This document shows positions 1-64,000 of a stretch of 64,000 nucleotides of DNA, one piece after another (positions within the stretch are counted from its first letter, which is position 1; every line of letters begins with the position of its first letter). The notes beneath the pieces are model-generated. The model was not told where the DNA came from and made no database searches. It saw only the letters and a list, made by a program, of their open reading frames with translations. The DNA comes from Heteronotia binoei (lineage: Eukaryota), in the NCBI RefSeq assembly GCF_032191835.1, contig NC_083232.1:62496001-62560000 (forward strand), given 5' to 3'. The translations under genes and the position numbers were made by a program.

Positions 1-181
1 GGTCCTTTGTACTAAACATCTCAAATTAATTATTGTGTGGTCCTGATAAATGAATTGAGGATTAAGTAGAGGAAGAGGCTTGATTTGTAACTGAGTTGCT
101 ATTGTTGTTACCTGTGAGTCTGATTAATCAAAGTGAGGTGATATTTTCTCTCTGCTGACTCTCAGCCTTTGTCTTGGAGAT

Positions 182-283
182 GGCATCCAAACTCATCAGC
201 TGCATGTGGAGAACTGGGAAATCAAACCCAGTTTTCCCAGATTAGATCCCACACACCTAACCACTACACCAAACTTGCTCTCT
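182..283 (-). mobile_element. 5' fragment of MIR/Ther1-derived SINE (Squam3-like)
   Basis: Reverse complement of the SINE head at 49677 (ccactacaccaaact; gggaaatcaaacccagttttcccagat). Confidence 0.65.
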
Positions 284-391
284 AAAGCCTAAGCTGAAGA
301 AGCAGAAGGTGGGAGTTATGAAGAAAGCAAATTTCTTTCCTGATTCCCATTCAAGACCTTGCTGCTGAGCTGATTTCTTCTGGTGTGCTCC

Positions 392-437
<46 letters not shown>
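392..437. repeat. (TAA)n microsatellite forming the 3' tail of the adjacent L2 LINE
   Basis: Pure taa run directly abutting the L2 3' UTR motif (cccgccctcccc...ggctcagggcggctcacaaca). Confidence 0.95.
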
Positions 438-1977
438 CTTTTATTTCTATCCCGCCCTCCCCGCCGGAGCAGGCTCAGGGCGGCTCACAACATAAAATAC
501 ACAGTACATCATTTATACTTATAAAAACATGGTTAAAACAAATTATAGATTAATTAAAATTAACATTAACAGTATGGCGTTATAAACATTAGATCTCAAT
601 GGAATTCAGTAAATAAAAGGCATTTTCAGCAGTATTCCTAGCTTTATCACTAGTTGAAGGCCATCTTGAAGAGGGGAGTCTTACAGGCCCTACGGAATTG
701 ATCTAAGCATCGTAGGGCCCTCACCTCCTCAGGGAGTTGATTCCACAGTAGTGGAGCTGCGGCAGAGAAGGCCCGATCCCAGGTGGCCTTCAGTCTGGCC
801 TCCCTTGGCCCAGGGACATTCAGCTGGTTTTTCCCAGATGACCTCAGTGCTCTCTGGGGCTCATATGGGGAGAGATGGTCCCTCAGGTAGGTAGGTCCTC
901 GGCCATATAGGGCTTTAAAGGTAATAACCAGCACTTTGTAGCGAACTCGGTATGCCACTGGCAGCCAGTGCAGCTCGCGCAGCCCTGGCTGTATGTGCTC
1001 CCACCTTGGGAGCCCCAGCAACAGCCTAGCCGCTGCATTCTGCACCAGCTGCAGCCACCGAGTTCGGCACAAGGGCAGCCCCATGTAGAGGGCGTTGCAG
1101 TAGTCCAGTCTCGAGGTGACCGTAGCATGGATCACCATTGCTAGGTCACGGCGCTCCAGGAAGGGGGCCAACTGCTTCGCCCGTCGAAGATGAAAGAACG
1201 CGGACTTGGCAGCGGCCGCTATCTGTGCCTCCATTGATAATGAAGGCTCCAGAAGAACCCCCAGGCTCTTGACCTTATGTGCCGCTTTCACCGTCAAGGA
1301 CCGGCAAGGGGATTTCCCTTCCCAGGGCACCGCGACCCAAGCAAAGGACCTCTGTCTTCGTTGGATTCAACTTCAGCCCGCTCAGTCTGAGCCAACCTGC
1401 CATGGCTTGCAATGCTAGGTCCAGGCTTTCTGGGACGGAGTCAGGCCGGCCATCCATTAGTAGATAGAGCTGGGTGTCATCAGCATATTGATGGCACCCA
1501 AGCCCAAACCTCCGGGCAATCTGGGCAAGGGGGCGCATGTAGATGTTAAACAACATCGGGGAGAGAACTGCCCCTTGTGGCACCCCACACACTAGTGGGC
1601 GCCTCCGGGACCGCTCTCCCCCAATGGCCACCCTTTGTCCCCGTCCATCGAGGAAGGAGGAAAGCCACTGTAAGGCCAGTCCCCCAATCCCCGCGTCGGC
1701 GAGCCGGCGGGCCAGTAGCTGATGATCGACCGTATCAAATGCGGCCAAGAGATCCAACAATATCAGCACCGCCACGCCGCCTCGGTCCAGATGCCGCTGG
1801 AGGTCATCCACCAAGGCGACCAACACTGTCTCCGTCCCATAACCCGGACGAAAGCCGGACTGGTGAGGGTCTAAAGCGGAAGTGTCATCCAAAAAACTCT
1901 GCAACTGTGATGCCACTGCCCTCTCTATAACCTTACCTAAAAATGGTAGGTTCGAGACCGGTCGATAATTTGCCAAT
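392..1977 (-). mobile_element. 5'-truncated L2-clade LINE (RT domain, C-terminus, 3' UTR), frameshifted
   Basis: ORFs 1275..2228 and 650..1330 give NYRPVSNLPFLGKVIE, GVPQGAVLSP, YADDTQLY and TSRLDYCNALY...LQLVQNAAARLL...LHWLPV, typical of L2 ORF2. There is a frame break near 1290-1330, then the 3' UTR and (TAA)n tail. Confidence 0.9.
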
Positions 1978-4900
1978 TTGATAAAATCACTTTCTTGGGA
2001 GGATGGATAATGGCCCCCAGACCATATCTTTTTAGTGTGAATTTTAGTTAGAGGCAACAAATTAACAGAGAACCTTCCCATGTTACCCCCTCTGCCTGGC
2101 CTCTGAGTTTGGTGACATGTGAGGGGGGCTGAGTAGCAGCCCTCCAAAGCAGGTGCCCCCAGGAAAGTGCCCTCTGGAGAAATCACAGCTACAGGTTCAA
2201 AGGAGAATGGTGAATGTCCCCCCTGCAAGTTAGAGGCATTAAGCTTGCCCTCTGCTTAACTGCTGCATGTGAGCTGGGGGTCTGTATCCCTGTTGCTTTG
2301 ACAATTAATTGATCAGTGCCTGTGTGTCTGCCTCATAAACTGCTGACACAAACTGTACAAACCTCTGTTAAAAACATGGTTGTTCATGGGAGGTGCGTGA
2401 GAGATGTGATTGTATGAACCTTGGCTCACAAACCACGAACTGGGTGATTTTTATAATGAACCTAAGTTTGTGACAAGGTTCATGCCCATCCCGAGTTATG
2501 AGTATAATATAAATTATGGCAGCTGTTTCAGGTGCTCATTTGGGAGAAATAAATATATGAAGAGTGTGTGTGTGTGTGAGTGTGTTGAATAAATCTTGGA
2601 GCTTTTACTGCTATATTGATGTCTTTCGTCTTCAGATCAGTCGTGATTCCAGAACTCCAGGCTCCACCTTGAATTTGGTGACTCTAATCATGCAGAACAG
2701 AGCCAGCAATCTTTGGTCTGGACAAAACAATATGTCATCATACAGTCTCCCATTCCTATTTCTACATAAATGAGCTACCTGTGTGCCTTTGCAAGCTAGC
2801 TTAACAAACGGCTGTATGGAACAAAATACTTATGCAATGAAATAGCTACTTGGATAGGAAGTAATGTTCTGGGGCAACCAAAAGCACTAATTTCAACATA
2901 CAAGACCACTAGGAATGACTTTTAGTGGTACTGCCTGCTTAGCTTCCAACTACTGAGTTTCTTTTGCAACAGAAACTTTTCCATTAGGCATTGGTCTCTG
3001 AAAGCAGTTTTTCGCATACCTGCCTGTCAAAAACATTTAGCCATAAAATAAAAATAAAAAAGGAAAGAGTTCAACAGAGTGTACAGTATCTTTAATTCAA
3101 CATCTCTTTTGCCACCTCTCATTCACTCCCTAAATAATTATTTTTAAAAGCTATAATAATGTAAGGTCACTTGCTTGAGCTTTTTCAGTGGAAACAGAAG
3201 GCAAGCCTTTTCCTTGGCATTCAGAGGTCTCTCATTCACCTTTTAAATGTATTTTGACAGTTTGCCAGGTGGGTTGCCCTTCACCTCAATGCAGTATATC
3301 ACCTGCCTTTTGTTGTAATAAAAACAGACAATGTGCTGCAGTATAAATCCAAAGGAAATATTTCAAATAGTCCCTAATTTGGAATTACTTTGCTTAGAAG
3401 GAACCTGAATATAGAACTGTATTGATCTGCTAGCTGAAGTGGTTCTTTGTATAATACACAGTATTGCTAAAACTGGTATGTTTGAGCAAAGGCCAATCAA
3501 TAATTTGGAAGGATGCTTCTTAATAACAATTAATTGACTGATGATACTATAGAGGTCAATTTTTTTTTTTTAAAAAGTATTATCTAACAGATTTGATGTC
3601 AAATATTACATTTCCAGGCTACAAACTGAAAAGACAAGTCTTAAGGAAACCCATCTGGAGCATACAGACTGAAACTGGAATTTTGCTGCTTCTTGATATA
3701 ATATCATAGCATATTTATTAAGGTCAGGATTCAAAGAGAAATTAAACAAATTATCTGGAGCGCAAGAAACATCCTGCCGCTGCCTTGAGAACAAATCTTT
3801 AGGCTACATGACAAATGGCTTTTGAAACTGAGAGGAGTTCGTGAGATGATGTGTGTCAGGCTGTTTATTAAGAAAAGTCCAGAACTATGCCGAGTGATTT
3901 GAATTTCCTTGCCAAACCTGACTTACTTAAAGTTCCCTGCAGAAGCCCAAACTGCTCTATGAACGTTGGCCCACAGGAGCAAGCCAGATGATTGAGGAGA
4001 ACCAGCTTAGTAAAAGCACAAACTATCTCACCCTGTTATACAAATGATCACATGCCCCACAGACATACAGCCCCAGGTTCAGACATTGGCACCCAAGTGG
4101 ACAGGAAGTGAAAATTATAAAACAAGTGATATGCTAAGAAAGGACGCCAGAGATGTATGAGCTATTGTATTAACACTCCTTGAGCAGCGTGAATGTACTG
4201 CTAATGGCGGTCAATTACTATGCAAATACCCTGTAATTGTGCTTGTTAAAAGCTGAGCATAGTATGCTGACATTTTAAAAAAAGAAGAAATGAAAAATGA
4301 CTAGTACATGATGCAGGTTAATTGTTAAGAAAGAATATCAGAATTCTCTTGTCCTTTACAGTCCTCATAATGATGCAAACAGAAAAGAACAAATTTACAT
4401 CTTTAAAACTAGCATGCAAAAAGTCTTGGATTTCTATAATTATGCTTTTGCTGTCTAAGATTAATCAGGCAAGTTAATGATGCAAAAAATTACATTTATA
4501 ATCCAGTCTACATACAGCTGTACTGCAAGCTAAAAACTAAGTGCTATTAACATAAATGGAATTAATGGGCTGTCCCTGGCAATCTTCATATCTATCACTT
4601 ACTAATTAATATTATTCTGTAAAAAATAATTGGAGGTGAGAAAAACATACAAAAGCAACAAGACTAAACTTGCATCAGACATCGCTGGACCTGCAAATGA
4701 TAGGAAAGGGTTTGCTGGGCTTCTACTTCATAAGAAATTGCCAAGTAGCACTGAAATCAGCAAAAATCTTTTATGCAAGTAATTCATTATGGCAGCCAAG
4801 TTATTATCTCCCTCAAGAATGAACTTTTGTGAGAAATGTCAACTTCAGCTAATAACTGAAGGACTGAGTAAGAGAAGCTATAAAATGTGATAGTTAAATT

Positions 4901-5004
4901 ACAAGAGAAAAATGGATGCCGTGTGTTATCTTTTTAGACAGTTCAACATATTTATGATCAAATTCCTTGTATATATTATAAACGTTCCTACCAATGAATA
5001 GATT

Positions 5005-5150
5005 AGGGGAGGATGGGCTATGGATAAGTGGCAGAACATCTGCTTTGCATACAGAAGGTCCTGAACTCAATCCTGGAATCACTAGTTAAAAGAATCCCAG
5101 AGAACCTGCAGTGGCGCTGCTAGTCAGAACAGACAATATCAACTTTGGCT
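5005..5150 (+). mobile_element. Degenerate tRNA-derived SINE (Squam2-like)
   Basis: Similar to the 35066 copy (agaacatctgctttgcatacagaaggtcc...gctgctagtcagaacagacaat). Confidence 0.55.
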
Positions 5151-6998
5151 GACTTGGTCCCTGGTGCACCTGGGCACAATAGGTTCCCAACATGGTGTCT
5201 GACTACTGTAAAAGGAACAAATACTAGGGATGCCAGTATCCAGGTGATTTCACGGGTTATAGCCTGCTGTCATATTGCAGATGGGCAGCAGGGGAGGCCC
5301 TGCCCCCAAGTATGACCATGAGGTTGATACTCCCTTCATCCCCTGCTGCAAGGAAAAAAGAAAAGAGCAGGTGCTGCGCTTGCCTGCCCTGCAAGCAGCA
5401 AAGTGCTGGGCAGGTGCATGCGGTGACACTCTTGCAAAGTGGGGGCCACTGGCTCCTGCCCTGTAAGAGCTTGCAAGAGTTTGCCTCTTGTAGGTCAGGT
5501 CAGGTACACATGGCACTTGGTCTTTCCAAGTGGGGGCCACCAACTTTTGCCCTGCAGGGCTGGCACACATGGCCCTCACCTTTTTTCCAACCATTTAAAG
5601 TACAGGCTCTCTTTAAACTGTTGGGAAAAAGCTGGGGGGGGGGTGTACGCTGTGTCCAGGACATAATGATGCCACTCTGTATGACATCATCACATTGGGG
5701 ATGACATCCCCCTCCTGGAATACCCCCCAAATCCCCCTGCTAGGGAGAAGATTGGACTTTCCTTCCTTCCTTTGGTATTATATACACTTTTAATTGCGTC
5801 TCAAATATTTTCTTTTTTGTTTTGAAGGCATGAAACATTTGTTTTGATACTAAGAGAGAATTAGTTGATTTCTCACATTTCTCCAACAGAGCAAGGAAAG
5901 CCACTGATATTCAAACAGATCTTGATCTCAGTTCTTGGATTCTCACTTCAGCTCTGTTTTTCTGGAGCTAATCCTTCTGAACCATCCTGCCCTTCAGCAT
6001 ATGCCGGAGGAGCACCTCAATCTCACTGGCTGTTCTGATGCACTTGATCCAGCTGTGTTTATGTTTCCAATTAACATTTGATGGTTGGTATTCATTTCCC
6101 AGGGCTTTGTTGTGGATCTGCTGATGACTCCATGGTAGCTCTTGTCCTGGAAATCTCTGGCAGGCATCTGCAGGGTCTAGTGAGATTTGGGTGGCAGGAA
6201 GCTGTTCCCCTGTCACAGGAACAGTGGAAGTGATCCCACGGTGGAAGAGCATGAAGGTGGCCCCTTGTTTCATCTGTAGGAGAAATCTTGAGATACTGCC
6301 TCCCCCAGGTCCCATCAGGGTTCCGACCATTGCTTCTCCCACCTTCAAGCAAAGATGGTGCTCAAAACCCAAAGGGTTTCCTTCTCCTGTCAGGCTGTGT
6401 ATACATACACACACACACACACTTAAAAAACAACCTTAAAAACATAGAAAGAAAAAAAACAAAAAAACCCATAGAAAAGGATTGAGGTGATGCTTCAGGC
6501 TATAATGCTAACTCCTGTTCAAGTCAGTGCTATGTATTAACTTTTAGGCAGGCAGGCAAGTTTGAAATTATGCTAGTGTCTACTTACACTTATTTAACCT
6601 TTAGAATAAAAATGTATCACTCTTCAATAATGACATCATCCTTAATCATATATAGATAGAGTTGGTCATACCTGAAAATGTGGTTTTTTTAAGTGGCCAT
6701 ACCTATCTCCCATAAACATATTCAACACTGCCCTACAGACTCTGCAGTACTGTCTTGAGTTATACTGTATATCCAGAGAAATTTGAATCAACAGCCCTAT
6801 GTTCTCAGAGTTACAATTTTGAATTGCAATCCAAATCACACTGAAAAAGTCTCTTGTGATTTCCTCAGAGAGGCATGGGGATCAAATACCCACCCAAGCA
6901 ACTAAATGCGCACAAAATAGCTTGCATGTATGTTAAGAAACCCACCAATTTTTGTCAAAGTGTTCCTATAAACAGAACCACCTGTTGTTGCTATAAGC

Positions 6999-7117
6999 CA
7001 GGGGTAGCCAACGGTAGCTCTCCAGATGTTTTTTGCCTACAACTCCCATCATGCTGGCTGGGGCTGATGGGAGTTGTAGACAAAAAAAATCTGGAGAGCT
7101 ACAGTTGGCCACCCCTG
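6999..7117. mobile_element. Palindromic hAT MITE (119 bp)
   Basis: TIRs caggggtagccaac / gttggccacccctg; perfect 8-bp TSD ctataagc (6991-6998, 7118-7125); internal fold-back symmetry. Confidence 0.92.
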
Positions 7118-7268
7118 CTATAAGCTGTTTCCATGTTTAGCAGAATACATACTAGAATAGGCACCATACAGTAGTGCCTTGAAGGTAGCAATTCTAGATT
7201 CAATACCTAGTACTTCCAGTTAAGAGGACTTCTGTCTGAAACCATGGAAAGACACTGCCAGAGTAGAT

Positions 7269-7362
7269 CCAGGTGGGTAGAAGTATTCTTGCATATGAAA
7301 GCTCATACCTTGAATAAAACTTTGTTGGTCTTAAAGGTGCTGCTGGACTCTAACATTATTCT
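7269..7362. mobile_element. Short Penelope-like retroelement terminal fragment inserted in a SINE remnant
   Basis: gaaagctcataccttgaataaaactttgttggtcttaaaggtgc motif, also at ~31770 and 42690-42740; 15-bp TSD actgccagagtagat (7254-7268, 7363-7377). The Penelope assignment is recalled from similar reptile pseudo-LTR motifs. Confidence 0.6.
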
Positions 7363-8074
7363 ACTGCCAGAGTAGATAATTTTAGGCTAGATAAATTAAT
7401 TTCCTGTTTTGCAATGCAATCCTCTACAAATTCTGATTCAGGTGATTTCCACTGATTTCCATAAGATTATATTGGAATATCTCTGGATTACACTGTTGGT
7501 AAGGGATGTTCATAGAGTCAGATCCTATTTAAAAAAAATCCTCTCATGCAATTCCCCCTCCTGGTTGCAACCTTCCAACTTTCTCCTTCTGTTGATCCCA
7601 GAGATTCCTCATCCCCCAGGAGTAGTATTTCAGGTGTTATTTTGTACTGGGGGAGGGAGGCAGGGAAGTCATGTTTTCATGCATGGCATTTAGAGGGGAT
7701 TCAACCCATACAGTGGAGAAGACAGTGATGATTTCAAGGCTATTTGTGGCTTTATTAAACAGTAACATAATAAAGCATCGCTAGGTTAGATTACTGCAAT
7801 ACAGTCTGTGTGGAGTTGCCCTTGAACAAAAACTTCAACTGGCATAGAAAACTGCAGCCAGGATGTTGACTGGAGTTGGCTATAGGGACCGTATCACACA
7901 AGTCTTGGCCTATCTGCACTGGCTCCCAGTATGTTTCCAGGCTCAATTCAGGTGTTGGTGTTGACCTCTAAAACCCTACATGGCTCAGAACCAGACCTTG
8001 CTTTGGATGCCCCTGACTGCTGGGGTTAGGTGGATGGCAACCCAAAAGATGGCCTTCTCAGTCATGGCACCAAA

Positions 8075-8714
8075 CAGGGTTGCCAAGTCCAATTCAAGAA
8101 ATATCTGGGGACTTCGGGGGTGGAGCCAGGAGACATTGGGGTGGAGCCAGGAACAAGGGTGTGACAAGCATAATTGAACTCCAAGGGAGTTCTGGCCATC
8201 ACACTTAAAGGGACAGCACACCTTTTAAAATGTCTTCCTTCCATAGGAAATAATGAAGGATAGGGGCACCTTCTTTTGGGGCTCATAGAATTGGACCCCC
8301 TGGTCCAATCATTTTGAAACTTGGGGGTTACTTTGGGGAGAGGCACTAGATACTACACTGAAAATTTGGTACCTCTACCTCAAAAAACAACTCCCCCGGA
8401 GCCCCCGAAACCTCCAGATCAATTCCCCATTATACCCTATGAGAATCAATCTCCACATGGGGAATAATGAAGTGCTCAGCAGATGTTTCCCTCCCCCCCC
8501 AGTTTCTGGCAATTCTGAAGCGAGGGACTGGCCTCTTTACTCACGAGTTGCTACCAACTTCTTCAAGGTAACACAGATACACCATCCCAAGAGGAAGCCT
8601 TTCAATCGGAGACTGAAGCCTCCGGAGGTAGAAACGCACATGGTCCTCTGGGGGCGGGAAGCAGCCTGGGAAAGCAGAAGAACCCGCGCTGGGACCTGGG
8701 GATTGGCAAGCCTA
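8075..8714. mobile_element. Non-autonomous hAT element, TAGGGTTGCCAA-type TIR (640 bp)
   Basis: cagggttgccaa / ttggcaagccta termini; perfect 8-bp TSD gcaccaaa (8067-8074, 8715-8722); near-identical to 41908-42563. Confidence 0.92.
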
Positions 8715-10887
8715 GCACCAAAACACTGAAACTCTACCCCCAGAGACACTGGCTTCTTTTGTTGTCTTCCACCAGTGGGTGAAGGGTTTTTTTTCACCAT
8801 CTTGTGTTCCTTGAGTTCTTCTTCCTTCTTTGTTTTTAATTGCTGTTTTTTTGTTTGAGCTATACATTTTTGTTTGATTTTAATGGTTTTTAATAATTTG
8901 TTGTGTATTTTAAAAATCTGTTAGCTGGCTTGGTGGCTCTGATGAGGGTGGTAAGGCAGGCTATAAAATTGGTAAATAATAAATAGACTATGGTTTATTA
9001 TGCATTTATCCTAGTCTGTCTTGTAGTAGAGGGCAATTATGCTTTAATATAACTGTTCATTATTTTCATCATTTCATGTTTGTACACTGAAACAAATATT
9101 CTTTCTTTCTTTATATTATATCCTACCTTTCTCACTGAGACTCAAAGCAGATATGATATAAACAATATGATCAGACAACTTGAGATAGTCACTAAATGTA
9201 ATAGGACTAGGAATACAAAAATTGAAAAAACAGTGCAAAAGATAGACGTATCAGATGTGATATATCATGAACAGTGCAGAAACTGGAATTTAAAAGGTAG
9301 AAGATAATTCAGTAAAGAGGAGAATAAACATATAGTGAACACTGGAGTAGACAACAGTAATGTTCCTTTTATAGAGAAGTGTCCTCTGGAAGCATTCCAT
9401 TATACTATAGCCCTATTCCCTTTATTTAAAAAGACCTCCTGAACAATTGTGTATTAATTAAAAGATCACAGCTCTAGTTGGTTTATTTGTTTTGAAACGT
9501 TTATTTTCTTTTTGGCTATATTATTAAGTGTGTTGGTTGTATGTAGGAGTGTGCATTCAGATCTATCCAAGCCAAAAATATTTTGGCTTCCCAAATGTAT
9601 CTGGGTTTTCTCAGGAAAACTGAAAAAAAAAACCCTCAAGAAAATATTGGATATATTTGGGGTAGATCTGAAAAAAGCAGAGAGGCAGTTCTCTCAGCTG
9701 TTTGTCAGGCAGGTTTATGGGCTGATTACAGACAAGCACTTTGGGTCGACTCAGAGATGCCTCAGAAGTTGACCCAAAAAATCCGTACAGACGGCAACAT
9801 CTGCTGGCTGTCCTCCTCCCATCCTCACCCAGCTCTCCAAGTTCCTGAGACCGGCTCAAAAAGCTACCACTTTCAAAGTATCATTCAAAGTGGTAACAAA
9901 TCTTTGAGCTGGCCGTCAGTCGCCTCCTCGCTGTTTGGATGGGGAAGGGAGCAAGTGAGGTGACTTGGCGGTGTGGACCTTCAATAAAGCATTCAGAGCA
10001 CTGGAGCACTTGTGTGCATAAGCGCTTACCCCCCGAGGGGAAAAAAAAGCAATCTGTCTTCTGGGTCACCTTCCCATGCGGAGGTGCCCAGCCGCCTCAC
10101 AGACGGAATGCGGGCCGCATGCGGGTGAGCGTGTGAAGGCTCCGGGATGGCTCTTTTTGACACATCTCAACATCTCTTTTTCCAAACATCTCAACAAGAT
10201 GGCAGTGGTCTGCAGTATGAATATTGCATTAAGAGCAGAAAAAAGGAATGGCCCTTCTCAGTGAATCCAAGCATCATCAAGCTATAGAAAGTGTTATCCA
10301 AATGTTTCCAAAAGGTTCTACCTCTGGTTTTGTAGCAGTAGCAGCAGTTGTTTCAACTGTGTGTCATGTCTCTTAGTGCTCATTCGGACCCTCTTGCACA
10401 GTGCAAACTTTTCCAAACTGGGTTTCTGCCAAGTTAATTGAAGCACGCAACAAGCATATGTTCTGCTCAAGTAACTGTGTGAAGTTCAAAGTATCATATC
10501 TAAACAGTCTGTAATCTTCCATGCCTTCAAGGCACCATAGTCCTGGAAATGACTCCTTAATTTCAAGCCAACATAAAACTTTAATTTATTGAAAAGTGCT
10601 GCTGCTTTTTGATGGGAAGGCAATTTCAATGCACTCACTGGAGAATTATGTCAAGGCTTAATTAAAAGCAGCAATTCACATATGAACTTCATCCATCCCT
10701 ACTTAAATTTGTCCTGAGTTTCAGATACAAAGATGAGAAGAATGGCTACATTGGATTTATATTGAAAAGGTGTCTTTTAGCACTGAGATTTTACTTGCAA
10801 GGAAGCTTGGCTGGATAACTGTCCAGCCTATCCTCCACTCTCACTTCTCTGCTATCGTTAGAGGCCTCCACCTTGGGTAGTAAGTAC

Positions 10888-11085
10888 CATGACTTTTTTG
10901 TACAAAAAGCCCAGTAGGAACTCATTTGCATATTAAATCACACCCCCTGACATCACCATTGTTCCACACAGGACATTTTTGTAGGAAAAGCCCAGCATGA
11001 ACTCATTTCCATATTAGGCCATACCCCTGGACACCAGGCCAGCTGGAATTGAGTTCCTGAGCATTTCTGCTAAAAAAAGCGCCTT
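10888..11085. mobile_element. hAT MITE, CAGGGCTTTTTT-TIR family, with internal tandem module
   Basis: Degenerate TIRs; TSD gtaagtac/ggaagtac (7/8); aggaactcatttgcatatt module. Confidence 0.75.
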
Positions 11086-12391
11086 GGAAGTACTCTATGA
11101 ATTCACATATTTGGGGAATTTATTATTGTATTTAGGGAATGTGTAAACTATAAACTTTAAGTGTGAGTTGAGGTCAAAGAGACTGGAAGAAAGAAAAAGG
11201 GTGACTATAAGCAAATGTAAATAAATGTACTCAAGATTCATAGCCCTTGGGGATGAGAACTAAAGGTTTAAGCCAAAGGAAGAAACAAGTTCTGAGAAAG
11301 GAATATACGATTAACCAGAAGATGTTAGGATTAGGGGATTTTCTTGGACCCTGGGCACCAAAGTGAACAATGAATGAGGGCAAAATTAAGTCCATGCTTC
11401 TGTCTCCACCTCTGAGAAATGTGGTGCCACTGTAGTACTGCCACTGCCCAAGGGAAGTATAAAAGAGTTCAGGAGAAAGGTGGATTAGGAAGCCTTTTTT
11501 TTTTTTTTAGCAGCCCTTTCTGTTTAGGGTCTACCTGCTTTGAGGATGGTGTGTCTTAAGGCTTCTGAAAACCTCTCATCAACCTGCCCTCTCTTTCTCC
11601 AAATTCTCAGGAGACTGAGGGTTGAGAACCCCACAAACCTATAAGGATACTGTCTCTTCAACCTTCCTGGATCTTTGGATCGATAACAACACATCAATTT
11701 CTTGCTAGGAAACTGAGGTAAAATTAGAAAAGCAGGTTGACGTTTAATGGTTTAATGTTTAAATTTAGATCGGCTGACATACATTAAGCTTGCTCTCATG
11801 CTTGCAACCTTTTCTTTCATGTACATTTACAATGCCTAGTAGCTTATGGTTCATGGCTCCACTACCTAACATGTCCTCTACTGGGGACTGGTTTAGAACC
11901 ACACTACAGACCAGTGGCGTAGCTAGGGCTTTGGGGGCCCGGGGCCCAAGATTTATGTGGGCCCCCCTATGTGTGTGCACGCCACCAGAAACAGGATATG
12001 ATGTCACTTCCGGTGATGTCACTTCCGCAGGATGGCCACCACTTGCGAAGGGCCTCCAAACCGGGGGATCTCCTGCCCCCACCTGGGGATTGGCAACCCT
12101 ATTTGGAAGACCCCACTGAAGCCCCCCCCTTTCCCAAACCCTCCAAAATCTCCCGACCTGGGCCAGTGGGGCGAACTGAGCTAGCCGGCCACTAGTTGAC
12201 CCTGGGCACTGGCATGGCCACGCGAGGCCGGCTAAACGAGGGCATCGCTATGAACAAATAACGGGGGGGACAGCGGGATGCAGCCAGCCCCGCTGCCGCT
12301 TCACTGCACCCAACTCTCACGCCGCCCGGCTCGGCGGAGCCGCTGATCTTGCGATATGCCGCAATATTCTCGGCCCGACTGGCTGGCTGAC

Positions 12392-12466
12392 CTTGCCGGA
12401 GGTGCCGTCGCCCAAAACCACGAACTTGAGCTGCCGGTCGGAGCACTCCTCCTCAGAGTCCGACAT
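12392..12466 (-). pseudogene. RAB28: Captured copy of RAB28 coding exon 1 ([25 protein letters not shown]) with intact GT donor; not the resident RAB28 gene
   Basis: Closely matches the recalled human RAB28 N-terminus ([25 protein letters not shown]). It is 75 nt followed by AAG|GTCAGC, lies inside a TIR/TSD-bounded element, and no RAB28 exon 2 was seen in 1-11900. Confidence 0.85.
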
Positions 12467-12750
12467 CGCCCGGCGGCCAGAAGGAGTCCCGCGCTCATTC
12501 ACTCCTCCTCACGGCGGCAACGGAAACAAAGTCGCCGCCGCCATCTTGCTTCCCCTTCGACCGCTCGCTATGGCAGCCGCTGGACGAGACCATGAGGCAG
12601 AACGGGGGGGGGGGAGACAGAAAAGGAAGGTGCCCAAGCCGACTCGGGGAGGGGGGAGCTGTACTGAGCGGACCAGGAACGGGCGGTGTAGCCGGTGAAA
12701 GAGTGAAATAGCGCAGCGGAGAAAAAGCGGGAATGAGATTCGGCTCCTTC
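12467..12750 (-). promoter_or_regulatory. Captured RAB28 5' UTR and CpG-island core promoter
   Basis: CpG-dense; canonical YY1 site AAGATGGCGGC on the minus strand at 12537-12547; GC-box-like runs upstream. Confidence 0.65.
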
Positions 12751-13247
12751 GGGACCCCCCTTGGCAATGCGGGGGCCCCCCAGACCCCCCAGACCTGGGG
12801 CGACCCGCCCCCCCCGCCCCCTCCCTACGCCACTGCTACAGATTCATGTTTTATTTGTTTATGCTTCTGCACTTCTTGTTTATGTATCTCATAGTTTTCC
12901 TTTCAGCTCCAGAAGCTTTACAAAATGGTATGACTGAGAGATAACAAAAAAAAGAGGGTAATACACTGGAGGAAAATATACAATGGAACAAGGAAGAATG
13001 AAATTGGCAGCCTGTCACTAAAGTACTGTAACGGTCAATCTCCAAGACGTAATTCCTAATCAAAATGGTTCTCAATACTGGAAAAATTAGAAGATACCCT
13101 TGAAAAAAAGGGTATTCATAACGGGACCAATACTACAATTTTTTTTGAAAACCAGCTGGTTAATCTAATTATAGATATTTAATTTAAAAGTTATGTTTAA
13201 GCATGTAACAGATATGTTACCTTTATATAGACTAAGACTGTGTTAAC

Positions 13248-13426
13248 CAGGGCTTTTTTGTAGCAGGAATTCCTTTGTATATTATGCCATGCCCTCCTGA
13301 TGTGCCAATTTTCCTGGAGCTTACAGTAGGCCCTGTACTAAGAGGCATGTAAGCTCTTGGAGGATTGGCTACATCAGGGGTGTGTGGCCTAATATGCAAA
13401 GGAGTTCCTGTTACAAAAAAGCCCTG
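13248..13426. mobile_element. hAT MITE, CAGGGCTTTTTT-TIR family (179 bp)
   Basis: cagggctttttt / aaaaaagccctg; TSD gtgttaac/gtattaac (7/8). Confidence 0.9.
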
Positions 13427-14756
13427 GTATTAACTAAGAATAAAATTATGGTGCTGTAACATTCTATTGATGGTGAGTTGTTGTATTTGAAGTTTAAGAA
13501 AAATAAAAATGTTATACAAAAAAAGATAATCATATTTACCCCAAGTCATATCAATTAATAATAGTTTATCCTCCACAATTTTCACCCACATAGATTTAAA
13601 AGGCTGTTGTGAGTCAGCCAGGGCTCAGTAATAGTGAGGGCTCTTCAGGAGGAGCCCCATATACCCAAACTTGAGTTAACAGAAGCTGACCAGCAGGAAA
13701 ATGAACTACAGGCTTGTCAGGATTGCTTCTGAACAGCTGGCTGGAAGCATGACCCTTAGGCATGGGGCTATAAAAACCAGCCAAGAGAGGCTGTTAGGCA
13801 TGGACACAAGTTCATGCTAACAGTAATATTCTCCTCCAATACCACATTTTGAACAAATCAGCTTTCTTCATCCCCATACATAACAATGGGGGAAACTATG
13901 GCATGAATTATCTTGATCTTGGTTATTAGAGACACATCCTTATACTTAAGAACCATTTATAGCTCCTTCATGGGCAGGCTTCCCAGTCTCAATCTCCTGA
14001 TTTCTTGGTTGCAGTTTTCCTATTGGTTGATGACTGAGCCAAGGAATAAAAAATCTTGAACAATTTCAATTTCCTCATTGTCATCCTTAAAGCTGTATAG
14101 TCATGCCTTTTGTCTCCTTAACAGTCAGCTGTAATCCTGCTTTGACACTTTCTGCTTTAATGCTCAGCAGTAGTCATTTTATATCTTCATTATGTTCTGC
14201 CAGAATGTTACATATCTCAAATTCTTAATGTTCCTTCCACTGATTTTCACTGTACCTTTTTAAAAAACTAAACCAGCTTTCCTTATGATTTGTTCTTCAT
14301 ACAGATCTGAATAGATAAGGAGAATAGATAAAATACATCCTTATCTGTCACCTTTGCCAGATGAAAACCATTCTGTTTCTCTATATTCTGTCCTAACAGG
14401 AACACCTTGTCCAGAGCTCAGGTTGCACATCAAAACAATCAGATTTATGACACACCTATTTCATCACAGGATTTTTGAGGTAAGAGAGTATTAAGAGTCA
14501 TTTACCATGCCTTTTCCTGTGCATCTAACTAGACTTAGCTGAAGTGGCACCACTGTTGTCTATAGAAGATCCTCTACCACAGTCACTTTCTACTACTGGT
14601 GTTGCCCAGCAACAACCTTTTAAGTATTCCTCCACTCCCATCACCAGTGGAACTGTCCATTCTCTTCTGCTGATGTGGCTGTTAATGCATCTTAGTCTGG
14701 TGTCTCAGCAGTGACCATTTTGCCTTCAGAGACTCTGCTATGAGTTTAGCCTCTGG

Positions 14757-14879
14757 CAGAGCTTTTTTCTTTTTGTAGAAAAAGTCCAGCAGGAACTCAT
14801 TTGCATATTAGGCCACACCTCCTGGCCCCAAGCCAGCCCAAACTGCATTCCTGTGTGCTCCTGCTCAAAAAAATCCTTG
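14757..14879. mobile_element. hAT MITE, CAGGGCTTTTTT-TIR family
   Basis: cagagctttttt...aaaaaaatccttg; internal sequence matches 27603 and 48043; TSD degraded. Confidence 0.8.
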
Positions 14880-15849
14880 ATCTCTTGACAGAGTCCCAAC
14901 TCCATACAGTTTGGTTCTCAGCTTTCCTGACACACACAAAGCACCTCCCCATTAAGGTGTGCATCAAAGAGGGGACACAGTTGTTGGATTTTTGTCAAAA
15001 AAATTATCTTATCTGTACATGGCCCCATTGGGCAGATATTTTGATCCACAATATGAGACAAAATTCAGTATTACATATATTTTTTGTAAGACACATTCTA
15101 TAAGCATTTCCTTTCCTTTTTTTCTTTTTGCACCTTCCAGAGTAAAGGTTGCAATTTCAGACCAAGAAGAAGCAGCAGTAGTTCATGCCAAAATGAGAGG
15201 AATACAAACATAGTAGAAATTACTAGAAATGATCCAAATGGGTTACTAAAGCAGTTAATATACCAGAACTTCAAATAGAGTTATTTTTAATATATCAGGA
15301 AAAGTGTCAGTATTATAATGGTCTTAACATTCTGCTGAGGATGTCTTTTGGCATGTATTTTATTTCAGCTATTTCTAAATTATTTGAAATTATTTATGGA
15401 GGATGAGAAATGTCATGCTCCTGAAAACTTAGATTCTATTCTATGTCTACAGAATGTGGAGAGTGTATTATTAGTTTTTCAAATACTTACAAACCTTGCA
15501 AAGGCTTTTCAGTATCTTTTTATAAGTTATAGCCAGGCTTGGAGCTAAGCAGCTTCCGTGTGACTAGCAAACTGCAGCAGAATACTGTGATAATAATATC
15601 TTTAAATAAGTCTATATACTTACATTTAAAGTATCTACCTACATTTAAAGTAGATCAACAAAACGGACAATCTAGATCTTTAAGAATTCAAACAAGCAGC
15701 TAGTCAGATGGGGCAGAAGGTGGCATTTAACTCCCACCACAGAACAAACAGGGACACTACATCGTTACAGGCAGGAGACATGAGTTCACAGCAAAGGCAG
15801 CAGACTTTGACAATCAGCTCCATGTGGATATACTGGAGCTGGTCAATCA

Positions 15850-16020
15850 GGAGAAGAAGGAAGAGGAAGAAGAATGCAGATTAATACTCTGCCCTTCTCT
15901 CTGAATCAGAGACTCAGAGCGGCTTACAATCTCCTATATCTTCTCCTCCCACAACAGACATCTTGTGAGGTGGGTGCGGCTGAGAGGGTTCTCACAGCAG
16001 CTGCCCTTTCAAGGACAACC
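15850..16020 (-). mobile_element. 3' half of Squam3-like SINE
   Basis: Reverse complement of the 49677 copy, including the (GAA)n tail and cagctgccctttcaaggacaacc. Confidence 0.8.
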
Positions 16021-16651
16021 TGATCATGCATGGAATGTGCTGTCTGTGCAGTTTCTGGAGAGTCAGCAGCTGTGTACCTGTATGATGTGGTCTCCAACTG
16101 CCCCTTTCAACCATCACTGTGCACCTCCCCATCTCCTCTGTTCTGCTATCCCCTTTTTTCACCTGTCACTCTTAACCTTGTCACATCTACACAAATGCTA
16201 ACTGTGTTTACTGATAACAATCTGTTTCAATAATCTGTTTCAAACTTGGCTTCATGTATTGATTAAAGTTATTAGTGTTCACTATGGATAGGGTCGAAGC
16301 AGATAGACAATGAACTGTGGTTAAGGCTAACAAGAGAAGAGGCAGCAGGACTTAGGCTGGTTGGAGGCATTGTGCATTCTGCACAATAGATTATAATTCA
16401 CAAAATATTTTTTCCAATGATTAAGGCTGTTGCTGATAACATGTATTCTGTAATCCACACCTGCTGGATGTTTAACAGAAGACGGTTCAGCATTTCAAAC
16501 CCTGGAATTTAACTTCAGTACTTTAGCTCCATGGTAAGAAACCAAAGATGAAAATGAAGATATTCAGTTCTGTTAGAGATGAATTTTAAAAATCGCATCA
16601 GAAACCCTAAAAATTTAAAATTCTGATTACTACAGATTTGTCAGGCTATAC

Positions 16652-16975
16652 CAGAGGTGGCCAAACTGAGGCTCAGGAGCCATATGTGGCTCTTTTATAC
16701 ATATTATGTGGCTCTCAAAGCCCCCATCACTCTGTTGGCTGGCTTGGAGAAGGCATTTTCTCTCTTTAAATCACTTCACGAAGCCAGCTTGCTTGTTCTC
16801 TTTCCACCTCTCCCATCTATTTTCCTTCCTCCCTCCCTCCCTCCCTTCCTTCCTCCCTCCCTTCCGTTCTGCCTGCCTGCCTGCCGGCTCTCAAATAAGT
16901 CCATATCTTGCAGCTCTCAAACATCTAACATTTATTCTATGTGGTTTTTATGTTAAGTAAATTTGGCCACCCATG
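16652..16975. mobile_element. hAT MITE, CAGGGGTGGCCAAACT-type TIR
   Basis: cagaggtggccaaact / aatttggccacccatg; TSD ggctatac/ggctgtac (7/8); homologous to 33550-33826. Confidence 0.88.
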
Positions 16976-18849
16976 GGCTGTACTGTTTCCCACATCCTAT
17001 CAACTATTCAATAATTATTAAACCCACTGCATTCCAGCAATAATTTTTTGCCATCTACCTAATTACTGAATTCCAAATTCCTAGTGAATGCCAATCCAAA
17101 ATACAATTGCACATTGACTGTGAAATGCTAAAAACCTATACACCACCTGCTATTCCATAATATTTCTGAAAGGCTAATTACTAATGCATATGATTTACCA
17201 TACACACTGAAATACTAAACACTGTTGCTTTTTCACCTCTCATTCTGCCAAATATTGCCAAGTATGAAAATGAAAGATCAAATTTAAACCCAAACATGGG
17301 CTGTCAAATAATTACATTGTAGCATCAGCTCTTGCATGAGATAACTGCTGGGGGGGGAGGGGGGCAGTAGCTTTAACCATCTGCAGAGCATTACTGAGGC
17401 AGATAGATAATTTACAATGCAATCTTAAGCAGATATATACCCTTTTATGACCATTGACTTCATAAGATTTAGAAAGGTGTAATTCTTTTTTGGACCGCTC
17501 TGAGAGGCATTTAACTATATGTATGAATAATTTATGTAAACTTTTTCTCTTTACTTAAGAACCAACACAGTCTTTCCCCCCATTCCATACAAATGATTTT
17601 TTAATCAGCACATGAGAAGAGGTAGGGGGGGCATCAATATTATTATTTAATTTTTGGCGTTCAAAGTTCTGTGCCCCCACTGCTTTATATCTACTAAGAG
17701 ACTTGTTTGGAAGTTAACATAAAGAAATGCCATTGCTTCCCATGAGCTTTCAAGGCCTGGCTTTCAGACGTCCTCTCCTGCCTGTCACAACAATCGTCTG
17801 AATTAATATTTTAAAAAGTGTTAGATATCTGTTTCAGAAAACATCCATACTTGTTCTAAGGGACATCCATAAACACACAGAAGCAAGCTTTGCAAGTAGC
17901 TTAGCTACCAGTGATGCTGATGAGATCAGACAGAAACAGCAATCAGGCATTTTTTTAAAAGTCAAGTGACTGCTCCTGCCATTTATCCCATATCTAAATC
18001 TATAAAACATAAGCCCTGTATAACACTGTACACACAGTGGTAAAAGTTCTTTCTGACTTCAATAGACTTAGAAGTGTGTAACTCTTATGTAGCGCTGTAC
18101 TTACAAGGCCTTTCTTTTGAACAGATAAGTGTATGAATCTTTTTTGTGCAACAGTGTTCTAGCTCCCACACTGGAGATGCAACCTAAATACACCATCCAC
18201 AATGTATCATATTTCATCCATGCAGATGTTCCAAAGTGTATAATCTCTTCCCATGAAAATTCTGCACATCATATGAGGACAATCTACAGTTGGAAGATCT
18301 GCAGTTCTATACTATATATTATGTGTTCTCCAAATGTTAATGGAATTTCATTTTAGGCGGGGTTTTAAGTGGAGTGGGCCCTTAGAGATAAGTGATGGGT
18401 GGTGTACCATGTGAGGAAATGCTTGTTGAATTTATATACACTATCATGTTTCTCTTGATTTTTTTTGTCTTTTTTTTTCTCTTCTACCCCCTTGGGGGTA
18501 AGAACAATTCCAGGCACCTTCTGGAATGATTGCTATATTGTTAATGTTTTTAATTATTTTAAACTGTATTTAAATGTTGTACACTAGCCTCAACCCCAAG
18601 TATTGGGGGAGGGTGGTCTAAAAATTAAATATAAAAAGAACAACAACAATACTGTTTCTCCATTTAGAAATGTCCACATTTAGGAAGAGCATTTTACAAC
18701 TGGAGGTGCTTAAGTGCTAAGAACACAACACCATAAATTTCAACATGTGGCAGATAATTTACTGAGTCTATATAAGGATTGAAAGATTTATATTAGGATC
18801 TTTTCTCCATGCAAATGACCCTGAAGGTTTCCTTTACTGTCAGGTTAAT

Positions 18850-19063
18850 CAGTGGGTATTAGCCATGGTGACTGAGAGGAACCCACATGTTCAGAGGCAG
18901 TCAGCCTCTGAATGCAGTGCTGGGAGGCAAGATCACGAGAAGGTCTTGGCCTCTATGCCCTGCTGTTGGTCTTTCAGAGGAACTGGTTGGTCACGATCTG
19001 AGACAGGATGCTGGACTAGATGGACCACTAGTCTGATCCAGCTGGGCTCTTCTTATATTCTTA
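18850..19063 (+). mobile_element. CR1-type LINE 3' end fragment
   Basis: gatgctggactagatggaccact...ggctcttcttatattctta, related to the CR1 3' ends at ~26400 and ~57420. Confidence 0.7.
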
Positions 19064-21075
19064 CCTAGTGGTACATGTCTTGGGATGGTTTCTTGTGTCA
19101 TCTGGAGCATCTTCGTTATGCACACTGTACTTTCAGTAATCTATATTAAGGGATGTGTACCCAGATCATCCTACTTTGTAATAGATGCCTTCTTACACCT
19201 TTTTGGCTCAATAGACTTAGAAGGGTATAACTCTGATTAGAATTGCACTGTAGTGTAATTAATATGTACAATACTATGATGATTATCTGTAAGACTATTT
19301 TTGTCTGTCCTGAATCTCATTAGACTACCCTAAGACAAAAAAAAAATCTCATTTTTTTCTCCATGGTTAATTTTCTGACACACAGATATGATGCCTGTTA
19401 AATTTATTATGTTTGTTTTCTTGGTCTTGATTCTGAGAACACAAAAAGGGGAAAGGAGGTCTTCAATACAATCAGAACAACCCTCCCTCTTCCCAAAAGG
19501 ACTGAAGGAAAATATACATATGTAGATTTGCTATTTTGGCACAAAATCAGCACAGAAAACAGGGCAGCTGCTACAACAAGTTCCTTGCTTTAAAATAACT
19601 TTGAAGCATGTTATAAAATATATTAAAAATAAAAGCAAATGATATTCCCTTAAAGATCTACATTAAAGCTTCTACATTATTCATTTGATGCCATGTATTC
19701 TGAATCAGTCCATCCAACTTTCTCTTGCACATGCTTTGAACAAGGCTAAAACTTTATGACGTCTATGAGCTTTAGATTGCACAATATTAAAGCCACTGGA
19801 GTTTTTGTAGAAGGTATCTTCCTAGCCCCTATTGCATGGTCAAGTCTTGCCAATGACAGGGGGATAGCATCAATATTTTTTTTTACTTCAACTGACAGGT
19901 AGGTAAATCTATTAGATAAGTATTTTATTTCTTTCATGCAATTCAAAATAATTAATGTGTAGAATTTATTACAATGGCCACAGCTATTGAAGGCTTCATA
20001 AAGGAGTATACAAGTTCACAGAAAATGGGTCTATTAATGGCTGTTAGACATAATAGCTACACATGGAATTGAATTGTTCAGAGGGACTTACTTCTCCGAT
20101 CAGTAGAGTTCCAAAGTTAGCCCCTACCTCTTTTGAATCTTCTCTACCCAGAGCCAGCCCTGGTAATTTTTTGGATATAACTGAGTTGCAGAACTGTGGC
20201 CAAGAGATGTGCATATTCTTGTTCTGAAACTATATAGAAAAGGGAAGAAAGTTGGAACACAAATTCCTGAAACACTGTAATGCAGTGAATGAAAAAAAAA
20301 ACTCTTTAAAATTAACATTTACCTAGTCAATAGAAAGATGCCTTCCTACCCACAAACCTATTCAGGTAAACATGTTTGTATTCATAAAAAAAATGTAGTC
20401 CATCTTAAATGACATTCCTAGTTATTTCTTCAGCACTCTGAATTATGGAATAAACACCACTCTAGAGTCTTGTACTTGACATACCTGGGAATACAGAATA
20501 TTTTATTCTAAATAAATAATTTTCTGCTTTGGAATTCTGAAAGAGACATTTAACTACAGCTTTGTTTTATCAATAATAATGACCAAGTTACTTATGTTAT
20601 TAAAGTACCCCTGGGAGAGTATCAGAAGTTTCCGTTTTCTCCCCTTTGAAATGCTTAAGAAAATTCACTGTGGTTTAATACTTAATGTTCTTCAGTTCTC
20701 TTACACAAATGTGAAAATACCCTTCATTGTCCATGGCTAAGCCAAAATTGTGCCATTTTTCTGTACCACAACAGCAAGCTCTGATTAATTATTAAACTGG
20801 AATTTCCCCCCTCATCTTTCCTGGCTGTTCCATCAATGATGACTTTGCTGAGGAAGGCATTTGTTGTTAAATATTAATTGGATGAACTGGTCAAGTAATC
20901 TCCACCCCCTCTATTTTGTTTACAACTTTGGCAGAAAGAGAAGTGTGGCTATTAGAAAATACCGCTACTAAGGAAACCTAGATTGGGAGGCAACTGCACA
21001 CTCAAAATCCTAAGCTGTAAATATTGTCTGTGTCACCAAAACAAAGGTAGGTGGGATCGATTGATACCTCTGCTC

Positions 21076-21459
21076 TAGGGTTGCCAGTCCCTAGGTGGGG
21101 GTGAGGGTTCTCCTGATTTCATGTGCTCTTGCCTGCCACTGGCCAGCTAGCCAATGGGGGGGAACCCCACCCCCAAGAGCAACCACTGGTGGCCACCCCT
21201 CTCCCTCCCTCCTGTGAAATTTAAATAGCCCTTCAGCTGACTGGCAGGAACATGTGGCCTGCTGATTTAAAGGAGAGCTGTTTACATTTTGCAAGAGGAA
21301 GGGATAGGGGATGCATGCCTAAATTTCAGATGTGAAATGGCTGCTTGGAGTTCAGGCGTGTGGGGTGCTGGTCCCTAACATGATGACAGCACTTCTGCCC
21401 CCTCCGGGAATGGCACCCAAAGTCCCCCACCAGGGAGGAATCAGAACCTGGCAATCCTA
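21076..21459. mobile_element. hAT MITE, TAGGGTTGCCA-type TIR (older copy)
   Basis: tagggttgccag / ctggcaatccta; TSD largely degraded. Confidence 0.7.
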
Positions 21460-21544
21460 CTCCACCTATACATAGCTCCATTCACCAGAGAAAAGGACAA
21501 ATTTTATCAGATGTGGCTCAAAGCCAAGGGAAGGAAGGTGGCAT

Positions 21545-21720
21545 AGTATAGCCTGAGTTTCTCAAATCTTGGAAGCTGTACTTGGATAGGAGACCATCAA
21601 TGATGACTTTGCTGAGGAAGGCAATGGCAAACGATCTCTGCTTCTCACTCACTTTGAAAGCCCCCTGCTGAAAGTTCCTTGCAAATTGATAGCACTTGTG
21701 TACATCTGTAGCTACCAGTG
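21545..21720 (+). mobile_element. Degenerate 5S rRNA-derived SINE
   Basis: tcttggaagct...gtacttggataggagacc resembles the 5S internal control region, followed by gaaggcaatggcaaac as in the 37563 copy. Confidence 0.55.
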
Positions 21721-22129
21721 TGAAATATTGACTAACTACCCTTGGCAGTTTCCCTAAGCATCTCAATACTGAAATGATTATACCTACCTATTTCACATTG
21801 GTCTCCATAGCTTATATGCTAGGCTATCTTCCTTCCTCTAGTAACTTTGCTGGAAGCCCCACTGAGTAGACTTGAGAACAATTCTAAATAGGCCTGCTTA
21901 GGATTGTTCTCAGTGTGGACTGTTTTAATTCCACCTGTTGGCATTTGGCTGTTAATTCCATTCCACCTGCAAGTTCTTTTATAGAAAGTAGTTTACAGAT
22001 AGTAGATTTATGCTTTACCAATAAATGCCATATTGCATTAGCTGCCTCGGAACTATGCATACACATCAATAAATACATAAATACAAATACATCAAAAATA
22101 AGCATAATGTTTGAATATTATCCTGTTTA

Positions 22130-22330
22130 GACTATTTGGATACAGTGTCACAGCAGGATCTGGGAGACCCATGTTCAAATCTCCAGTCTAGCTTGGAAGC
22201 TTGCTGCGAGATCAGTCACATACTATCAACCTAACCTACCTCACAGGGCTTTGCTGTGATGATAAAATGGAGAATGAAGAAATGATGTAAGTCATGTTGG
22301 GTCCCCATTGGGGAGAAAAGTAGGATATAA
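22130..22330 (+). mobile_element. Older MIR/Squam3-like SINE
   Basis: ctgggagacccatgttcaaatc head; cctaacctacctcacagggct core; gtaggatataaa tail. Confidence 0.6.
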
Positions 22331-23409
22331 AAGAAGTACATGCATAAATAATTTTAACATTAAAGCTCTATGTTTGTTGCAATTCTATAAACAATCCCAA
22401 TTACAACCAAATACAGAATAACATAGCTGACTAAAATTGCATTCAAAACAGAGAAGCTCTGCACCTAACTTATAATTGCAGTACCAGATAAAATAGATTT
22501 ATATGGCTCACTGACAGTTCAAACAGTTATCTTATACAGTACACCAAAGTTGATTGTGAACGTTATACAGCATCACATATGCCAGGCTACTGAATATTTG
22601 CTTTTCTGTATTTTCTCCTAAACTATTCATTGCATTCCCAGAATACATTTTAACAATGCAGCCATTACAGGAGTGATTTATGGTGAATTATAACCTATTA
22701 TGGTGAATTATGAAGGAAGGGTGACTCAGGTATTTACTAAAAAAGGAGATCAAACAGTTAAAGCAGGCAGAACAGAACTAAAATAGGAGTTTTATGTCTG
22801 CAAACATTTTATCTCTCAAAGGGCAGCTAATGTACTTGCAGACAGGAACCGGACCACGTGTTCCTTGGATTCAGTCTACACTTTCCTGCATAACTGGTAG
22901 GAGCATTCCAGAGAGAACCCCAAGGCGTGAATTGGCCACTGCTTTGGGGATGTTTTTTGTTTCTGAAATGAAACTGAGTAGATCTCTGCTTACTAGTAAT
23001 AGTGGCATCATTAAACAGCCAATCAGATTTAGCTATGTTACAAAATCATTAAGCACTGATGACAGATGTGAAAATGGGAAAAAATGACACAAAAGCAAAT
23101 GCTAATGGAGTGGTAAAGAACAATGACAACATTATTTCTATAAACGTTTCTGAAATATTTACCAGAAATTTTATGGCACCCTGAAATTATACCAGAATGT
23201 TCATGCTTGAACATGAAACATGATCCTAATAGGAAATAAAAATCAATGTAAGTCAGCTTTAATGCCTCCTGCCCTAAACTAATTTTGTAGGATCTGTTTT
23301 GTGTTCAACTCTACCTATACCATTTTTCTAAAGCTTCTAATACTATAAAATTACATTTTTACTGAAAAGAAACCTGACTTATTTGGAATAGCACATTTTG
23401 CAGTTGTAC

Positions 23410-26400
23410 AATACCATATGTAAAATTGGTGAGTTGGAATGTTTAGTGTTGGGGGAAAACATAGACATTGTGGGAATTTCAGAAACTTGGTGGAATGAGG
23501 AGAATCAGTGGAACACGGTGATTCCTGGATATAAGTTATACCGGAAGGATAGGGAGGGAAGGGTTGGAGGTGGTGTGGCTCTGTATGTCAGAGAGGATAT
23601 ACGGTCCAGTAAGACTGAGATCAGAGAATTGGACTCCCTTATAGAAATGCTTTGGGTTGAAATAGAGGGCCCAAAAGGAAATTTAACTATGGGAGTTTGT
23701 TATCACCCATCAAATCAAAAGACAGAGGATGACTATAATATGATGGAAGGCTTAAAGATGGTGGCTAGACGAAAAAACAGTGTCATCATAGGTGATTTTA
23801 ACTACCCGCAGATTGATTGGGTCAATATGTGTTCTGGTTGAGAGAAAGAGATTGAGTTTCTAGATGCTCTCAATGACTGTGCTATGGAGCAGATGGTCAC
23901 AGAACCTACCAGGGGTGGGGCGATCCTGGATTTGGTCCTAAGTAATGCCCAAGACCTGGTGAGAGATGTAAAAGTGATCGCACCGCTTGGGAGCAGTGAC
24001 CATAACATTATTGATGTCACTATTTGTATAAATAGGGAGTTGCCCCAAAAGACCAGCACGACCACGTTTAACTTTAAAAGGGGTAAATTCACTGAGATGC
24101 AGAGGCATGTGAAGAGGAAACTGAAAGGAAAGGTAAATACAGTCAAAACCCTTGAGGAAGCTTGGAGGCTATTTAAAACTACAGTCCTAGAAACACAGAT
24201 AAAATATATACCACAAGTTAGGAAAGGTACAAACAGGTATAAGAGAAGGCCTGTATGGTTAACAAAGTAATGGAAGCTGTAAAAGGTAAGAAGGACTCCT
24301 TTAAGCGGTAGAAAGCTAGTCCAAGTGAAATTAACAAAAGGGAACACAGGCAATGGCAAATCAAATGTAAGACTGTGATCAGGCAGGCAAAAAGGGACTC
24401 CGTCTTTTTGCCTCCGTCTTCACTGTGGAAGATGAGAAGTGTTTACCTGCTCTGGAACCACTTCTATTGGAAGGGGTGTTGAAAGACCTGAGCCAGACTG
24501 AGGTGACAAGAAAGGAGGTCCTACAACTGATGGACGAATCAAAAAGGGACTATAAGGAGCATATTGCAAAAAACATAAAGACCAACAATAAAAATTTCTT
24601 CAAATATATTAGAAGCAGAAAACCAGCCAGGGAGGCAGTGGGGCCCTTGGATGACCAAGGGGTCAAAGGATTACTGAAGGAGGATAGGGAAATGGCTGAG
24701 AAGCTAAATGAATTTTTTGCCTCCGTCTTCACTGTGGAAGATGAGAAGTGTTTACCTGCTCTGGAACCACTTCTATTGGAAGGGGTGTTGAAAGACCTGA
24801 GCCAGATTGAGGTGACAAGAGAGGAGGTCCTACAACTGATAGATGAATTAAAAACCAATAAGTCACCAGGTCCAGATGGCATACATCCAAGAGTTCTAAA
24901 AGAACTCAAAGTTGAACTTGTGGATCTTCTAACAAAAATATGTAATCTTTCATTGACATCTGCCTCCGTTCCTGAGGATTGGAAGGTAGCAAATGTCACC
25001 CCCATCTTTAAAAAGGGTTCCAGAGGAGATCCAGGAAATTACAGGCCAGTCAGTCTGACTTCAATATTGGGAAAGTTGGTAGAAACCATTATCAAGGACA
25101 GAATGAATAGGCACATTGATGAACACGAGTTATTGAGGAAGACTCAGCATGGGTTCTGTAAGGGAAGCTCTTGCCTCACTAACCTGTTACATTTCTTTGA
25201 GGGGGTGAACAAACATGTGGACAAAGGAGACCCGATAGATATTGTTTACCTTGACTTCCAGAAAGCTTTTGATAAAGTTCCTCATCAAAGGCTCCTTAGG
25301 AAGCTCGAGAGTCATGGAGTAAAAGGACAGGTCCTCTTGTGGATCAAAAACTGGCTAATTAATAGGAAGCAGAGAGTGAGTATAAATGGGCAGTCTTCAC
25401 AGTGGAGGACGGTAAGCAGTGGGGTGCCGCAGGGCTCAGTACTGGGTCCCATGCTCTTTAACTTGTTCATAAATGATTTGGAGTTGAGAGTAAGCAGTGA
25501 AGTGGCCAAGTTTGCAGATGACACTAAATTGTTCAGGGTGGTAAGAACCAGAGAGGATTGTGAGGCACTCCAAAGGAATCTGTTGAGGCTGGGTGAGTGG
25601 GCGTCAACGTGGCAGATGAGGTTCATTGTGGCCAAGTGCAAAGTAATGCACATTGGGGCCAAGGATCCCAGCTACAAATACAAGTTGATGGGGTGTGAAC
25701 TGGCAGAGACGACCAAGAGAGAGATCTTGGGGTTGTGGTAGATAACTCACTGAAAATGTCAAGACAGTGTGCGATTGCAATAAAAAAGGCCAACACCATG
25801 CTGGGTATTATTAGGAAGGGAACTAAAAACGAATCAGCCAGTATCATAACGCCCCTGTATAAATCGATGGTGCGGTCTCATTTGGAATACTGTGTACAAT
25901 TCTGGTCACCGCACCTCAAAAATGATATTATAGCATTGGAAAAAGTGCAGAAAAGGGCAACTAGAATGATTACAGGCTTGGAACACTTTCCCTATGAAGA
26001 AAGGTTAAAACGCTTGAGGCTCTTTAGCTTGGAGAAACGTCGACTGCGGGTGACATGATAGAGGTTTACAAGATCATGCATGGGATGGAGAAGGTAGAGA
26101 AAGAAGTACTTTTCTCCCTTTCTCACAATACAAGAACTCGTGGACATTCAATGAAATTGCTGAGCAGTCGGGTTAGAACGGATAAAAGGAGGTACTTCTT
26201 CACCCAAAGGGTGATTAACATGTGGAATTCACTGCCACAGGAGGTGGTGGCAGCTACAGGCATAGCCAGCTTCAAGAGGGGGTTAGATAAAAATATAGAG
26301 CAGAGGTCCATCAGTGGCTATTAGCCACAGTGTGTTGTGTGTGTGTGTGTATATATATTATTGGCCACTCTGTGATACAGAGTGTTGGACTGGATGGGCC

Positions 26401-26439
26401 GTTGGCCTGATCCAACATGGCTTCTCTTGTGTTCTTATG
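23410..26439 (+). mobile_element. CR1 LINE, 5'-truncated ORF2 (APE endonuclease and RT) plus 3' UTR; inactivated
   Basis: ORFs 23398..23841 (DIVGISETWW, IIGDFNYP), 23884..24270, 24425..25741 (GPDGIHPRVLKE, GVPQGSVLGP, KFADDTKL), 25735..26058 and 26055..26324; stops and frameshifts; 3' end atggcttctcttgtgttcttatg. Confidence 0.95.
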
Positions 26440-26799
26440 AATGAATGACACACTTCTCTCTGGCAACTGAAATAAAATATGCTAAACCAATTACATTCAT
26501 ACACTTTTCTCTTGAACCTGACTCAAGTTTTAATCCAATTTCTGTATGCCAGCATTCTGCAACAGAAGTCAGAATCCCTGAAATATATAAAGGGCTTCAA
26601 AACATCAAGATATATAATCAAATTCTCCAATCTGTAACCATTCTAGCTTTTCTCATTTACAGTTTTTTTCAAATGTGACTTTTTTGAAATATGGTGGTGA
26701 TCACAACAACAAACCAAATAAAATCTTGTCTGGTGAGAAAATGGGAAGAACTGCAATGGCCTTCTTTTATTGTTTAGTTGTAGAATAAGTATTGATTTA

Positions 26800-27082
26800 G
26801 ATGATGATGGTGATGAAGAAGAAGAAATTGGATTTATATCCCACCTTCCATTCTGAATCTCAGAGTCGCTCACAATCTTTTTTATCTACCTCCCTCACAA
26901 CAGATACCCTGTGAGGTGGGTGGGGCTGAGAGAACTCTCACAGAAGCTGCCCTTTAAAGGACAGCTCTGCAAGAGCTATGGCTAACCCAAGACCATTCCA
27001 GTAGCTGCAAGTGGAGGAGTGGGGAATCAAATCCACTTTTCCCAGATAAGAGCCCGCACACTTAACCATTACACCAAACTGG
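26800..27082 (-). mobile_element. Full-length Squam3-like SINE
   Basis: Reverse complement of 49677-49955 from head (cacttaaccattacaccaaactgg) to (GAA/GAT)n tail. Confidence 0.85.
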
Positions 27083-27427
27083 TTACAATTTTTGTTACTC
27101 TTTAACATTTTAAACATTTCTACTTTTTAACTGATATTCACAGCAGATGCAAAACTAATTAAAAACTAAAAGCCAAGGTGAAATGTATTTGAACAGTTAG
27201 TACTCAAAAACTAGCTCTTTTCAGATATTCCCTGCGAGTAGCAGGAGGGCACCTGGAAGGGAGCAGGACCACCATGCATGCACCCAACCTATGATATTCA
27301 CAGGAAGAACTGTAGATGGTGCTTGCGTACAGCCTGTGAATATGTTTAGGAACTCTCCAGGAGTTCTTACCATGACTCCCAATCACACTGAGACAACAGT
27401 ATATGTGTAGACTACATATTTAAGGAC

Positions 27428-27587
27428 CAGGGCTTTTTTAGTAGCAGGAACTCCTTCCCGTATTAGGCACACACTCCTTTTGTAGCAAATCCTTTAAGAG
27501 CTTACAGGGCTGTTAGTACAGGGCCTACTGTAAACTCCAGGAAGATTGGCTACATCAGGGGTGTGTGGCCTAATATGCAAAGGAGTT
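27428..27587. mobile_element. Truncated hAT MITE (family of the 13248 copy)
   Basis: Colinear with 13248-13426 but lacks the right TIR. Confidence 0.75.
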
Positions 27588-27602
27588 AAGGAGAATCAAA
27601 TG

Positions 27603-27721
27603 CAGAGCTTTTTTTGTAGGAAAAAACCCAGCAGGAACTCATTAGCATATTAGGCCACACAGCCTGACTCCAAGCCAGCCGGAACTATGTTCCTGTGCGT
27701 TCCTGCTCAAAAAAAGCCATG
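27603..27721. mobile_element. hAT MITE, CAGGGCTTTTTT-TIR family (119 bp)
   Basis: cagagctttttt / aaaaaaagccatg; perfect TSD atcaaatg (27595-27602, 27722-27729). Confidence 0.88.
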
Positions 27722-28582
27722 ATCAAATGTATGTATTGGGAGAGCAGAACTTTGAATTTAGTAATAATCCATAGATGTCCATAGTTTGTTCACCTACACA
27801 TTTGAAGGAAAAATACACATTTGCTTGGTGAATGCCACAGAAATCATAGAACACAGTTTTAGCAATGCATAGTTTTAGCAATTCTGCTTTTACTGGAAAG
27901 GGAGGAAAAGCAGAACATGACTCCTGTTCAAGCAGACAAGAGACACGTCTCCTGTTCAAGCAGACAAGTTGTGGTTTTCTCCTTTTCTTGTTTTTACCAT
28001 TTTCTAATAATTGCAGGACATATTAACGATATACCATGTACCTCCTACTACCCCAGGAGAGGATAAGGGAACAAACTGAAAGTGGCTAGTCCAATCCTAA
28101 CTGGAAAGAGGTAAGAACTAAGTTTTCATTAAAGGCACAGTTGGAGTGAGACCACTGCAACCAGTCTCATGGTTCTCAATTTTCACATATTTAATATTGG
28201 CCTTCTAACAGCAGTATGACATTCGAAACATATATTTTCTTTTGTATGCATCTAATGTTCCATTTTGACTCCTGTTCTTAGAAAACACATGCTGAACTTT
28301 TATACATTTAATTCCTGTTCATAATGTGGATTATAGCGGAAACCTGTTGGGAAGGGGGAGAGGTTTAATGTTTAAAGGGCTTTGCTGGCATGACATCTAC
28401 TTAATTGAACGAAGCTTGAACTGCTCAGGCAGTTCAAAAGCAGCAATATTAGCAACAGCCTAAATAGCATTTTCAAAGTAAGATGCCAGCAATCAGTACC
28501 TTAAAATCTTTTTGGCTTTCATCAGTGCTTATAATTACTAGGCACTTCTAAATCTTTGAACATTTTATTCTGTGTTGCTTAC

Positions 28583-28594
28583 TGGAGATTTCAT
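28583..28594 (-). other. Candidate alternative first coding micro-segment (ATG AAA TCT CCA|GTAAGC) of ZNF385D
   Basis: Strong donor, phase 0 (as needed to join the next ZNF385D exon), in a stretch with no recognisable TE; no transcript evidence. Confidence 0.3.
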
Positions 28595-29234
28595 ATTTAT
28601 TTCTTCGGGTGTTTGCCAGTTTTTCTAAAGTCAATGTAGTCAAGACCCACCATAACTGCTTTCTTCTTTGTGCTGGGGTACATGACAGCAGTTTTTGTCT
28701 GAAAAAAGTCTTTTTATTATTCTTTCCATTTTTTTTCATTCTCTTTGTAACTGCAACTCTATTTCAAAGAAAAACTTCTTTAAGAAGAAAAATTCAGAGC
28801 TCTTATTTGTGCAACCGGGAGATAAGCGGAATAACATGGAATAATTTCATATTTTTGCCTCTAAAGATTAGACAAAAATGGAATTAGATTTACAGCCAAC
28901 ATTCCTCCCAACAACAGCAATGAATAGATTGGGAAGAAGGGGGTGGGGGTGGGGGAAATTCTTCCAAAAGTGTCATTTTGCATTCACTTCTCTGCAAAGA
29001 AACTGGTTTCACTTCCAAAAACGTTCACCCTCTTTTCTTCTAAACTCTGGCAGCTGCCATGGAAACAACAAATATTCTGTAGCTGTGTAAGTAATGCTGT
29101 TATTTACTACCTGACTATTCATCAAGTGGACTGGATTAAGGCATTTTTCAGCCAGAAAACTATAAAGTGTTTTATTCTGGAAATGACAAACACAGAAGAA
29201 AAGGGGCTGGTCTAATAGTGAGGTGAGATGTAGC

Positions 29235-29575
29235 AAAAGCAGTCAAGGATTATAACAAAGTCTGACCAAATAATATCAATCAGACTTCACAGAAAGCTTA
29301 TCAACACACCTGTCATTCAATTTATGCCCCAACTATAGATGCAGATAAGTAGGAAATTGAAAACTTTTATGCAAATATCCAGAAAGAAATTGATCACATA
29401 CCAAAACAAGATGTGCTGATAATCATAGGTGACTGAAATGCAAAGGTAGGAACCAAAGCAGAATCAAATATTGTTGGAAGATTCAGGCTAGGAGCATGAA
29501 ATGAAGCAGGGGAGTGTTGCATAGAATTCTGTAAAAACAATTTGTTAATTACGAACATATGTTTCAGGCCATCAC
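29235..29575 (+). mobile_element. RTE/BovB-clade LINE endonuclease fragment, degenerate
   Basis: Translates with breaks to YAPT...EIDHIPKQDVLIIIGD*NAKVG...IVGRFRLG.*NEAG. Confidence 0.75.
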
Positions 29576-29589
29576 TGGATAGCCTATAT

Positions 29590-29725
29590 CAGGGGTGGCC
29601 AATGGTAGCACTCCAGATGTTTTTTGCCTACAACGCCCATCAGCCCCAGCCAGCATGGCCAATGGCTGGGGCTGATGGGAGTTGTAGGCAAAAAACATCT
29701 GGAGAGCTACCGTTGGCCACCCCTG
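29590..29725. mobile_element. Palindromic hAT MITE (136 bp), same family as 6999-7117
   Basis: caggggtggccaa / ttggccacccctg; TSD gcctatat/gcctatac (7/8). Confidence 0.92.
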
Positions 29726-30842
29726 GCCTATACAGAATTCAAATTCCTATGCTATAGAAATATATATTTTCAAGATTTTTTGTTAAAATAAAATAATATT
29801 GGCAATGATTAATATGCTATAATGTGTTTACTGATAATACCTTATTGAAGAGATCAGTTATTTCAATGTTATAAATGATAGTTTACTATTCAAACAAGCT
29901 GGCAGTCCTACCAATTGTGATTCTGATTGAGTTTCTGTCCAAATAATATACTTTCTTCTGTTCACTCCTGATTTTTTTAACTTTAAAATCGCAAAACTTA
30001 AAAATAATATGCTATGGTAGCAGACATTCAGCAGTCTGCAAACCTTCTTTTGTACTAGGTACACTTCTAATCGTTCTTATGGAAAACAAACATATTAATA
30101 TTTTAAAATTCCATAAATAAGCCAAACTTTACAATTTTGTATGCTTCTAAATTTTGTATGTTTGTATAAAATACAAACAATTAATTTTATGTTGTTTAAC
30201 CAAGTTTAGGTTTTATAGGAAATTAGGATTTTTATATATTTCCAGGTCCCCAGAAACGGGGGGGGGGGGGGGGGGAGAGGATGTATTTCCACCTATTTTT
30301 CTCCATAACCTCAAAAAAAAAATCAGAAATTTTACATCTTTAGTTCTATCACTAGCTAAAGCTGAGAGCTATGCATAGAGGTATGCACACAAAGAAACAC
30401 AACAGAAAGACAGAATAAAAATAAATGAAGAACCTACAGATGAAAAGCAACATGTTGCAAGTATTGAGGCAATTCTAAATTCTCTGTCCTGAAGGAAAAA
30501 TAAAACTCTAATGGGACAATGGCAGATTTGGGGGAATGACAATTTCCCCTCCCACCAGACACCAGCTGGCCATTGAATATTGCCTTGACAAAGAGCTAGA
30601 GGAATAATTCTACTTCATCACTGAACTCTTGTCATGATCACAAGATGGGGTGTACACATGGCCACTACCTCAGCATCGTTGTGCTCTGTAACAACCAGGC
30701 AATCGTGCAGAGGTAGGGGGCCTGATTGTCTACAGACTGTGACCACACAGAGGAAGTGGTCATGTGTACACCCCCTCCCCATGATCAGGAAGGCTTGTCT
30801 CTTCCAACCTTTTTCTATTGTACTTAACAACAGAGTTTAACT

Positions 30843-32213
30843 CAGAGGTGTAGAACTCATTTGTTATGAACGATGGATCTTTCATAAATGAGACCTTATT
30901 GGGCCAGGCCATGTGTGTTATAAAATGTAATGCCAGGTAGCAGAGATATAAACTTTATAAAGGACACAGACAAACATAATTTAAGATTTTAAAAAACTTT
31001 AAACAAAATATGCTTTAAAAGATTAGCACTCTCGCAATATTGTGTTTATTTAACAGTTTCTGATAACTGTTCTGATAACTGACACCACTTGCTCTGAATT
31101 ATTGCATCAAAATCTGGAGATAATGTCTATGCTGTAGCAGTCTTGAGTATGTTGCTCAGGTGTGTATCCGAAAGTTGCAAACCTACTTTTAATTTATTTA
31201 CATTCCTTACAGAAATCTCACGGTCAATGTTTTGAGTCTAAGACCCAAAGGAAAACATGAAGCAGCCGGGCATTGTGAGCTTTTGCACCTAAGTTGTTTC
31301 ATGTGCTAGTCAAGAGCATGTGAAGGCACCATGACACAGACTGAGGGCTATGTGTTTGTCTACAAAACTATAGTCTTTCCCCAGAGAAATAACCAACTCC
31401 CACAAGGTAGTGCAAGAATACAGAGACAGCAATGTATAGTGGTCAGTATCAGCCTACTTATCTGGGAAGCCTAGGTTAAAAATCCCTAGTCTTCAAAGGA
31501 AATGTGCTTAGTGAGCTTGGTCTGGACACACACTCTCCACTTAATCTCTCTCACTGGCTTGTTGTTATTCATCTAAATAGTTCACACTGCTTTCCTACTG
31601 AGAAAGACATTCATGAAGGCATGAATACAATGAAAAGGGGGAAGCAAACACAGTTGCTCCCAGGAGATCCCTGGCATAATGAACTAACTAACTAACTAAC
31701 TAATTCTCTGTCTCTGTCACTCTGTCTCTGTGTAGCGAGGCACAGAGCTCTGTCTCTCTGTAGCAAGACAAAAAGCTCATACCTTGAATAAAGCATTGTT
31801 GATCTTAAAAGGTGCTTTGTATCGCTCCTGGGCAATTGAGCGAACTGGGCAAAGGATGCTCTTGTGCTCCTTCTCTCTCTTCCTTCCCAGGAGACAAGGT
31901 GGGGGAGGAGCCTCAGCCAATAGAAGGAAGACAGGCTTGCCTCAGTAGCTCTATTGTGCAACTGAGAGAGCCTGGCAAAGCAAGCTCTTCCTTCCCTCCC
32001 TTCCTCTCCAAGCAAGGAGTCTCATCCAATAGAGAAAATAGAGGCTTTGCTCTGTAGCTCCTGTGTGATTGAGAGAGCCTGGCAAGGCAAGCTGACACAC
32101 AAAAGGAAGCAAGAGAGGGAGAAGGAAGAAGACGACAGTGAGTTGCTTGCAGGACTGTTAGGAACTCTCTGGGGGCCTGTTACGGCCTGTGAGCCACAAG
32201 TCTGATACCCCAG
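30843..32213. mobile_element. Non-autonomous hAT element (1.37 kb) with nested SINE and Penelope-like fragments
   Basis: cagaggtgtagaactc...tctgataccccag termini; perfect TSD gtttaact (30835-30842, 32214-32221). Confidence 0.8.
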
Positions 32214-33549
32214 GTTTAACTCTCATTTATGCTTTGCATATTTCTTTTCCATATTATTATATGTCTGTTATTTCCCTGTTCTTATGCTGCATTCTTTTGG
32301 CCAGCACTCCTGCAATTAAATTTGCTTGCATTCCTGTGGAATAACTTTGCTATTTCAGAACTGTTGCAATTCCACTAACAGCCCCTTTGATACTTAGCTG
32401 TTTTGATAGCATAACAGACACCTCATGTCTAAACATTATTAAAATTGAAATTGCTTTCTGTAGAAAATAAGAGACCTCTACATATCTGTGAAAGAATCAC
32501 AAACATTTTGTGTACCATCTCTGGGCTCTCAATGAGTAGCAGTTCCTTTTTGTGTGAGTTTTAAACCAGTGGGATGTATTTCCAAGAAAATACGTTTAGC
32601 AATTTATTCTCAGCTAACATACTTCAATTTGAAGAACTACTACCTGGGTGTATCCTATGGGTGACAGAAAATCAAAACCATTTTCTGAATTATGTCATCA
32701 GCTTTTGGGATAATGTGCTTGAATTTGATCTTGAGTAGTCTCACTAGTAACATACAACTGAATTATTCTTCATAAATAAATCTTCAAAATCCCCTATTGT
32801 TCATATTCCATGGCTGTGAGATGGAACGACCTTATGTAAATGCCACCTTAGCAGTTTCTCTCACAGGTGTAGCCAAATTGCTTTTGCTATAAATGTCACT
32901 GCAATTATTACAGTTTCCCTCCCAAAATATGTTTAAAACCCACTGTGCTAAACCTTTTACGCTGTGCCTTGCTGAAACTCTTCCAATTGACAAAACAGTT
33001 GAAAATATATAATAGGTAGCTACAGAACATTGCATAGGGCAGTACTGAATACAGAATATTTTTATGGTCTGTTCAGTGATTCCTGTTCAGAAGGGAAGTT
33101 AACATTAAGTAATGTAGAGCAAAAAGAAGTGGAAAAAGGAGCTGGGGGGGGGGAGGGAGAGAATCAATAATAACAAATGGGGAAAATACTTCTGAAACAG
33201 GTATTCATTATAAAAGTACATGAAAAAAAAATTCAAAATGCCGATAACTAATTCTATATACCTAATTCTGAACATGAACCCAGACTGCAGAACAAAATAA
33301 CTGCACAATTTGGTAATGTACAGTGGTGATTTTTCTACTAATCCTGCTGAAACCCTAGATTTGCTTAAAAATCTGAAGAAAAAAAATAGTTTCCCATTTA
33401 AACTGTAAGTTAAATGAAAAAATGAGATCCTCTGAGATCTAGTCACTATTGTGGGGTATTGCCTACCAACCCCATAAACATTGTTGAAGATGGTGGTAGG
33501 TAAAAAGAACATATGTGGAATATAAGGAGGAAGGGAGAAATGCATAGAT

Positions 33550-33826
33550 CAGGGGGGCCAAACTGTGGCTTGGGAGCCACATGTGGCTCTTTCACACACA
33601 CTATTTGTCTTTCAAAGCCCCCACCACCCTGTTGGCTGGCTAGGAGAAGGCATTTGTCTCTTTAAATCACTTCTCCAGGTCAAGCCATCTGGTGGTTTTG
33701 AGAATGCATTTAAAGTTAAAGTAGTTTGCTTTCTTTCCACCCTGTCTTTCTCCCTGTCTTGCAGCTCTCGAACATCTGAAATTTATTCTGTGTGGCTCTT
33801 ACATTAAGCAAGTTTGGCAACCCCTG
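33550..33826. mobile_element. hAT MITE, same family as 16652-16975
   Basis: caggggggccaaact / agtttggcaacccctg; TSD gcatagat/ccttagat (6/8). Confidence 0.85.
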
Positions 33827-34309
33827 CCTTAGATAGGGCAGGGGAAAAAAAAGAGGAGATCTAGAATATAGGGGCAGAGCTGAACCTAGACTTTTTGGCA
33901 CCTTGAGCAAGGCTAATTACTTGCACCCTCTAGTGTCACGCTGCAGCAGCAACCCATTTCTCCAGTCTATCCTATGGGTCCATAGGATAGAATGAAGAGA
34001 TCAGGCTGCCACTGTGGTGTGACCCCAGACAAGGGGTTTAAAGTTGAAAACCCCTTCTCTAGTGTTGCTTCACAGAGGCAGCCCAATCTTTCCATTTTAT
34101 CCTATGGGTCCATAGGGTAGAATGGACTCCATTCTATCTTATGGGCTTAAAGGAGAGATCAGGCTGCATCAGAGAAGGGGTTGCCCTGCCAGCCTGTGCC
34201 TCTTAAAGACTCCAAGAAGCTTTTTCCTGCTTTTGGACCCCTGGGGTTCAAAAGCAGGAAGAAAGTCCCACTGGCTGTGCCTCTCAGAGGTGGCAACTGT
34301 CAAGTTTCC

Positions 34310-34490
34310 TCTGACTTATGTTGACCTAATAGGGTTTTCAAGGCAAGAGACCTACAGAGGTGATTTGGTATTGCCTGCTTCTGTGTAGTAGCCCTGGTAT
34401 TCCTTGGTGACACCCCCCCTCCTAATACTAACCAGGGCTGACCCCGCTTAGCTTCCAAGATTTTACAAGATTGGGTTGGCCTAGGCCTGC
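34310..34490 (-). mobile_element. 5S rRNA-derived SINE
   Basis: Reverse strand reads atcttggaagctaagcggggtcagccctggttagtatta (5S-like), followed by a non-5S tail. Confidence 0.7.
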
Positions 34491-35065
34491 TAAGACAGGG
34501 TGCAATCAATGTGGCTTGATATTATCACTTGATATTATCACTAGTAAGATGGTATTGCAAAAAAGTCCACCTCCTCCCAAGACCTCTACATCTGTACACT
34601 CCCTGAAGACCCTCTGACTTAGCTACTGGACACCTGGATAAAATCACCCAGTTTAATATCAAAAGGGGGGGCATGAATTATCAGGAATTTGTCGTGTGCT
34701 CTCTCACAGAAGTAGCCCTCCTGTTGGAACGCTCCAAATGTTCTCAGCCTCAAAGAGCCCTCTCATACTCAGGAATAACTCTTTCAGGTTTGCTGGGTTA
34801 TAGGCTACAGAATCCTCCGTACTGTACTGTCTGTCCCAGAAATTCAACCGCCGAACTACAGTAATGTTATGAAGCTGCTGCTCAGCTTTTGTCAGACCAG
34901 TCTAAGCTGGTCCATTGTTTCAGCAACTCATCACTTCATCTAAATCATTCCATGGCTGTGAGATAGAACAATCTTATGTAAATGCCCAAACCAGTCCCTG
35001 CACCCAATCTGTCATGCTAAAGGTGTTCCCTTTTCCACCTGTGTACACACTAAGCCAACATCATT

Positions 35066-35284
35066 GGGAGGGACGGTGGCTCAGTGGTAGAGCATCTGCT
35101 TGGGAAGCAGAAGGTCCCAGGTTCAATCCCCGGCATCTCCAAAAAAGGGTCCAGGCAAATAGGTGTGAAAAACCTCAGCTTGAGACCCTGGAGAGCCGCT
35201 GCCAGTCTGAGAAGACAATGCTGACTTTGATGGACCAAGGGTCTGATTCAGTATAAGGCAGCTTCATATGTTCATATATGTTCA
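35066..35284 (+). mobile_element. Young full-length tRNA-derived SINE (Squam2-like)
   Basis: Pol III A box tggctcagtgg (35077-35087) and B box ggttcaatccc (35120-35130); CR1-like 3' end gatggaccaagggtctgattcagtataaggcagcttcatatgttca. Confidence 0.88.
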
Positions 35285-37562
35285 AATCATGGTGTCTTTT
35301 TGTCTATGTCTACGCAGCTGTCAGTTCTGATGTAATAACCCTTCCGGGGTGGGAGGAAGGGTAAGAAAGATGGAGGAGACACAGAACACTTAAAAGAACA
35401 CAATTCTACTAACCTGACTGACACATGGAAAAATCAGTATACAAATATATGTAAATCAGCACAATCCTGCCAACAGTAGCAATTCAAACCCAAATACATG
35501 ATATAAATTAGGAAATGTTTCTCCCAGAGTCAACATTAATGAGGGTAGGAGAGAAACACAGAGTGCATGCAGATGTGAAAAATCAGTAAAATATGGGGCA
35601 TGTGGAAACAGGAGGGGGATGAGACAAAAGCAAGTCATGTGTTACTTAACCTTCCTGAACCTGATTCCCTTTCTTCTGCCCTGGACCTCAACTCAATATA
35701 CTCTTCAGGATAAGGCAAAATCCCCCCTTCAACTTTTATTTCCCCTTAGATTCTCCATTTACCCCAATTTTACCTCACTTCAGTAACAACCAGGTGTGGC
35801 ATTGATAGGGCTGCACTAGTGCATTGCAACATTGTTTTATGTTTATGTTTCCCCTTGCACTTCACCTTTCAGTGGCATCCACTATGCAACAAGAAGCAGT
35901 TGTCAGAAGCTGAAGAATGAGAAGCCCCAATGCACATGGACAAGTCCTTGAATGTACCTAAAGATGCATTTAAAAGTACTAATATGAGTCACTGCTGTGT
36001 AGACTATTCCTTCACCATCTAGTGATTGTGTGTGTATGTGAGTTGAGTGACTTCTGCATGAGAGACTTCCTGAATGGTACTGTGAAACTCCCCACTACAA
36101 CCCACTTTACAGTGTACTCTTCCATGCAGCCTCTGGACATTTATAGTGAGGAAGCAATTATTTATATATATTCTATCTGTAAAGCCTACATAAAATTTAC
36201 ATATTTTAAATAAACGAATGCATTAGTCTTATCAGCAGCTACATGGGGCTCTCCCTCTTCCCCTCTTCATTCTTTCACCCTTTCTGCCTATGATAATTAA
36301 GTCATTTCTTTAAGTGATTACTTTTGACTAATTGCAGCTTTTTAAGAACAGGTTAATAACTACCATCCATATTTAAACTGCAGATTTTAAGACTGATGCT
36401 TATTATGCATCCAGTAAAGATTTTATACTCTTTACAAAATAAAATAACCATTGATCTTTTCCAGCCAGGCACTATTAAAACAAAAGCTGTAAACCTCAGC
36501 TGATTAAAACATTACTTAAAAGCTATATTAAAATTTATTTTTAAGCATTTTCACTCATCAAAACTTGACAAATCTGAAGAGCACTTCATTTAATTAACTC
36601 TGTGGGAATGTTTTGCATGCAAAACAAGTGCCCAAGGGACAGTCAGTGCATGGTGAAGGACTGTGCTATTATTGCATAGGATGCTACAATTTACAGGGAG
36701 CTACTTAATCTCACTTCCCATTGCGCCATCCCTTCTAGCATATGTTAAAGGCAGGAAGAGATAACTAGAAAGTCTTGCATATAAATCCCAAACATCAGTT
36801 CAAAAATAAACTCCTGTATAGAATAAAATTAAGGCCATCCAATAACTCCAATAACATACAGGACATCCTCCAACCTACTCTCTAACCAAAAGTCTTGTTC
36901 TGAACACTGCAGACCAGTTAAGTCAGGTCTTCTCTGGAGCAGCACACCTGAGTCTAGAATGCAAGACTTGAGAGGTTCCAGCCAGAAACTGGAGATGGCA
37001 GCCAGGCTTATGCCTAGTGGACCAGTTGATCCAACAAGGTAGCCTTCTCAAGCCTCAGCCTAAATAGGCTGGCAACTAAGCAGGCTCAGCTGCCCTGCTA
37101 GAAAGGGGTTGAGCTCCTGAGACTATACTATGCTTTGTCCAGGATGCTGTAAAGAATTATTTCTTTCACTGCCTGGATCTGGGAAGGGGTGGCATGCAGT
37201 CACTTTGCCTGCTTTGAGCCATTGCAGTGCAGACCTTCTGCCACTGCTATTCCTAAACAGTGAGAGCATCCCCTGAGGAGCTATGAGCCCAAGTTCACAT
37301 CCAGTCTGGTGGACCCCTAGTGGTTATTTCAGGGGCTGGTGGTGAGGTCTCCTTTGAAGGGAGGCTTTGGGGAGCAGGGCTCCAGTTCTACTGGAACATT
37401 GGCAGCAGGCACCTGTGCAGTGCTGGGCTACCTCTGATGTACCTTTGTCTCTTAATTGGCTGCGCAAAGAAGATCATGACATTTCTGAGTCCTTCAAAAT
37501 ATGTTTTCCTCTGAGTAGAATAGTATTCAATATGCCACTCCATCTGATAATCTGTGTTGTAC

Positions 37563-37745
37563 CTAGCCCAGATGGCCCAGGCTAGCCTTATCTCATCAGA
37601 TATTAAGCAGGGTTGTTCGTAAGTTTATGGAAGGGAGATCACCCAGGATCACTACACAGAGGCAGGCAATGGCAAACCACCTCTGAACATCTCTCATTTT
37701 GCAAACCCTGGGGTACCAGCTACAACTTGATGGCACTTTCCACCA
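37563..37745 (+). mobile_element. Degenerate 5S-derived SINE
   Basis: tatctcatcagatattaagcagggt...ggaagggagatcacc...gaggcaggcaatggcaaaccacctctg. Confidence 0.6.
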
Positions 37746-37849
37746 CCAATTAAGGGCACTGCTACTTGGCAAGTCCTTGAGGGTCCTTAGCTAAAACAAG
37801 CAAAAAGAAAACTAGAGCCTCAATGCTACTCTACTGAATTCATTATTGC

Positions 37850-38060
37850 TGCTGCTCTCAAGCTGACTTATGGTGACCCCATAGGGTCTTCAAGACAAGA
37901 AATGTTCGGAGGTGGTTTGCCATTGTTTGCCTCCATGCCATGATCCTGGTATTTCTTAGTGGTGTCCCTTCCAAACACTAGCCAGGGTTGACCATGCATT
38001 GGTTCCAAAGTCTGATGAGAAGTGACACATGGTCAGCCCTGGCTAGTGTTTGGAAGGGAG
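37850..38060 (-). mobile_element. 5S-derived SINE remnant with fold-back duplication
   Basis: Similar to 34310-34490; 32-bp inverted arms at 37965-37996 and 38028-38059. Confidence 0.6.
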
Positions 38061-39590
38061 ACATAACCTGAATAAGCATAACGAAAAAGTGCAAATCTGT
38101 ATCATGACATCCTTTATAAGACAGAACACAATTCCAAACAAATATTCAACTACATTCTCATTTTCTTAATACCATTCATCTTTGGTCAACACTGAGAAGG
38201 AATTCTGATCTAAAAAAAATCTTAGCAGATTGCAGCATGAGCAGGAGTCCTGTGTCTTTAAATAGGTCACAGAGACAGAAACCATACCTTTAATTCTTCC
38301 TTCCTTTTAGCTAAAACAATTCAGGCCCTTTCACATATTGGTATAGGAGGGAAACCTAATAAATAAGTGGTAAGAACGTACTTTGCAAGCACAAGGTTCT
38401 AAATTAACTCAGTGGCATTTCCAGTTAAAACAGATCACATAGCAAGTGTTGGGAAAGGCCTTTCTCTGCCTGAGACCTTGGACAAATATTACCAGTCAGT
38501 GTATAGAGTACTGGGGTAGATAGACTAATGGTCTGACCTCATAAGATAGTTCATATGCTGCTTACTACACAACCTTGAATGGGCTGTTGTCTCCCAAAGT
38601 CCCAGGTTCATAGTTGCGGTACACATCTTGATTCAGTACCGCTCCTGGATGTTTACTATGGCCATAACTACCTTTTACTTGGTACATCATCCACAGCCCT
38701 TCCTAGCAAACTCTGACCATTCCCAGGGGCACTAGGGGTTCTAGCACCCTAGGTCCCAGCCCTGCAGCGGCAAAGGTGAATGCAGCGGCAGCAGGGTGGC
38801 ACAGCAAGAGAGGGAGGGCTCAGAGAACCTCCACTCAGTCTTCCCAGGTCTCTGTGTTTCTGCTCCTTCACCTTCAGGCAGGTGAGCAGACAGGCGTTGT
38901 ACCCGCAACTGCCTGCTTTCCCTCTCTCCCTCACAGAGACACGTAGGGTGTGCAGCTCAGGCAAGAGAGCAAACCCCCCACATAACGCTTACCAGCGGCT
39001 GGTCAGGCAGCATACATGCCTTCCTTCAGAACACCAATTCAGGTGGGATAATCCTCTCAAGAGTGAGCAATACTTATGGGCTGTGGATGGGATGGAGGGA
39101 TTGGGATGTGGGCAGGAGGAGACTGGCTCCTTCAGAAACTTTCCTCCTGCTCTGCAAACATGTGTCTGAAAGTCCCAGTCTCAGTCAAGGCTGAAAGAAA
39201 GGGGAGTCAAGGCAGCCATCCAAGGAAACAGGCTGCACGGAGGCTCCTCTGGTGGTAGGCAGGGCTTTCTCCAGAAACTGCTGCTGCCACATGCGCCCAC
39301 TCCGCTCCCTCTGGTGCCACTGCCAAATCACTGACCATTTCATTAACAGAATGCCAGGAAAGTGAGTCTCTTTGGAGCCAAGGCAGCCATGGTGAGTCCA
39401 CAAGCCCCAGCCTACCACCGACCTGTGGTGCTGGGAAATGGAGTCTGCCAAGAAGGCTGGTGTAGCTGCCTTCAGGAGCTGCCCTGTGGCCAGGTGGCCA
39501 CCCTAGGCAGCCGCCTACTCAGCCTACTCCTACGTGCAGGCTCTGACCAGGGTTTGCTTTCTTTCTTAATTCTTACCATTTCTTACACCT

Positions 39591-40478
39591 TATAACAGCA
39601 CGCCTCGCGGTCTCACTGGATCGCTTCTATATCCGGCTTATGGCTACCCCAGCCCCTCTTCAGCCTCAGTTCTTCCTTTAAAATTTTACCTCACGACTAT
39701 AGAACTCGAGGGGTGGGTGTACTATGGATTTCTCACTACTAGTCTCTTCGGGGTTGTTGTTTTGCTTTCAGATGGATATAAACTCAGTTTGTAGGGGACC
39801 ACATTAGCTTTGATAGTTTTCCCAATATACTGGCACCAGAGAACTTTAAAGTAAACCACAGAAATTTATTAACATACACACACCGTCTTCAACTGGGGAA
39901 TGGGAAATATATACATGGGCTATATTGTATCTCAAGCAGTTAACAGTTTCTTCATAGTTCAGGCTTTATAACATCTAGTTCACTTAGGTCTCTCAGGTTT
40001 CACAGATCATACAGCTTTCACTCTCCAACACTATTCTGGGTTGGCCTCTTGGGTATAATGCGCCAAGTCCCTTAAGTCGACTGGAGTCTCTTCTCCCAGA
40101 CCTTCAGACTTCTAGACCCACATATTTCCCTCAACCACCTCTTTAGCTCTTAAGAGAAGTGTCTTTGTGTCTGTGACCTCTCAGGTCTTTTACTGTGACT
40201 CTTGTCTAGTCACACACAGCCCCTTGGCTGTCTTTATAGAGTGAACAGTGAGCTTTGCTTCTCTCGAAGACTCTCCTCACCTCCTGTCTCAGCTCCTTCT
40301 CAGACCAACTGCTCTCTTCAGCAGTCTCCCTCAGACTCTGTCTGACACTAACTGCCCTCAGTCGTTAGCTGTCAATCACCTCTGAGAGTTCCGAGCACTC
40401 TGGCCCCCACCCTCAGGTCACCTGACGCAGGCTCTATGCATCCTTAGTTTTCTGGTTAACCCGTTCATTACCGTCACA
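39591..40478 (-). mobile_element. Solo LTR (888 bp)
   Basis: Minus strand starts TGTGAC and ends GTTATA (one change from ...ACA); 4-bp TSD acct (39587-39590, 40479-40482); AATAAA on the minus strand near 39865. Confidence 0.72.
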
Positions 40479-41907
40479 ACCTGCTCAGCTTTCACTAGAT
40501 AGTTTGACAGTTATGGAGATGCACAGTTATTAAGGGACAGTTAGTCTTTATAACTAAGCCTAACTTTCTAAACATGGCCAGTTTCACAGTCCAGTTGGAC
40601 AAGCTGTCCCAAATATTCAGAGTATGGTTTAGCTAAAAAATTATGGCAACTCACAAGTGGAGCACATCTATCTCACAGATGACTTGCTGTGCAAAGCAAA
40701 GAGGGAAAGATAAATATCCTCCAACCATTTCATACATTTATATGATGCCACCACTCTCCCTTAAAAGGGATAGTCAGAAAATAACTCTGTCTATTCTGTA
40801 TACCAGTTCTCAGTTCTATAAAATTACAGTCATGACATAAAACACCTCATTTTACACACACTCTCTTTTCCAAGTAATATTAAAACTCATTGGCAATGAT
40901 TTTCTATTACCACATACACCTATAAAAATGAAGTGCTGATTTACAGTAAATTGAAAACATGACACTGCTTTTTGTCACAGACATACCCTCCTAGAACCAG
41001 ACTATCCTGGCAGTGTCATCACTGTTCTGCTTTGAAGGACAATATAGGTTGCTGGGAGCAGGGGAATAACATCATGCTCTCAGTCAACCCAGAAAATAAA
41101 CATTTAAACTAGAACCTGTTTTTTACCAGATGCATTCCTTGCCACCAACAACGGTTGCAACTGTACATTTTCTGCTTTTCTTTCACCCGCTCCCCCCTCA
41201 ACAGAACATTTACAGTCAAGAGCACAGAAATCCACACAAACACACAAATGGAAGCTATTGGCTCAATGCTACGTCCTATTACAATTTTTTTTTAAATAAT
41301 AAAGATCTTGGATCTTTAAAATGCTTAGGAAATAAGATCAATGTAGCACTTCTAAGCTACTTTTTTCTGTGGTCATTTTTTTTTTTACAGCTATCTCAGT
41401 GTTTTGGTTGACAATAAAAATATCTTGCCTTGTGTAATTTTGTACCAAGACAGTTAGATGGCTACTTTTGGGATAGTAGTTTCATTTGCAAAACTCTTGT
41501 TACAGTTCTACAGGGCCTGTAAAACAGAGCTGTTCACCAGGCAGCAGATATCCAACAGGTGACATATTGGAGTCCCCTGAGCAATGTATATTTTGCTGCC
41601 ATCTTGTTTTAGTAGCTGGTTTTAATTACATATTTATTGTATTTTATTTATGTTGTTATCTCACCATGAGATAGGGTGAGATATAAGTATAATAATAAAT
41701 AAATGCTGTAAGCCATTTGATTCATTGAAATTGATTCATTCAAAGATAACTTTTCTATCACATTCTCTCTGTCATTGCATAGACTAACAAAGTTGTAAAC
41801 ATAGCTATGATAAGTATTAATGTCCTTTCCTGCCAGTAAGCCTTCCAGTATAGTAAGAATTAAATGAACCATTGCTCAGTTACTCATTATTGCTCACAGA
41901 TCCCAGT

Positions 41908-42563
41908 TAGGGTTGCCAAGTCCAATTCAAGAAATATCTGGGGACTTTGGGGGTGGAGCCAGGAGACATTGGGGGCGGAGCCAGGAACAAGGGTGTGACA
42001 AGCATAATTGTTTTTACATTTAAAGGGACAGCACGCCTTTTTAAATGTCTTCCTTCCTTAGGAAATAATGAAGGATAGGGGCACCATCTTTTGGGGCTCA
42101 TAGAATTGGACTCCCTGGTCCAATCGTTTTGAAACTTGGGGGGTACTTTGGGGAGAGGCACCAGATACTATACTGAAAATTTGGTGCATCTCTCTCAAAA
42201 AACAGCTCCCCCAGAGCCCCTGAAACCTCCAGATCAATTCCCCATTATACCCTATGAGAATCGATCTCCACATAGGAAATAATGAAGTGCTCAGCAGATG
42301 TTTCCCTCCCCCCGCCACCATTTCTGGCGACTGAAGTGAGAGATTGGCCTCTCTACTCTTGAGTTGCTGCCAGCTTCTTCAAAGTAACACAGACACACCA
42401 TCCCAAAATGAAGCCTTTCAGTCAGAGACTGAAGCCTCCGGAGCTGGAAAGGCACATGGTCCTCTGGGGCGGGGCTTCCCCCCGCCAGCCAGCTGACTGG
42501 AGGTGGGAAGGAGCCTGGGAAAGCGGAAGAACCCCCGCTGGGGCCTGGGGAGTGGCAGACCTA
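41908..42563. mobile_element. Non-autonomous hAT element, TAGGGTTGCCAA TIR (656 bp), nested in a Penelope-like insertion
   Basis: Perfect TSD atcccagt (41900-41907, 42564-42571); colinear with 8075-8714. Confidence 0.92.
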
Positions 42564-42612
42564 ATCCCAGTAGGCAGCTGTGTTGGTCTGAAGCAATAGA
42601 ACAAAACACTAG

Positions 42613-42771
42613 ACTGAGCAATGATGAACAAAGCAGTAGACAAGTGCACCTTTAAGACCAACTAAGTTCAGAATGTAAGCTTTTGTATGCATACGAAAGC
42701 TGACATTCTGAATAAAACTTAGTTGGTCTTACAGGTGTGCTTGTCTACTGCTTTGTTCATCATTGCTCAGT
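42613..42771. repeat. 159-bp near-perfect palindrome made from a Penelope-like terminal motif
   Basis: Arms actgagcaatgatgaacaaagcagtagacaag...gtatgcatac centre; about 5 mismatches and one 4-nt indel. Confidence 0.9.
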
Positions 42772-43693
42772 TACTCATCAGTATCTCAGCATTAAAAGAC
42801 CAGATAGTTCCTTGTTCATCATATGCAAGTATGAGATGAGTGCAGGAAAGAATCTCTAAGAAGATAGTCTTTTCAGCTCACTCTTTCATAGCTACAGCAA
42901 ACATGATAGGAAAGTTATCACTCAGTTATCACCTGATGTCACTCAGAATGGGGTTACAAGCTTGCTGCATTATCAAACATGTTGTTCCTTTCATCTTTAT
43001 AGGAGGCTCTGAAAAGTTCCCTAAATCCTCCCCTTGTTTTACCTTCCTCTACATTTTAAAATCTGTTAAGTGCTTCGCATAGCAACCTTTCTTAAGCTGT
43101 CTAATAAGTTGCAGATACGACATTGCACTGGGTGATTTATCAAGATAATGGTTTCAATAGAATTTAGTAGTTCTATTGTCTTTTATTCTCTCTGTGCTTA
43201 TATATATATATAAAATGTTCTTTGTCATAGATATTTCGCTAATGATGGTGGCCAAATTGAACTCTCCCACTGGCTTACGGGTGCATACCATGCACTCCAT
43301 ATACCAATGGCTCATCACAGCTCAGTCTCTGGCTTCCCACTGGCTGACTTCCCTGCCCCCACCTACTGCAGGCCTAGGAATACTGAATAAATCACTAAAA
43401 CAGTCTTACCTCAGAGGCAGACACATCTCCAACTCTTCTCTCTGTCAACTGGCCTCACAAAAGGCATCACTGGCAACAGTCCTCTGCCACCCTATCAACA
43501 TCCCACACAGATGGCCTCTCAGCACACACAGTCTCTGAAGGCTGCAGAAATATCCAGGGAACTGCTGCTGTAATGTGACAAGGTGGCAAAGTCTGGCCCC
43601 GCTGGGAGTGTTTCCTCAGAACTAATGGCTGTGCCTTTTTCCTGTCACTCCCTCTCTCCCTCCTCCCCCCAGCCTCGCCCCTAGTCAGAGGCT

Positions 43694-43706
43694 GTTGCTA
43701 GGCAAC
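43694..43706. promoter_or_regulatory. RFX X-box-like palindromic motif GTTGCTAGGCAAC
   Basis: Matches the RFX inverted half-site consensus; function untested. Confidence 0.35.
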
Positions 43707-44408
43707 CAAGGTTGCTTCTTTCAGTAAAGGAAGAGGCCATAGGTGAATAGAATGGCATACAGTCTATCCTCCAGAGCAGTTCTTTTCTCCAGGATGAGTA
43801 AAAGAGGTCTGTTGTCTGGAGTTCAATTTTGATTCCAGGAAATCTTCAGGCTCTACATGGAAATTGGCTACTCTAGGCCTGGAAGCACCCTCCGGGTGAC
43901 TTGATGCCACCTGGCAGGCATGACTTAACTAGGCCTAGATGCTTGCTCTTGTTCAGCAGCAGCCCCACTATGACAGGCAACTCCAAGTTGGGAAACTCTG
44001 GGAGATTTGAGGGGTGGAGTCTGGAGAGTGTGGGGTTTGAAGAGGAGAGGAACCTCAGACAGGTACAATGCCATAGACACCACCCTCCAAACCAGCCATT
44101 TCCTCCTGGGGAACCACTGTTGCCAATCTCCAGGTGAGGGCTGGAGATCACTCAGAATTACAACTGCTCTCCAGATGACAGACATCAGCTCACCTGGATG
44201 TGGGGGGACCATCTCCATACGGTACAATGGAGAATTTCACTTGCCAAGTTGTGCTGCCATAAAAACATGACTCGGCAAGTGAATTGGGCATTGGTAGCCA
44301 AATCAGATTGTCCAAACTGTATTTGGCTAAGAAATTCCAGGAAATTACTGATAAGATATTTTGGGGGATATTTCTTCACCTTGATATAGACCAAGGCACA
44401 CTCTAGAC

Positions 44409-45804
44409 CCATGATGGCGAACCTATGACACGCGTGTCACTGGTGACACGCGAGGCAATTTGGCTGACACACTGGAAACCAAGGAGCGTGGCGAGCCGCG
44501 AGTCATTCGGAGGCTGCTGAGCTCGTCTCGGAGGAGCAGCAGCTGCTAAGGTGAAGGCGAGAAGAGGCGGCAGCAGCACAGCGGGCCGCCGCCGCCTCTT
44601 TCCCCGGCTCCAGGCCGGGGGTGGGGGTGGGAGGGAAGGTTGGCCGACGCTGCCAGCGCCTCGCCTTGACCTGGGGGTGGGAGGAGACAGCCTCCTGGCG
44701 CAACCGGTCCCCCACCCAAAGCAGAGGCAGCCAAACGCGCCTCCTCCTCCTCGCAACAGGGCCGAGCTTTGCAACCCCCTTTTCCCGCCCTCCCCGGGGC
44801 CTGAGGAAATAGGTGGGTATAGCAAGAAAGAAAAAAAGAGCATTGCAAAAAAAGAGGCAGGGGGGGAAAGAAATGCCCTCCTCGGCGGGTCGTGCCTTTG
44901 CAATGCCGGGGCTTTGCAAATGCAGGAGCAAGGCAGGCGTGTTTTTTTCCGTTTGTTTGCACGGAGCGGCTGGGGGAGGGGGAGGCAGAGATGGCATTGC
45001 AGCAGTGTGTGGGGGGTGCAATGCCCGAGGGGACGTCGCTCTTGGGCCTGTTGTGGGGCTGCCCCCCTCCTCCTCCACCCAGTCCTGTTTTTTTTTTTTT
45101 TTGCAACCAACATGATCTTTCTCACTTTGCTCTCTCGCTCTTTCTCATGGCCGCCTGCCAGAGGCGGGGTTTCAGATTTAAAGGACAAGCTGCCCTTTTC
45201 AGCTTGGAAGAGGAGGAAGGGGGTGGGCGATGGGGGCTGTGTGTGGGTTGCAAAAGAGCAAGGGGAGGGGAGCATTGGGTCGCCCCCCTTGGCTTCCCTT
45301 GGCAAGCGCTGGAGGAGAAAAGGTGGGAAGAAAAAAAGATACACCCTTTCCCGCAGGGTTACCAATCCCCAGGTGGGGGCAGGGGATCCCCCTCTCCCCA
45401 AAATACCCCCCCAAGTTTCAAACGATTGGACCAGGGGGCCCAATTCTATGAGCCCCAAAAGAAGGTGCCCCTATCCTTCATTATTTCCTATGGAAGAAAG
45501 GCATTTTAAAAGGTGTGCTGTCCCTTTAAATGTGATGGCCAGAACTCCCTTGGAGTTCAATTATGCTTGTCACACCCTTGTTCCTAGCTCCACCTCAATG
45601 TCTCCTGGCTCCACCCCCAAAGTCTCCTGGCTCCGCCCCCAAAGCCCCCAGATATTTCTTGAATTGGACTTGGCAACCCTCTTTCTTTATTGGGGCTGCA
45701 AATATCATCAAATTATTGATATGGTGAAGTGACACGCGACCCGAAGAAGACTAGACTTTTTCCCGATTTTCGACACACCAAGCTGAAAAGGTTAGCCATC
45801 ACTG
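44409..45804. mobile_element. Non-autonomous hAT (Charlie/hAT1-like) element, 1.4 kb, with CpG-rich interior
   Basis: TIRs ccatgatggcgaacct vs reverse-complement cagtgatggctaacct (13/16); perfect TSD ctctagac (44401-44408, 45805-45812); subterminal tgacacgcg repeats. Confidence 0.9.
45354..45681. mobile_element. Internally deleted TAGGGTTGCCAA-family hAT element nested inside 44409-45804
   Basis: cagggttaccaa / ttggcaaccct; body is the reverse complement of 8075-8330; TSD only partial. Confidence 0.85.
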
Positions 45805-48042
45805 CTCTAGACATTACATATGGGCAGTGGGTGAGAAGGATGTTGCCAGGAAGGGCCAATAAAAGCAAAGACTGGATTAAAGCAATTGTTTGTTTGTTTT
45901 AAAAAATGAACATATTCTAGACTACAATGAATTCATCTATTATTTTACTAGATAAACTCTCACTGAACCCATGAACTTAAAACAACACTTCTATGGGGGT
46001 TACACAGCAATGTTCTGTTTTCAGCTTAAGTGACTGAGTTGTTAACATTTCTTTCTACATATGACTTGAGGGTATGCATGCACCATACAATTAAATACCT
46101 AGTACCTACAAATGTTCTGCTAACCAGATTGCTAATTAGCGTGCTGTTTTTATATGATGCTTCATAAAGTTCTACTTAATGCAACCCGATGACAGGATCA
46201 TTAAAAGATACCTCAGTCACTGCAGTGAGGGGAAGCTCATGTGGCTTGCCCTGAACCCACAGTGATTTTCCCAGACCTACTTTCACTCCTTACGATACTG
46301 ATGAATCAGCAAGATGGAATGCAATAAAAATATCCTTTAAAGCAGATCTTCATGCCCAAATGCTTGTACCTCTATTAGCCTTATTTACAGAACATCTATG
46401 AAGTACTCAGCTCTAATTATCACAGCAAAGGATGCTTTAAACAAAACAACAACAAAAATCTTTTTCCTACTATGTGTTTATTTGCAATACTGTGATATTA
46501 TCCTCTTTGCCCTCCAACTGTGCAAGTTTCAAAACAGAGAGAAAATGATGAAAAAGAATATCCCTCTTCTGGACCATTTGACATGAAAAAGGGTATTAGT
46601 TTGCTTTTAAATCACAATTCAGTCTAGAAAGTCAGCCAAAGAAAATTCTGAGAAGGCCCACACAGTATGTGTAACTAGGACACCTCACATATTTTGACAA
46701 GGGGGATATTGGACTGAAGATTATCATATTGTGGCTGTTGAAGAAATAATGTTCAATAAATAAAAATTTAATCAGAGGGTTTGTTGCTAGTTAATCAGGA
46801 TGGACATTAAAATACTGTTTCTAGCAGGACTTATATTGGAACAAAATAAAAGTATGAGAAAGTCTCGGGGTGGGGGGGAGACCAAAATCTAATGTGAATG
46901 CTGTTTCGGGGGAGGGGGAGAAGGAAGATAGAGTACTCTATAACCTACCAAAAGTAGGGAAGAGAGAACGAAGTGGGTAGGAATGAAGATTATACGCTAT
47001 TATGGGCACACACGGATTTAATAAAGACAATTCTATTATACCAGAAATAACAAACAATTTAGATAAACAGGAATCATTTTTGCACAGACTACTTGCATGA
47101 TGAGATCCAGTACAGGCAGGTAACTGAGGCTATGCTAATTTCAGAGAAAGCATTTATGCATTATTTTAAAAATTATCTTTTTACTACATTTGAACCTCAC
47201 CTTTTTCCAATGAGCTCAGAGCAGCTTACTCCATCTCCCTCTTTCCATTTCATCCTAATCACCCCTGGGCTTATATTTTCATTGGATCAAATGACTGATT
47301 TCCCACCAGTTGCTGTGTGTGCTCATTTTGACCCATGGCTTTCTTCAGTTCTCCCTGTGCCTCCAAACTTGTTTTTTTTTAAACATTGGGAAGGTGCAGA
47401 GAGAACTGGAGGGAAGCACAGGTCAAAATGCGCTTGCGCAGCAACTGGTGGGGAATTGATCACATGTTCTGACAAAAGTAGAAGCCCAGGGGTAGAGCAA
47501 AAGTGACTGCAAAATCAGTATCTGCAAATGATATAGGTAATGAATCGGGAAGGAGAAAACACAGAAAACTACATACTGACCAGTGGTCCCCATTAGGGCC
47601 TAAAAAAAAAAAGGTGTCAGAACTCTCAAGATGAAAATGAAGGAGAAACACATGCACTTTTAAACCATTTTGAGAATTTTGTTTCCATGAAGAGGTTCTG
47701 GAACTCTGTTTCACTGTTCTCACAGGGGAAAAAAGCCCTGGCCCCCACACCTGAGAATGGTAAGAAAACTCTTCTGCTTAGAGCAGAAGTATATCGCCAC
47801 TGAAATGACATTCCCCTTCCAAGTTCTCCCTTTCTGTTTGTAATATACAGGAATAATATGTCATGAAACCACGACTTTGCATGTCCACATGTCTGCCAGT
47901 AGCGGCTGTTGCTAAGGAGTGAGATATATTTTTTAGGCATTACAATCAGCATACCAGGAGTAGGGGTGTGTATTCAGGTAAACATAAGCCCAAATTATAC
48001 CTGAAATTAGCTGTTTTAGGTCAGCTGTGGGATACCTGAAAC

Positions 48043-48230
48043 CAGGGCTTTTTTTGTAGAAAAGCCCAGCAGGAACTCATTTGCATATTAGGGCATACCC
48101 TGTGACATCACCATTGTTTAGCACAAGGCTTTTTTGTGGGAAAAGCCCAGCAGGGGCTCTTTTGCATATTAGGCCACACTCCCTGCTGCCAAGCCAGCCA
48201 GAACTGCATTCCTGTTCAAAAAAAGTCCTG
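48043..48230. mobile_element. hAT MITE, CAGGGCTTTTTT-TIR family (188 bp)
   Basis: Perfect TSD cctgaaac (48035-48042, 48231-48238). Confidence 0.92.
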
Positions 48231-48577
48231 CCTGAAACAATCTTGAAACACTCCAGAAATGGTAGAAGTAATGACAATTCATGAAATTTCAGAAAAAACA
48301 TAGAAGTGGAGAGGAAAGAGAGGAAACAATCCCAGAAAGAACATGGCAGTCAGTGTCTCTCTTCCCTTTAAAAGAGATGCTTACAAATAGCTGATGGTCT
48401 GTATACCTATATGGCTCCTTTAAATTTTGAAGGGAAAAGGGTTTAAAATGGCCCTGAACTTTCCGCTGGAGGCTTCTCCCTACTGCTGGCATTGGAGACA
48501 GACAAGCCTGCCCCCAGAGCCAGAAAATGGTGGGCAGGCTGGCAGGCTACTTGACTCTCACCAGCTATGGCTATAGT

Positions 48578-49134
48578 CAGGGGCGTAGCTAGGGCTTCGG
48601 GGGCCTGGGGCGCAAGATTTATGTGGGCCCCCCTATGTGTGTGGCGGAGGGGAGGGGCTTCCCTGCCTTAAGACGCTGAGCGGCGCGCGGCCCTCCCCAC
48701 ATCCCTTCGCCCCCGCAGCCTGCCTCACGCACGCCCGAAGTTCCTCTTTCTGGCGCACCGCCGCGGCCAGGAGCGGCTGAGTCGTCGGCGCCTGGGAGTT
48801 GAGGGGGCCGGAGAGCTCCGGGGTGCTGCTGCCGAGCGTGGGGATGCGGCCACTGGGTGTGCAATGCCACCGCCTCCTCCTCCTCCTGCTGCCCGCCGCC
48901 GCCTGCTGCTTCCTGCTGCTGCCCGCGGCACGTGGAGCAGCAGGAGAAGCCTCGAGCAGGCGAGGGTCGGACGCCGCTTCCCCCGCCCCGAGCTGGGACT
49001 GTGGCCGGAAGGTCTGCGCGATGCTCCGGAGCCCTGCCGGGGAGGGGAGGGACCCCCCTTGGCAATGCGTGGGCCCCCCAGATCCCCCAGACCTGGGGCG
49101 ATCCGCCCCCCCGCCCCCCCTCCCTACGCCACTG
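48578..49134. mobile_element. Pack-hAT element 2 (557 bp) with GC-rich first-exon-like cargo
   Basis: Same termini as 11912-12835 (left 62/66 identical; right ~85 bp highly similar); perfect TSD gctatagt (48570-48577, 49135-49142). Confidence 0.92.
48844..49011 (+). pseudogene. Putative captured first exon encoding a signal-peptide-like N-terminus (MRPLGVQCHRLLLLLLPAAACCFLLLPAARGAAGE...WDCGRK); donor gene unidentified
   Basis: gggATGc start; basic n-region, Leu-rich h-region and small-residue c-region; possible donor AAG|GTCTGC; CpG-rich upstream. Donor gene not recognised. Confidence 0.45.
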
Positions 49135-49220
49135 GCTATAGTGTCTATTCTTTCTACCATCCTGACATCAACTCTATCAGGTTCCCAGAATTCCCAATTT
49201 TCATTTTTTAAAAGTAAGGC

Positions 49221-49355
49221 NNNNNNNNNNNNNNNNNNNNNNNNNNNNNNNNNNNNNNNNNNNNNNNNNNNNNNNNNNNNNNNNNNNNNNNNNNNNNNNN
49301 NNNNNNNNNNNNNNNNNNNNNNNNNNNNNNNNNNNNNNNNNNNNNNNNNNNNNNN
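49221..49355. other. Assembly gap (135 N)
   Basis: Run of n. Confidence 1.
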
Positions 49356-49676
49356 AAAAGGAGTGAGAAACTTTCTTTTTTCAAGAAATGAAAGCTAGGA
49401 ATTCAGGACACCTGCTACACATATTGGATACTGTTATGTCAATATAACACTATTCAGTTGCCAATTATAAAAAAAATAAAATTCCTATGGCAGTGGAGGG
49501 GGGGATGGTCACTGTGGAAGCCAAACCTTCATCCACCTGCCATTTTCCAGCTGCGGAGGAGACTGCCATCTCTGATTTTGGCAAGAGGGAGAGTGCTTCA
49601 GCAGGAAGATGCCATACAATGTAAGTCTGAGGCTGATTACTTCCCTCCCTCCCCACTCTTAATGCCTTTCAAACTG

Positions 49677-49955
49677 GAAAGCCAGTTTGGTGTAGTGGTT
49701 AAGTGTGCGGACTCTTATCTGGGAGAACCGGGTTTGATTCCCCACTCCTCTACTTGCACCTGCTGGAATGACCTTGGGTCAGCCATAGCTCTGGCAGAGG
49801 TTGTCCTTGAAAGGGCAGCTGCTGTGAGAGCCCTCTCAGCCCCACCCACCTCACAGGGTGTCTGTTGTGGGGGAGGAAGGTAAAGGAGATTGTGAGCTGC
49901 TCTGAGACTCTTTGGAGTGGAGGGCGGGATATAAATCCAATATCTTCTTCTTCTT
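49677..49955 (+). mobile_element. Full-length MIR/Ther1-derived SINE (Squam3-like)
   Basis: tRNA-like head (tggtgtagtggttaag; gggtttgattccc), CORE-like tgaccttggg and cctcacagggtg, L2-type tail gggcgggatataaat and (CTT)n. Confidence 0.88.
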
Positions 49956-52900
49956 TCAGGGAATGACAAAAATTTTAGGAACACCCCCCCCCCAAAAAAA
50001 ATCTTGAATCAGTAACAATACTTCTGAAACACTCGATGCAATCACATGAGAGATTTAGCCCAGCCTAGCCATGCCTCCCCTTCAGATTTAATGTGCAAGA
50101 TCACATATGCGCATCTGCTTCCTGCCCATACGTACCTCATCTTTAGACAGGTTGGGACAAGATTAAAAAGCTACCAGGAACTTCCCAGTAGCAAGTATCT
50201 GAAGTGCATGAAGGGTACATTTACCAGTTGTCTGAGCAGCCAGGGCATGCAATGCATCCGCCCTACATACACAGGAGCAGTTTGAATGCTCCTCTTGTGC
50301 AGCCAGTGCTTCTCCTCACAGCAGGGCAAGGGCTGTGTGACTGCCATGGCATGTATCAAAGAGAACCAGGATACTGCCATGCCAAATTCCCAGTATTATC
50401 CCACCCACTGGGATAACTAAAATAGTGTCTACCAGAAATCTGGATCCAAAATTAAAAAGTTTTGAATCCACCCCTAACCAATACCCTATGTAACAGGAGT
50501 GCACAATATGCACAGTCAAAATGGTATGGGAAGAGGAGTATTTTCAATGTGCACACAGGCTCAATAGCATGAATGATGCTCCCGGGGGGGGGGGGGGACC
50601 AGTCCATTTGCATGTACCACATTTATATGCACATAGTCAAAATGCACATTGCTTCTTGTTCACACAGCATGATGACTATGTGAATTGTAGGTAGTGCACA
50701 TCCCCATTAAATGCAGTTGGTAGGCTCCTGATACATGTAATTGTAACATCTGGAAATGTAAAGGGGGTGAACTAAAATATGCTATCATCATGACACTGTG
50801 GTACTGAACACCACAGGAGATCAAGGAATAAATTAGCAAGGAAGTGCCACATTGACTGGCACCATGGGTCTCCGGCAATGTGGAGTCTCACAGCTTTTCA
50901 GCATTCTAACTTTCTTCAAAGCACATTTTTGCCTACAAGGCTTTTGTGATCCTCCCCCCTATAAAAACAGAAAATTTGCATTTAACATAGGCTAGGACAA
51001 CTAGGATCTAGCTGCCAATCATGCAAACAATTCCATCCACAGCATGCTTCTAGCATTTTTGAAATTACTGAATATGAAACACACCTTTTTGAACACATTT
51101 ATACCCCCCTGCTCTACTGCTAATTTCTCCACTTGTGCTTCATTTTGGCATGCATGATAAGACAGCACTTAGAGTGCTTTGATAATAAAACAGAAGCTAG
51201 GTATTGGGGGAGGGGGTCATTTAAAATATTGTTTTAGACTTTAAATCTTGCTTTAAAATTCAAAACTCAACAAGAAATACTACTTGCAACTTCAAGTTAT
51301 AATGAACATAGAAAGCTGCTCCCAACCCCAACAGCTTATAATCCAAGAAGCTGAAAAACAGCATGGAATTAATTATATAAAATATTGATTCTGTAACATC
51401 ACAAGTTAGGAAAGTACGCCTTAACATAGTGTTAACTGTGATACTTAATTTACCCCTAAATTAAAACTAATAAAAATATTCATAAGGAACATCAATTGCA
51501 ACAGCTTCCCATACTTAGCTTTCATATTCATGGCAAGAACAGCAAATGTAACAAAAATGTGTAAATATTTTCAAAAGTTTTTATAATGAATACATTGTTT
51601 TACATTATTATACTACTTCCTGCACACACACACATACACCCTTGGTGACCCTTGGCATTATTTTGAGAAGGTTTTTGAAATAATATGCTTTGCATACTGT
51701 GACTTAAGGACAAATACATTATTCATCTATAAGAATATATTTTTAAAAAAATTAAAAATGAGGATCATTTAACTCATTGTTAAATCATTTAACTCATTGT
51801 TAAATGAGTTCATATTTTGTAAGTGAAATCGTTTAGACTGCACATGTGTAACCAAGGTACCATCAAGTTACTATTTTTAGGTTTTTTAAAAACTTTGTTT
51901 CATTAACTAAGCTATTATTAAAATTAGTTATTGGTTTTTGTTATACATTTATTTCTATGGAAACAAAACATTTCTGTCTACATAGTTTTATCCAAATTCT
52001 TAGGTATTGTACTTTTTGCCCAACAGATGGTGAAACATACAGATTGCAAAGAGAATTTCACTGGCCACGTAAAGAGGGCACACAGAAGCATTTGGCAACC
52101 CAAGAAAGCAGGCACTACGGCACAGTGGGAACAAATAATATTAAAATAATAAACAGAATGTCATTGGGAAAGCACCACATTTATTAAAATCGTATGCTCT
52201 CTGGCCTAGGCAAGTAGGTATTCGGAGAATGCTGTGACATGGCTGTGTAAATTTTCTTCAACAGAATGCACTATTATTCACCAAAATGGGCAAGGGTTAG
52301 AAGATGTGAAACCCTGCCTCCCCCCCCACTCCCCACAATTGTCCTTATTTTTCTGTGTTTGGTACTTTTCCCCTAGCCTAGCTGTTATTCTTGAAGTTAC
52401 ACACAACTGAGAGGAAAATGCTGAGAGATGAGCAATATGAATAAAACATGACAAGGGGGACATCACCTGCAGACTTCATTATTATTTAATAATAACCCCA
52501 CCTCCCTTGCTTTAGATCCAAATGAGATACTGTAGTAAATGGACATTAGCATTAGAAATGCAAAAAAAATTGCTTTTCTCAAACTAGAGTGCAACCCCAG
52601 CAAGAGTGCTGTCTTTCAGCACAAAAAGAAGTGATAGCATTTGTCTTTATCTTCCCACCCAATCAGCAGCTCTGTCTCTATGCCACAGTGTAAAAGTAAC
52701 ACACTTATCCCAATATGTAGGAAGTTGGTTACCAGAGAATGTAACAGGAAAACAGTAGCATTGTTCATGTAGAAGCTAGAGAGCTAGGAACAAAACTATC
52801 TACTAGATACAAACTGGTGCCTATTCTCCTCCCCCCACCCCTCATTCAGATTTCTTATAAGACTAACAAATGGGTAATTTTTAGATCAGGTATTGGTTAG

Positions 52901-53178
52901 ATAATATCCAAATGCATACTCCTGGCATGTTTTAACCCTAACAATTTTTATTACTTTGCTGATGTAAACAATTTTTTAAAAACCATTATTTTCACATGCA
53001 TGGCTTTTGCTTTCTGCTAATTGTCTTGAGATTCCTCTCTCAGTTACTCCATGCCAGATATATGAGTGTATGTGTATGTGTGCATGCTGATTGTTTGCCT
53101 TGTTAAAATGGAAGCTAAGGAGATTGAAACAAATCCTTCCATAGGAAATGGAAAGCAACCCTTTAGTAAAGTACTTAC

Positions 53179-53321
53179 TGCATTGAAGTTGGGGAAGAGA
53201 TTTACAGCTGCCGCAGTATCCAGAGGAAATGGAAGAAAAGGTTTGATATCCAGCGATGGCTGCAAAGCTGGGGCTGGAGGACGTACCAGGGCTGGAAGAG
53301 CAGGACTCTGGCATGTACCTC
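53179..53321 (-). CDS. ZNF385D: Internal coding exon of zinc finger protein 385D (GGTCQSPALPALVRPPAPALQPSLDIKPFLPFPLDTAAAVNLFPNFNA)
   Basis: Near-identical to the recalled human ZNF385D N-terminal segment; pyrimidine tract plus ttcatatAG acceptor; GCA|GTAAGT donor; 143 nt, entering in phase 1 and leaving in phase 0. Confidence 0.93.
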
Positions 53322-53957
53322 CTATATGAAAAAAAGAAGTAACAACTGAAATCACACAGAACAAATTTTGAATCTGTATTAGTTCTTATTTTTAAAAAGT
53401 CTCTTATCTGCACTGGTCAGATACCAGATAATTAAGGTAGGATGCTTCTCAGCTGCTAGTCTTAAACTCATAATAGGCTGGCAGGGTCCCCTGCCCCTCA
53501 CACATAGACACCAGAATCTTCAGCTACTGTTATTTTAGTGGTACTCAAACCATGGGTCATACCTCCATATGGAGATATTAGATGCTTTAAGAATAGCCAA
53601 GAACTACTCTTTGATAACCTTCCCACACTTGTTGTATGATGCTTGGACTAGGACAAGGAATATGGCCTGTGCTGAAGTATAATCAGTCCAGCAATGAACG
53701 TAACAATGAGATTCTTGAGAACCTCTGCTGGGTGGACTTCTGAAATAAAGCAATGAAGTAGTTCCCCAGTTCTTCCCTGGATGTCTTCTTGCTTGGCTTT
53801 TTAAAATAATGTAGCAGAATTTCATTGCATTTCTTCTATCCCCAATTTCAGAATAAGATAGATGCAGTCTATACATGATTTATGGACTACTAACACACAT
53901 ACACACACACACACACATGCAAATTGGAATCCTAAGAGAGAAAAACAGTGTAGTGGA

Positions 53958-54050
53958 AGAACAATGTTGAGTGAACATAAGAGAAGCCATGTTGGATCAG
54001 CCCATTGACCCATCCAGTCCAACACACTATCACTCAGTGGTCAAAACCCA
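53958..54050 (-). mobile_element. CR1 3' end fragment
   Basis: gaacataagagaagccatgttggatcag...catccagtccaacac, as at 57421. Confidence 0.75.
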
Positions 54051-54304
54051 GGTGAGTGGAGAAGCAGTGGTCAAAAAAAAGGTTAAGTAATCCCAATACA
54101 CATCTCCAAATTGTTTAGAAATTTATTTCAGGGGGAAAATGGTCCCTAGGGTTCATTTAAAGTTTAAAGTTACATAAAAACTGGCATTGAAAAAATTGTG
54201 TTGAATCAAAGAAATCCTCCTCCCCAAATGTAAATTATTTTCAACAAGGCAAATTCCCGTATCATTGGCAAACTCTCTACTACTTAATAGCAAACAAGAA
54301 GCAA

Positions 54305-54510
54305 GGGAAGTGGTTCACCTTCTGGTTGGAAAGCAGAAGGTCCCAGGTTCAATCTCCTGCACCTTCAACTAAATAGGAAAAAAAACAGGTCACAGTTGAA
54401 GTGTAATACCTCTGCTTGAAACCCTGGAGACCTACTGTCAGTCTGATTATACAATACTGACTTTGATGGACCAAACAGTCTGATTCAGGATCAGATAGTT
54501 TTATGCATTC
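54305..54510 (+). mobile_element. Degenerate Squam2-like SINE
   Basis: Colinear with 35066-35284. Confidence 0.7.
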
Positions 54511-56396
54511 AAGCTTTTTTCAGTTACTTAATTTACTACGTGTAGGGTGCTTTTTTTTTTTTTTTAACAAAGTCCTAAAATTTATTTTGATCACTTTTAA
54601 ACATTATCAAATGAACTCCTCTGTTTATTCAAAGTAATCATAGAATTTTATAATTAACTTCAAAGGATTGATTTTAAAAGGAATACAATGCAATATAAGG
54701 CCAGCCTCTGAAATTCTGCCCAGAGCTGCCCTTCAGAAGAACTGACAAACCCTGGGGGCTGTTGTTGAAGGTTCAGGTGATCAGGAATTGTCTTGAAGTG
54801 CCGCAAGCACTTCTCTTGTGAATGCTGCTCCCGAGCAGTTCTCTGGGAACGTTATGCAAATGAAGCTTTTTCTTTGCATACTGATAAGCAGACACCTGCT
54901 TACCATGGCCCATAATTTCGCTCGTTGTTTGTTTCTTGCCACAGACCACCACATATTCTACTGGCTGAAAGCTGGGAGCATTCAAATCCTATGTCTGCTT
55001 TAAAAAGCTCCTGTAGTTTGGGTACACATCCAGAACATCAATTCACAGCTAATTAAGATTCTTTGAATCCTAGCAAATTCTTAAAATATTCCTGTATTCT
55101 TTTAATCTGACAGGCAGGCAACAGACTATAAAACGACTACTGGAATGTGTCCAAGAAATATTCCAAAAACAAAATGCAGTGGGAATTTTTCTAACTCCCT
55201 GCAATCTTACTATTCAAAGGATGTGTGAGGGTCAGAAATTGGATTACCTCTTATATTTATTTCTGCATTCGATCCAATTCTTATATAAATAAGTTGGAGT
55301 AATTCACTCAAAGTATGTCCAAGTGCAGCCAGAAAAGCTCTTAAGGAGAACTGCATTTTAATACTTCTAATTGAGGGCTTATAACACGATTGAGTTAACT
55401 AGCTATATCAAATTATCAGCTCTCCCACTTTTTCTAGGAAATCAGCTGATGACCCCAATTATATGACAACAGTTTATTTCTATCATTTCAATTTCCCTCT
55501 CAAGTGCCTGACAAAACTTTTTTTGTGTGCATGCAAAAGAAGCAGTGATATTATAAATCAAGGACATTAATTTATAGCTCATATTTACTTCACACTGTAC
55601 ATGGACTATCTTGGGATCTCTTCTGATTTACAGCAATTGTGAAAGTGAACATTGAATCTGACCTTTAGAAGAGAACTATTATGGGAGGAGAGACGATAAA
55701 AGAATAATACAAGAAGTCAGTGCTCATCTCAGGCTACCAGACAGTCATTTATCAGCTGCTTAAATATTGGCTAAATTGACCTGGGGGAGTCAGCAGCATT
55801 TAAGGCACTGCTGTGAGGAAACAAGACTGTTCTTTTGATCCAGGACTTCGGTGCAATAATTGCCCTGAACAGATTCAATAAGTATGCTCTGAGTGACTGT
55901 GGCAGAGGCCTGTGATAGAAGCTAGAGGCACAACCTGTGGGTTACGTGGAAGGTTTCCCAGATATCAAAGATAATGCAAGGACAGAATGTAACATTACTT
56001 CTTAAAGGCACTACTATCAAGAGTCAATCCTCATCTGACTGACCAATGAAGAACTTCGAAAGTCCCAGGCAGAAACAGCATGACACTGACAAATATAGAG
56101 GGTACCCAGATATATTTATTTCCAATTCCCCAAAATTAATTTGACTACTTTTCCCAGAAATGTTATCTTCCTATGCACAGAAGCCTTCAACTTCACATCA
56201 TAGATATGGATCCTGGGTCCTCATAGAAGCAGTGTTCACCAGATTAAATTAGCAGCCTCTGACTCCTTCCTCATCGATTTCAATATAGCATTATACTCAC
56301 CATCAGTTACACAAAGGAGACTTCTCTGAATAGAAACTTCAAAGTCAACAACTCAGTTGCATGGGTATTGGTTCTGCAAGCTTTGGCTAACGTAAT

Positions 56397-56480
56397 CTGC
56401 AATATAGTGAACATACTATATTGCAATATAGTGCAATATACTGCAATATAGTGAACATACTGCAATATAGTGAACATACT
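56397..56480. repeat. Short imperfect tandem repeat (unit about tgcaatatagtgaacatac)
   Basis: 3-4 copies visible. Confidence 0.8.
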
Positions 56481-56509
56481 AATCACTGAGAATTTTTGGA
56501 TGCACTTGA

Positions 56510-56680
56510 CAGACCGCTGGTTTTTATGTCCTATGTTTTATTAATTTATTGTTTTAACTGTTATTATGTAATTGTTTTTAAGCCAAACCTATGTAAGTTT
56601 TATGTGTTGTGAGCCGCCCTGAGCCACCTCAGTGGGAAGGGCGGGATATAAATCAAAATATAAATAAATAAATAAATAAA
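56510..56680 (+). mobile_element. L2-type 3' UTR fragment with (TAAA)n tail
   Basis: ttgtgagccgccctgagcc...gggcgggatataaat followed by taaa repeats. Confidence 0.75.
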
Positions 56681-57417
56681 ATACCCTTTCCTCTGGCTAA
56701 ACTGTCCTGAAAATTCTGGTGTTGAATATGAAAGCCTTCCATTGTCAGTGACACAAATTCATTTTCAACCTGTATCTTCTATCCTGAAAAATGTGTCCCA
56801 TGGATCTTTACTCCAGCAGCACCAAGCATAACCACACTTTAAGCTGCCTGAAAACATCACAGTGGGAGATTCTTCAATATTCTTGCCCTTTGTGAAAATT
56901 ATAGTTCACAACCAGCTAAAATTCAAAAATTCCATCAACTGGAAAATGAGATGAGAGCCTATTTACTGTGGCTGTTTCCTCCATTAAAAACCTAACACAA
57001 TGTAAATGTTCAAAGTCTTAAAAGACCATTTAAGCAAGGAATTTCCAACTCTCAAATTGTATTATGATGCAGCCCAAATTGCAAATCTGACTTTAATGCT
57101 CAATCCCAAAACTGATTTTGATTGGAAATACATAGAACAGTCCTATATTTCCCCCAAAGTCCTTGCTGAGGTTATCTGGAATAGACCCAAGGAGAGACCA
57201 TCTTCCATAACTGACAACAGATTCTTAACTATCACTTTAAATCTTTGGGATTCCTGGAGGTCTAAACTTACCCCATCAGTTTCATCTCTCGCCACCTTTT
57301 GGAACAAGCATGGTTTGAACCTGGGCAATGGCCAGCCTTTTCACAAATTTTTAAAGAATCACATCTTACTTGCTTAATAGACATAACATCAGATGGTACT
57401 GTAAGTAAAAAGACCTA

Positions 57418-57494
57418 CATAAGAACATAAGAGAAGCCATGTTGTATCGGGCCAATGGCCCATCCAGTCCAACACTCTGTGTCACACTGTGGCC

Positions 57495-57525
<31 letters not shown>

Positions 57526-58762
57526 TGTGGCAAATAGCCACTGATAGACCTCTGCTCCATATTTTTATCTAACCCCCTCTTGAAGCTAGCTATGCTTGTA
57601 GCCGCCACCACCTCCTGTGGCAGTGAAGTCCACATGTTAATCACCCTTTGGGTGAAGTACTTCCTTCTATCCGTTTTAACCTGACTGCTCAGCAATTTCA
57701 TCAAATGCTCACGAGTTCTCGTATTGTGAGAAAGGGAGAAAAGGACTTCTTTCTCTACTTTCTCCATCCCATGCATAATCTTGTAAACCTCTATCATGTC
57801 ACCCCGCAGTCAATGTTTCTCCAAGCTAAAGAGCCCCAAGCGTTTTAACCTTTATTCTTAGGGATAGTGTTCCAACCCTTTAATCTAGTTGCCCTTTTCT
57901 GGACTTTTTCCAATGCTATAATAACCTTTTTGAGGTGCGGTGACCAGAATTGTACACAGTATTTTAAATGAGACCGCACCATCGATTTATACAGGGGCAT
58001 TATGATACTGGCTGATTTGTTTTCAATTCCCTTCCTAATAATTCCCAGCATGGCGTTGGCCTTTTTTATTGCAATCGCACACTGTCTTGACATTTTCAGT
58101 GAGTTATCTACCACGACCCCAAGATCTCTCTCTTGGTCAGTCTCTGCCAGTTCACACCCCATCAACTTGTATTTGTAGCTGGGATTCTTGGCCCCGATGT
58201 GCATTACTTTGCACTTGGCCACATTGAACCTCATCTGCGACGTTGATGCCCACTCACCCAGCCTCAACAGATTCCTTTGGAGTGCCTCACAAACCTTTCT
58301 GGTTCTCACCACCCTGAACAATTTAGTGTCATCTGCAAACCTGGCCACTTCACTGCTTACTCCCAACTCCAAATCATTTATGAACAAGTCAAAGAGCATG
58401 GGACCCAGTACTGAACCCTGCGGCACCCCACTGCTTACCGTCCTCCACTGTGAAGACTGCCCATTTATACTCACTCTCTGCTTCCTATTAATTAGCCAGT
58501 TTTTGATCCACAAGAGGACCTGTCCTTTTACTCCACGACTCTTGAGCTTACTAAAGAGCCTTTGATGAGGAACTTTATCAAAAGCTTTCTGGAAGTCAAG
58601 GTGAACAACATCTATTGGGTCTCCTTTATCCACATGTTTGTTCACCCCCTCAGATAAATGTAACAGGTTAGTGAGGCAAGATCTTCCCTTACACAACCCA
58701 TGCTGAGTCTTCCTTAATAACTCATGTTCATCAATGTACCTACTCATTCTGTCCTTGATAAT
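57418..58762 (-). mobile_element. CR1 LINE, 3' part (RT and 3' UTR)
   Basis: ORFs 57845..58774 (IIKDRM...GVPQGSVLGP...FADDTKL) and 57366..57797; same family as 23410-26439. Confidence 0.93.
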
Positions 58763-58792
58763 GAGTAGGCACATTGATGAACACGAGTTATT

Positions 58793-61700
58793 GCACCTCT
58801 TCTGGTAGCTGGATCCACCAGTGGGGTGCTGTAATTAAGAAGGCTCGCTCCCTTGTCGCTTTTAGTTTGAACTCCTTTGGCCCAGGGATTTTCAGCAGAT
58901 TTTGTGAGCTAGATCTCAGTACTCTATGGCGAACATATGGGGAGAGATGGTCCCTAAGGTAGGCAGGTCCTCGGCCATATAGGGCTTTAAAGGTAATAAC
59001 CAGCACCTTGTAACAAACTTGGTACAAAATTGGCAGCCAGTGCAGGCCCGTAGCCTAGGCTGTATATGTTCCCACCTAGGAAGTCCTATTAACAGCCTGG
59101 CTGCCGCGTTCTGCACTAGCTGCAGTTTCCGGGTTTTGCACAGGGGCAGCCCCATGTAGAGGGCATTACAGTAGTCTAACCTTGAGGTGACCATTGCATG
59201 GATCACTGTTGCCAGATCATCACGCTCCAGGAAGGGAGCCAACTGCCTCGCCCACCTAAGATGAAAAAAGGTGGATTTAGCAGTGGCTGCTATCTGGGCT
59301 TCCATTGTCAGAGAAGACTCCAGTAGCACCCCCAGGCTCTTGACCCTGCACACTGCTTTCAGTGGCGCACCATCAAATGCTGGTAGGGGAATTTCCTCTC
59401 TCAGACTGCCACAGCCCAGGCAAAGGACCTCTGTTTTCACTGGATTCAACTTCAACCCACTCAGCTTAAGCCAACCTGCCACAGCTTGCAATGCCAGGTC
59501 CAGATTTTCAGGGACATCGTCAGTCCGGCAGTCCATCAATAGAGAGAACTGGGTGTCATCAGCGTACTGGTGGCAACCCAGCCCATATCTCCGGGCAATC
59601 TGGGCAAGGGGGCGCATGTAGATGTTAAACAACATCGGGGAGAGGACCGCCCCCTGAGGCACCCCACAATTAAGTAGGTGTCTCTGGGATAGTTCCCCCC
59701 CAAATGCCACCCTTTGTCCCCGACCATCAAGGAAAGAGGAAAGCCATTGCAAGGCCAGCCCCTGAATCCTTGCATCGGCGAGGCGGCAGGTCAGTAACAG
59801 GTGGTCGACCGCATCGAACGCAGCCGATAGGTCTAACAACAACAGTACCGCCGAACCAGCTCGATCCAGATGCCGCTGGAGATCATCCATGAGTGCAACA
59901 AGCATTGTCTCCGTTTCATGGCCCGGCGGAAGCCAGACTGATATGGATCTAGGATGGAAGCGTCATCCAGAAAACTTTGCAACTGCAACACCACTGCCCT
60001 CTCAATAATTTTGCCCCAGAAGGGCAAATTTGAGACTGGCCGGTAATGCGCCAATTCGGTCGGATCTGATGTAACCTTTTTCAGTAGGGAGCGGACCACA
60101 GTCTCTTTATGAGGTGTTGGAAAAAGGCCCTCCGAGAGGGATCTATTTATGATGTCCCATATAGGACATCTTAGCTCCCTCTGGCAAGCTTTAATTAGCC
60201 AGGAAAGGCATGGGTCCAGATCACAGGTTGTTGGACGTACAGTAGAGAGAATTCTGTTGACTTCCTCCAAGCTGAGTGTGCTGAAGTGATCCAGGGTCAA
60301 ACCAGAAGACAGGCACGGGGCCTCGAGTTCACATACTGTATCCAATGTGGCGGGGAAATCATGGCGGAGCGACATGACCTTGTCTGCAAAAAATTTCGCA
60401 AAAGCCTCACAGCCTATCTCTAATTCCTTAACATTTGGCCTGCCTTGTGGCAGTGTTGTAAGATTCCGAATTGTCCTAAACAATTGTGCCAGGTGTGAAT
60501 TTGCAGACGCAATCTTAGCCACAAAGTACATTTTCTTTGTGGCTTTGACTGCCATCTCATAGGACATCATAAACCCTCTATAAGATGTATTAGTCGCTTC
60601 ATCCCAAGTACGCCGCCATTGCCTCTCTAGCTGTCTGAGTCCTCGTTTCAGCTGGCACAACTCCAGTGTGTACCATGGGGCCAGCTTAACGCGGGGTCGC
60701 AGAGGCCGTTGAGGCGCGATCTCATTGATGGCTCTGGAGAGCCGGCCATGCCAGGTATCAACCAGATCATCGAGAGAATTGCCAGAGGGCCAGGGATCCT
60801 GTAGAGCCATTTGGAACCACTCTGAGTCCATTTGACTCCGCAGGCAAGCCATAATAAGGGTTTGGAGTGGAGCATCCACACGAGCCTTGAGGGCAAAGTG
60901 GTCCGACCATGGCACCACTTCTGCAGTTATATCGTCCACCATAACCTCGGCTGCAAAGATCAAGTCTAACATGTGCCCCGCCTGGTGAGTGGGGGATGTA
61001 ACAAACTTAGAGGGTCCTAGTGTCGCCATGGATGACACTAGGTCCATCGCCTGACTAGAGGTCGCGTCATCAGCATGGACATTAAAGTCACCCAGGATCA
61101 CTCCAATGCCCAGCCTGTTACAGCCTCGATCAGGGATGGTAAGGCGTTGGCTGGTGCGCTAGGTGGATGGTACACCAGCCAAATCACCAACACCTCTCCA
61201 ACCTCCCATGCCAGACCGGCACATTCAATACCATCGATCTCTGGGGCCAGGAGAGCCCTAAAGGAGTAAGCCTCTCATATGAATAGGGCCATTCCTCCCT
61301 CCCGCCTGCTAGTCCGTGACTGGTGAAAGACTGAGTTACCCAGGGGAGCCGTTTGTGAGAGAGCCACTGTGTCCCCCTCCCGTACCCAGGTCTCAGTCAC
61401 GCAAGTTAGGTCCATGTCCTGCTCGAGTAAAAACTCGGAGGACTGAGGTCTTATTATTTATGGACCTGGCATTGCATAACACCAATGATGGAGGCAAGTC
61501 ATTAAACCTGGCCCCTCTACCTGTCAGCCTCGGGATGGGATGCAGACTGGAAGGCGGTCAAGCACTGTCTGGTCTCGGTCTCCTTCCCTTATATCTTTGT
61601 CTGTTCCCACCATCATACCTCCCCTTCCCCAGGAGCACTGGAATCCCTAGGCCAGTCATCTCCCACTGATCTCTACTTCTGTCGTAGCCACTACAGACGC

Positions 61701-62833
61701 ACAACTCACACCCCACACTTGATTAACTCCCCAATCCACTCCGTCCTACCAGCTGCCAATTCTAAAGTTAATCAATCAAGATAAACCCTACCCACAATCT
61801 TCCTTTTAAATTAATTGGTTAAAATACTTAATTTAATTCTAATGGCTAATTATTAATTATAAACCCCACCCTAACAATAACCACCCTTAATTAATCTGCC
61901 AAAAAAAATATATTTATCTGAAACCAATCAATCCAACTAAATCTCTATAAGTTAATTAACAAAACCCATAAGCAACTAAATTATAAACTGGCAGTTCATA
62001 AGTGGCTGGAGTGGCAGTTTGTAAGTCACAGAATAAAGTGCTGTTGTGCATCTATGACGTAGATGTAAAGTTCTCCTCGGGTTGCAGTTTGTGTAAGAGC
62101 AGGGTCCCCAGTTTCTCAGGTGTAGTTGTGGGATAAAGTGCAGGATTAACTGCAGCAGTCGTACAGCAGGATGTTGAGCGAAATATAGGACGATATATCG
62201 ATATATCGAGCAAGTGAGCAAAGGCCTGAGCCCAGCAGTCCCCCCGCGCAGCCTGGCAGGCCCGGGGGGGTGGAGACCTCCCCCCTCGTGTCCCCCGCCA
62301 CATAGCAAGGCTCCAAAGCTCCGTTGGTGAAGTCGTCCGGCACTTAGGACGGCCGTTGTAGACCTCTGCTCCACCTATGTACTCGTCAACGCCCAGGGCG
62401 GTTGCTTCAAGTCTCCTCACCCAAGCCAGAGGCACCACAGCCGCCAATCACCCCCACCAGCGCTCCACTCCCGGCGCCTGACCGCGTCAGCGCCCTGTTC
62501 GTTGCACAGGTCCCCTGACTCCACTCGGCTTCACCTGGCTCCGTCCGACTCCACTCGCTGCCAGGCCCCTGTCCAGTCACACCCACACTCCAGACCACAG
62601 CCTCAGCAGCCCTCCATGTCTGCGCCAGGCCCACTCACCAAAAACGGTAGGGTAAAGCTTGAACTTAACTGATGCTCTGTGGGACCCTCTGATGTTAAGC
62701 TTTTGCTCTTCCCATGGTAAAACATAAGTTTTCAGTTTCAGTTTTACCGTTTACCATTTGAAGCAGCTAAACAGACAGAAGGAAGCCTAGGTTTCAAGAG
62801 CTCTAGCACCCGAGCTCCTGCCTCATCGCCATT
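58793..62833 (-). mobile_element. L2-clade LINE retaining its 5' region but lacking its 3' end, inserted into a CR1; ORF2 decayed
   Basis: APE motifs (LVLCNARSINNK; ILGDFNVHADD) and RT (GVPQGAVLSP, YADDTQ) in ORFs 59833..61101, 58916..59905 and 58788..59027; AT-rich spacer ~61750-61980; GC-rich upstream region; abuts CR1 at ~62834. Confidence 0.85.
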
Positions 62834-63777
62834 TCAATGAAAGATTACATATTTTTGTCAGGAGATTCACAAGTTCAACTTTGAGTTCTTTCAGAACTCT
62901 TGGATGTATGCCATCCAGACCTGGTGATTTATTAGATTTTAATTCGTCTATCAGTTGTAGGACCTCCTCTCTTGTCACCTCAATCTGACTCAGGTCTTTC
63001 AACACCCCTTCCAAAATAAGTGGTTCTGGAGCGGGCAAACACTTCTCATCTTCCACAGTGAAGATGAAGGCAAAAAATGCATTCAGCTTCTCAGCCATTT
63101 CCCTATCCTCCTTCAGTAATCCTTTGACCCCTTGGTCATCCAAGGGCCCCACTGCCTCCCTGGCTGGTTCCCTGCTTCTAATATATTTGAAGAAATTTTT
63201 ATTGTTGGTCTTTATGTTTTTTGCAATATGCTCCTCATAGTCCCTTTTTGCCTGCCTGATCACAGTCTTGCATTTGATTTGCCACAGCCTGTGTTCCCTT
63301 TTATTAATCTCACTTAGACTAGCTTTCCACTGCTTAAAGGAGTCCTTCTTACCTTTTACAGCTTCCATTACTTTGTTCATTAACCATGCAGGCCTTTTCT
63401 TATACCTGTTTGTGCCTTTCCTAACTTGTGGTATATATTTTATCTGAGCTTCTAGGATTGTAGTTTTAAATAGCCTCCAAGCTTCCCCAAGGGTTTTGAC
63501 TGTATTTACCTTTCCTTTCAGTTTCCTCTTCACATGCCTCCTCATCTCAGAGAATTTACCCCTTTTAAAGTTAAACGTGGCTGTGCTGGTCTTTGGGGGC
63601 AACTCCCTATTTATACAAATGGTGATATCAATAACGTTATGGTCACTGCTCTCAAGCAGTGCGATCACTCTCACCAAGTCTTGGGCATTACTTAGGACCA
63701 AATCCAGGATCTCCCCACTCATGGTAGGTTCTGTGACCATCTGCTCCATAGCACAGTCATTGAGAGCATCTAGAAAC
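62834..63777 (-). mobile_element. CR1 LINE, upstream part (same element as 57418-58762, split by the L2)
   Basis: ORF 62823..63779 FLDALNDCAMEQMVTEPT...GIHPRVLKELKVELVNLLTKICNLS; stops about 45 codons before the point where the 57418-58762 part resumes. Confidence 0.9.
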
Positions 63778-64000
63778 ATCTAGTTCTTTGGGTTTGTTGG
63801 TGCTGTTTGCTTTGGGAGGCTTTTGGCCAGTGTTTGTTTATTATGCTTTTGAGTGTTTGGTAATTCCCTAGAGAAAGCTTGAAATTTCTCCTCCCCCTTC
63901 TCCAGCAATAGTTAATAATAGGACACCTTGTTGAAGAGCTGATAAAACTGAACATCTTGATCCAATTCACTTGAATTTTAGTGGCTATTTACTAGACAGG

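What the first reader, a model, noticed from the sequence alone, without database searches (positions are those of the whole stretch)
11912..49134. Pack-hAT family: identical hAT termini carrying unrelated CpG-island/first-exon cargo
Seen: 11912-12835 and 48578-49134 share a 66-bp left end (62/66) and an ~85-bp right end, have CAGTGGCGTAG-type TIRs, and each has its own 8-bp TSD (ctacagac/ctacagat; gctatagt perfect). Each therefore moved as a unit. Their interiors (11978-12750, 773 bp; 48644-49048, 405 bp) show no similarity I can see, and both look like gene 5' ends. Known: 8-bp TSDs and CAG..CTG ends mark hAT elements; gene-fragment capture is well known for plant Pack-MULE/CACTA elements and is much less documented in vertebrates. 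Inference: a non-autonomous hAT family in this lizard repeatedly captures GC-rich promoter/first-exon DNA. Two differently loaded copies in 37 kb suggest many more genome-wide.
Basis: partly seen in the sequence, partly recalled or inferred. Interest (0 to 1): 0.92.

Follow-up and report, generated by a model that had tools for sequence, protein, structure and literature searches.

The report
Gene-capturing hAT transposon family in lizard
Two cut-and-paste (hAT-type) transposons in this window belong to one young family with over 1000 ends; one carries a copied RAB28 promoter and first exon, and relatives carry other CpG-island-like DNA, a kind of gene-fragment capture already known in animals but unusually frequent here.

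Summary
Both elements share a 66-bp left end and an 85-bp right end, have CAGKGGCGTAG inverted termini and their own 8-bp target-site duplications, and have unrelated interiors.

Copy 1 (11912-12835) is a true Pack-type hAT. Its interior is the promoter, exon 1 and start of intron 1 of RAB28. The real four-exon-plus gene lies on contig C9 without any termini. A second copy with a different duplication lies on C21.

Copy 2 (48578-49134) is an ordinary member of a roughly 565-bp subfamily with about 86 copies. Its interior is fixed and multi-copy. It looks like a signal-peptide first exon, but exhaustive pattern searches found no terminus-less donor.

- There are over 1000 candidate ends and at least 18 interior types among 60 sampled ends.
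- Four further types each match a single interior-only locus; three of them are themselves multi-copy.
- In 11 types, the 500 bp next to the right end is mutually unrelated but always CpG-island-like.

The kind is known: Pack-TIRs in animals (Tan 2021) and foreign DNA in Anolis hATs (Novick 2010). What is new is the scale, the copy numbers and the fixed right breakpoint. The scan had already noted other Pack-hATs elsewhere in this genome. No autonomous partner was found.

The parts
11904..11911 (.). Left target-site duplication of copy 1 (CTACAGAC)
   Evidence: Read directly. It matches 12836-12843 at 7 of 8 positions.
11912..12051 (+). Left end of copy 1. The inverted terminus is 11912-11928. 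About 140 bp of family backbone is shared with the longer family members.
   Evidence: The first 66 bp are 100% identical to at least 40 genomic copies. Positions 1-140 are 93-98% identical to 28 of 30 sampled long members; the other two match only positions 1-72. The junction with the cargo is shown.
12047..12752 (-). Cargo of copy 1: the RAB28 promoter region, 5'UTR, exon 1 and the start of intron 1. The gene lies on the minus strand.
   Evidence: It matches C9:5387130-5387797 without termini. Substitution divergence from that locus is 3.7%. C9 carries RAB28 exons 1-4 in order.
12392..12466 (-). RAB28 exon 1 coding part. It has 25 codons ([25 protein letters not shown]) and is followed by a GT splice donor.
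   Evidence: The query P0025 is RAB28 by PDB 2hxs, E 5.5e-65.
12751..12835 (+). Right end of copy 1. It is 85 bp, 80% G+C, and has a G-quadruplex motif on the bottom strand.
   Evidence: (955 candidate copies).
12836..12843 (.). Right target-site duplication of copy 1 (CTACAGAT)
48570..48577 (.). Left target-site duplication of copy 2 (GCTATAGT)
48578..48643 (+). Left end of copy 2
48644..49048 (+). Interior of copy 2. It is the fixed interior of a roughly 565-bp subfamily and is CpG-island-like.
   Evidence: All 40 scored genomic matches are full length at 93-100% (39 others at 93-97% plus the window's own copy), out of 130 candidates. Exhaustive pattern counts are 86, 86 and 57. Copies differ from the consensus by 1.1-2.9%.
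48844..49011 (+). First-exon-like open frame in copy 2. It has 56 codons with a signal-peptide-like stretch and ends AAG|GT.
   Evidence: The frame is kept in the subfamily consensus. The source gene is not identified.
49049..49134 (+). Right end of copy 2
49135..49142 (.). Right target-site duplication of copy 2 (GCTATAGT)

Best explanation
Both elements belong to one young, abundant, non-autonomous hAT-type family. The family has 8-bp duplications, tips of the YARNG type (CAGKG...) and no transposase of its own.

Family members keep 66-173 bp of the left end and about 85-110 bp of a very GC-rich right end. Everything between has been replaced many times by foreign DNA. The part next to the right end is always CpG-island-like.

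Copy 1 is such a Pack-type element. About 700 bp of the RAB28 5' region were copied from the gene on C9 into an element, and the product then transposed to at least two sites (C10 and C21).

Copy 2 belongs to a subfamily whose interior was fixed before a burst that produced about 86 copies. That interior looks like a 5'UTR plus a signal-peptide first exon, but its source is not identified.

Shown: the structure, the copy numbers, the RAB28 donor, four further interior-only loci, and the CpG-island-like character of the cargo.

Inferred: capture happens by template switching during repair of the gap left by excision, or at a stalled replication fork. It is guided by short microhomology. The fixed right breakpoint and the GC bias may both come from the G-quadruplex-prone, C/G-run-rich right subterminal region.
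For: Family and mobility:
- There are 1018 and 955 candidate ends in the genome.
- Of 27 elements with 8-bp duplications, 23 are perfect.
- The longest open frames have no Pfam transposase domain.

Copy 1:
- The interior matches only three places: itself, a twin on C21, and C9 without termini. The twin has termini, its own duplication CCTTGAAC and unrelated flanks.
- C9 holds RAB28 exons 1-4 in order, whereas C10 and C21 hold exon 1 only.
- Divergence is 2.0% between the two copies and 3.7-4.1% to the donor.
- Junction microhomology is 2 bp on the left and up to 5 bp (TTCGG) on the right.

Other types:
- The 1004-bp type has 8 copies plus C7 interior-only. That cargo holds an upstream region and the first 15 codons of a signal-peptide frame, with 16 bp of filler at the left junction.
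- The 918-bp type has 7 copies plus C15 interior-only.
- The 1559-bp type has 3 copies plus C3 interior-only.
- The 788-bp type matches a C10 locus without termini.

Bias:
- In 11 types, the 500 bp beside the right end share no similarity.
- All have GC 0.53-0.76 and CpG observed/expected 0.65-0.87. The window medians are 0.42 and 0.15.
- The right breakpoint falls within about 25 bp in all 30 sampled right ends, while the left breakpoint varies from 65 to 173 bp.
- The right end has a G4 motif.

Copy 2.
Against: - No autonomous element with matching termini was found. The abundant hAT open frames of about 940 aa show no such termini in the 5.4 kb read around one copy and 1.8 kb of a second.
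- No donor was found for the copy 2 interior. Part of it also occurs in composites with an unrelated hairpin-ended repeat.
- Only 60 of more than 1000 ends were sampled.
- For the C15 and C3 loci, 'terminus-less' rests on query coverage alone.
- Only RAB28 is named with confidence.
- No related species could be compared, so no empty sites were seen.
- The capture mechanism and the role of the G4 motif are inferences.
Confidence: 0.8

Rival explanations
1. The interiors are leftovers of an autonomous hAT element, that is, ordinary internal-deletion derivatives and not captured host DNA.
For: This is the usual origin of non-autonomous elements. The copy 2 interior is multi-copy and has no donor.
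Against: The copy 1 interior is RAB28 DNA with a mapped donor gene. Four other types match single terminus-less loci. Eleven right-adjacent interiors are mutually unrelated. No transposase domain occurs in any long open frame.
Confidence: 0.07
2. The copy 2 interior is not a gene 5' end. It is GC-rich filler, for example pieces of other repeats or non-genic CpG-rich DNA, that only resembles a first exon by chance.
For: Three exhaustive pattern searches tolerating about 10% divergence found no terminus-less homologue. Candidate loci turned out to be elements or composites. GC-rich DNA yields long open frames by chance. There is no Pfam match.
Against: An ATG opens a 56-codon frame with a hydrophobic leucine run that ends at AAG|GT, and the frame is kept in the consensus. 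Sister types with proven donors carry the same kind of segment in the same position.
Confidence: 0.35
3. Capture occurs by composite transposition. Two nearby family copies flank host DNA, the outer tips are used, and the inner tips then decay. On this view there is no template switching during repair.
For: The 1559-bp type keeps a partial internal right end about 150 bp behind its left end. hAT elements are known to form macrotransposons (established knowledge of Ac/Ds).
Against: The RAB28 and C7 junctions show microhomology or filler and no remnant of inner tips. No family ends lie within 8 kb of the RAB28 donor or in the roughly 1-1.5 kb read at the C7 and C10 donor loci. The near-constant right breakpoint is not expected from random decay of inner tips.
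Confidence: 0.2
4. The loaded elements arrived by horizontal transfer with cargo picked up in another species.
For: hAT families in lizards are often horizontally transferred (PMC3014272). BLAST identity to the donors looked low, at 82-90%.
Against: With indels set aside, the RAB28 cargo differs from the host's own non-coding promoter and intron by only 3.7%. This fits capture within this lineage.
Confidence: 0.03

Closest known systems
Pack-TIR / Pack-hAT elements of animals (Tan et al. 2021, PMC8277862), for example Pack-hAT-N8_XT carrying the CAPSL 5'UTR in Xenopus tropicalis
   Same: These are non-autonomous elements bounded by inverted termini whose interior is a copy of host DNA with an identifiable parental locus. 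Breakpoints show microhomology. The multicopy cases have distinct target duplications and tend to hold GC-rich DNA.
   Different: That survey found 370 cases in 100 genomes, and only four were multicopy with about 3 copies each. Here one family in one genome has at least four multicopy loaded types (2, 3, 7 and 8 copies). It also has a first-exon-like subfamily of about 86 copies, a near-constant right breakpoint, and CpG-island-like cargo in every type sampled.
Pack-MULEs of rice and other plants (established knowledge; cited in PMC8277862 and PMC8903248)
   Same: A single transposon lineage repeatedly acquires gene fragments, prefers GC-rich 5' parts of genes, and amplifies them.
   Different: The superfamily differs (Mutator, with 9-11 bp duplications and long inverted termini) and so does the host kingdom. 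Here the element is a vertebrate hAT with 11-17 bp termini.
Non-autonomous hAT families of Anolis carolinensis, especially hobo-N1 to N15 (Novick et al. 2010, PMC3014272)
   Same: These are lizard hAT families with conserved ends and very different central regions. The differences come from incorporation of extraneous genomic DNA and from recombination between elements. The families are young.
   Different: The foreign DNA described there is mostly fragments of other repeats in 1.3-3.4 kb elements. The tips are TAGGCTT..., and none of the tips in the part of that table that was read is CAGKGGCGTAG. Capture of promoters and first exons is not reported.
Helitron gene capture in bats and maize (own knowledge, not tested here)
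   Same: Promoters and first exons are dispersed by a DNA transposon in a vertebrate.
   Different: Helitrons use a rolling-circle mechanism and have no inverted termini and no 8-bp duplication.

Membership tests
hAT superfamily | 8-bp target-site duplication | tested here: met
   All 27 elements have one: 23 are perfect and 4 have one mismatch.
hAT superfamily | Short inverted termini beginning with YARNG | tested here: met
   The tips read CAGTG or CAGGG. The inverted repeat CAGKGGCGTAG(S)NAGGG spans 11-17 bp. The motif definition comes from PMC3014272.
hAT superfamily | Target preference nTnnnnAn | tested here: inconclusive
   T is at position 2 in 9 of 27 and A at position 7 in 10 of 27. 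The trend is weak.
hAT superfamily | An autonomous relative encoding a transposase with the hAT dimerisation domain and the same termini | tested here: inconclusive
   The genome has 2623 candidate PF05699 matches and many open frames of about 940 aa. The two copies examined show no CAGKGGCGTAG tips in the flanks that were read.
Pack-type (Pack-TIR) element | Interior derived from non-transposon host DNA with an identifiable parental copy | tested here: met
   Met for copy 1: RAB28 on C9, with exons 1-4 in order. Also met for the 1004-, 918-, 1559- and 788-bp types. Not met for copy 2, for which no donor was found.
Pack-type (Pack-TIR) element | No transposase; depends on termini only | tested here: met
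   The longest open frames of copy 1, copy 2 and the 3-kb type have no Pfam family above cut-off.
Pack-type (Pack-TIR) element | Transposition after capture (several copies with different duplications and flanks) | tested here: met
   Copy 1 and its twin have different duplications and unrelated flanks. The other types have 8, 7 and 3 copies on different contigs.
MITE (for copy 2) | Short (under about 600 bp), non-coding, high copy number, homogeneous, with inverted termini and target duplication | tested here: met
   Length is 553-591 bp. There are about 86 copies by exhaustive pattern count, at 1.1-2.9% from the consensus.

The most novel reading that the evidence does not exclude
This vertebrate hAT family may have a built-in capture hot spot. 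Its G-quadruplex-prone, 80% G+C right subterminal region could stall synthesis and switch template to GC-rich DNA. The family would then systematically pick up CpG-island promoters and first exons and scatter them, in one case to about 86 sites. It would act as a promoter and first-exon shuffling engine comparable to rice Pack-MULEs.
Probability: 0.35. Interest if true: 0.75.

Novelty: new member of a known kind. Interest (0 to 1): 0.55.

Why it matters
Gene-fragment capture by cut-and-paste transposons is a major source of new exons and promoters in plants. In animals it has looked sporadic and almost always single-copy. Here a single young lizard family repeatedly loads CpG-island DNA, keeps moving afterwards, and has one fixed breakpoint. 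That gives a concrete vertebrate system in which to ask how capture happens and why it prefers gene 5' ends. It also raises the question of whether dispersed promoters with splice donors, such as the RAB28 piece here, create new transcripts.

Tried and rejected
1. Donor for the copy 2 interior.
- Three exhaustive pattern searches, each allowing up to 3 mismatches, gave 86, 86 and 57 hits. A junction pattern gave 139 hits.
- Fifteen interior hits had no listed junction, and one further locus carried only the 5' part of the interior. Eight of these loci were fetched. Three are full elements. The others are composites or truncations joined to a hairpin-ended repeat, including one diverged copy that lacks its left tip.
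- A search with the composite found only more composites and one locus matching its unrelated upstream part.

2. Autonomous partner.
- The first 1.4 kb of 30 left-end loci contain no transposase frame.
- PF05699 finds many open frames of about 940 aa. The flanks of two of them lack the family tips. Their true ends were not reached.

Only one 3-kb member was completed.

4. Public reads.
- Only three runs hold small parts of the stretch.
- Their contigs show the family's left end, a very high-copy 55-bp repeat, and the real RAB28 exon 1 allele.
- Nothing in them is specific to copy 1, and no empty site was seen.

5. No paralogous empty sites for either insertion exist in the sequence held.

6. 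PDB search with the 25-aa exon alone was weak (E 0.12). It became decisive only through P0025.

7. Horizontal origin of the cargo was rejected on divergence.
Full report
OBSERVATION

Copy 1 spans 11912-12835 (924 bp) and is flanked by CTACAGAC and CTACAGAT. Copy 2 spans 48578-49134 (557 bp) and is flanked by GCTATAGT on both sides. The two share the first 66 bp (94%) and the last 85 bp or so (93-94%). The interiors align no better than any two GC-rich sequences. The tip pattern occurs only at the four tips in the window, against 0.28 expected.

THE FAMILY

The window's genome (2.63 Gb) has 1018 candidate matches to the left end and 955 to the right end. The 40 best left ends are 100% identical over 66 bp.

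In the 3-kb loci fetched, 25 complete elements (the window's copy 1 among them) all carry 8-bp duplications, 22 of them perfect. A 3030-bp member completed by a further fetch has a perfect GGACCTAT duplication.

Tips of the form CAGKG fit the YARNG motif that defines hAT ends (PMC3014272). The longest open frames of copy 1, copy 2 and the 3-kb member hit no Pfam family above cut-off.

These are therefore non-autonomous hAT-type elements. Their activity is recent: the copy 2 subfamily lies 1.1-2.9% from its consensus.

COPY 2

The whole 557 bp is 93-95% identical to about 20 of the 30 right-end loci. Its 405-bp interior has 130 candidates, and all 40 that were scored are full length at 93-100%; 39 are other copies at 93-97% and one is the window's own. 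Exhaustive pattern searches count 86 copies.

Copy 2 is thus a routine member of a MITE-like subfamily and not a uniquely loaded element.

The interior has GC about 0.74 and CpG observed/expected about 0.8. It holds an ATG-started frame of 56 codons with a leucine-rich, signal-peptide-like stretch that ends at AAG|GT (48844-49011). The frame is kept in the consensus.

I looked for a terminus-less source:
- Fifteen interior hits had no listed junction with the right end, and one further locus carried only the 5' part of the interior. Eight of these loci were fetched.
- Three are complete elements.
- The rest are composites in which part of the element is fused to an unrelated repeat ending in a long hairpin, or truncated or diverged copies.
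- No homologue within about 10% divergence lacks termini.

The origin of this interior stays open.

COPY 1

The interior (element positions 136-841) matches three places only:
- itself;
- C21:29300933-29301623, which sits inside an element with both termini, its own duplication CCTTGAAC and unrelated flanks;
- C9:5387130-5387797, where the match stops exactly at the cargo borders and no family end lies within 8 kb.

On the minus strand the cargo reads [25 protein letters not shown] followed by GT. A library search with the C9 open frame returned P0025. P0025 is RAB28 by the solved structure 2hxs (E 5.5e-65).

Searching the genome with P0025 places exons 1, 2, 3 and 4 in order on the minus strand of C9. 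They lie at 5387424-5387507, 5368915-5369058, 5361698-5361796 and 5356658-5356834. The C10 and C21 places hold exon 1 only.

The cargo includes the upstream region and intron sequence, so it was copied as DNA and not from mRNA.

With indels set aside, the two copies differ by 2.0% and each differs from the donor by 3.7-4.1%. There are 19 fixed differences between the donor and the element lineage. This means capture happened in this lineage, followed by at least one later transposition.

At the left junction the backbone and the donor share 2 bp. At the right junction the donor ends in TTCGG, which also precedes the right end in other family members, so up to 5 bp are shared.

OTHER TYPES

Clustering the 60 sampled ends gives at least 18 interior groups. 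Whole-element searches show the same pattern as for RAB28:

| Type | Copies | Interior-only locus |
|---|---|---|
| 1004 bp | 8 full-length, 94-100% | C7:2558525-2559299, matching interior positions 101-916 |
| 918 bp | 7 full-length | C15:66611726-66612270 |
| 1559 bp | 3 | C3:175530574-175531629 |
| 788 bp | 1 | C10 locus without termini |

For the 1004-bp type, the cargo ends 15 codons into a signal-peptide-like frame that runs on in the C7 locus. Sixteen bases of filler sit at the left junction, and substitution divergence is 8.1%.

The 3-kb type has at least 29 copies of its right part and no clear donor.

BIAS

In 11 types the 500 bp next to the right end share no similarity, apart from 21-25 bp at the border in three of them. 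All are CpG-island-like, with GC 0.53-0.76 and CpG observed/expected 0.65-0.87. The window medians are 0.42 and 0.15. Only 5 of 159 bins of 400 bp in the window reach such values, and four of those lie inside the two elements.

The right breakpoint lies within about 25 bp in all 30 right-end loci. The left breakpoint varies between 65 and 173 bp. The right end is 80% G+C and holds a canonical G-quadruplex motif on the bottom strand.

MECHANISM (INFERRED)

The most likely route is template switching during repair synthesis after excision, or at a stalled fork. Microhomology, filler DNA and copying of promoter plus intron DNA all point this way. This is the model proposed for animal Pack-TIRs (PMC8277862).

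The constant right breakpoint and the GC-rich cargo could both follow from the structure-prone right subterminal region. This is a hypothesis.

A composite, two-element route is hinted at by an internal partial right end in the 1559-bp type. It does not fit the RAB28 junctions.

WHAT IS NOT SHOWN

- No autonomous partner was found. The genome has many intact hAT frames of about 940 aa, but the two copies examined lack these tips in the flanks read.
- Public runs hold only small parts of the stretch. One RNA contig covers RAB28 exon 1 and carries the donor allele at 12442, so it reflects the real gene and not copy 1.
- No related genome could be compared.

COMPARISON WITH WHAT IS KNOWN

Tan et al. 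2021 found 370 Pack-TIRs in 100 animal genomes, 208 of them linked to hAT. Only four were multicopy, and those tended to hold GC-rich DNA. Novick et al. 2010 described lizard hAT families with conserved ends and foreign central DNA, mostly repeat fragments.

The present family belongs to that known kind. It stands out in several ways:
- the number of independent loads;
- continued movement after loading (2, 3, 7 and 8 copies, and about 86 if copy 2's interior is host-derived);
- uniformly CpG-island-like cargo;
- a fixed right breakpoint.

Other first-stage notes in this genome list further candidate Pack-hATs (LONRF1, CEP164, SLC22A31-like, a carbonic anhydrase-like gene, PTGES3L-like, and TERT with RAB26). 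I did not test these.

VERDICT

This is a new member of a known kind, of moderate to good interest.

Noticed in passing
window 12047-12105 (also C9 donor): A 55-bp piece of a very high-copy repeat lies inside the RAB28 cargo and in the donor locus. It has 731 candidates in the genome and very high depth in public contigs. It shares the GGTTGCCAA core, in opposite orientation, with the repeats at 8076-8141 and 41909-41974.
   Followed up: partly
L078, L079, L080, L085 (C2:45.19 Mb, C6:87.14 Mb, C21:101.18 Mb, C9:84.75 Mb): A repeat ends in a long nested hairpin (ACTCGAGTATAAGCCGAGG ... CTCGGCTTATACTCGAGT). It forms multi-copy composites with pieces of the copy 2 subfamily. Six copies at 96-100% carry interior positions 252-484 without either terminus. 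The kind of repeat was not determined.
   Followed up: partly
genome-wide, for example C10:48526048, C1:35329283, C8:81710164: At least 25 loci have uninterrupted hAT transposase frames of 937-944 aa. The family looks active, and its 3' region contains 123-bp tandem repeats. Its ends were not reached.
   Followed up: partly
window 44400-45000: This is the fifth CpG-island-like stretch in the window. It starts just after a palindromic motif, CCATGATGGCGAACCTATGACACGCGTGTCAC. It may be cargo of another transposon or a real island. No matching inverted end was found within 3 kb.
   Followed up: partly
L001:931-1338 minus strand (3-kb family member, C6:101.92 Mb): An open frame gives a sub-threshold Pfam match to M-phase phosphoprotein 6 (PF10175, E 1.2e-4, 22.9 bits against a cut-off of 29.4). 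It may be another captured gene fragment.
   Followed up: no
L010 and L011 (C5:981890 and C5:911097): Two 3-kb family members have identical left flanks 70 kb apart. This points to a segmental duplication and not to two insertions.
   Followed up: no
window 23856-26439 and 57418-63777: A series of inverted matches at 90-96% covers about 2.5 kb. These are probably two copies of a long repeat in opposite orientation.
   Followed up: no
window 12392-12549: A 188-nt contig from an RNA library covers RAB28 exon 1 and its 5'UTR. Its match stops exactly at the splice donor (12392), with 30 further letters that lie elsewhere. It carries the C9 allele (12442 G). This is consistent with spliced mRNA of the real gene.
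   Followed up: partly

What the first reader, a model, noticed from the sequence alone, without database searches (positions are those of the whole stretch)
11978..12750. RAB28 promoter, exon 1 and splice donor transduplicated into a ZNF385D intron
Seen: an intact 25-codon exon (12466-12392), a GT donor, ~290 bp of intron-like sequence, a 5' UTR and a canonical YY1 site (12537-12547), all inside TIRs and a TSD. No RAB28 exon 2 ([21 protein letters not shown]...) was found in 1-11900. Known (recalled): human RAB28 lies at 4p15 near NKX3-2/BOD1L1, not at ZNF385D (3p24). The retained intron and promoter sequence points to DNA-level capture rather than retroposition.
Basis: partly seen in the sequence, partly recalled or inferred. 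Interest (0 to 1): 0.85.

Follow-up and report, generated by a model that had tools for sequence, protein, structure and literature searches.

The report
hAT transposon carrying RAB28 promoter and exon 1
A small cut-and-paste (hAT-type) transposon in a gecko-like genome picked up about 700 bp of the RAB28 gene (core promoter, first exon, splice donor, start of intron 1) and carried it to two other chromosomes. This is a clean but ordinary example of a known kind of gene-fragment capture, with no sign so far that the copy is active.

Summary
Window 11912-12836 is a 925-bp non-autonomous hAT-type transposon with 11-bp perfect terminal inverted repeats and an 8-bp target duplication (7 of 8 bases match). 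Its ends (138 bp left, 84 bp right) belong to a family with thousands of copies.

Its interior, 12050-12752, is copied from the resident RAB28 gene on contig C9. The copy holds about 286 bp upstream of the ATG, an intact 25-codon exon 1, the GT donor and 342 bp of intron 1.

C9 has no transposon ends. It holds the genome's only match to RAB28 exon 2, 18.4 kb downstream, and a later exon. A second full copy on C21 has identical capture junctions and a perfect, different 8-bp duplication. This means one capture followed by transposition.

The copies differ by 2.1% from each other and about 4% from the parent. Nine of 13 copy-specific changes are CpG transitions, and none of the unpolarised differences is a CpG loss on the parent's side. 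This suggests the copies are methylated and silent.

The available public RNA runs are from other lineages and show only parental alleles, so expression is untested. The host exon at 53179-53322 matches ZNF385D only from my recall.

This is a multicopy Pack-TIR (Pack-hAT), a kind already described in animals. The scan has already noted several similar captures elsewhere in this genome.

The parts
11904..11911 (.). Left target-site duplication CTACAGAC
   Evidence: It matches the right flank CTACAGAT at 7 of 8 bases. It fits the family's target preference nTnnnnAC.
11912..12049 (+). Left end of the hAT-type element. It holds the 11-bp TIR at 11912-11922 and two direct subterminal repeats TGATGTCACTTCCG at 11999-12027.
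   Evidence: It is 97-98% identical to the ends of at least 38 other scored copies, out of 2652 candidates. The repeats are (D4). It is identical in the C21 sibling, 138 of 138 bases.
12050..12391 (-). Captured start of RAB28 intron 1 (342 bp). It begins with the GT donor at 12391-12390. Its far end (12050-12102) is a fragment of an abundant SINE-like repeat that is also present in the parental intron.
   Evidence: It is colinear with C9. The repeat nature of 12050-12102 follows, the last showing very high depth and loose ends that continue as the repeat.
12392..12466 (-). Captured RAB28 exon 1 coding part: 25 codons, ending in phase 0, encoding most of the P-loop (GDGTSGK).
   Evidence: RNA contigs of related organisms stop aligning exactly at 12392, so the donor is used in the parental gene (table 8, records 2 and 9).
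12467..12752 (-). Captured 5' UTR and core promoter (286 bp upstream of the ATG, CpG-island-like). It contains the YY1-type motif at 12537-12547.
   Evidence: One search shows it colinear with C9. One search gives cargo GC 64% and CpG observed/expected 0.80. A 1146-nt mRNA contig of a related organism has at least 107 nt of 5' UTR, which places the mRNA start at or above about 12573 (record 9; inferred).
12753..12836 (+). Right end of the hAT-type element, with the TIR at 12826-12836.
   Evidence: It aligns with the right ends of seven other family members. It is 94% identical to 49051-49134 in this window.
12837..12844 (.). Right target-site duplication CTACAGAT
53179..53322 (-). Host-gene coding exon of ZNF385 type, with an AG acceptor and a GTAAGT donor, ending in phase 0. 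The element lies about 40 kb downstream of it in the following intron, on the same strand.
   Evidence: tblastn of a recalled ZNF385D N-terminal peptide gave 84% identity over 55 aa, E 5e-27. The splice sites were read. Whether the paralogue is D was not checked against a database.

Best explanation
The element is a multicopy Pack-hAT, meaning a non-autonomous hAT transposon whose interior was replaced by host DNA.

1. Capture (inferred). During repair or replication of a family member, DNA synthesis switched template into the 5' CpG island of RAB28 on C9, at 2-bp microhomologies. It copied 703 bp, running from a SINE fragment in intron 1 through exon 1 to 286 bp upstream of the ATG, and then switched back.
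2. Mobilisation (shown). The chimera kept both termini. A hAT transposase supplied in trans moved it at least once, leaving copies on C10 (this window) and C21.
3. Present state (inferred). The window copy sits in sense orientation in an intron of a ZNF385-type gene. It carries a complete-looking core promoter, first exon and donor, but it encodes only 25 residues of RAB28 and cannot make a GTPase. Its pattern of decay suggests that it is methylated and silent.
For: Transposon identity:
- The terminal sequences match thousands of copies.
- Where both ends were found, the 8-bp TSDs match at all 8 positions in 6 of 9 family elements and at 7 of 8 in two more, one of them the window's; the ninth, L030, shows no match.
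- The target preference is nTnnnnAC.

Parent locus:
- The cargo 12050-12752 matches only C9 and C21.
- C9 lacks transposon ends and has RAB28 exon 2, unique in the genome, plus a later exon, colinear on the same strand.

Single capture, then transposition:
- Both junctions are identical in the C10 and C21 copies, but the flanks and TSDs differ.
- Junction microhomology is GA on the left and GG on the right.
- K2P distance is 0.021 between the copies and 0.039-0.042 to the parent.

Mobilisability and transposase supply:
- A 557-bp sister subfamily shares only the first 66 bp and last 84 bp of the termini and has at least 40 full copies. Termini that short therefore suffice for mobilisation.
- Many hAT transposase frames of about 940 aa are open in this genome.

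Probable silencing:
- Nine of 13 copy-specific substitutions are CpG transitions (P about 1e-8 under uniform mutation).
- Of the 19 differences that could not be polarised, none is a CpG loss on the parent's side and four are CpG losses on the copies' side.
Against: - No read data from this genome were available, so neither the junctions nor transcription were checked independently of the assembly.
- A 2-bp microhomology is close to what chance gives.
- The autonomous partner of this family was not identified. The long family members examined have no transposase ORF.
- The window's TSD has one mismatch.
- Silence is inferred from CpG decay only.
Confidence: 0.88

Rival explanations
1. The captured promoter is active. 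It gives the host gene an alternative first exon, with RAB28 codons 1-25 spliced in frame to the next ZNF385-type exon, or it produces a non-coding or antisense-regulating transcript.
For: The ATG, the 25 codons and the GT donor are intact in both copies. The cargo is still CpG-island-like. It lies on the same strand as the host exon, and both exons end in phase 0. Tan et al. 2021 (PMC8277862) report that a share of Pack-TIRs are transcribed as chimeras.
Against: All 5 window-specific substitutions are CpG transitions, as expected for methylated DNA. All RNA reads and contigs over the exon carry parental alleles, although they come from other lineages. A 75-nt exon at about 2% divergence stays intact by chance.
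Confidence: 0.07
2. Composite (macro-)transposition. Two separate hAT copies once flanked the RAB28 5' region on C9, and their outer ends moved everything between them.
For: The family is very abundant, so two nearby insertions are conceivable.
Against: C9 shows no transposon sequence at either boundary. The element has a single truncated left end and a single truncated right end joined to cargo at microhomologies, not two complete elements.
Confidence: 0.04
3. Assembly artefact, or a resident RAB28 gene misread as a copy.
For: No independent reads span the junctions.
Against: Two copies sit in different unique contexts, each with its own TSD. Exon 2 exists only on C9. There is no exon 2 in the window.
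Confidence: 0.02

Closest known systems
Multicopy Pack-TIR / Pack-hAT of animals (Tan et al. 2021, Nat Commun, PMC8277862), for example Pack-hAT-N8_XT carrying the CAPSL 5' UTR in Xenopus tropicalis
   Same: It is a non-autonomous hAT with both termini and 8-bp TSDs. The internal host fragment comes from a distant, interchromosomal parent. The junctions show short microhomology. Several copies have distinct TSDs. The cargo comes from a gene's 5' end.
   Different: The cargo is 703 bp, against a median of 224 bp in that survey. It includes core promoter, whole first coding exon, donor and intron start together. The host is a squamate, and the words 'anole', 'reptil' and 'lizard' do not occur in that paper's main text. 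There are only two copies.
Pack-MULEs of rice and other plant Pack-TYPE elements
   Same: Gene fragments are transduplicated between TIRs. From my own knowledge, Pack-MULEs tend to carry GC-rich 5' gene parts.
   Different: The superfamily differs: Mutator with 9-10-bp TSDs there, hAT with 8-bp TSDs here. The host here is an animal. This element carries a single-gene cargo.
Processed pseudogene / retrocopy
   Same: It is a partial extra copy of a gene on another chromosome.
   Different: This copy retains promoter and intron DNA, has no poly(A) tail, and is bounded by TIRs and an 8-bp TSD. Retroposition is excluded.

Membership tests
hAT superfamily (non-autonomous member) | 8-bp target-site duplication | tested here: met
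   The window element matches at 7 of 8 and the C21 sibling at 8 of 8. L013, L043, L044, L046 and L047 match at 8 of 8, L042 at 7 of 8, and L030 shows no match.
hAT superfamily (non-autonomous member) | Short TIRs starting CAG / ending CTG, and the target consensus nTnnnnAn | tested here: met
   The TIR CAGTGGCGTAG is a perfect 11 bp. Across 29 insertion sites, position 2 is T in 14, position 7 is A in 19 and position 8 is C in 17.
hAT superfamily (non-autonomous member) | An autonomous relative with the same termini that encodes a hAT transposase | tested here: inconclusive
   The genome has at least 150 Dimer_Tnp_hAT hits, many in open frames of about 940 aa. Family members of 4.0, 4.8 and 5.65 kb have no transposase ORF.
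Pack-TIR (Tan et al. 2021) | Transposon termini on both sides of an internal non-transposon segment | tested here: met
   The left 138 bp and right 84 bp match the family. The interior matches only two other loci.
Pack-TIR (Tan et al. 2021) | A parental copy elsewhere in the genome without the transposon ends | tested here: met
   C9:5387125-5387802 has no transposon ends and has RAB28 exon 2 and a later exon downstream.
Pack-TIR, multicopy class | Two or more copies with the same capture junctions but different TSDs | tested here: met
   The C10 and C21 copies share both junctions. Their TSDs are CTACAGAC/T and CCTTGAAC.
Pack-TIR, transcribed or chimeric subset | Copy-specific transcription or splicing to the host gene | not testable with these tools
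   No RNA or DNA run of this genome was served. The runs that were laid carry parental alleles only and give no depth on the unique flanks.
RAB28 (identity of the cargo) | Exon 1 and the adjoining exon of the parent match RAB28 better than other Rabs | tested here: met
   The exon 1 peptide's best PDB hit is RAB28 residues 5-19, a weak hit (E 0.12) because the peptide is short. The parental exon 2 hits RAB28 residues 20-51 at E 9e-13, with the next Rab at 4e-5.
Processed retrocopy | Intronless, with a poly(A) tail and no promoter | tested here: not met
   342 bp of intron 1 and 286 bp of upstream DNA are retained and are colinear with the parent.

The most novel reading that the evidence does not exclude
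This element may be one instance of a lineage-specific habit: gecko hAT families repeatedly capturing and spreading CpG-island promoters with first exons and splice donors. That would be an animal counterpart of the 5'-biased Pack-MULEs of rice. It would seed introns with spare promoters and first exons, of which this in-frame, sense-oriented copy in a ZNF385-type intron could be one that is used.

In support, earlier notes of this scan list similar captures in the same genome (CHCHD3, CEP164, LONRF1, an SLC22A31-like gene and a carbonic-anhydrase-like gene). One amplified subfamily seen here (the L013 type) also carries an ATG...GTGAGT first-exon-like segment in CpG-rich DNA.
Probability: 0.3. 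Interest if true: 0.7.

Novelty: new member of a known kind. Interest (0 to 1): 0.35.

Why it matters
It is a fully documented vertebrate case in which a DNA transposon moved a ready-made promoter, first exon and splice donor into another gene's intron and was then mobilised again. The parent, both junctions and a sibling copy are all identified. Multicopy Pack-TIRs are rare in the published animal survey: four cases, 1.4%. The case is therefore useful material for studying how such captures arise and whether they create alternative first exons. On its own it changes no concept. Its value would rise if the genome-wide bias toward gene 5' ends is confirmed.

Tried and rejected
- Retrocopy: rejected, because intron and promoter DNA are retained.
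- Resident RAB28 gene: rejected. Exon 2 is unique to C9 and absent from the window.
- Plain segmental duplication: rejected, because the homology with C9 stops exactly at the transposon ends in two independent copies.
- Reads: the two run searches returned only small-share runs of other organisms. Laying four runs gave no depth on the unique flanks and only parental alleles over exon 1. Junction support and expression therefore remain untested, which is no evidence against either.
- Autonomous partner: Pfam scans of ORFs in family members of 4.0, 4.8 and 5.65 kb found no transposase.
- Host gene name: a zinc-finger regex over the six frames found no ZNF exon. The ESM Atlas gave no usable hit for the host exon. 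The name ZNF385D rests on a recalled peptide.
- The 'second cargo' at 48644-49050 is the interior of an abundant 557-bp subfamily, not a private capture.
- tRNA and Rfam scans of 10800-13900 found nothing above threshold.

Full report
**What is in the window.** Reading 11700-13000 shows a GC-rich block between two inverted termini, CAGTGGCGTAG at 11912-11922 and CTACGCCACTG at 12826-12836. The block is flanked by the 8-mers CTACAGAC and CTACAGAT. On the minus strand an ATG at 12466 opens 25 codons ([25 protein letters not shown]) that end at 12392 and are followed by GT. The motif GCCGCCATCTT sits at 12537-12547.

**Which part is transposon and which is cargo.** A search of the whole 2.63-Gb assembly with 11905-12845 and a local BLAST separate three components.
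- Positions 11912-12049/12051 match at least 38 other scored places at 96-99% identity, out of 2652 first-look candidates. This is the left end of an abundant repeat.
- Positions 12753-12836 align with the right ends of other family members.
- The interior, 12047-12752, matches only two other places. One is C21:29300791-29301712, at 96% and including both transposon ends. The other is C9:5387125-5387802, at 90% by BLAST with gaps counted, and without any transposon end.

The captured piece therefore starts at about 12050, not 11978. The stretch 11978-12049 holds the family's subterminal direct repeats, TGATGTCACTTCCG twice.

**The family is of hAT type.** Both ends could be located in nine elements.
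- Six have perfect 8-bp duplications: the C21 sibling, L013, L043, L044, L046 and L047.
- Two match at 7 of 8: the window element and L042.
- One shows no match: L030.

The 29 insertion sites sampled show the target preference nTnnnnAC, which from general knowledge is the preference of hobo, Hermes and Ac relatives. Family members of 4.0, 4.8 and 5.65 kb contain no transposase ORF. The genome does hold at least 150 hAT dimerisation-domain hits, many inside open frames of about 940 aa, so transposase is plausibly available in trans.

**The parent is the resident RAB28 gene on C9.**
- The exon 1 peptide occurs exactly three times in the genome, on C10, C21 and C9.
This lies 18.4 kb downstream of the C9 exon 1 on the same strand.
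- The DNA there has an AG acceptor and a GT donor. Its translation matches human RAB28 residues 20-51 at E 9e-13, with the next-best Rab at 4e-5.
- The exon 1 peptide's best solved-structure hit is RAB28 residues 5-19. This hit is weak (E 0.12) because the peptide is short.
- A further RAB28 exon lies at about C9:5356730-5356819(-).
- The window contains no exon 2.

**One capture, then transposition.** In the three-way alignment the C10 and C21 copies share both transposon-cargo junctions to the base. They lie in unrelated flanks and each has its own TSD; the C21 copy's is CCTTGAAC, perfect.
- At the left junction the family reads ...CACTTGCGA|GGGAGCC, C9 reads ...GGGGGGA|AGGGCCTCC, and the chimera reads ...CACTTGCGA|AGGGCCTCC. 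This is 2 bp of microhomology, GA.
- At the right junction C9 reads ...CTTCGG|AGAG, the family reads ...GAGG|GACCCCCC, and the chimera reads ...CTTCGG|GACCCCCC. This is 2 bp, GG.

Two base pairs is the median reported for animal Pack-TIRs (PMC8277862), but it is also close to what chance gives. The left breakpoint lies inside a SINE-like repeat that sits in RAB28 intron 1. A 557-bp sister subfamily in this same window (48578-49134) shares only the first 66 bp and last 84 bp of the termini, yet has at least 40 full-length copies. The RAB28 element's retained termini are therefore long enough to be mobilised.

**Age and state of the copies.** Over the cargo, the K2P distance is 0.021 between the two copies (14 transitions, no transversions) and 0.039-0.042 to C9. 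The rest of the 10% BLAST difference is indels. The left transposon ends of the two copies are identical at 138 of 138 bases.

With C9 as reference, all 5 window-specific and 4 of the 8 sibling-specific substitutions are CpG transitions. The probability of this under uniform mutation is about 1e-8. Of the 19 differences shared by both copies against C9, four are CpG losses on the copy side and none is a CpG loss on the parent side. From the established link between cytosine methylation and CpG-to-TpG decay, I infer that the copies have been methylated in the germline while the parental CpG island has stayed protected.

The cargo is still CpG-island-like, with GC 64% and observed/expected CpG 0.80. 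All three copies keep the ATG, the 25 codons and the donor. At this divergence, intactness of 75 nt carries no evidence of selection. A neutral rate of the order of 1e-9 per site per year (my recollection, not tested) would put the transposition within roughly 10 Myr and the capture within roughly 20 Myr. Both figures are inflated by CpG hypermutability.

**RNA and read evidence.** Only small-share runs were offered. I laid four runs on 10900-13900.
- The unique intronic flanks had no depth, so the assembly's junctions could not be confirmed.
- Over exon 1, every read and contig carries 12442G and 12487C, the C9 alleles. Some carry further differences, so they are RAB28 transcripts of related lineages and not of this copy.
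- They are still informative in two ways. Contigs in two runs stop aligning exactly at 12392, which confirms that the donor is used in the parental gene. A 1146-nt contig carries at least 107 nt of 5' UTR, which puts the mRNA start at or above about 12573. The cargo therefore includes the whole known 5' UTR plus at most about 180 bp of upstream promoter.
- Expression of the copy remains untested.

**Host context.** A peptide I recalled for the N-terminal part of human ZNF385D matches 53179-53343(-) at 84% over 55 residues, E 5e-27. The exon has an AG acceptor and a GTAAGT donor and ends in phase 0. No later exon of that gene was found in 1-53178. The element therefore lies about 40 kb into the following intron, on the same strand, and its own exon also ends in phase 0. 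An in-frame RAB28(1-25)-host chimera is thus structurally possible, as a sister note of this scan proposes, but nothing here shows that it exists. The paralogue name (D) was not verified with a database, and the Atlas search gave no usable hit.

**Comparison with what is known.** Tan et al. 2021 (PMC8277862) defined Pack-TIRs in 100 animal genomes.
- They found 370 cases, 208 of them in hAT elements.
- The median cargo was 224 bp, and microhomology was present at most junctions.
- Only four cases (1.4%) were multicopy, all far from their parents. One was a hAT carrying the CAPSL 5' UTR onto three frog chromosomes.

The present element meets every structural criterion of that multicopy class. 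It differs in degree only: a larger cargo that unites core promoter, first exon, donor and intron start, in a squamate host. It is a new member of a known kind.

Earlier notes of this scan report several similar hAT captures of promoters and first exons in the same genome and name the species as Bynoe's gecko. I did not verify the species name. Whether there is a true bias toward gene 5' ends is the open and more interesting question, and I could not test it here.

**Verdict.** The element is most likely a silent by-product of hAT activity.

Noticed in passing
window 48578-49134: A second member of the same hAT family, 557 bp long, with 66 bp of the left end and 84 bp of the right end. Its whole sequence recurs in at least 40 full-length copies at 91-95% identity, out of 1688 candidates.
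   Followed up: partly
L013:768-1640(-) = G000:C12:32060728-32061613: An 873-bp subfamily of the same hAT with a perfect TSD (CATCTTTT) and at least 13 full-length copies at 91-95%. Its CpG-rich interior contains a first-exon-like ATG ORF (MITSMNVALQDLGSN) followed by GTGAGT. One genomic match, C6:135549382-135550034, covers only the interior (query 170-803, 94%) and could be its parent. If so, this would be an amplified Pack-hAT. The C6 DNA could not be fetched.
   Followed up: partly
L046:334-933(+) = within G000:C4:131570335-131574350: A 4016-bp family member with a perfect TSD (GATCTAAG) carries a 199-aa ORF with a weak DDHD-domain match (E 9.5e-5, below Pfam's cut-off). L017, L021, L022 and L026 share the start of the same interior, up to the beginning of this ORF. 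It may be another captured gene fragment.
   Followed up: no
G000 genome-wide (one search list): At least 150 hAT dimerisation-domain hits were scored out of 2623 candidates. Dozens lie in uninterrupted frames of about 940 aa, which suggests that hAT transposases are intact and recently active in this genome.
   Followed up: no
window 12050-12102, also 45355-45392, 44119-44149 and 21076-21101: A fragment of a very abundant SINE-like repeat, with very high summed depth in RNA and other contig sets of several organisms. The left capture breakpoint in RAB28 intron 1 lies inside it.
   Followed up: partly
window 13324-13424 and 10900-11000: Short stretches with very high depth in all RNA runs laid, and with many strand-switch joints between them. 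They are probably inverted copies of another abundant repeat. The only Rfam hits are weak mir-28/mir-879-like matches at 13305-13368, below the gathering score.
   Followed up: partly
window 49221-49355: A run of 135 N directly right of the second hAT element.
   Followed up: no

What the first reader, a model, noticed from the sequence alone, without database searches (positions are those of the whole stretch)
12392..12560. Possible in-frame RAB28-ZNF385D chimeric transcript from the captured promoter
Seen: the captured exon is on the same (minus) strand as ZNF385D, downstream of the 53179-53321 exon. It ends in phase 0 (75 nt), the same phase in which the ZNF385D exon ends (GCA|GT). Inference: if the captured promoter fires, its donor could splice to the next ZNF385D exon (recalled MDPIQKAV..., outside the window). 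That would replace the N-terminus with 25 RAB28 residues while keeping the downstream zinc fingers, and could give broad housekeeping-type expression.
Basis: inference. Interest (0 to 1): 0.72.

Follow-up and report, generated by a model that had tools for sequence, protein, structure and literature searches.

The report
Transposon-carried RAB28 first exon in ZNF385D
A small cut-and-paste transposon dropped a spare copy of the RAB28 gene's promoter and first exon into an intron of ZNF385D in a gecko genome. The copy could in principle make an in-frame fusion transcript, but nothing available shows that it does.

Summary
On the minus strand, 12466..12392 encodes 25 RAB28 N-terminal residues and ends on a codon boundary. 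An intact AAG|GTCAG donor follows, identical to that of a distant orthologue. The ZNF385D-like exon 53321..53179 lies 40.7 kb upstream on the same strand and also ends in phase 0, so the frame arithmetic is right.

The exon sits in a 924-bp transposase-less hAT element (11912-12835, 8-bp target duplication). The element also carries at least 110 bp of conserved RAB28 proximal promoter and about 290 bp of intron 1. The cargo keeps CpG-island character (CpG o/e 0.85, against about 0.1 in the flanks).

Same strand plus same phase is a 1-in-6 coincidence. Only three small metatranscriptomes hold any of this stretch. One spliced contig covers the exon, but it carries parental-type letters (Pro9, as in the orthologue; the window has Ser9). 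Its 30 letters past the donor were not printed, so its partner exon is unknown.

The chimera is therefore possible but untested. I put it at about 0.2 for being detectable at all and well under 0.05 for mattering. Earlier notes of this scan report many similar Pack-hAT cargoes elsewhere in this genome. This is a new member of a known kind.

The parts
11904..11911 (.). Left target-site duplication, CTACAGAC
   Evidence: it abuts the left inverted repeat and matches 7 of 8 letters of the right copy.
11912..11977 (+). Left hAT end shared with the second element. The inverted repeat starts CAGTGGCGTAGC.
   Evidence: 32-nt inverted arms at 11912-11943 and 12804-12835. The 12-mer occurs 4 times in the window against 0.08 expected.
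11978..12048 (+). Subterminal region with two TGATGTCACTTCCG units. It is shared with other copies of the family but not with element B.
   Evidence: family D2; contigs with different flanks fit 11909-12048.
12049..12108 (.). Fragment of a very abundant dispersed repeat (SINE-like), truncated near 12101
   Evidence: summed contig depth is about 10^4. Other contigs join 12101 to 13254.
12109..12391 (-). Intron-1 side of the cargo, beginning with the GT donor at 12391-12390
   Evidence: GTCAG is identical to the orthologue's intron start. CpG o/e is 0.75. There is no significant similarity further into the L001 intron.
12392..12466 (-). RAB28 exon-1 coding part: 25 codons, ending in phase 0
12467..12557 (-). 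RAB28 5' UTR. It holds a conserved AAGATGGCGGC motif (12547..12537), an upstream ATG at 12544 (11-codon uORF) and an out-of-frame ATG at 12498.
   Evidence: The mRNA contig starts at 12549.
12558..12750 (-). Captured RAB28 upstream region. The stretch 12670..12567 is significantly similar to the orthologous upstream region.
   Evidence: alignment score 28 against shuffle mean 12.7 (sd 1.9, maximum 20; 0 of 200 shuffles reach it). The aligned positions are collinear. CpG o/e is 0.90.
12751..12835 (+). Right hAT end shared with element B, ending ...CTACGCCACTG
12836..12843 (.). Right target-site duplication, CTACAGAT
53179..53321 (-). Host-gene (ZNF385D-like) coding exon: AG acceptor, ends in phase 0, GTAAGT donor
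48578..49134 (+). Second element of the same hAT family, with a perfect 8-bp duplication (GCTATAGT) and a different GC-rich cargo

Best explanation
The stretch is a genomic-DNA copy of the 5' end of RAB28. It comprises at least 110 bp (up to about 190 bp) of proximal promoter, the 5' UTR, 25 codons, an intact splice donor and about 290 bp of intron 1.

This copy is the cargo of a 924-bp non-autonomous hAT transposon, a Pack-hAT. The transposon inserted in sense orientation into a long ZNF385D intron.

A transcript starting here and spliced to the next ZNF385D coding exon would read RAB28(1-25) fused in frame to the rest of ZNF385D.

That fit is most likely a coincidence of insertion (1 in 2 for strand, 1 in 3 for phase) and not a used gene structure. 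My reading is that the copy is a fairly young, structurally intact passenger. It is either silent or at most a weak extra start site, and any fusion message is a minor by-product without selected function.

Shown: the anatomy, the phases, the donor identity, the promoter conservation and the CpG retention. Inferred: everything about transcription and splicing at this locus.
For: Transposon structure: inverted ends at 11912-11943 and 12804-12835. The 8-bp duplication is CTACAGAC/CTACAGAT. A second family member with a perfect duplication shares only 66 + 85 bp of termini.

RAB28 cargo. No other RAB28 exon is in the window.

Copied as DNA, not from mRNA: the donor AAG|GTCAG and the upstream 105 bp match an orthologous genomic locus, L001.

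Phases.

No sign of use: only 3 RNA runs hold 5-6% of the sampled words. No contig covers the transposon/flank joints, the intron part or the promoter. The single spliced contig (12549..12392, depth 7) differs from the window at 3 of 158 letters. At 12442 it has the letter that gives Pro9, as the distant orthologue has; the window has Ser9. No chimeric fragment of 27-86 aa turned up in the word search.

Published base rate: animal Pack-TIRs that are transcribed are mostly driven by the host promoter, as retained introns or UTRs (PMC8277862).
Against: The cargo still looks like a working CpG island: GC 64%, CpG o/e 0.85 overall and 1.13 in the exon. The transposon ends are at 0.42-0.50 and the flanking intron at about 0.1.

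Neither of the two listed differences from the spliced contig is a CpG-to-TpG/CpA change. That hints the copy has not been heavily methylated in the germline.

The donor scores as well as the host exon's own donor on a rough matrix (6.9 against 6.1 bits).

The spliced contig stops exactly 30 letters (k-1) past the donor. That is what a graph assembler gives when the next exon has two different upstream neighbours, and a ZNF385D exon reached from two first exons would behave so.

The RNA sample is tiny, of unknown tissue and possibly of another species, so absence means little.
Confidence: 0.62

Rival explanations
1. Active alternative promoter. The captured CpG-island promoter fires in place. 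The RAB28 donor pairs with the next ZNF385D acceptor, and an in-frame RAB28(1-25)-ZNF385D message is made at a detectable level.
For: Same strand and phase 0 at both donors. The donor is intact and identical to the orthologue's. At least 105 bp of conserved promoter was captured. CpG content is retained. The spliced contig ends k-1 letters into a next exon that seems to have two upstream neighbours.
Against: No junction was seen. The one spliced contig has parental-type letters. At most about 190 bp of upstream sequence is carried. The cargo is wedged between transposon ends that are normal targets of silencing. An out-of-frame upstream ATG at 12498 runs through the exon. Frame and strand fit is a 1-in-6 chance.
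Confidence: 0.2
2. The promoter is active but unproductive. Transcripts start in the cargo but stay unspliced, end early, or splice to cryptic acceptors in the remaining intron. The result is a non-coding or nonsense RNA.
For: The CpG-island features are the same as above. The next host exon lies more than 12.4 kb away and outside the window, which leaves room for cryptic sites.
Against: No contig covers the intron side 12110-12391 in any run. Nothing tested speaks for it directly.
Confidence: 0.12
3. Poison cassette exon. ZNF385D pre-mRNA reads through the element. A cryptic acceptor (AG at 12581-12580, behind a C/T-rich run) pairs with the RAB28 donor and inserts a 188-nt exon that hits a TAG after three codons.
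For: The sequence shows a pyrimidine-rich run followed by CAG upstream of the exon. 188 nt is not a multiple of 3.
Against: The pyrimidine share of the 20 nt before that AG is 0.75, below the 0.8 cut-off I used, so no candidate passed. There is no RNA evidence.
Confidence: 0.03
4. This is not a transposed copy but the true first exon of the RAB28 gene, lying here.
For: The exon, donor and promoter are all intact.
Against: The segment is exactly bounded by hAT inverted ends and an 8-bp duplication. No further RAB28 exon is in the remaining 12.4 kb downstream. A spliced RNA contig with slightly different, orthologue-like letters points to another, parental locus.
Confidence: 0.02

Closest known systems
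Pack-TIR / Pack-hAT elements of animals (Tan et al. 2021, Nat Commun, PMC8277862)
   Same: Non-autonomous hAT ends enclose a short piece of host genomic DNA that includes exon sequence, and the element sits in a host-gene intron. hAT is the commonest carrier in animals (208 of 370 elements). Thirty per cent or more are transcribed as chimeras with neighbouring genes.
   Different: The cargo here is about 700 bp, against a median of 224 bp. It is a whole proximal promoter plus first exon plus donor. The described animal chimeras are mostly driven by the host promoter (retained intron, UTR). In what I read of that paper, no case was reported of a captured promoter and first exon acting as an in-frame alternative 5' end. 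No transcription is shown for this element.
Pack-MULEs of plants
   Same: DNA transposons that pick up GC-rich 5' gene fragments and can form chimeric transcripts. This rests on my own knowledge and on the introduction of PMC8277862.
   Different: Different superfamily (Mutator, 9-11 bp duplications) and different kingdom. hAT features were met here.
Alternative first exons or promoters donated by transposable elements
   Same: This is the proposed way of working: a mobile promoter with a splice donor upstream of a host acceptor gives a new 5' end to a host message.
   Different: In the classic cases the promoter belongs to the transposon (LTR, L1 antisense promoter). Here it would be a captured host housekeeping promoter, and its use is unproven.

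Membership tests
hAT superfamily, non-autonomous element | 8-bp target-site duplication directly outside the ends | tested here: met
   Element A has CTACAGAC/CTACAGAT (7 of 8). Element B has GCTATAGT/GCTATAGT (8 of 8)..
hAT superfamily, non-autonomous element | Short terminal inverted repeats beginning CAG/TAG | tested here: met
   CAGTGGCGTAGC... at both ends, with 32-nt arms 75% complementary. That hAT ends start with CAG or TAG is from my own knowledge.
hAT superfamily, non-autonomous element | No transposase of its own, and a matching autonomous partner elsewhere | tested here: inconclusive
   At 924 bp, filled with RAB28 and repeat DNA, the element has no room for a transposase. An autonomous partner could not be searched for in this genome.
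Pack-TIR (gene-fragment-carrying TIR transposon) | Internal sequence copied from a host gene located elsewhere | tested here: inconclusive
   The cargo is RAB28 promoter, exon 1 and intron start by comparison with mouse protein and an orthologous locus. The parental locus of this genome could not be fetched. Its existence is implied by a spliced RNA contig with 3 different letters.
Pack-TIR (gene-fragment-carrying TIR transposon) | The same termini found with other or no cargo | tested here: met
   Element B shares only the 66-bp and 85-bp ends. RNA contigs carry the left end with other flanks.
Functional RAB28 gene | Complete Ras-like GTPase domain | tested here: not met
   Only residues 1-25 are present, ending inside the P-loop (GDGTSGK). 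No later exon is in the window.
Chimeric RAB28-ZNF385D transcript (alternative first exon) | Compatible strand and phase of donor and next acceptor | tested here: met
   Both donors are in phase 0 on the minus strand. The next acceptor is outside the window; phase 0 follows from the host's own frame.
Chimeric RAB28-ZNF385D transcript (alternative first exon) | Junction reads from 12392 to a ZNF385D exon that carry the copy-specific letters | tested here: inconclusive
   One spliced contig stops fitting at 12392, but it carries parental-type letters and its 30 further letters were not printed. No chimeric fragment appeared in the word search within its 27-86 aa length range.
Chimeric RAB28-ZNF385D transcript (alternative first exon) | Transcription start and open, unmethylated chromatin at the captured promoter | not testable with these tools
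   The only indirect hints are CpG o/e 0.85-1.13 in the cargo and no CpG-decay type among the two listed differences.

The most novel reading that the evidence does not exclude
A hAT transposon has moved a working housekeeping CpG-island promoter, with its first coding exon and donor, into ZNF385D. There it serves as an alternative 5' end and makes an in-frame RAB28(1-25)-ZNF385D protein with a new, broader expression pattern. It would be a vertebrate case of promoter-plus-first-exon shuffling by a DNA transposon. The many similar cargoes that earlier notes report in this gecko genome would make it a testable system.
Probability: 0.15. Interest if true: 0.6.

Novelty: new member of a known kind. 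Interest (0 to 1): 0.3.

Why it matters
If the captured promoter were active, this would be a clean vertebrate example of a DNA transposon rewiring a host gene by handing it another gene's promoter and first exon. Exon and promoter shuffling of this sort is well argued for plants but hardly documented in animals. As it stands, it is a well-preserved example of gene-fragment capture by hAT elements, with an untested and arithmetically lucky fusion potential. It is useful mainly as one locus in a family-wide test in this gecko. The 25 RAB28 residues end inside the P-loop and would add no GTPase function.

Tried and rejected
1. Real RAB28 gene at this place: rejected. The segment has hAT ends and a target duplication, and the window holds no other RAB28 exon.

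2. Retrocopy: rejected. The intron start and the upstream promoter are present.

I repeated it with the natural 49-aa unspliced ORF. It gave no chimeric fragment and no gecko parental fragment, so its silence says little.

4. Naming the host exon: the word search gave only unnamed read-through ORFs and the Atlas gave nothing. 'ZNF385D' therefore rests on recall.

5. Rfam on 11500-13400 gave only sub-threshold chance-level hits.

6. The literature search for this gecko's genome paper found none.

7. A cryptic-acceptor scan found no site above my cut-off.

8. The large HMMER search was not used: the operators called it costly, and the protein's identity was not open.

9. The parental RAB28 locus of this genome could not be reached with the collections on hand.

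The N run at 49221-49355 was left alone.

Full report
**What is at the coordinates**

Read on the minus strand, the window has an ATG at 12466. After it come 75 nt that translate to [25 protein letters not shown], then AAG|GTCAGC with the GT at 12391-12390.

- The best match among all solved structures is Rab-28, 13 of 15 residues identical.
- A word search with the natural unspliced 49-aa ORF (12466..12320) returned four proteins, all RAB28 exon-1 products. One is a mouse RAB28 partial isoform in which residue K25 is joined to a later part of the protein. That places the exon boundary where the GT stands here.
- Mouse residues 1-25 match at 88%, and no other RAB28 exon is in the window.

It runs 53321..53179 on the minus strand (143 nt), has an AG acceptor, and reads two letters plus 47 codons ending ...NLFPNFNA. 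It ends in phase 0 and is followed by GTAAGT. Read-through ORFs of the same exon from birds and other species stop matching at the same boundary.

No tool gave a name for this exon. I recognise it as ZNF385D from memory of the human protein, which is a lead and not a test. The next exon is not in the window.

**What carries the exon**

The GC-rich block (60-66% GC between about 11850 and 12900, against 32-45% beside it) is bounded exactly.

- It has inverted ends at 11912-11943 and 12804-12835 that begin CAGTGGCGTAGC.
- It has an 8-bp duplication, CTACAGAC/CTACAGAT.
- A second element at 48578-49134 has a perfect duplication (GCTATAGT). It shares only 66 bp at the left end and 85 bp at the right end with the first, and has an unrelated GC-rich interior.

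These are the marks of a non-autonomous hAT family whose members carry different cargo, that is, Pack-hAT.

RNA contigs with other flanks also carry the left end up to 12048. The stretch 12049-12108 is a piece of a very abundant dispersed repeat. The RAB28-derived cargo is therefore about 12102-12750.

**Copied as DNA, promoter included**

A Logan contig from a distant species (L001, which encodes P0002) aligns to 12557..12387 at 74%. It has the same donor AAG|GTCAG and the same AAGATGGCGGCG motif in the 5' UTR.

The 105 bp just upstream of the exon (12670..12567) aligns collinearly with the L001 upstream region. The score is 28, against a mean of 12.7 (sd 1.9, maximum 20) for 200 dinucleotide shuffles. 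The intron side shows no significant similarity.

The element therefore holds a conserved proximal promoter, the whole first exon, an ancestral-type donor and the start of intron 1. It is not a retrocopy.

**State of the copy**

| Part | CpG observed/expected |
|---|---|
| Exon | 1.13 |
| Upstream part | 0.90 |
| Intron side | 0.75 |
| Transposon ends | 0.42-0.50 |
| Repeat fragment | 0.18 |
| Flanking intron | 0.09-0.12 |

On a rough donor matrix typed from my own knowledge, the captured donor scores 6.9 bits, within the top 3% of GT sites on this strand. The host exon's donor scores 6.1 bits.

The 5' UTR has an 11-codon uORF starting at 12544. It also has an out-of-frame ATG at 12498 that stays open to the end of the exon. 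That ATG would compete with the RAB28 start.

**RNA evidence**

They are kept as contigs and hold 5-6% of the sampled words. Laid on 11500-13300, almost everything falls on the repeat fragment and on the transposon ends. No contig covers the transposon/flank joints, the intron side or the promoter.

One contig is informative: X1, 188 nt, depth 7.

- It fits 12549..12392 with three mismatches and stops fitting exactly at the donor. Thirty further letters do not match the local intron, so it is a spliced message.
- I read the orientation from another minus-strand record, whose loose end lies before its lower coordinate in the same table.
- Two differences were listed. One is 12487, in the 5' UTR. 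The other is 12442, which turns the window's Ser9 into Pro9.
- The distant orthologue L001 also has Pro there. The contig therefore carries the ancestral, parental-type letter and the window copy a derived one.
- The simplest reading is that the contig is ordinary RAB28 mRNA, of this or a close species.

Two small points lean the other way. Neither listed difference is of the CpG-decay type. The contig also ends exactly k-1 letters into the next exon, as happens when that exon has two upstream neighbours in the sample. Both an unspliced RAB28 precursor and a ZNF385D exon fed from two first exons would give this.

**How it most likely works**

Shown:
- a sense-oriented Pack-hAT insertion;
- an intact promoter-exon-donor cassette;
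- frame compatibility.

Inferred:
- any firing of the promoter;
- any splicing to ZNF385D.

Strand and phase agreement has a prior of 1 in 6, and the second element's cargo lies antisense. In the published survey of animal Pack-TIRs, hAT is the main carrier and 30% or more are transcribed as chimeras. The reconstructed cases are mostly driven by the host promoter, as retained introns or UTR pieces (PMC8277862).

My odds are:
- about 0.6 for a silent or functionally negligible passenger;
- about 0.2 for a detectable in-frame chimera;
- about 0.1 for unproductive transcripts;
- a few per cent for the remaining readings.

Even if it is made, the fusion would add only 25 residues that end inside the P-loop.

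**Comparison and novelty**

This is a member of the known Pack-TIR/Pack-hAT kind. It is notable for carrying a whole proximal promoter, first exon and donor. Earlier notes of this scan, which I did not check, report many such cargoes in this gecko genome: SMO, NOTUM, CHCHD3, CEP164 and TERT. The chimeric transcript proposed here is an untested corollary.

Noticed in passing
window 48578-49134: A second element of the same hAT family, with a perfect 8-bp duplication (GCTATAGT). Its 405-bp cargo is 74% GC. The + strand, antisense to the host gene, opens with an ATG followed by a leucine-rich, signal-peptide-like run and a GT.
   Followed up: partly
window 12049-12108 and 13208-13300: Pieces of one very abundant dispersed repeat, with summed contig depth around 10^4 in three RNA runs. 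Other contigs join 12101 directly to 13254. Weak mir-28/mir-3140-like hairpin hits at 13293-13382 are far below the Rfam thresholds.
   Followed up: partly
window 11978-12048: The left subterminal region has two TGATGTCACTTCCG units (on the minus strand, CCGGAAGTG, an ETS-like motif). Other copies that sit in RNA contigs at depth 50-850 share it, and some have an extra unit. Element B lacks it.
   Followed up: no
window 12498-12496 (minus strand) against L001 784-951: The upstream ATG in the RAB28 5' UTR is in frame with the main start in the distant orthologue, whose called protein starts there. It is out of frame in the gecko copy: 32 nt apart, against 33 nt.
   Followed up: partly
window 49221-49355: A run of 135 N just right of the second element.
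   Followed up: no
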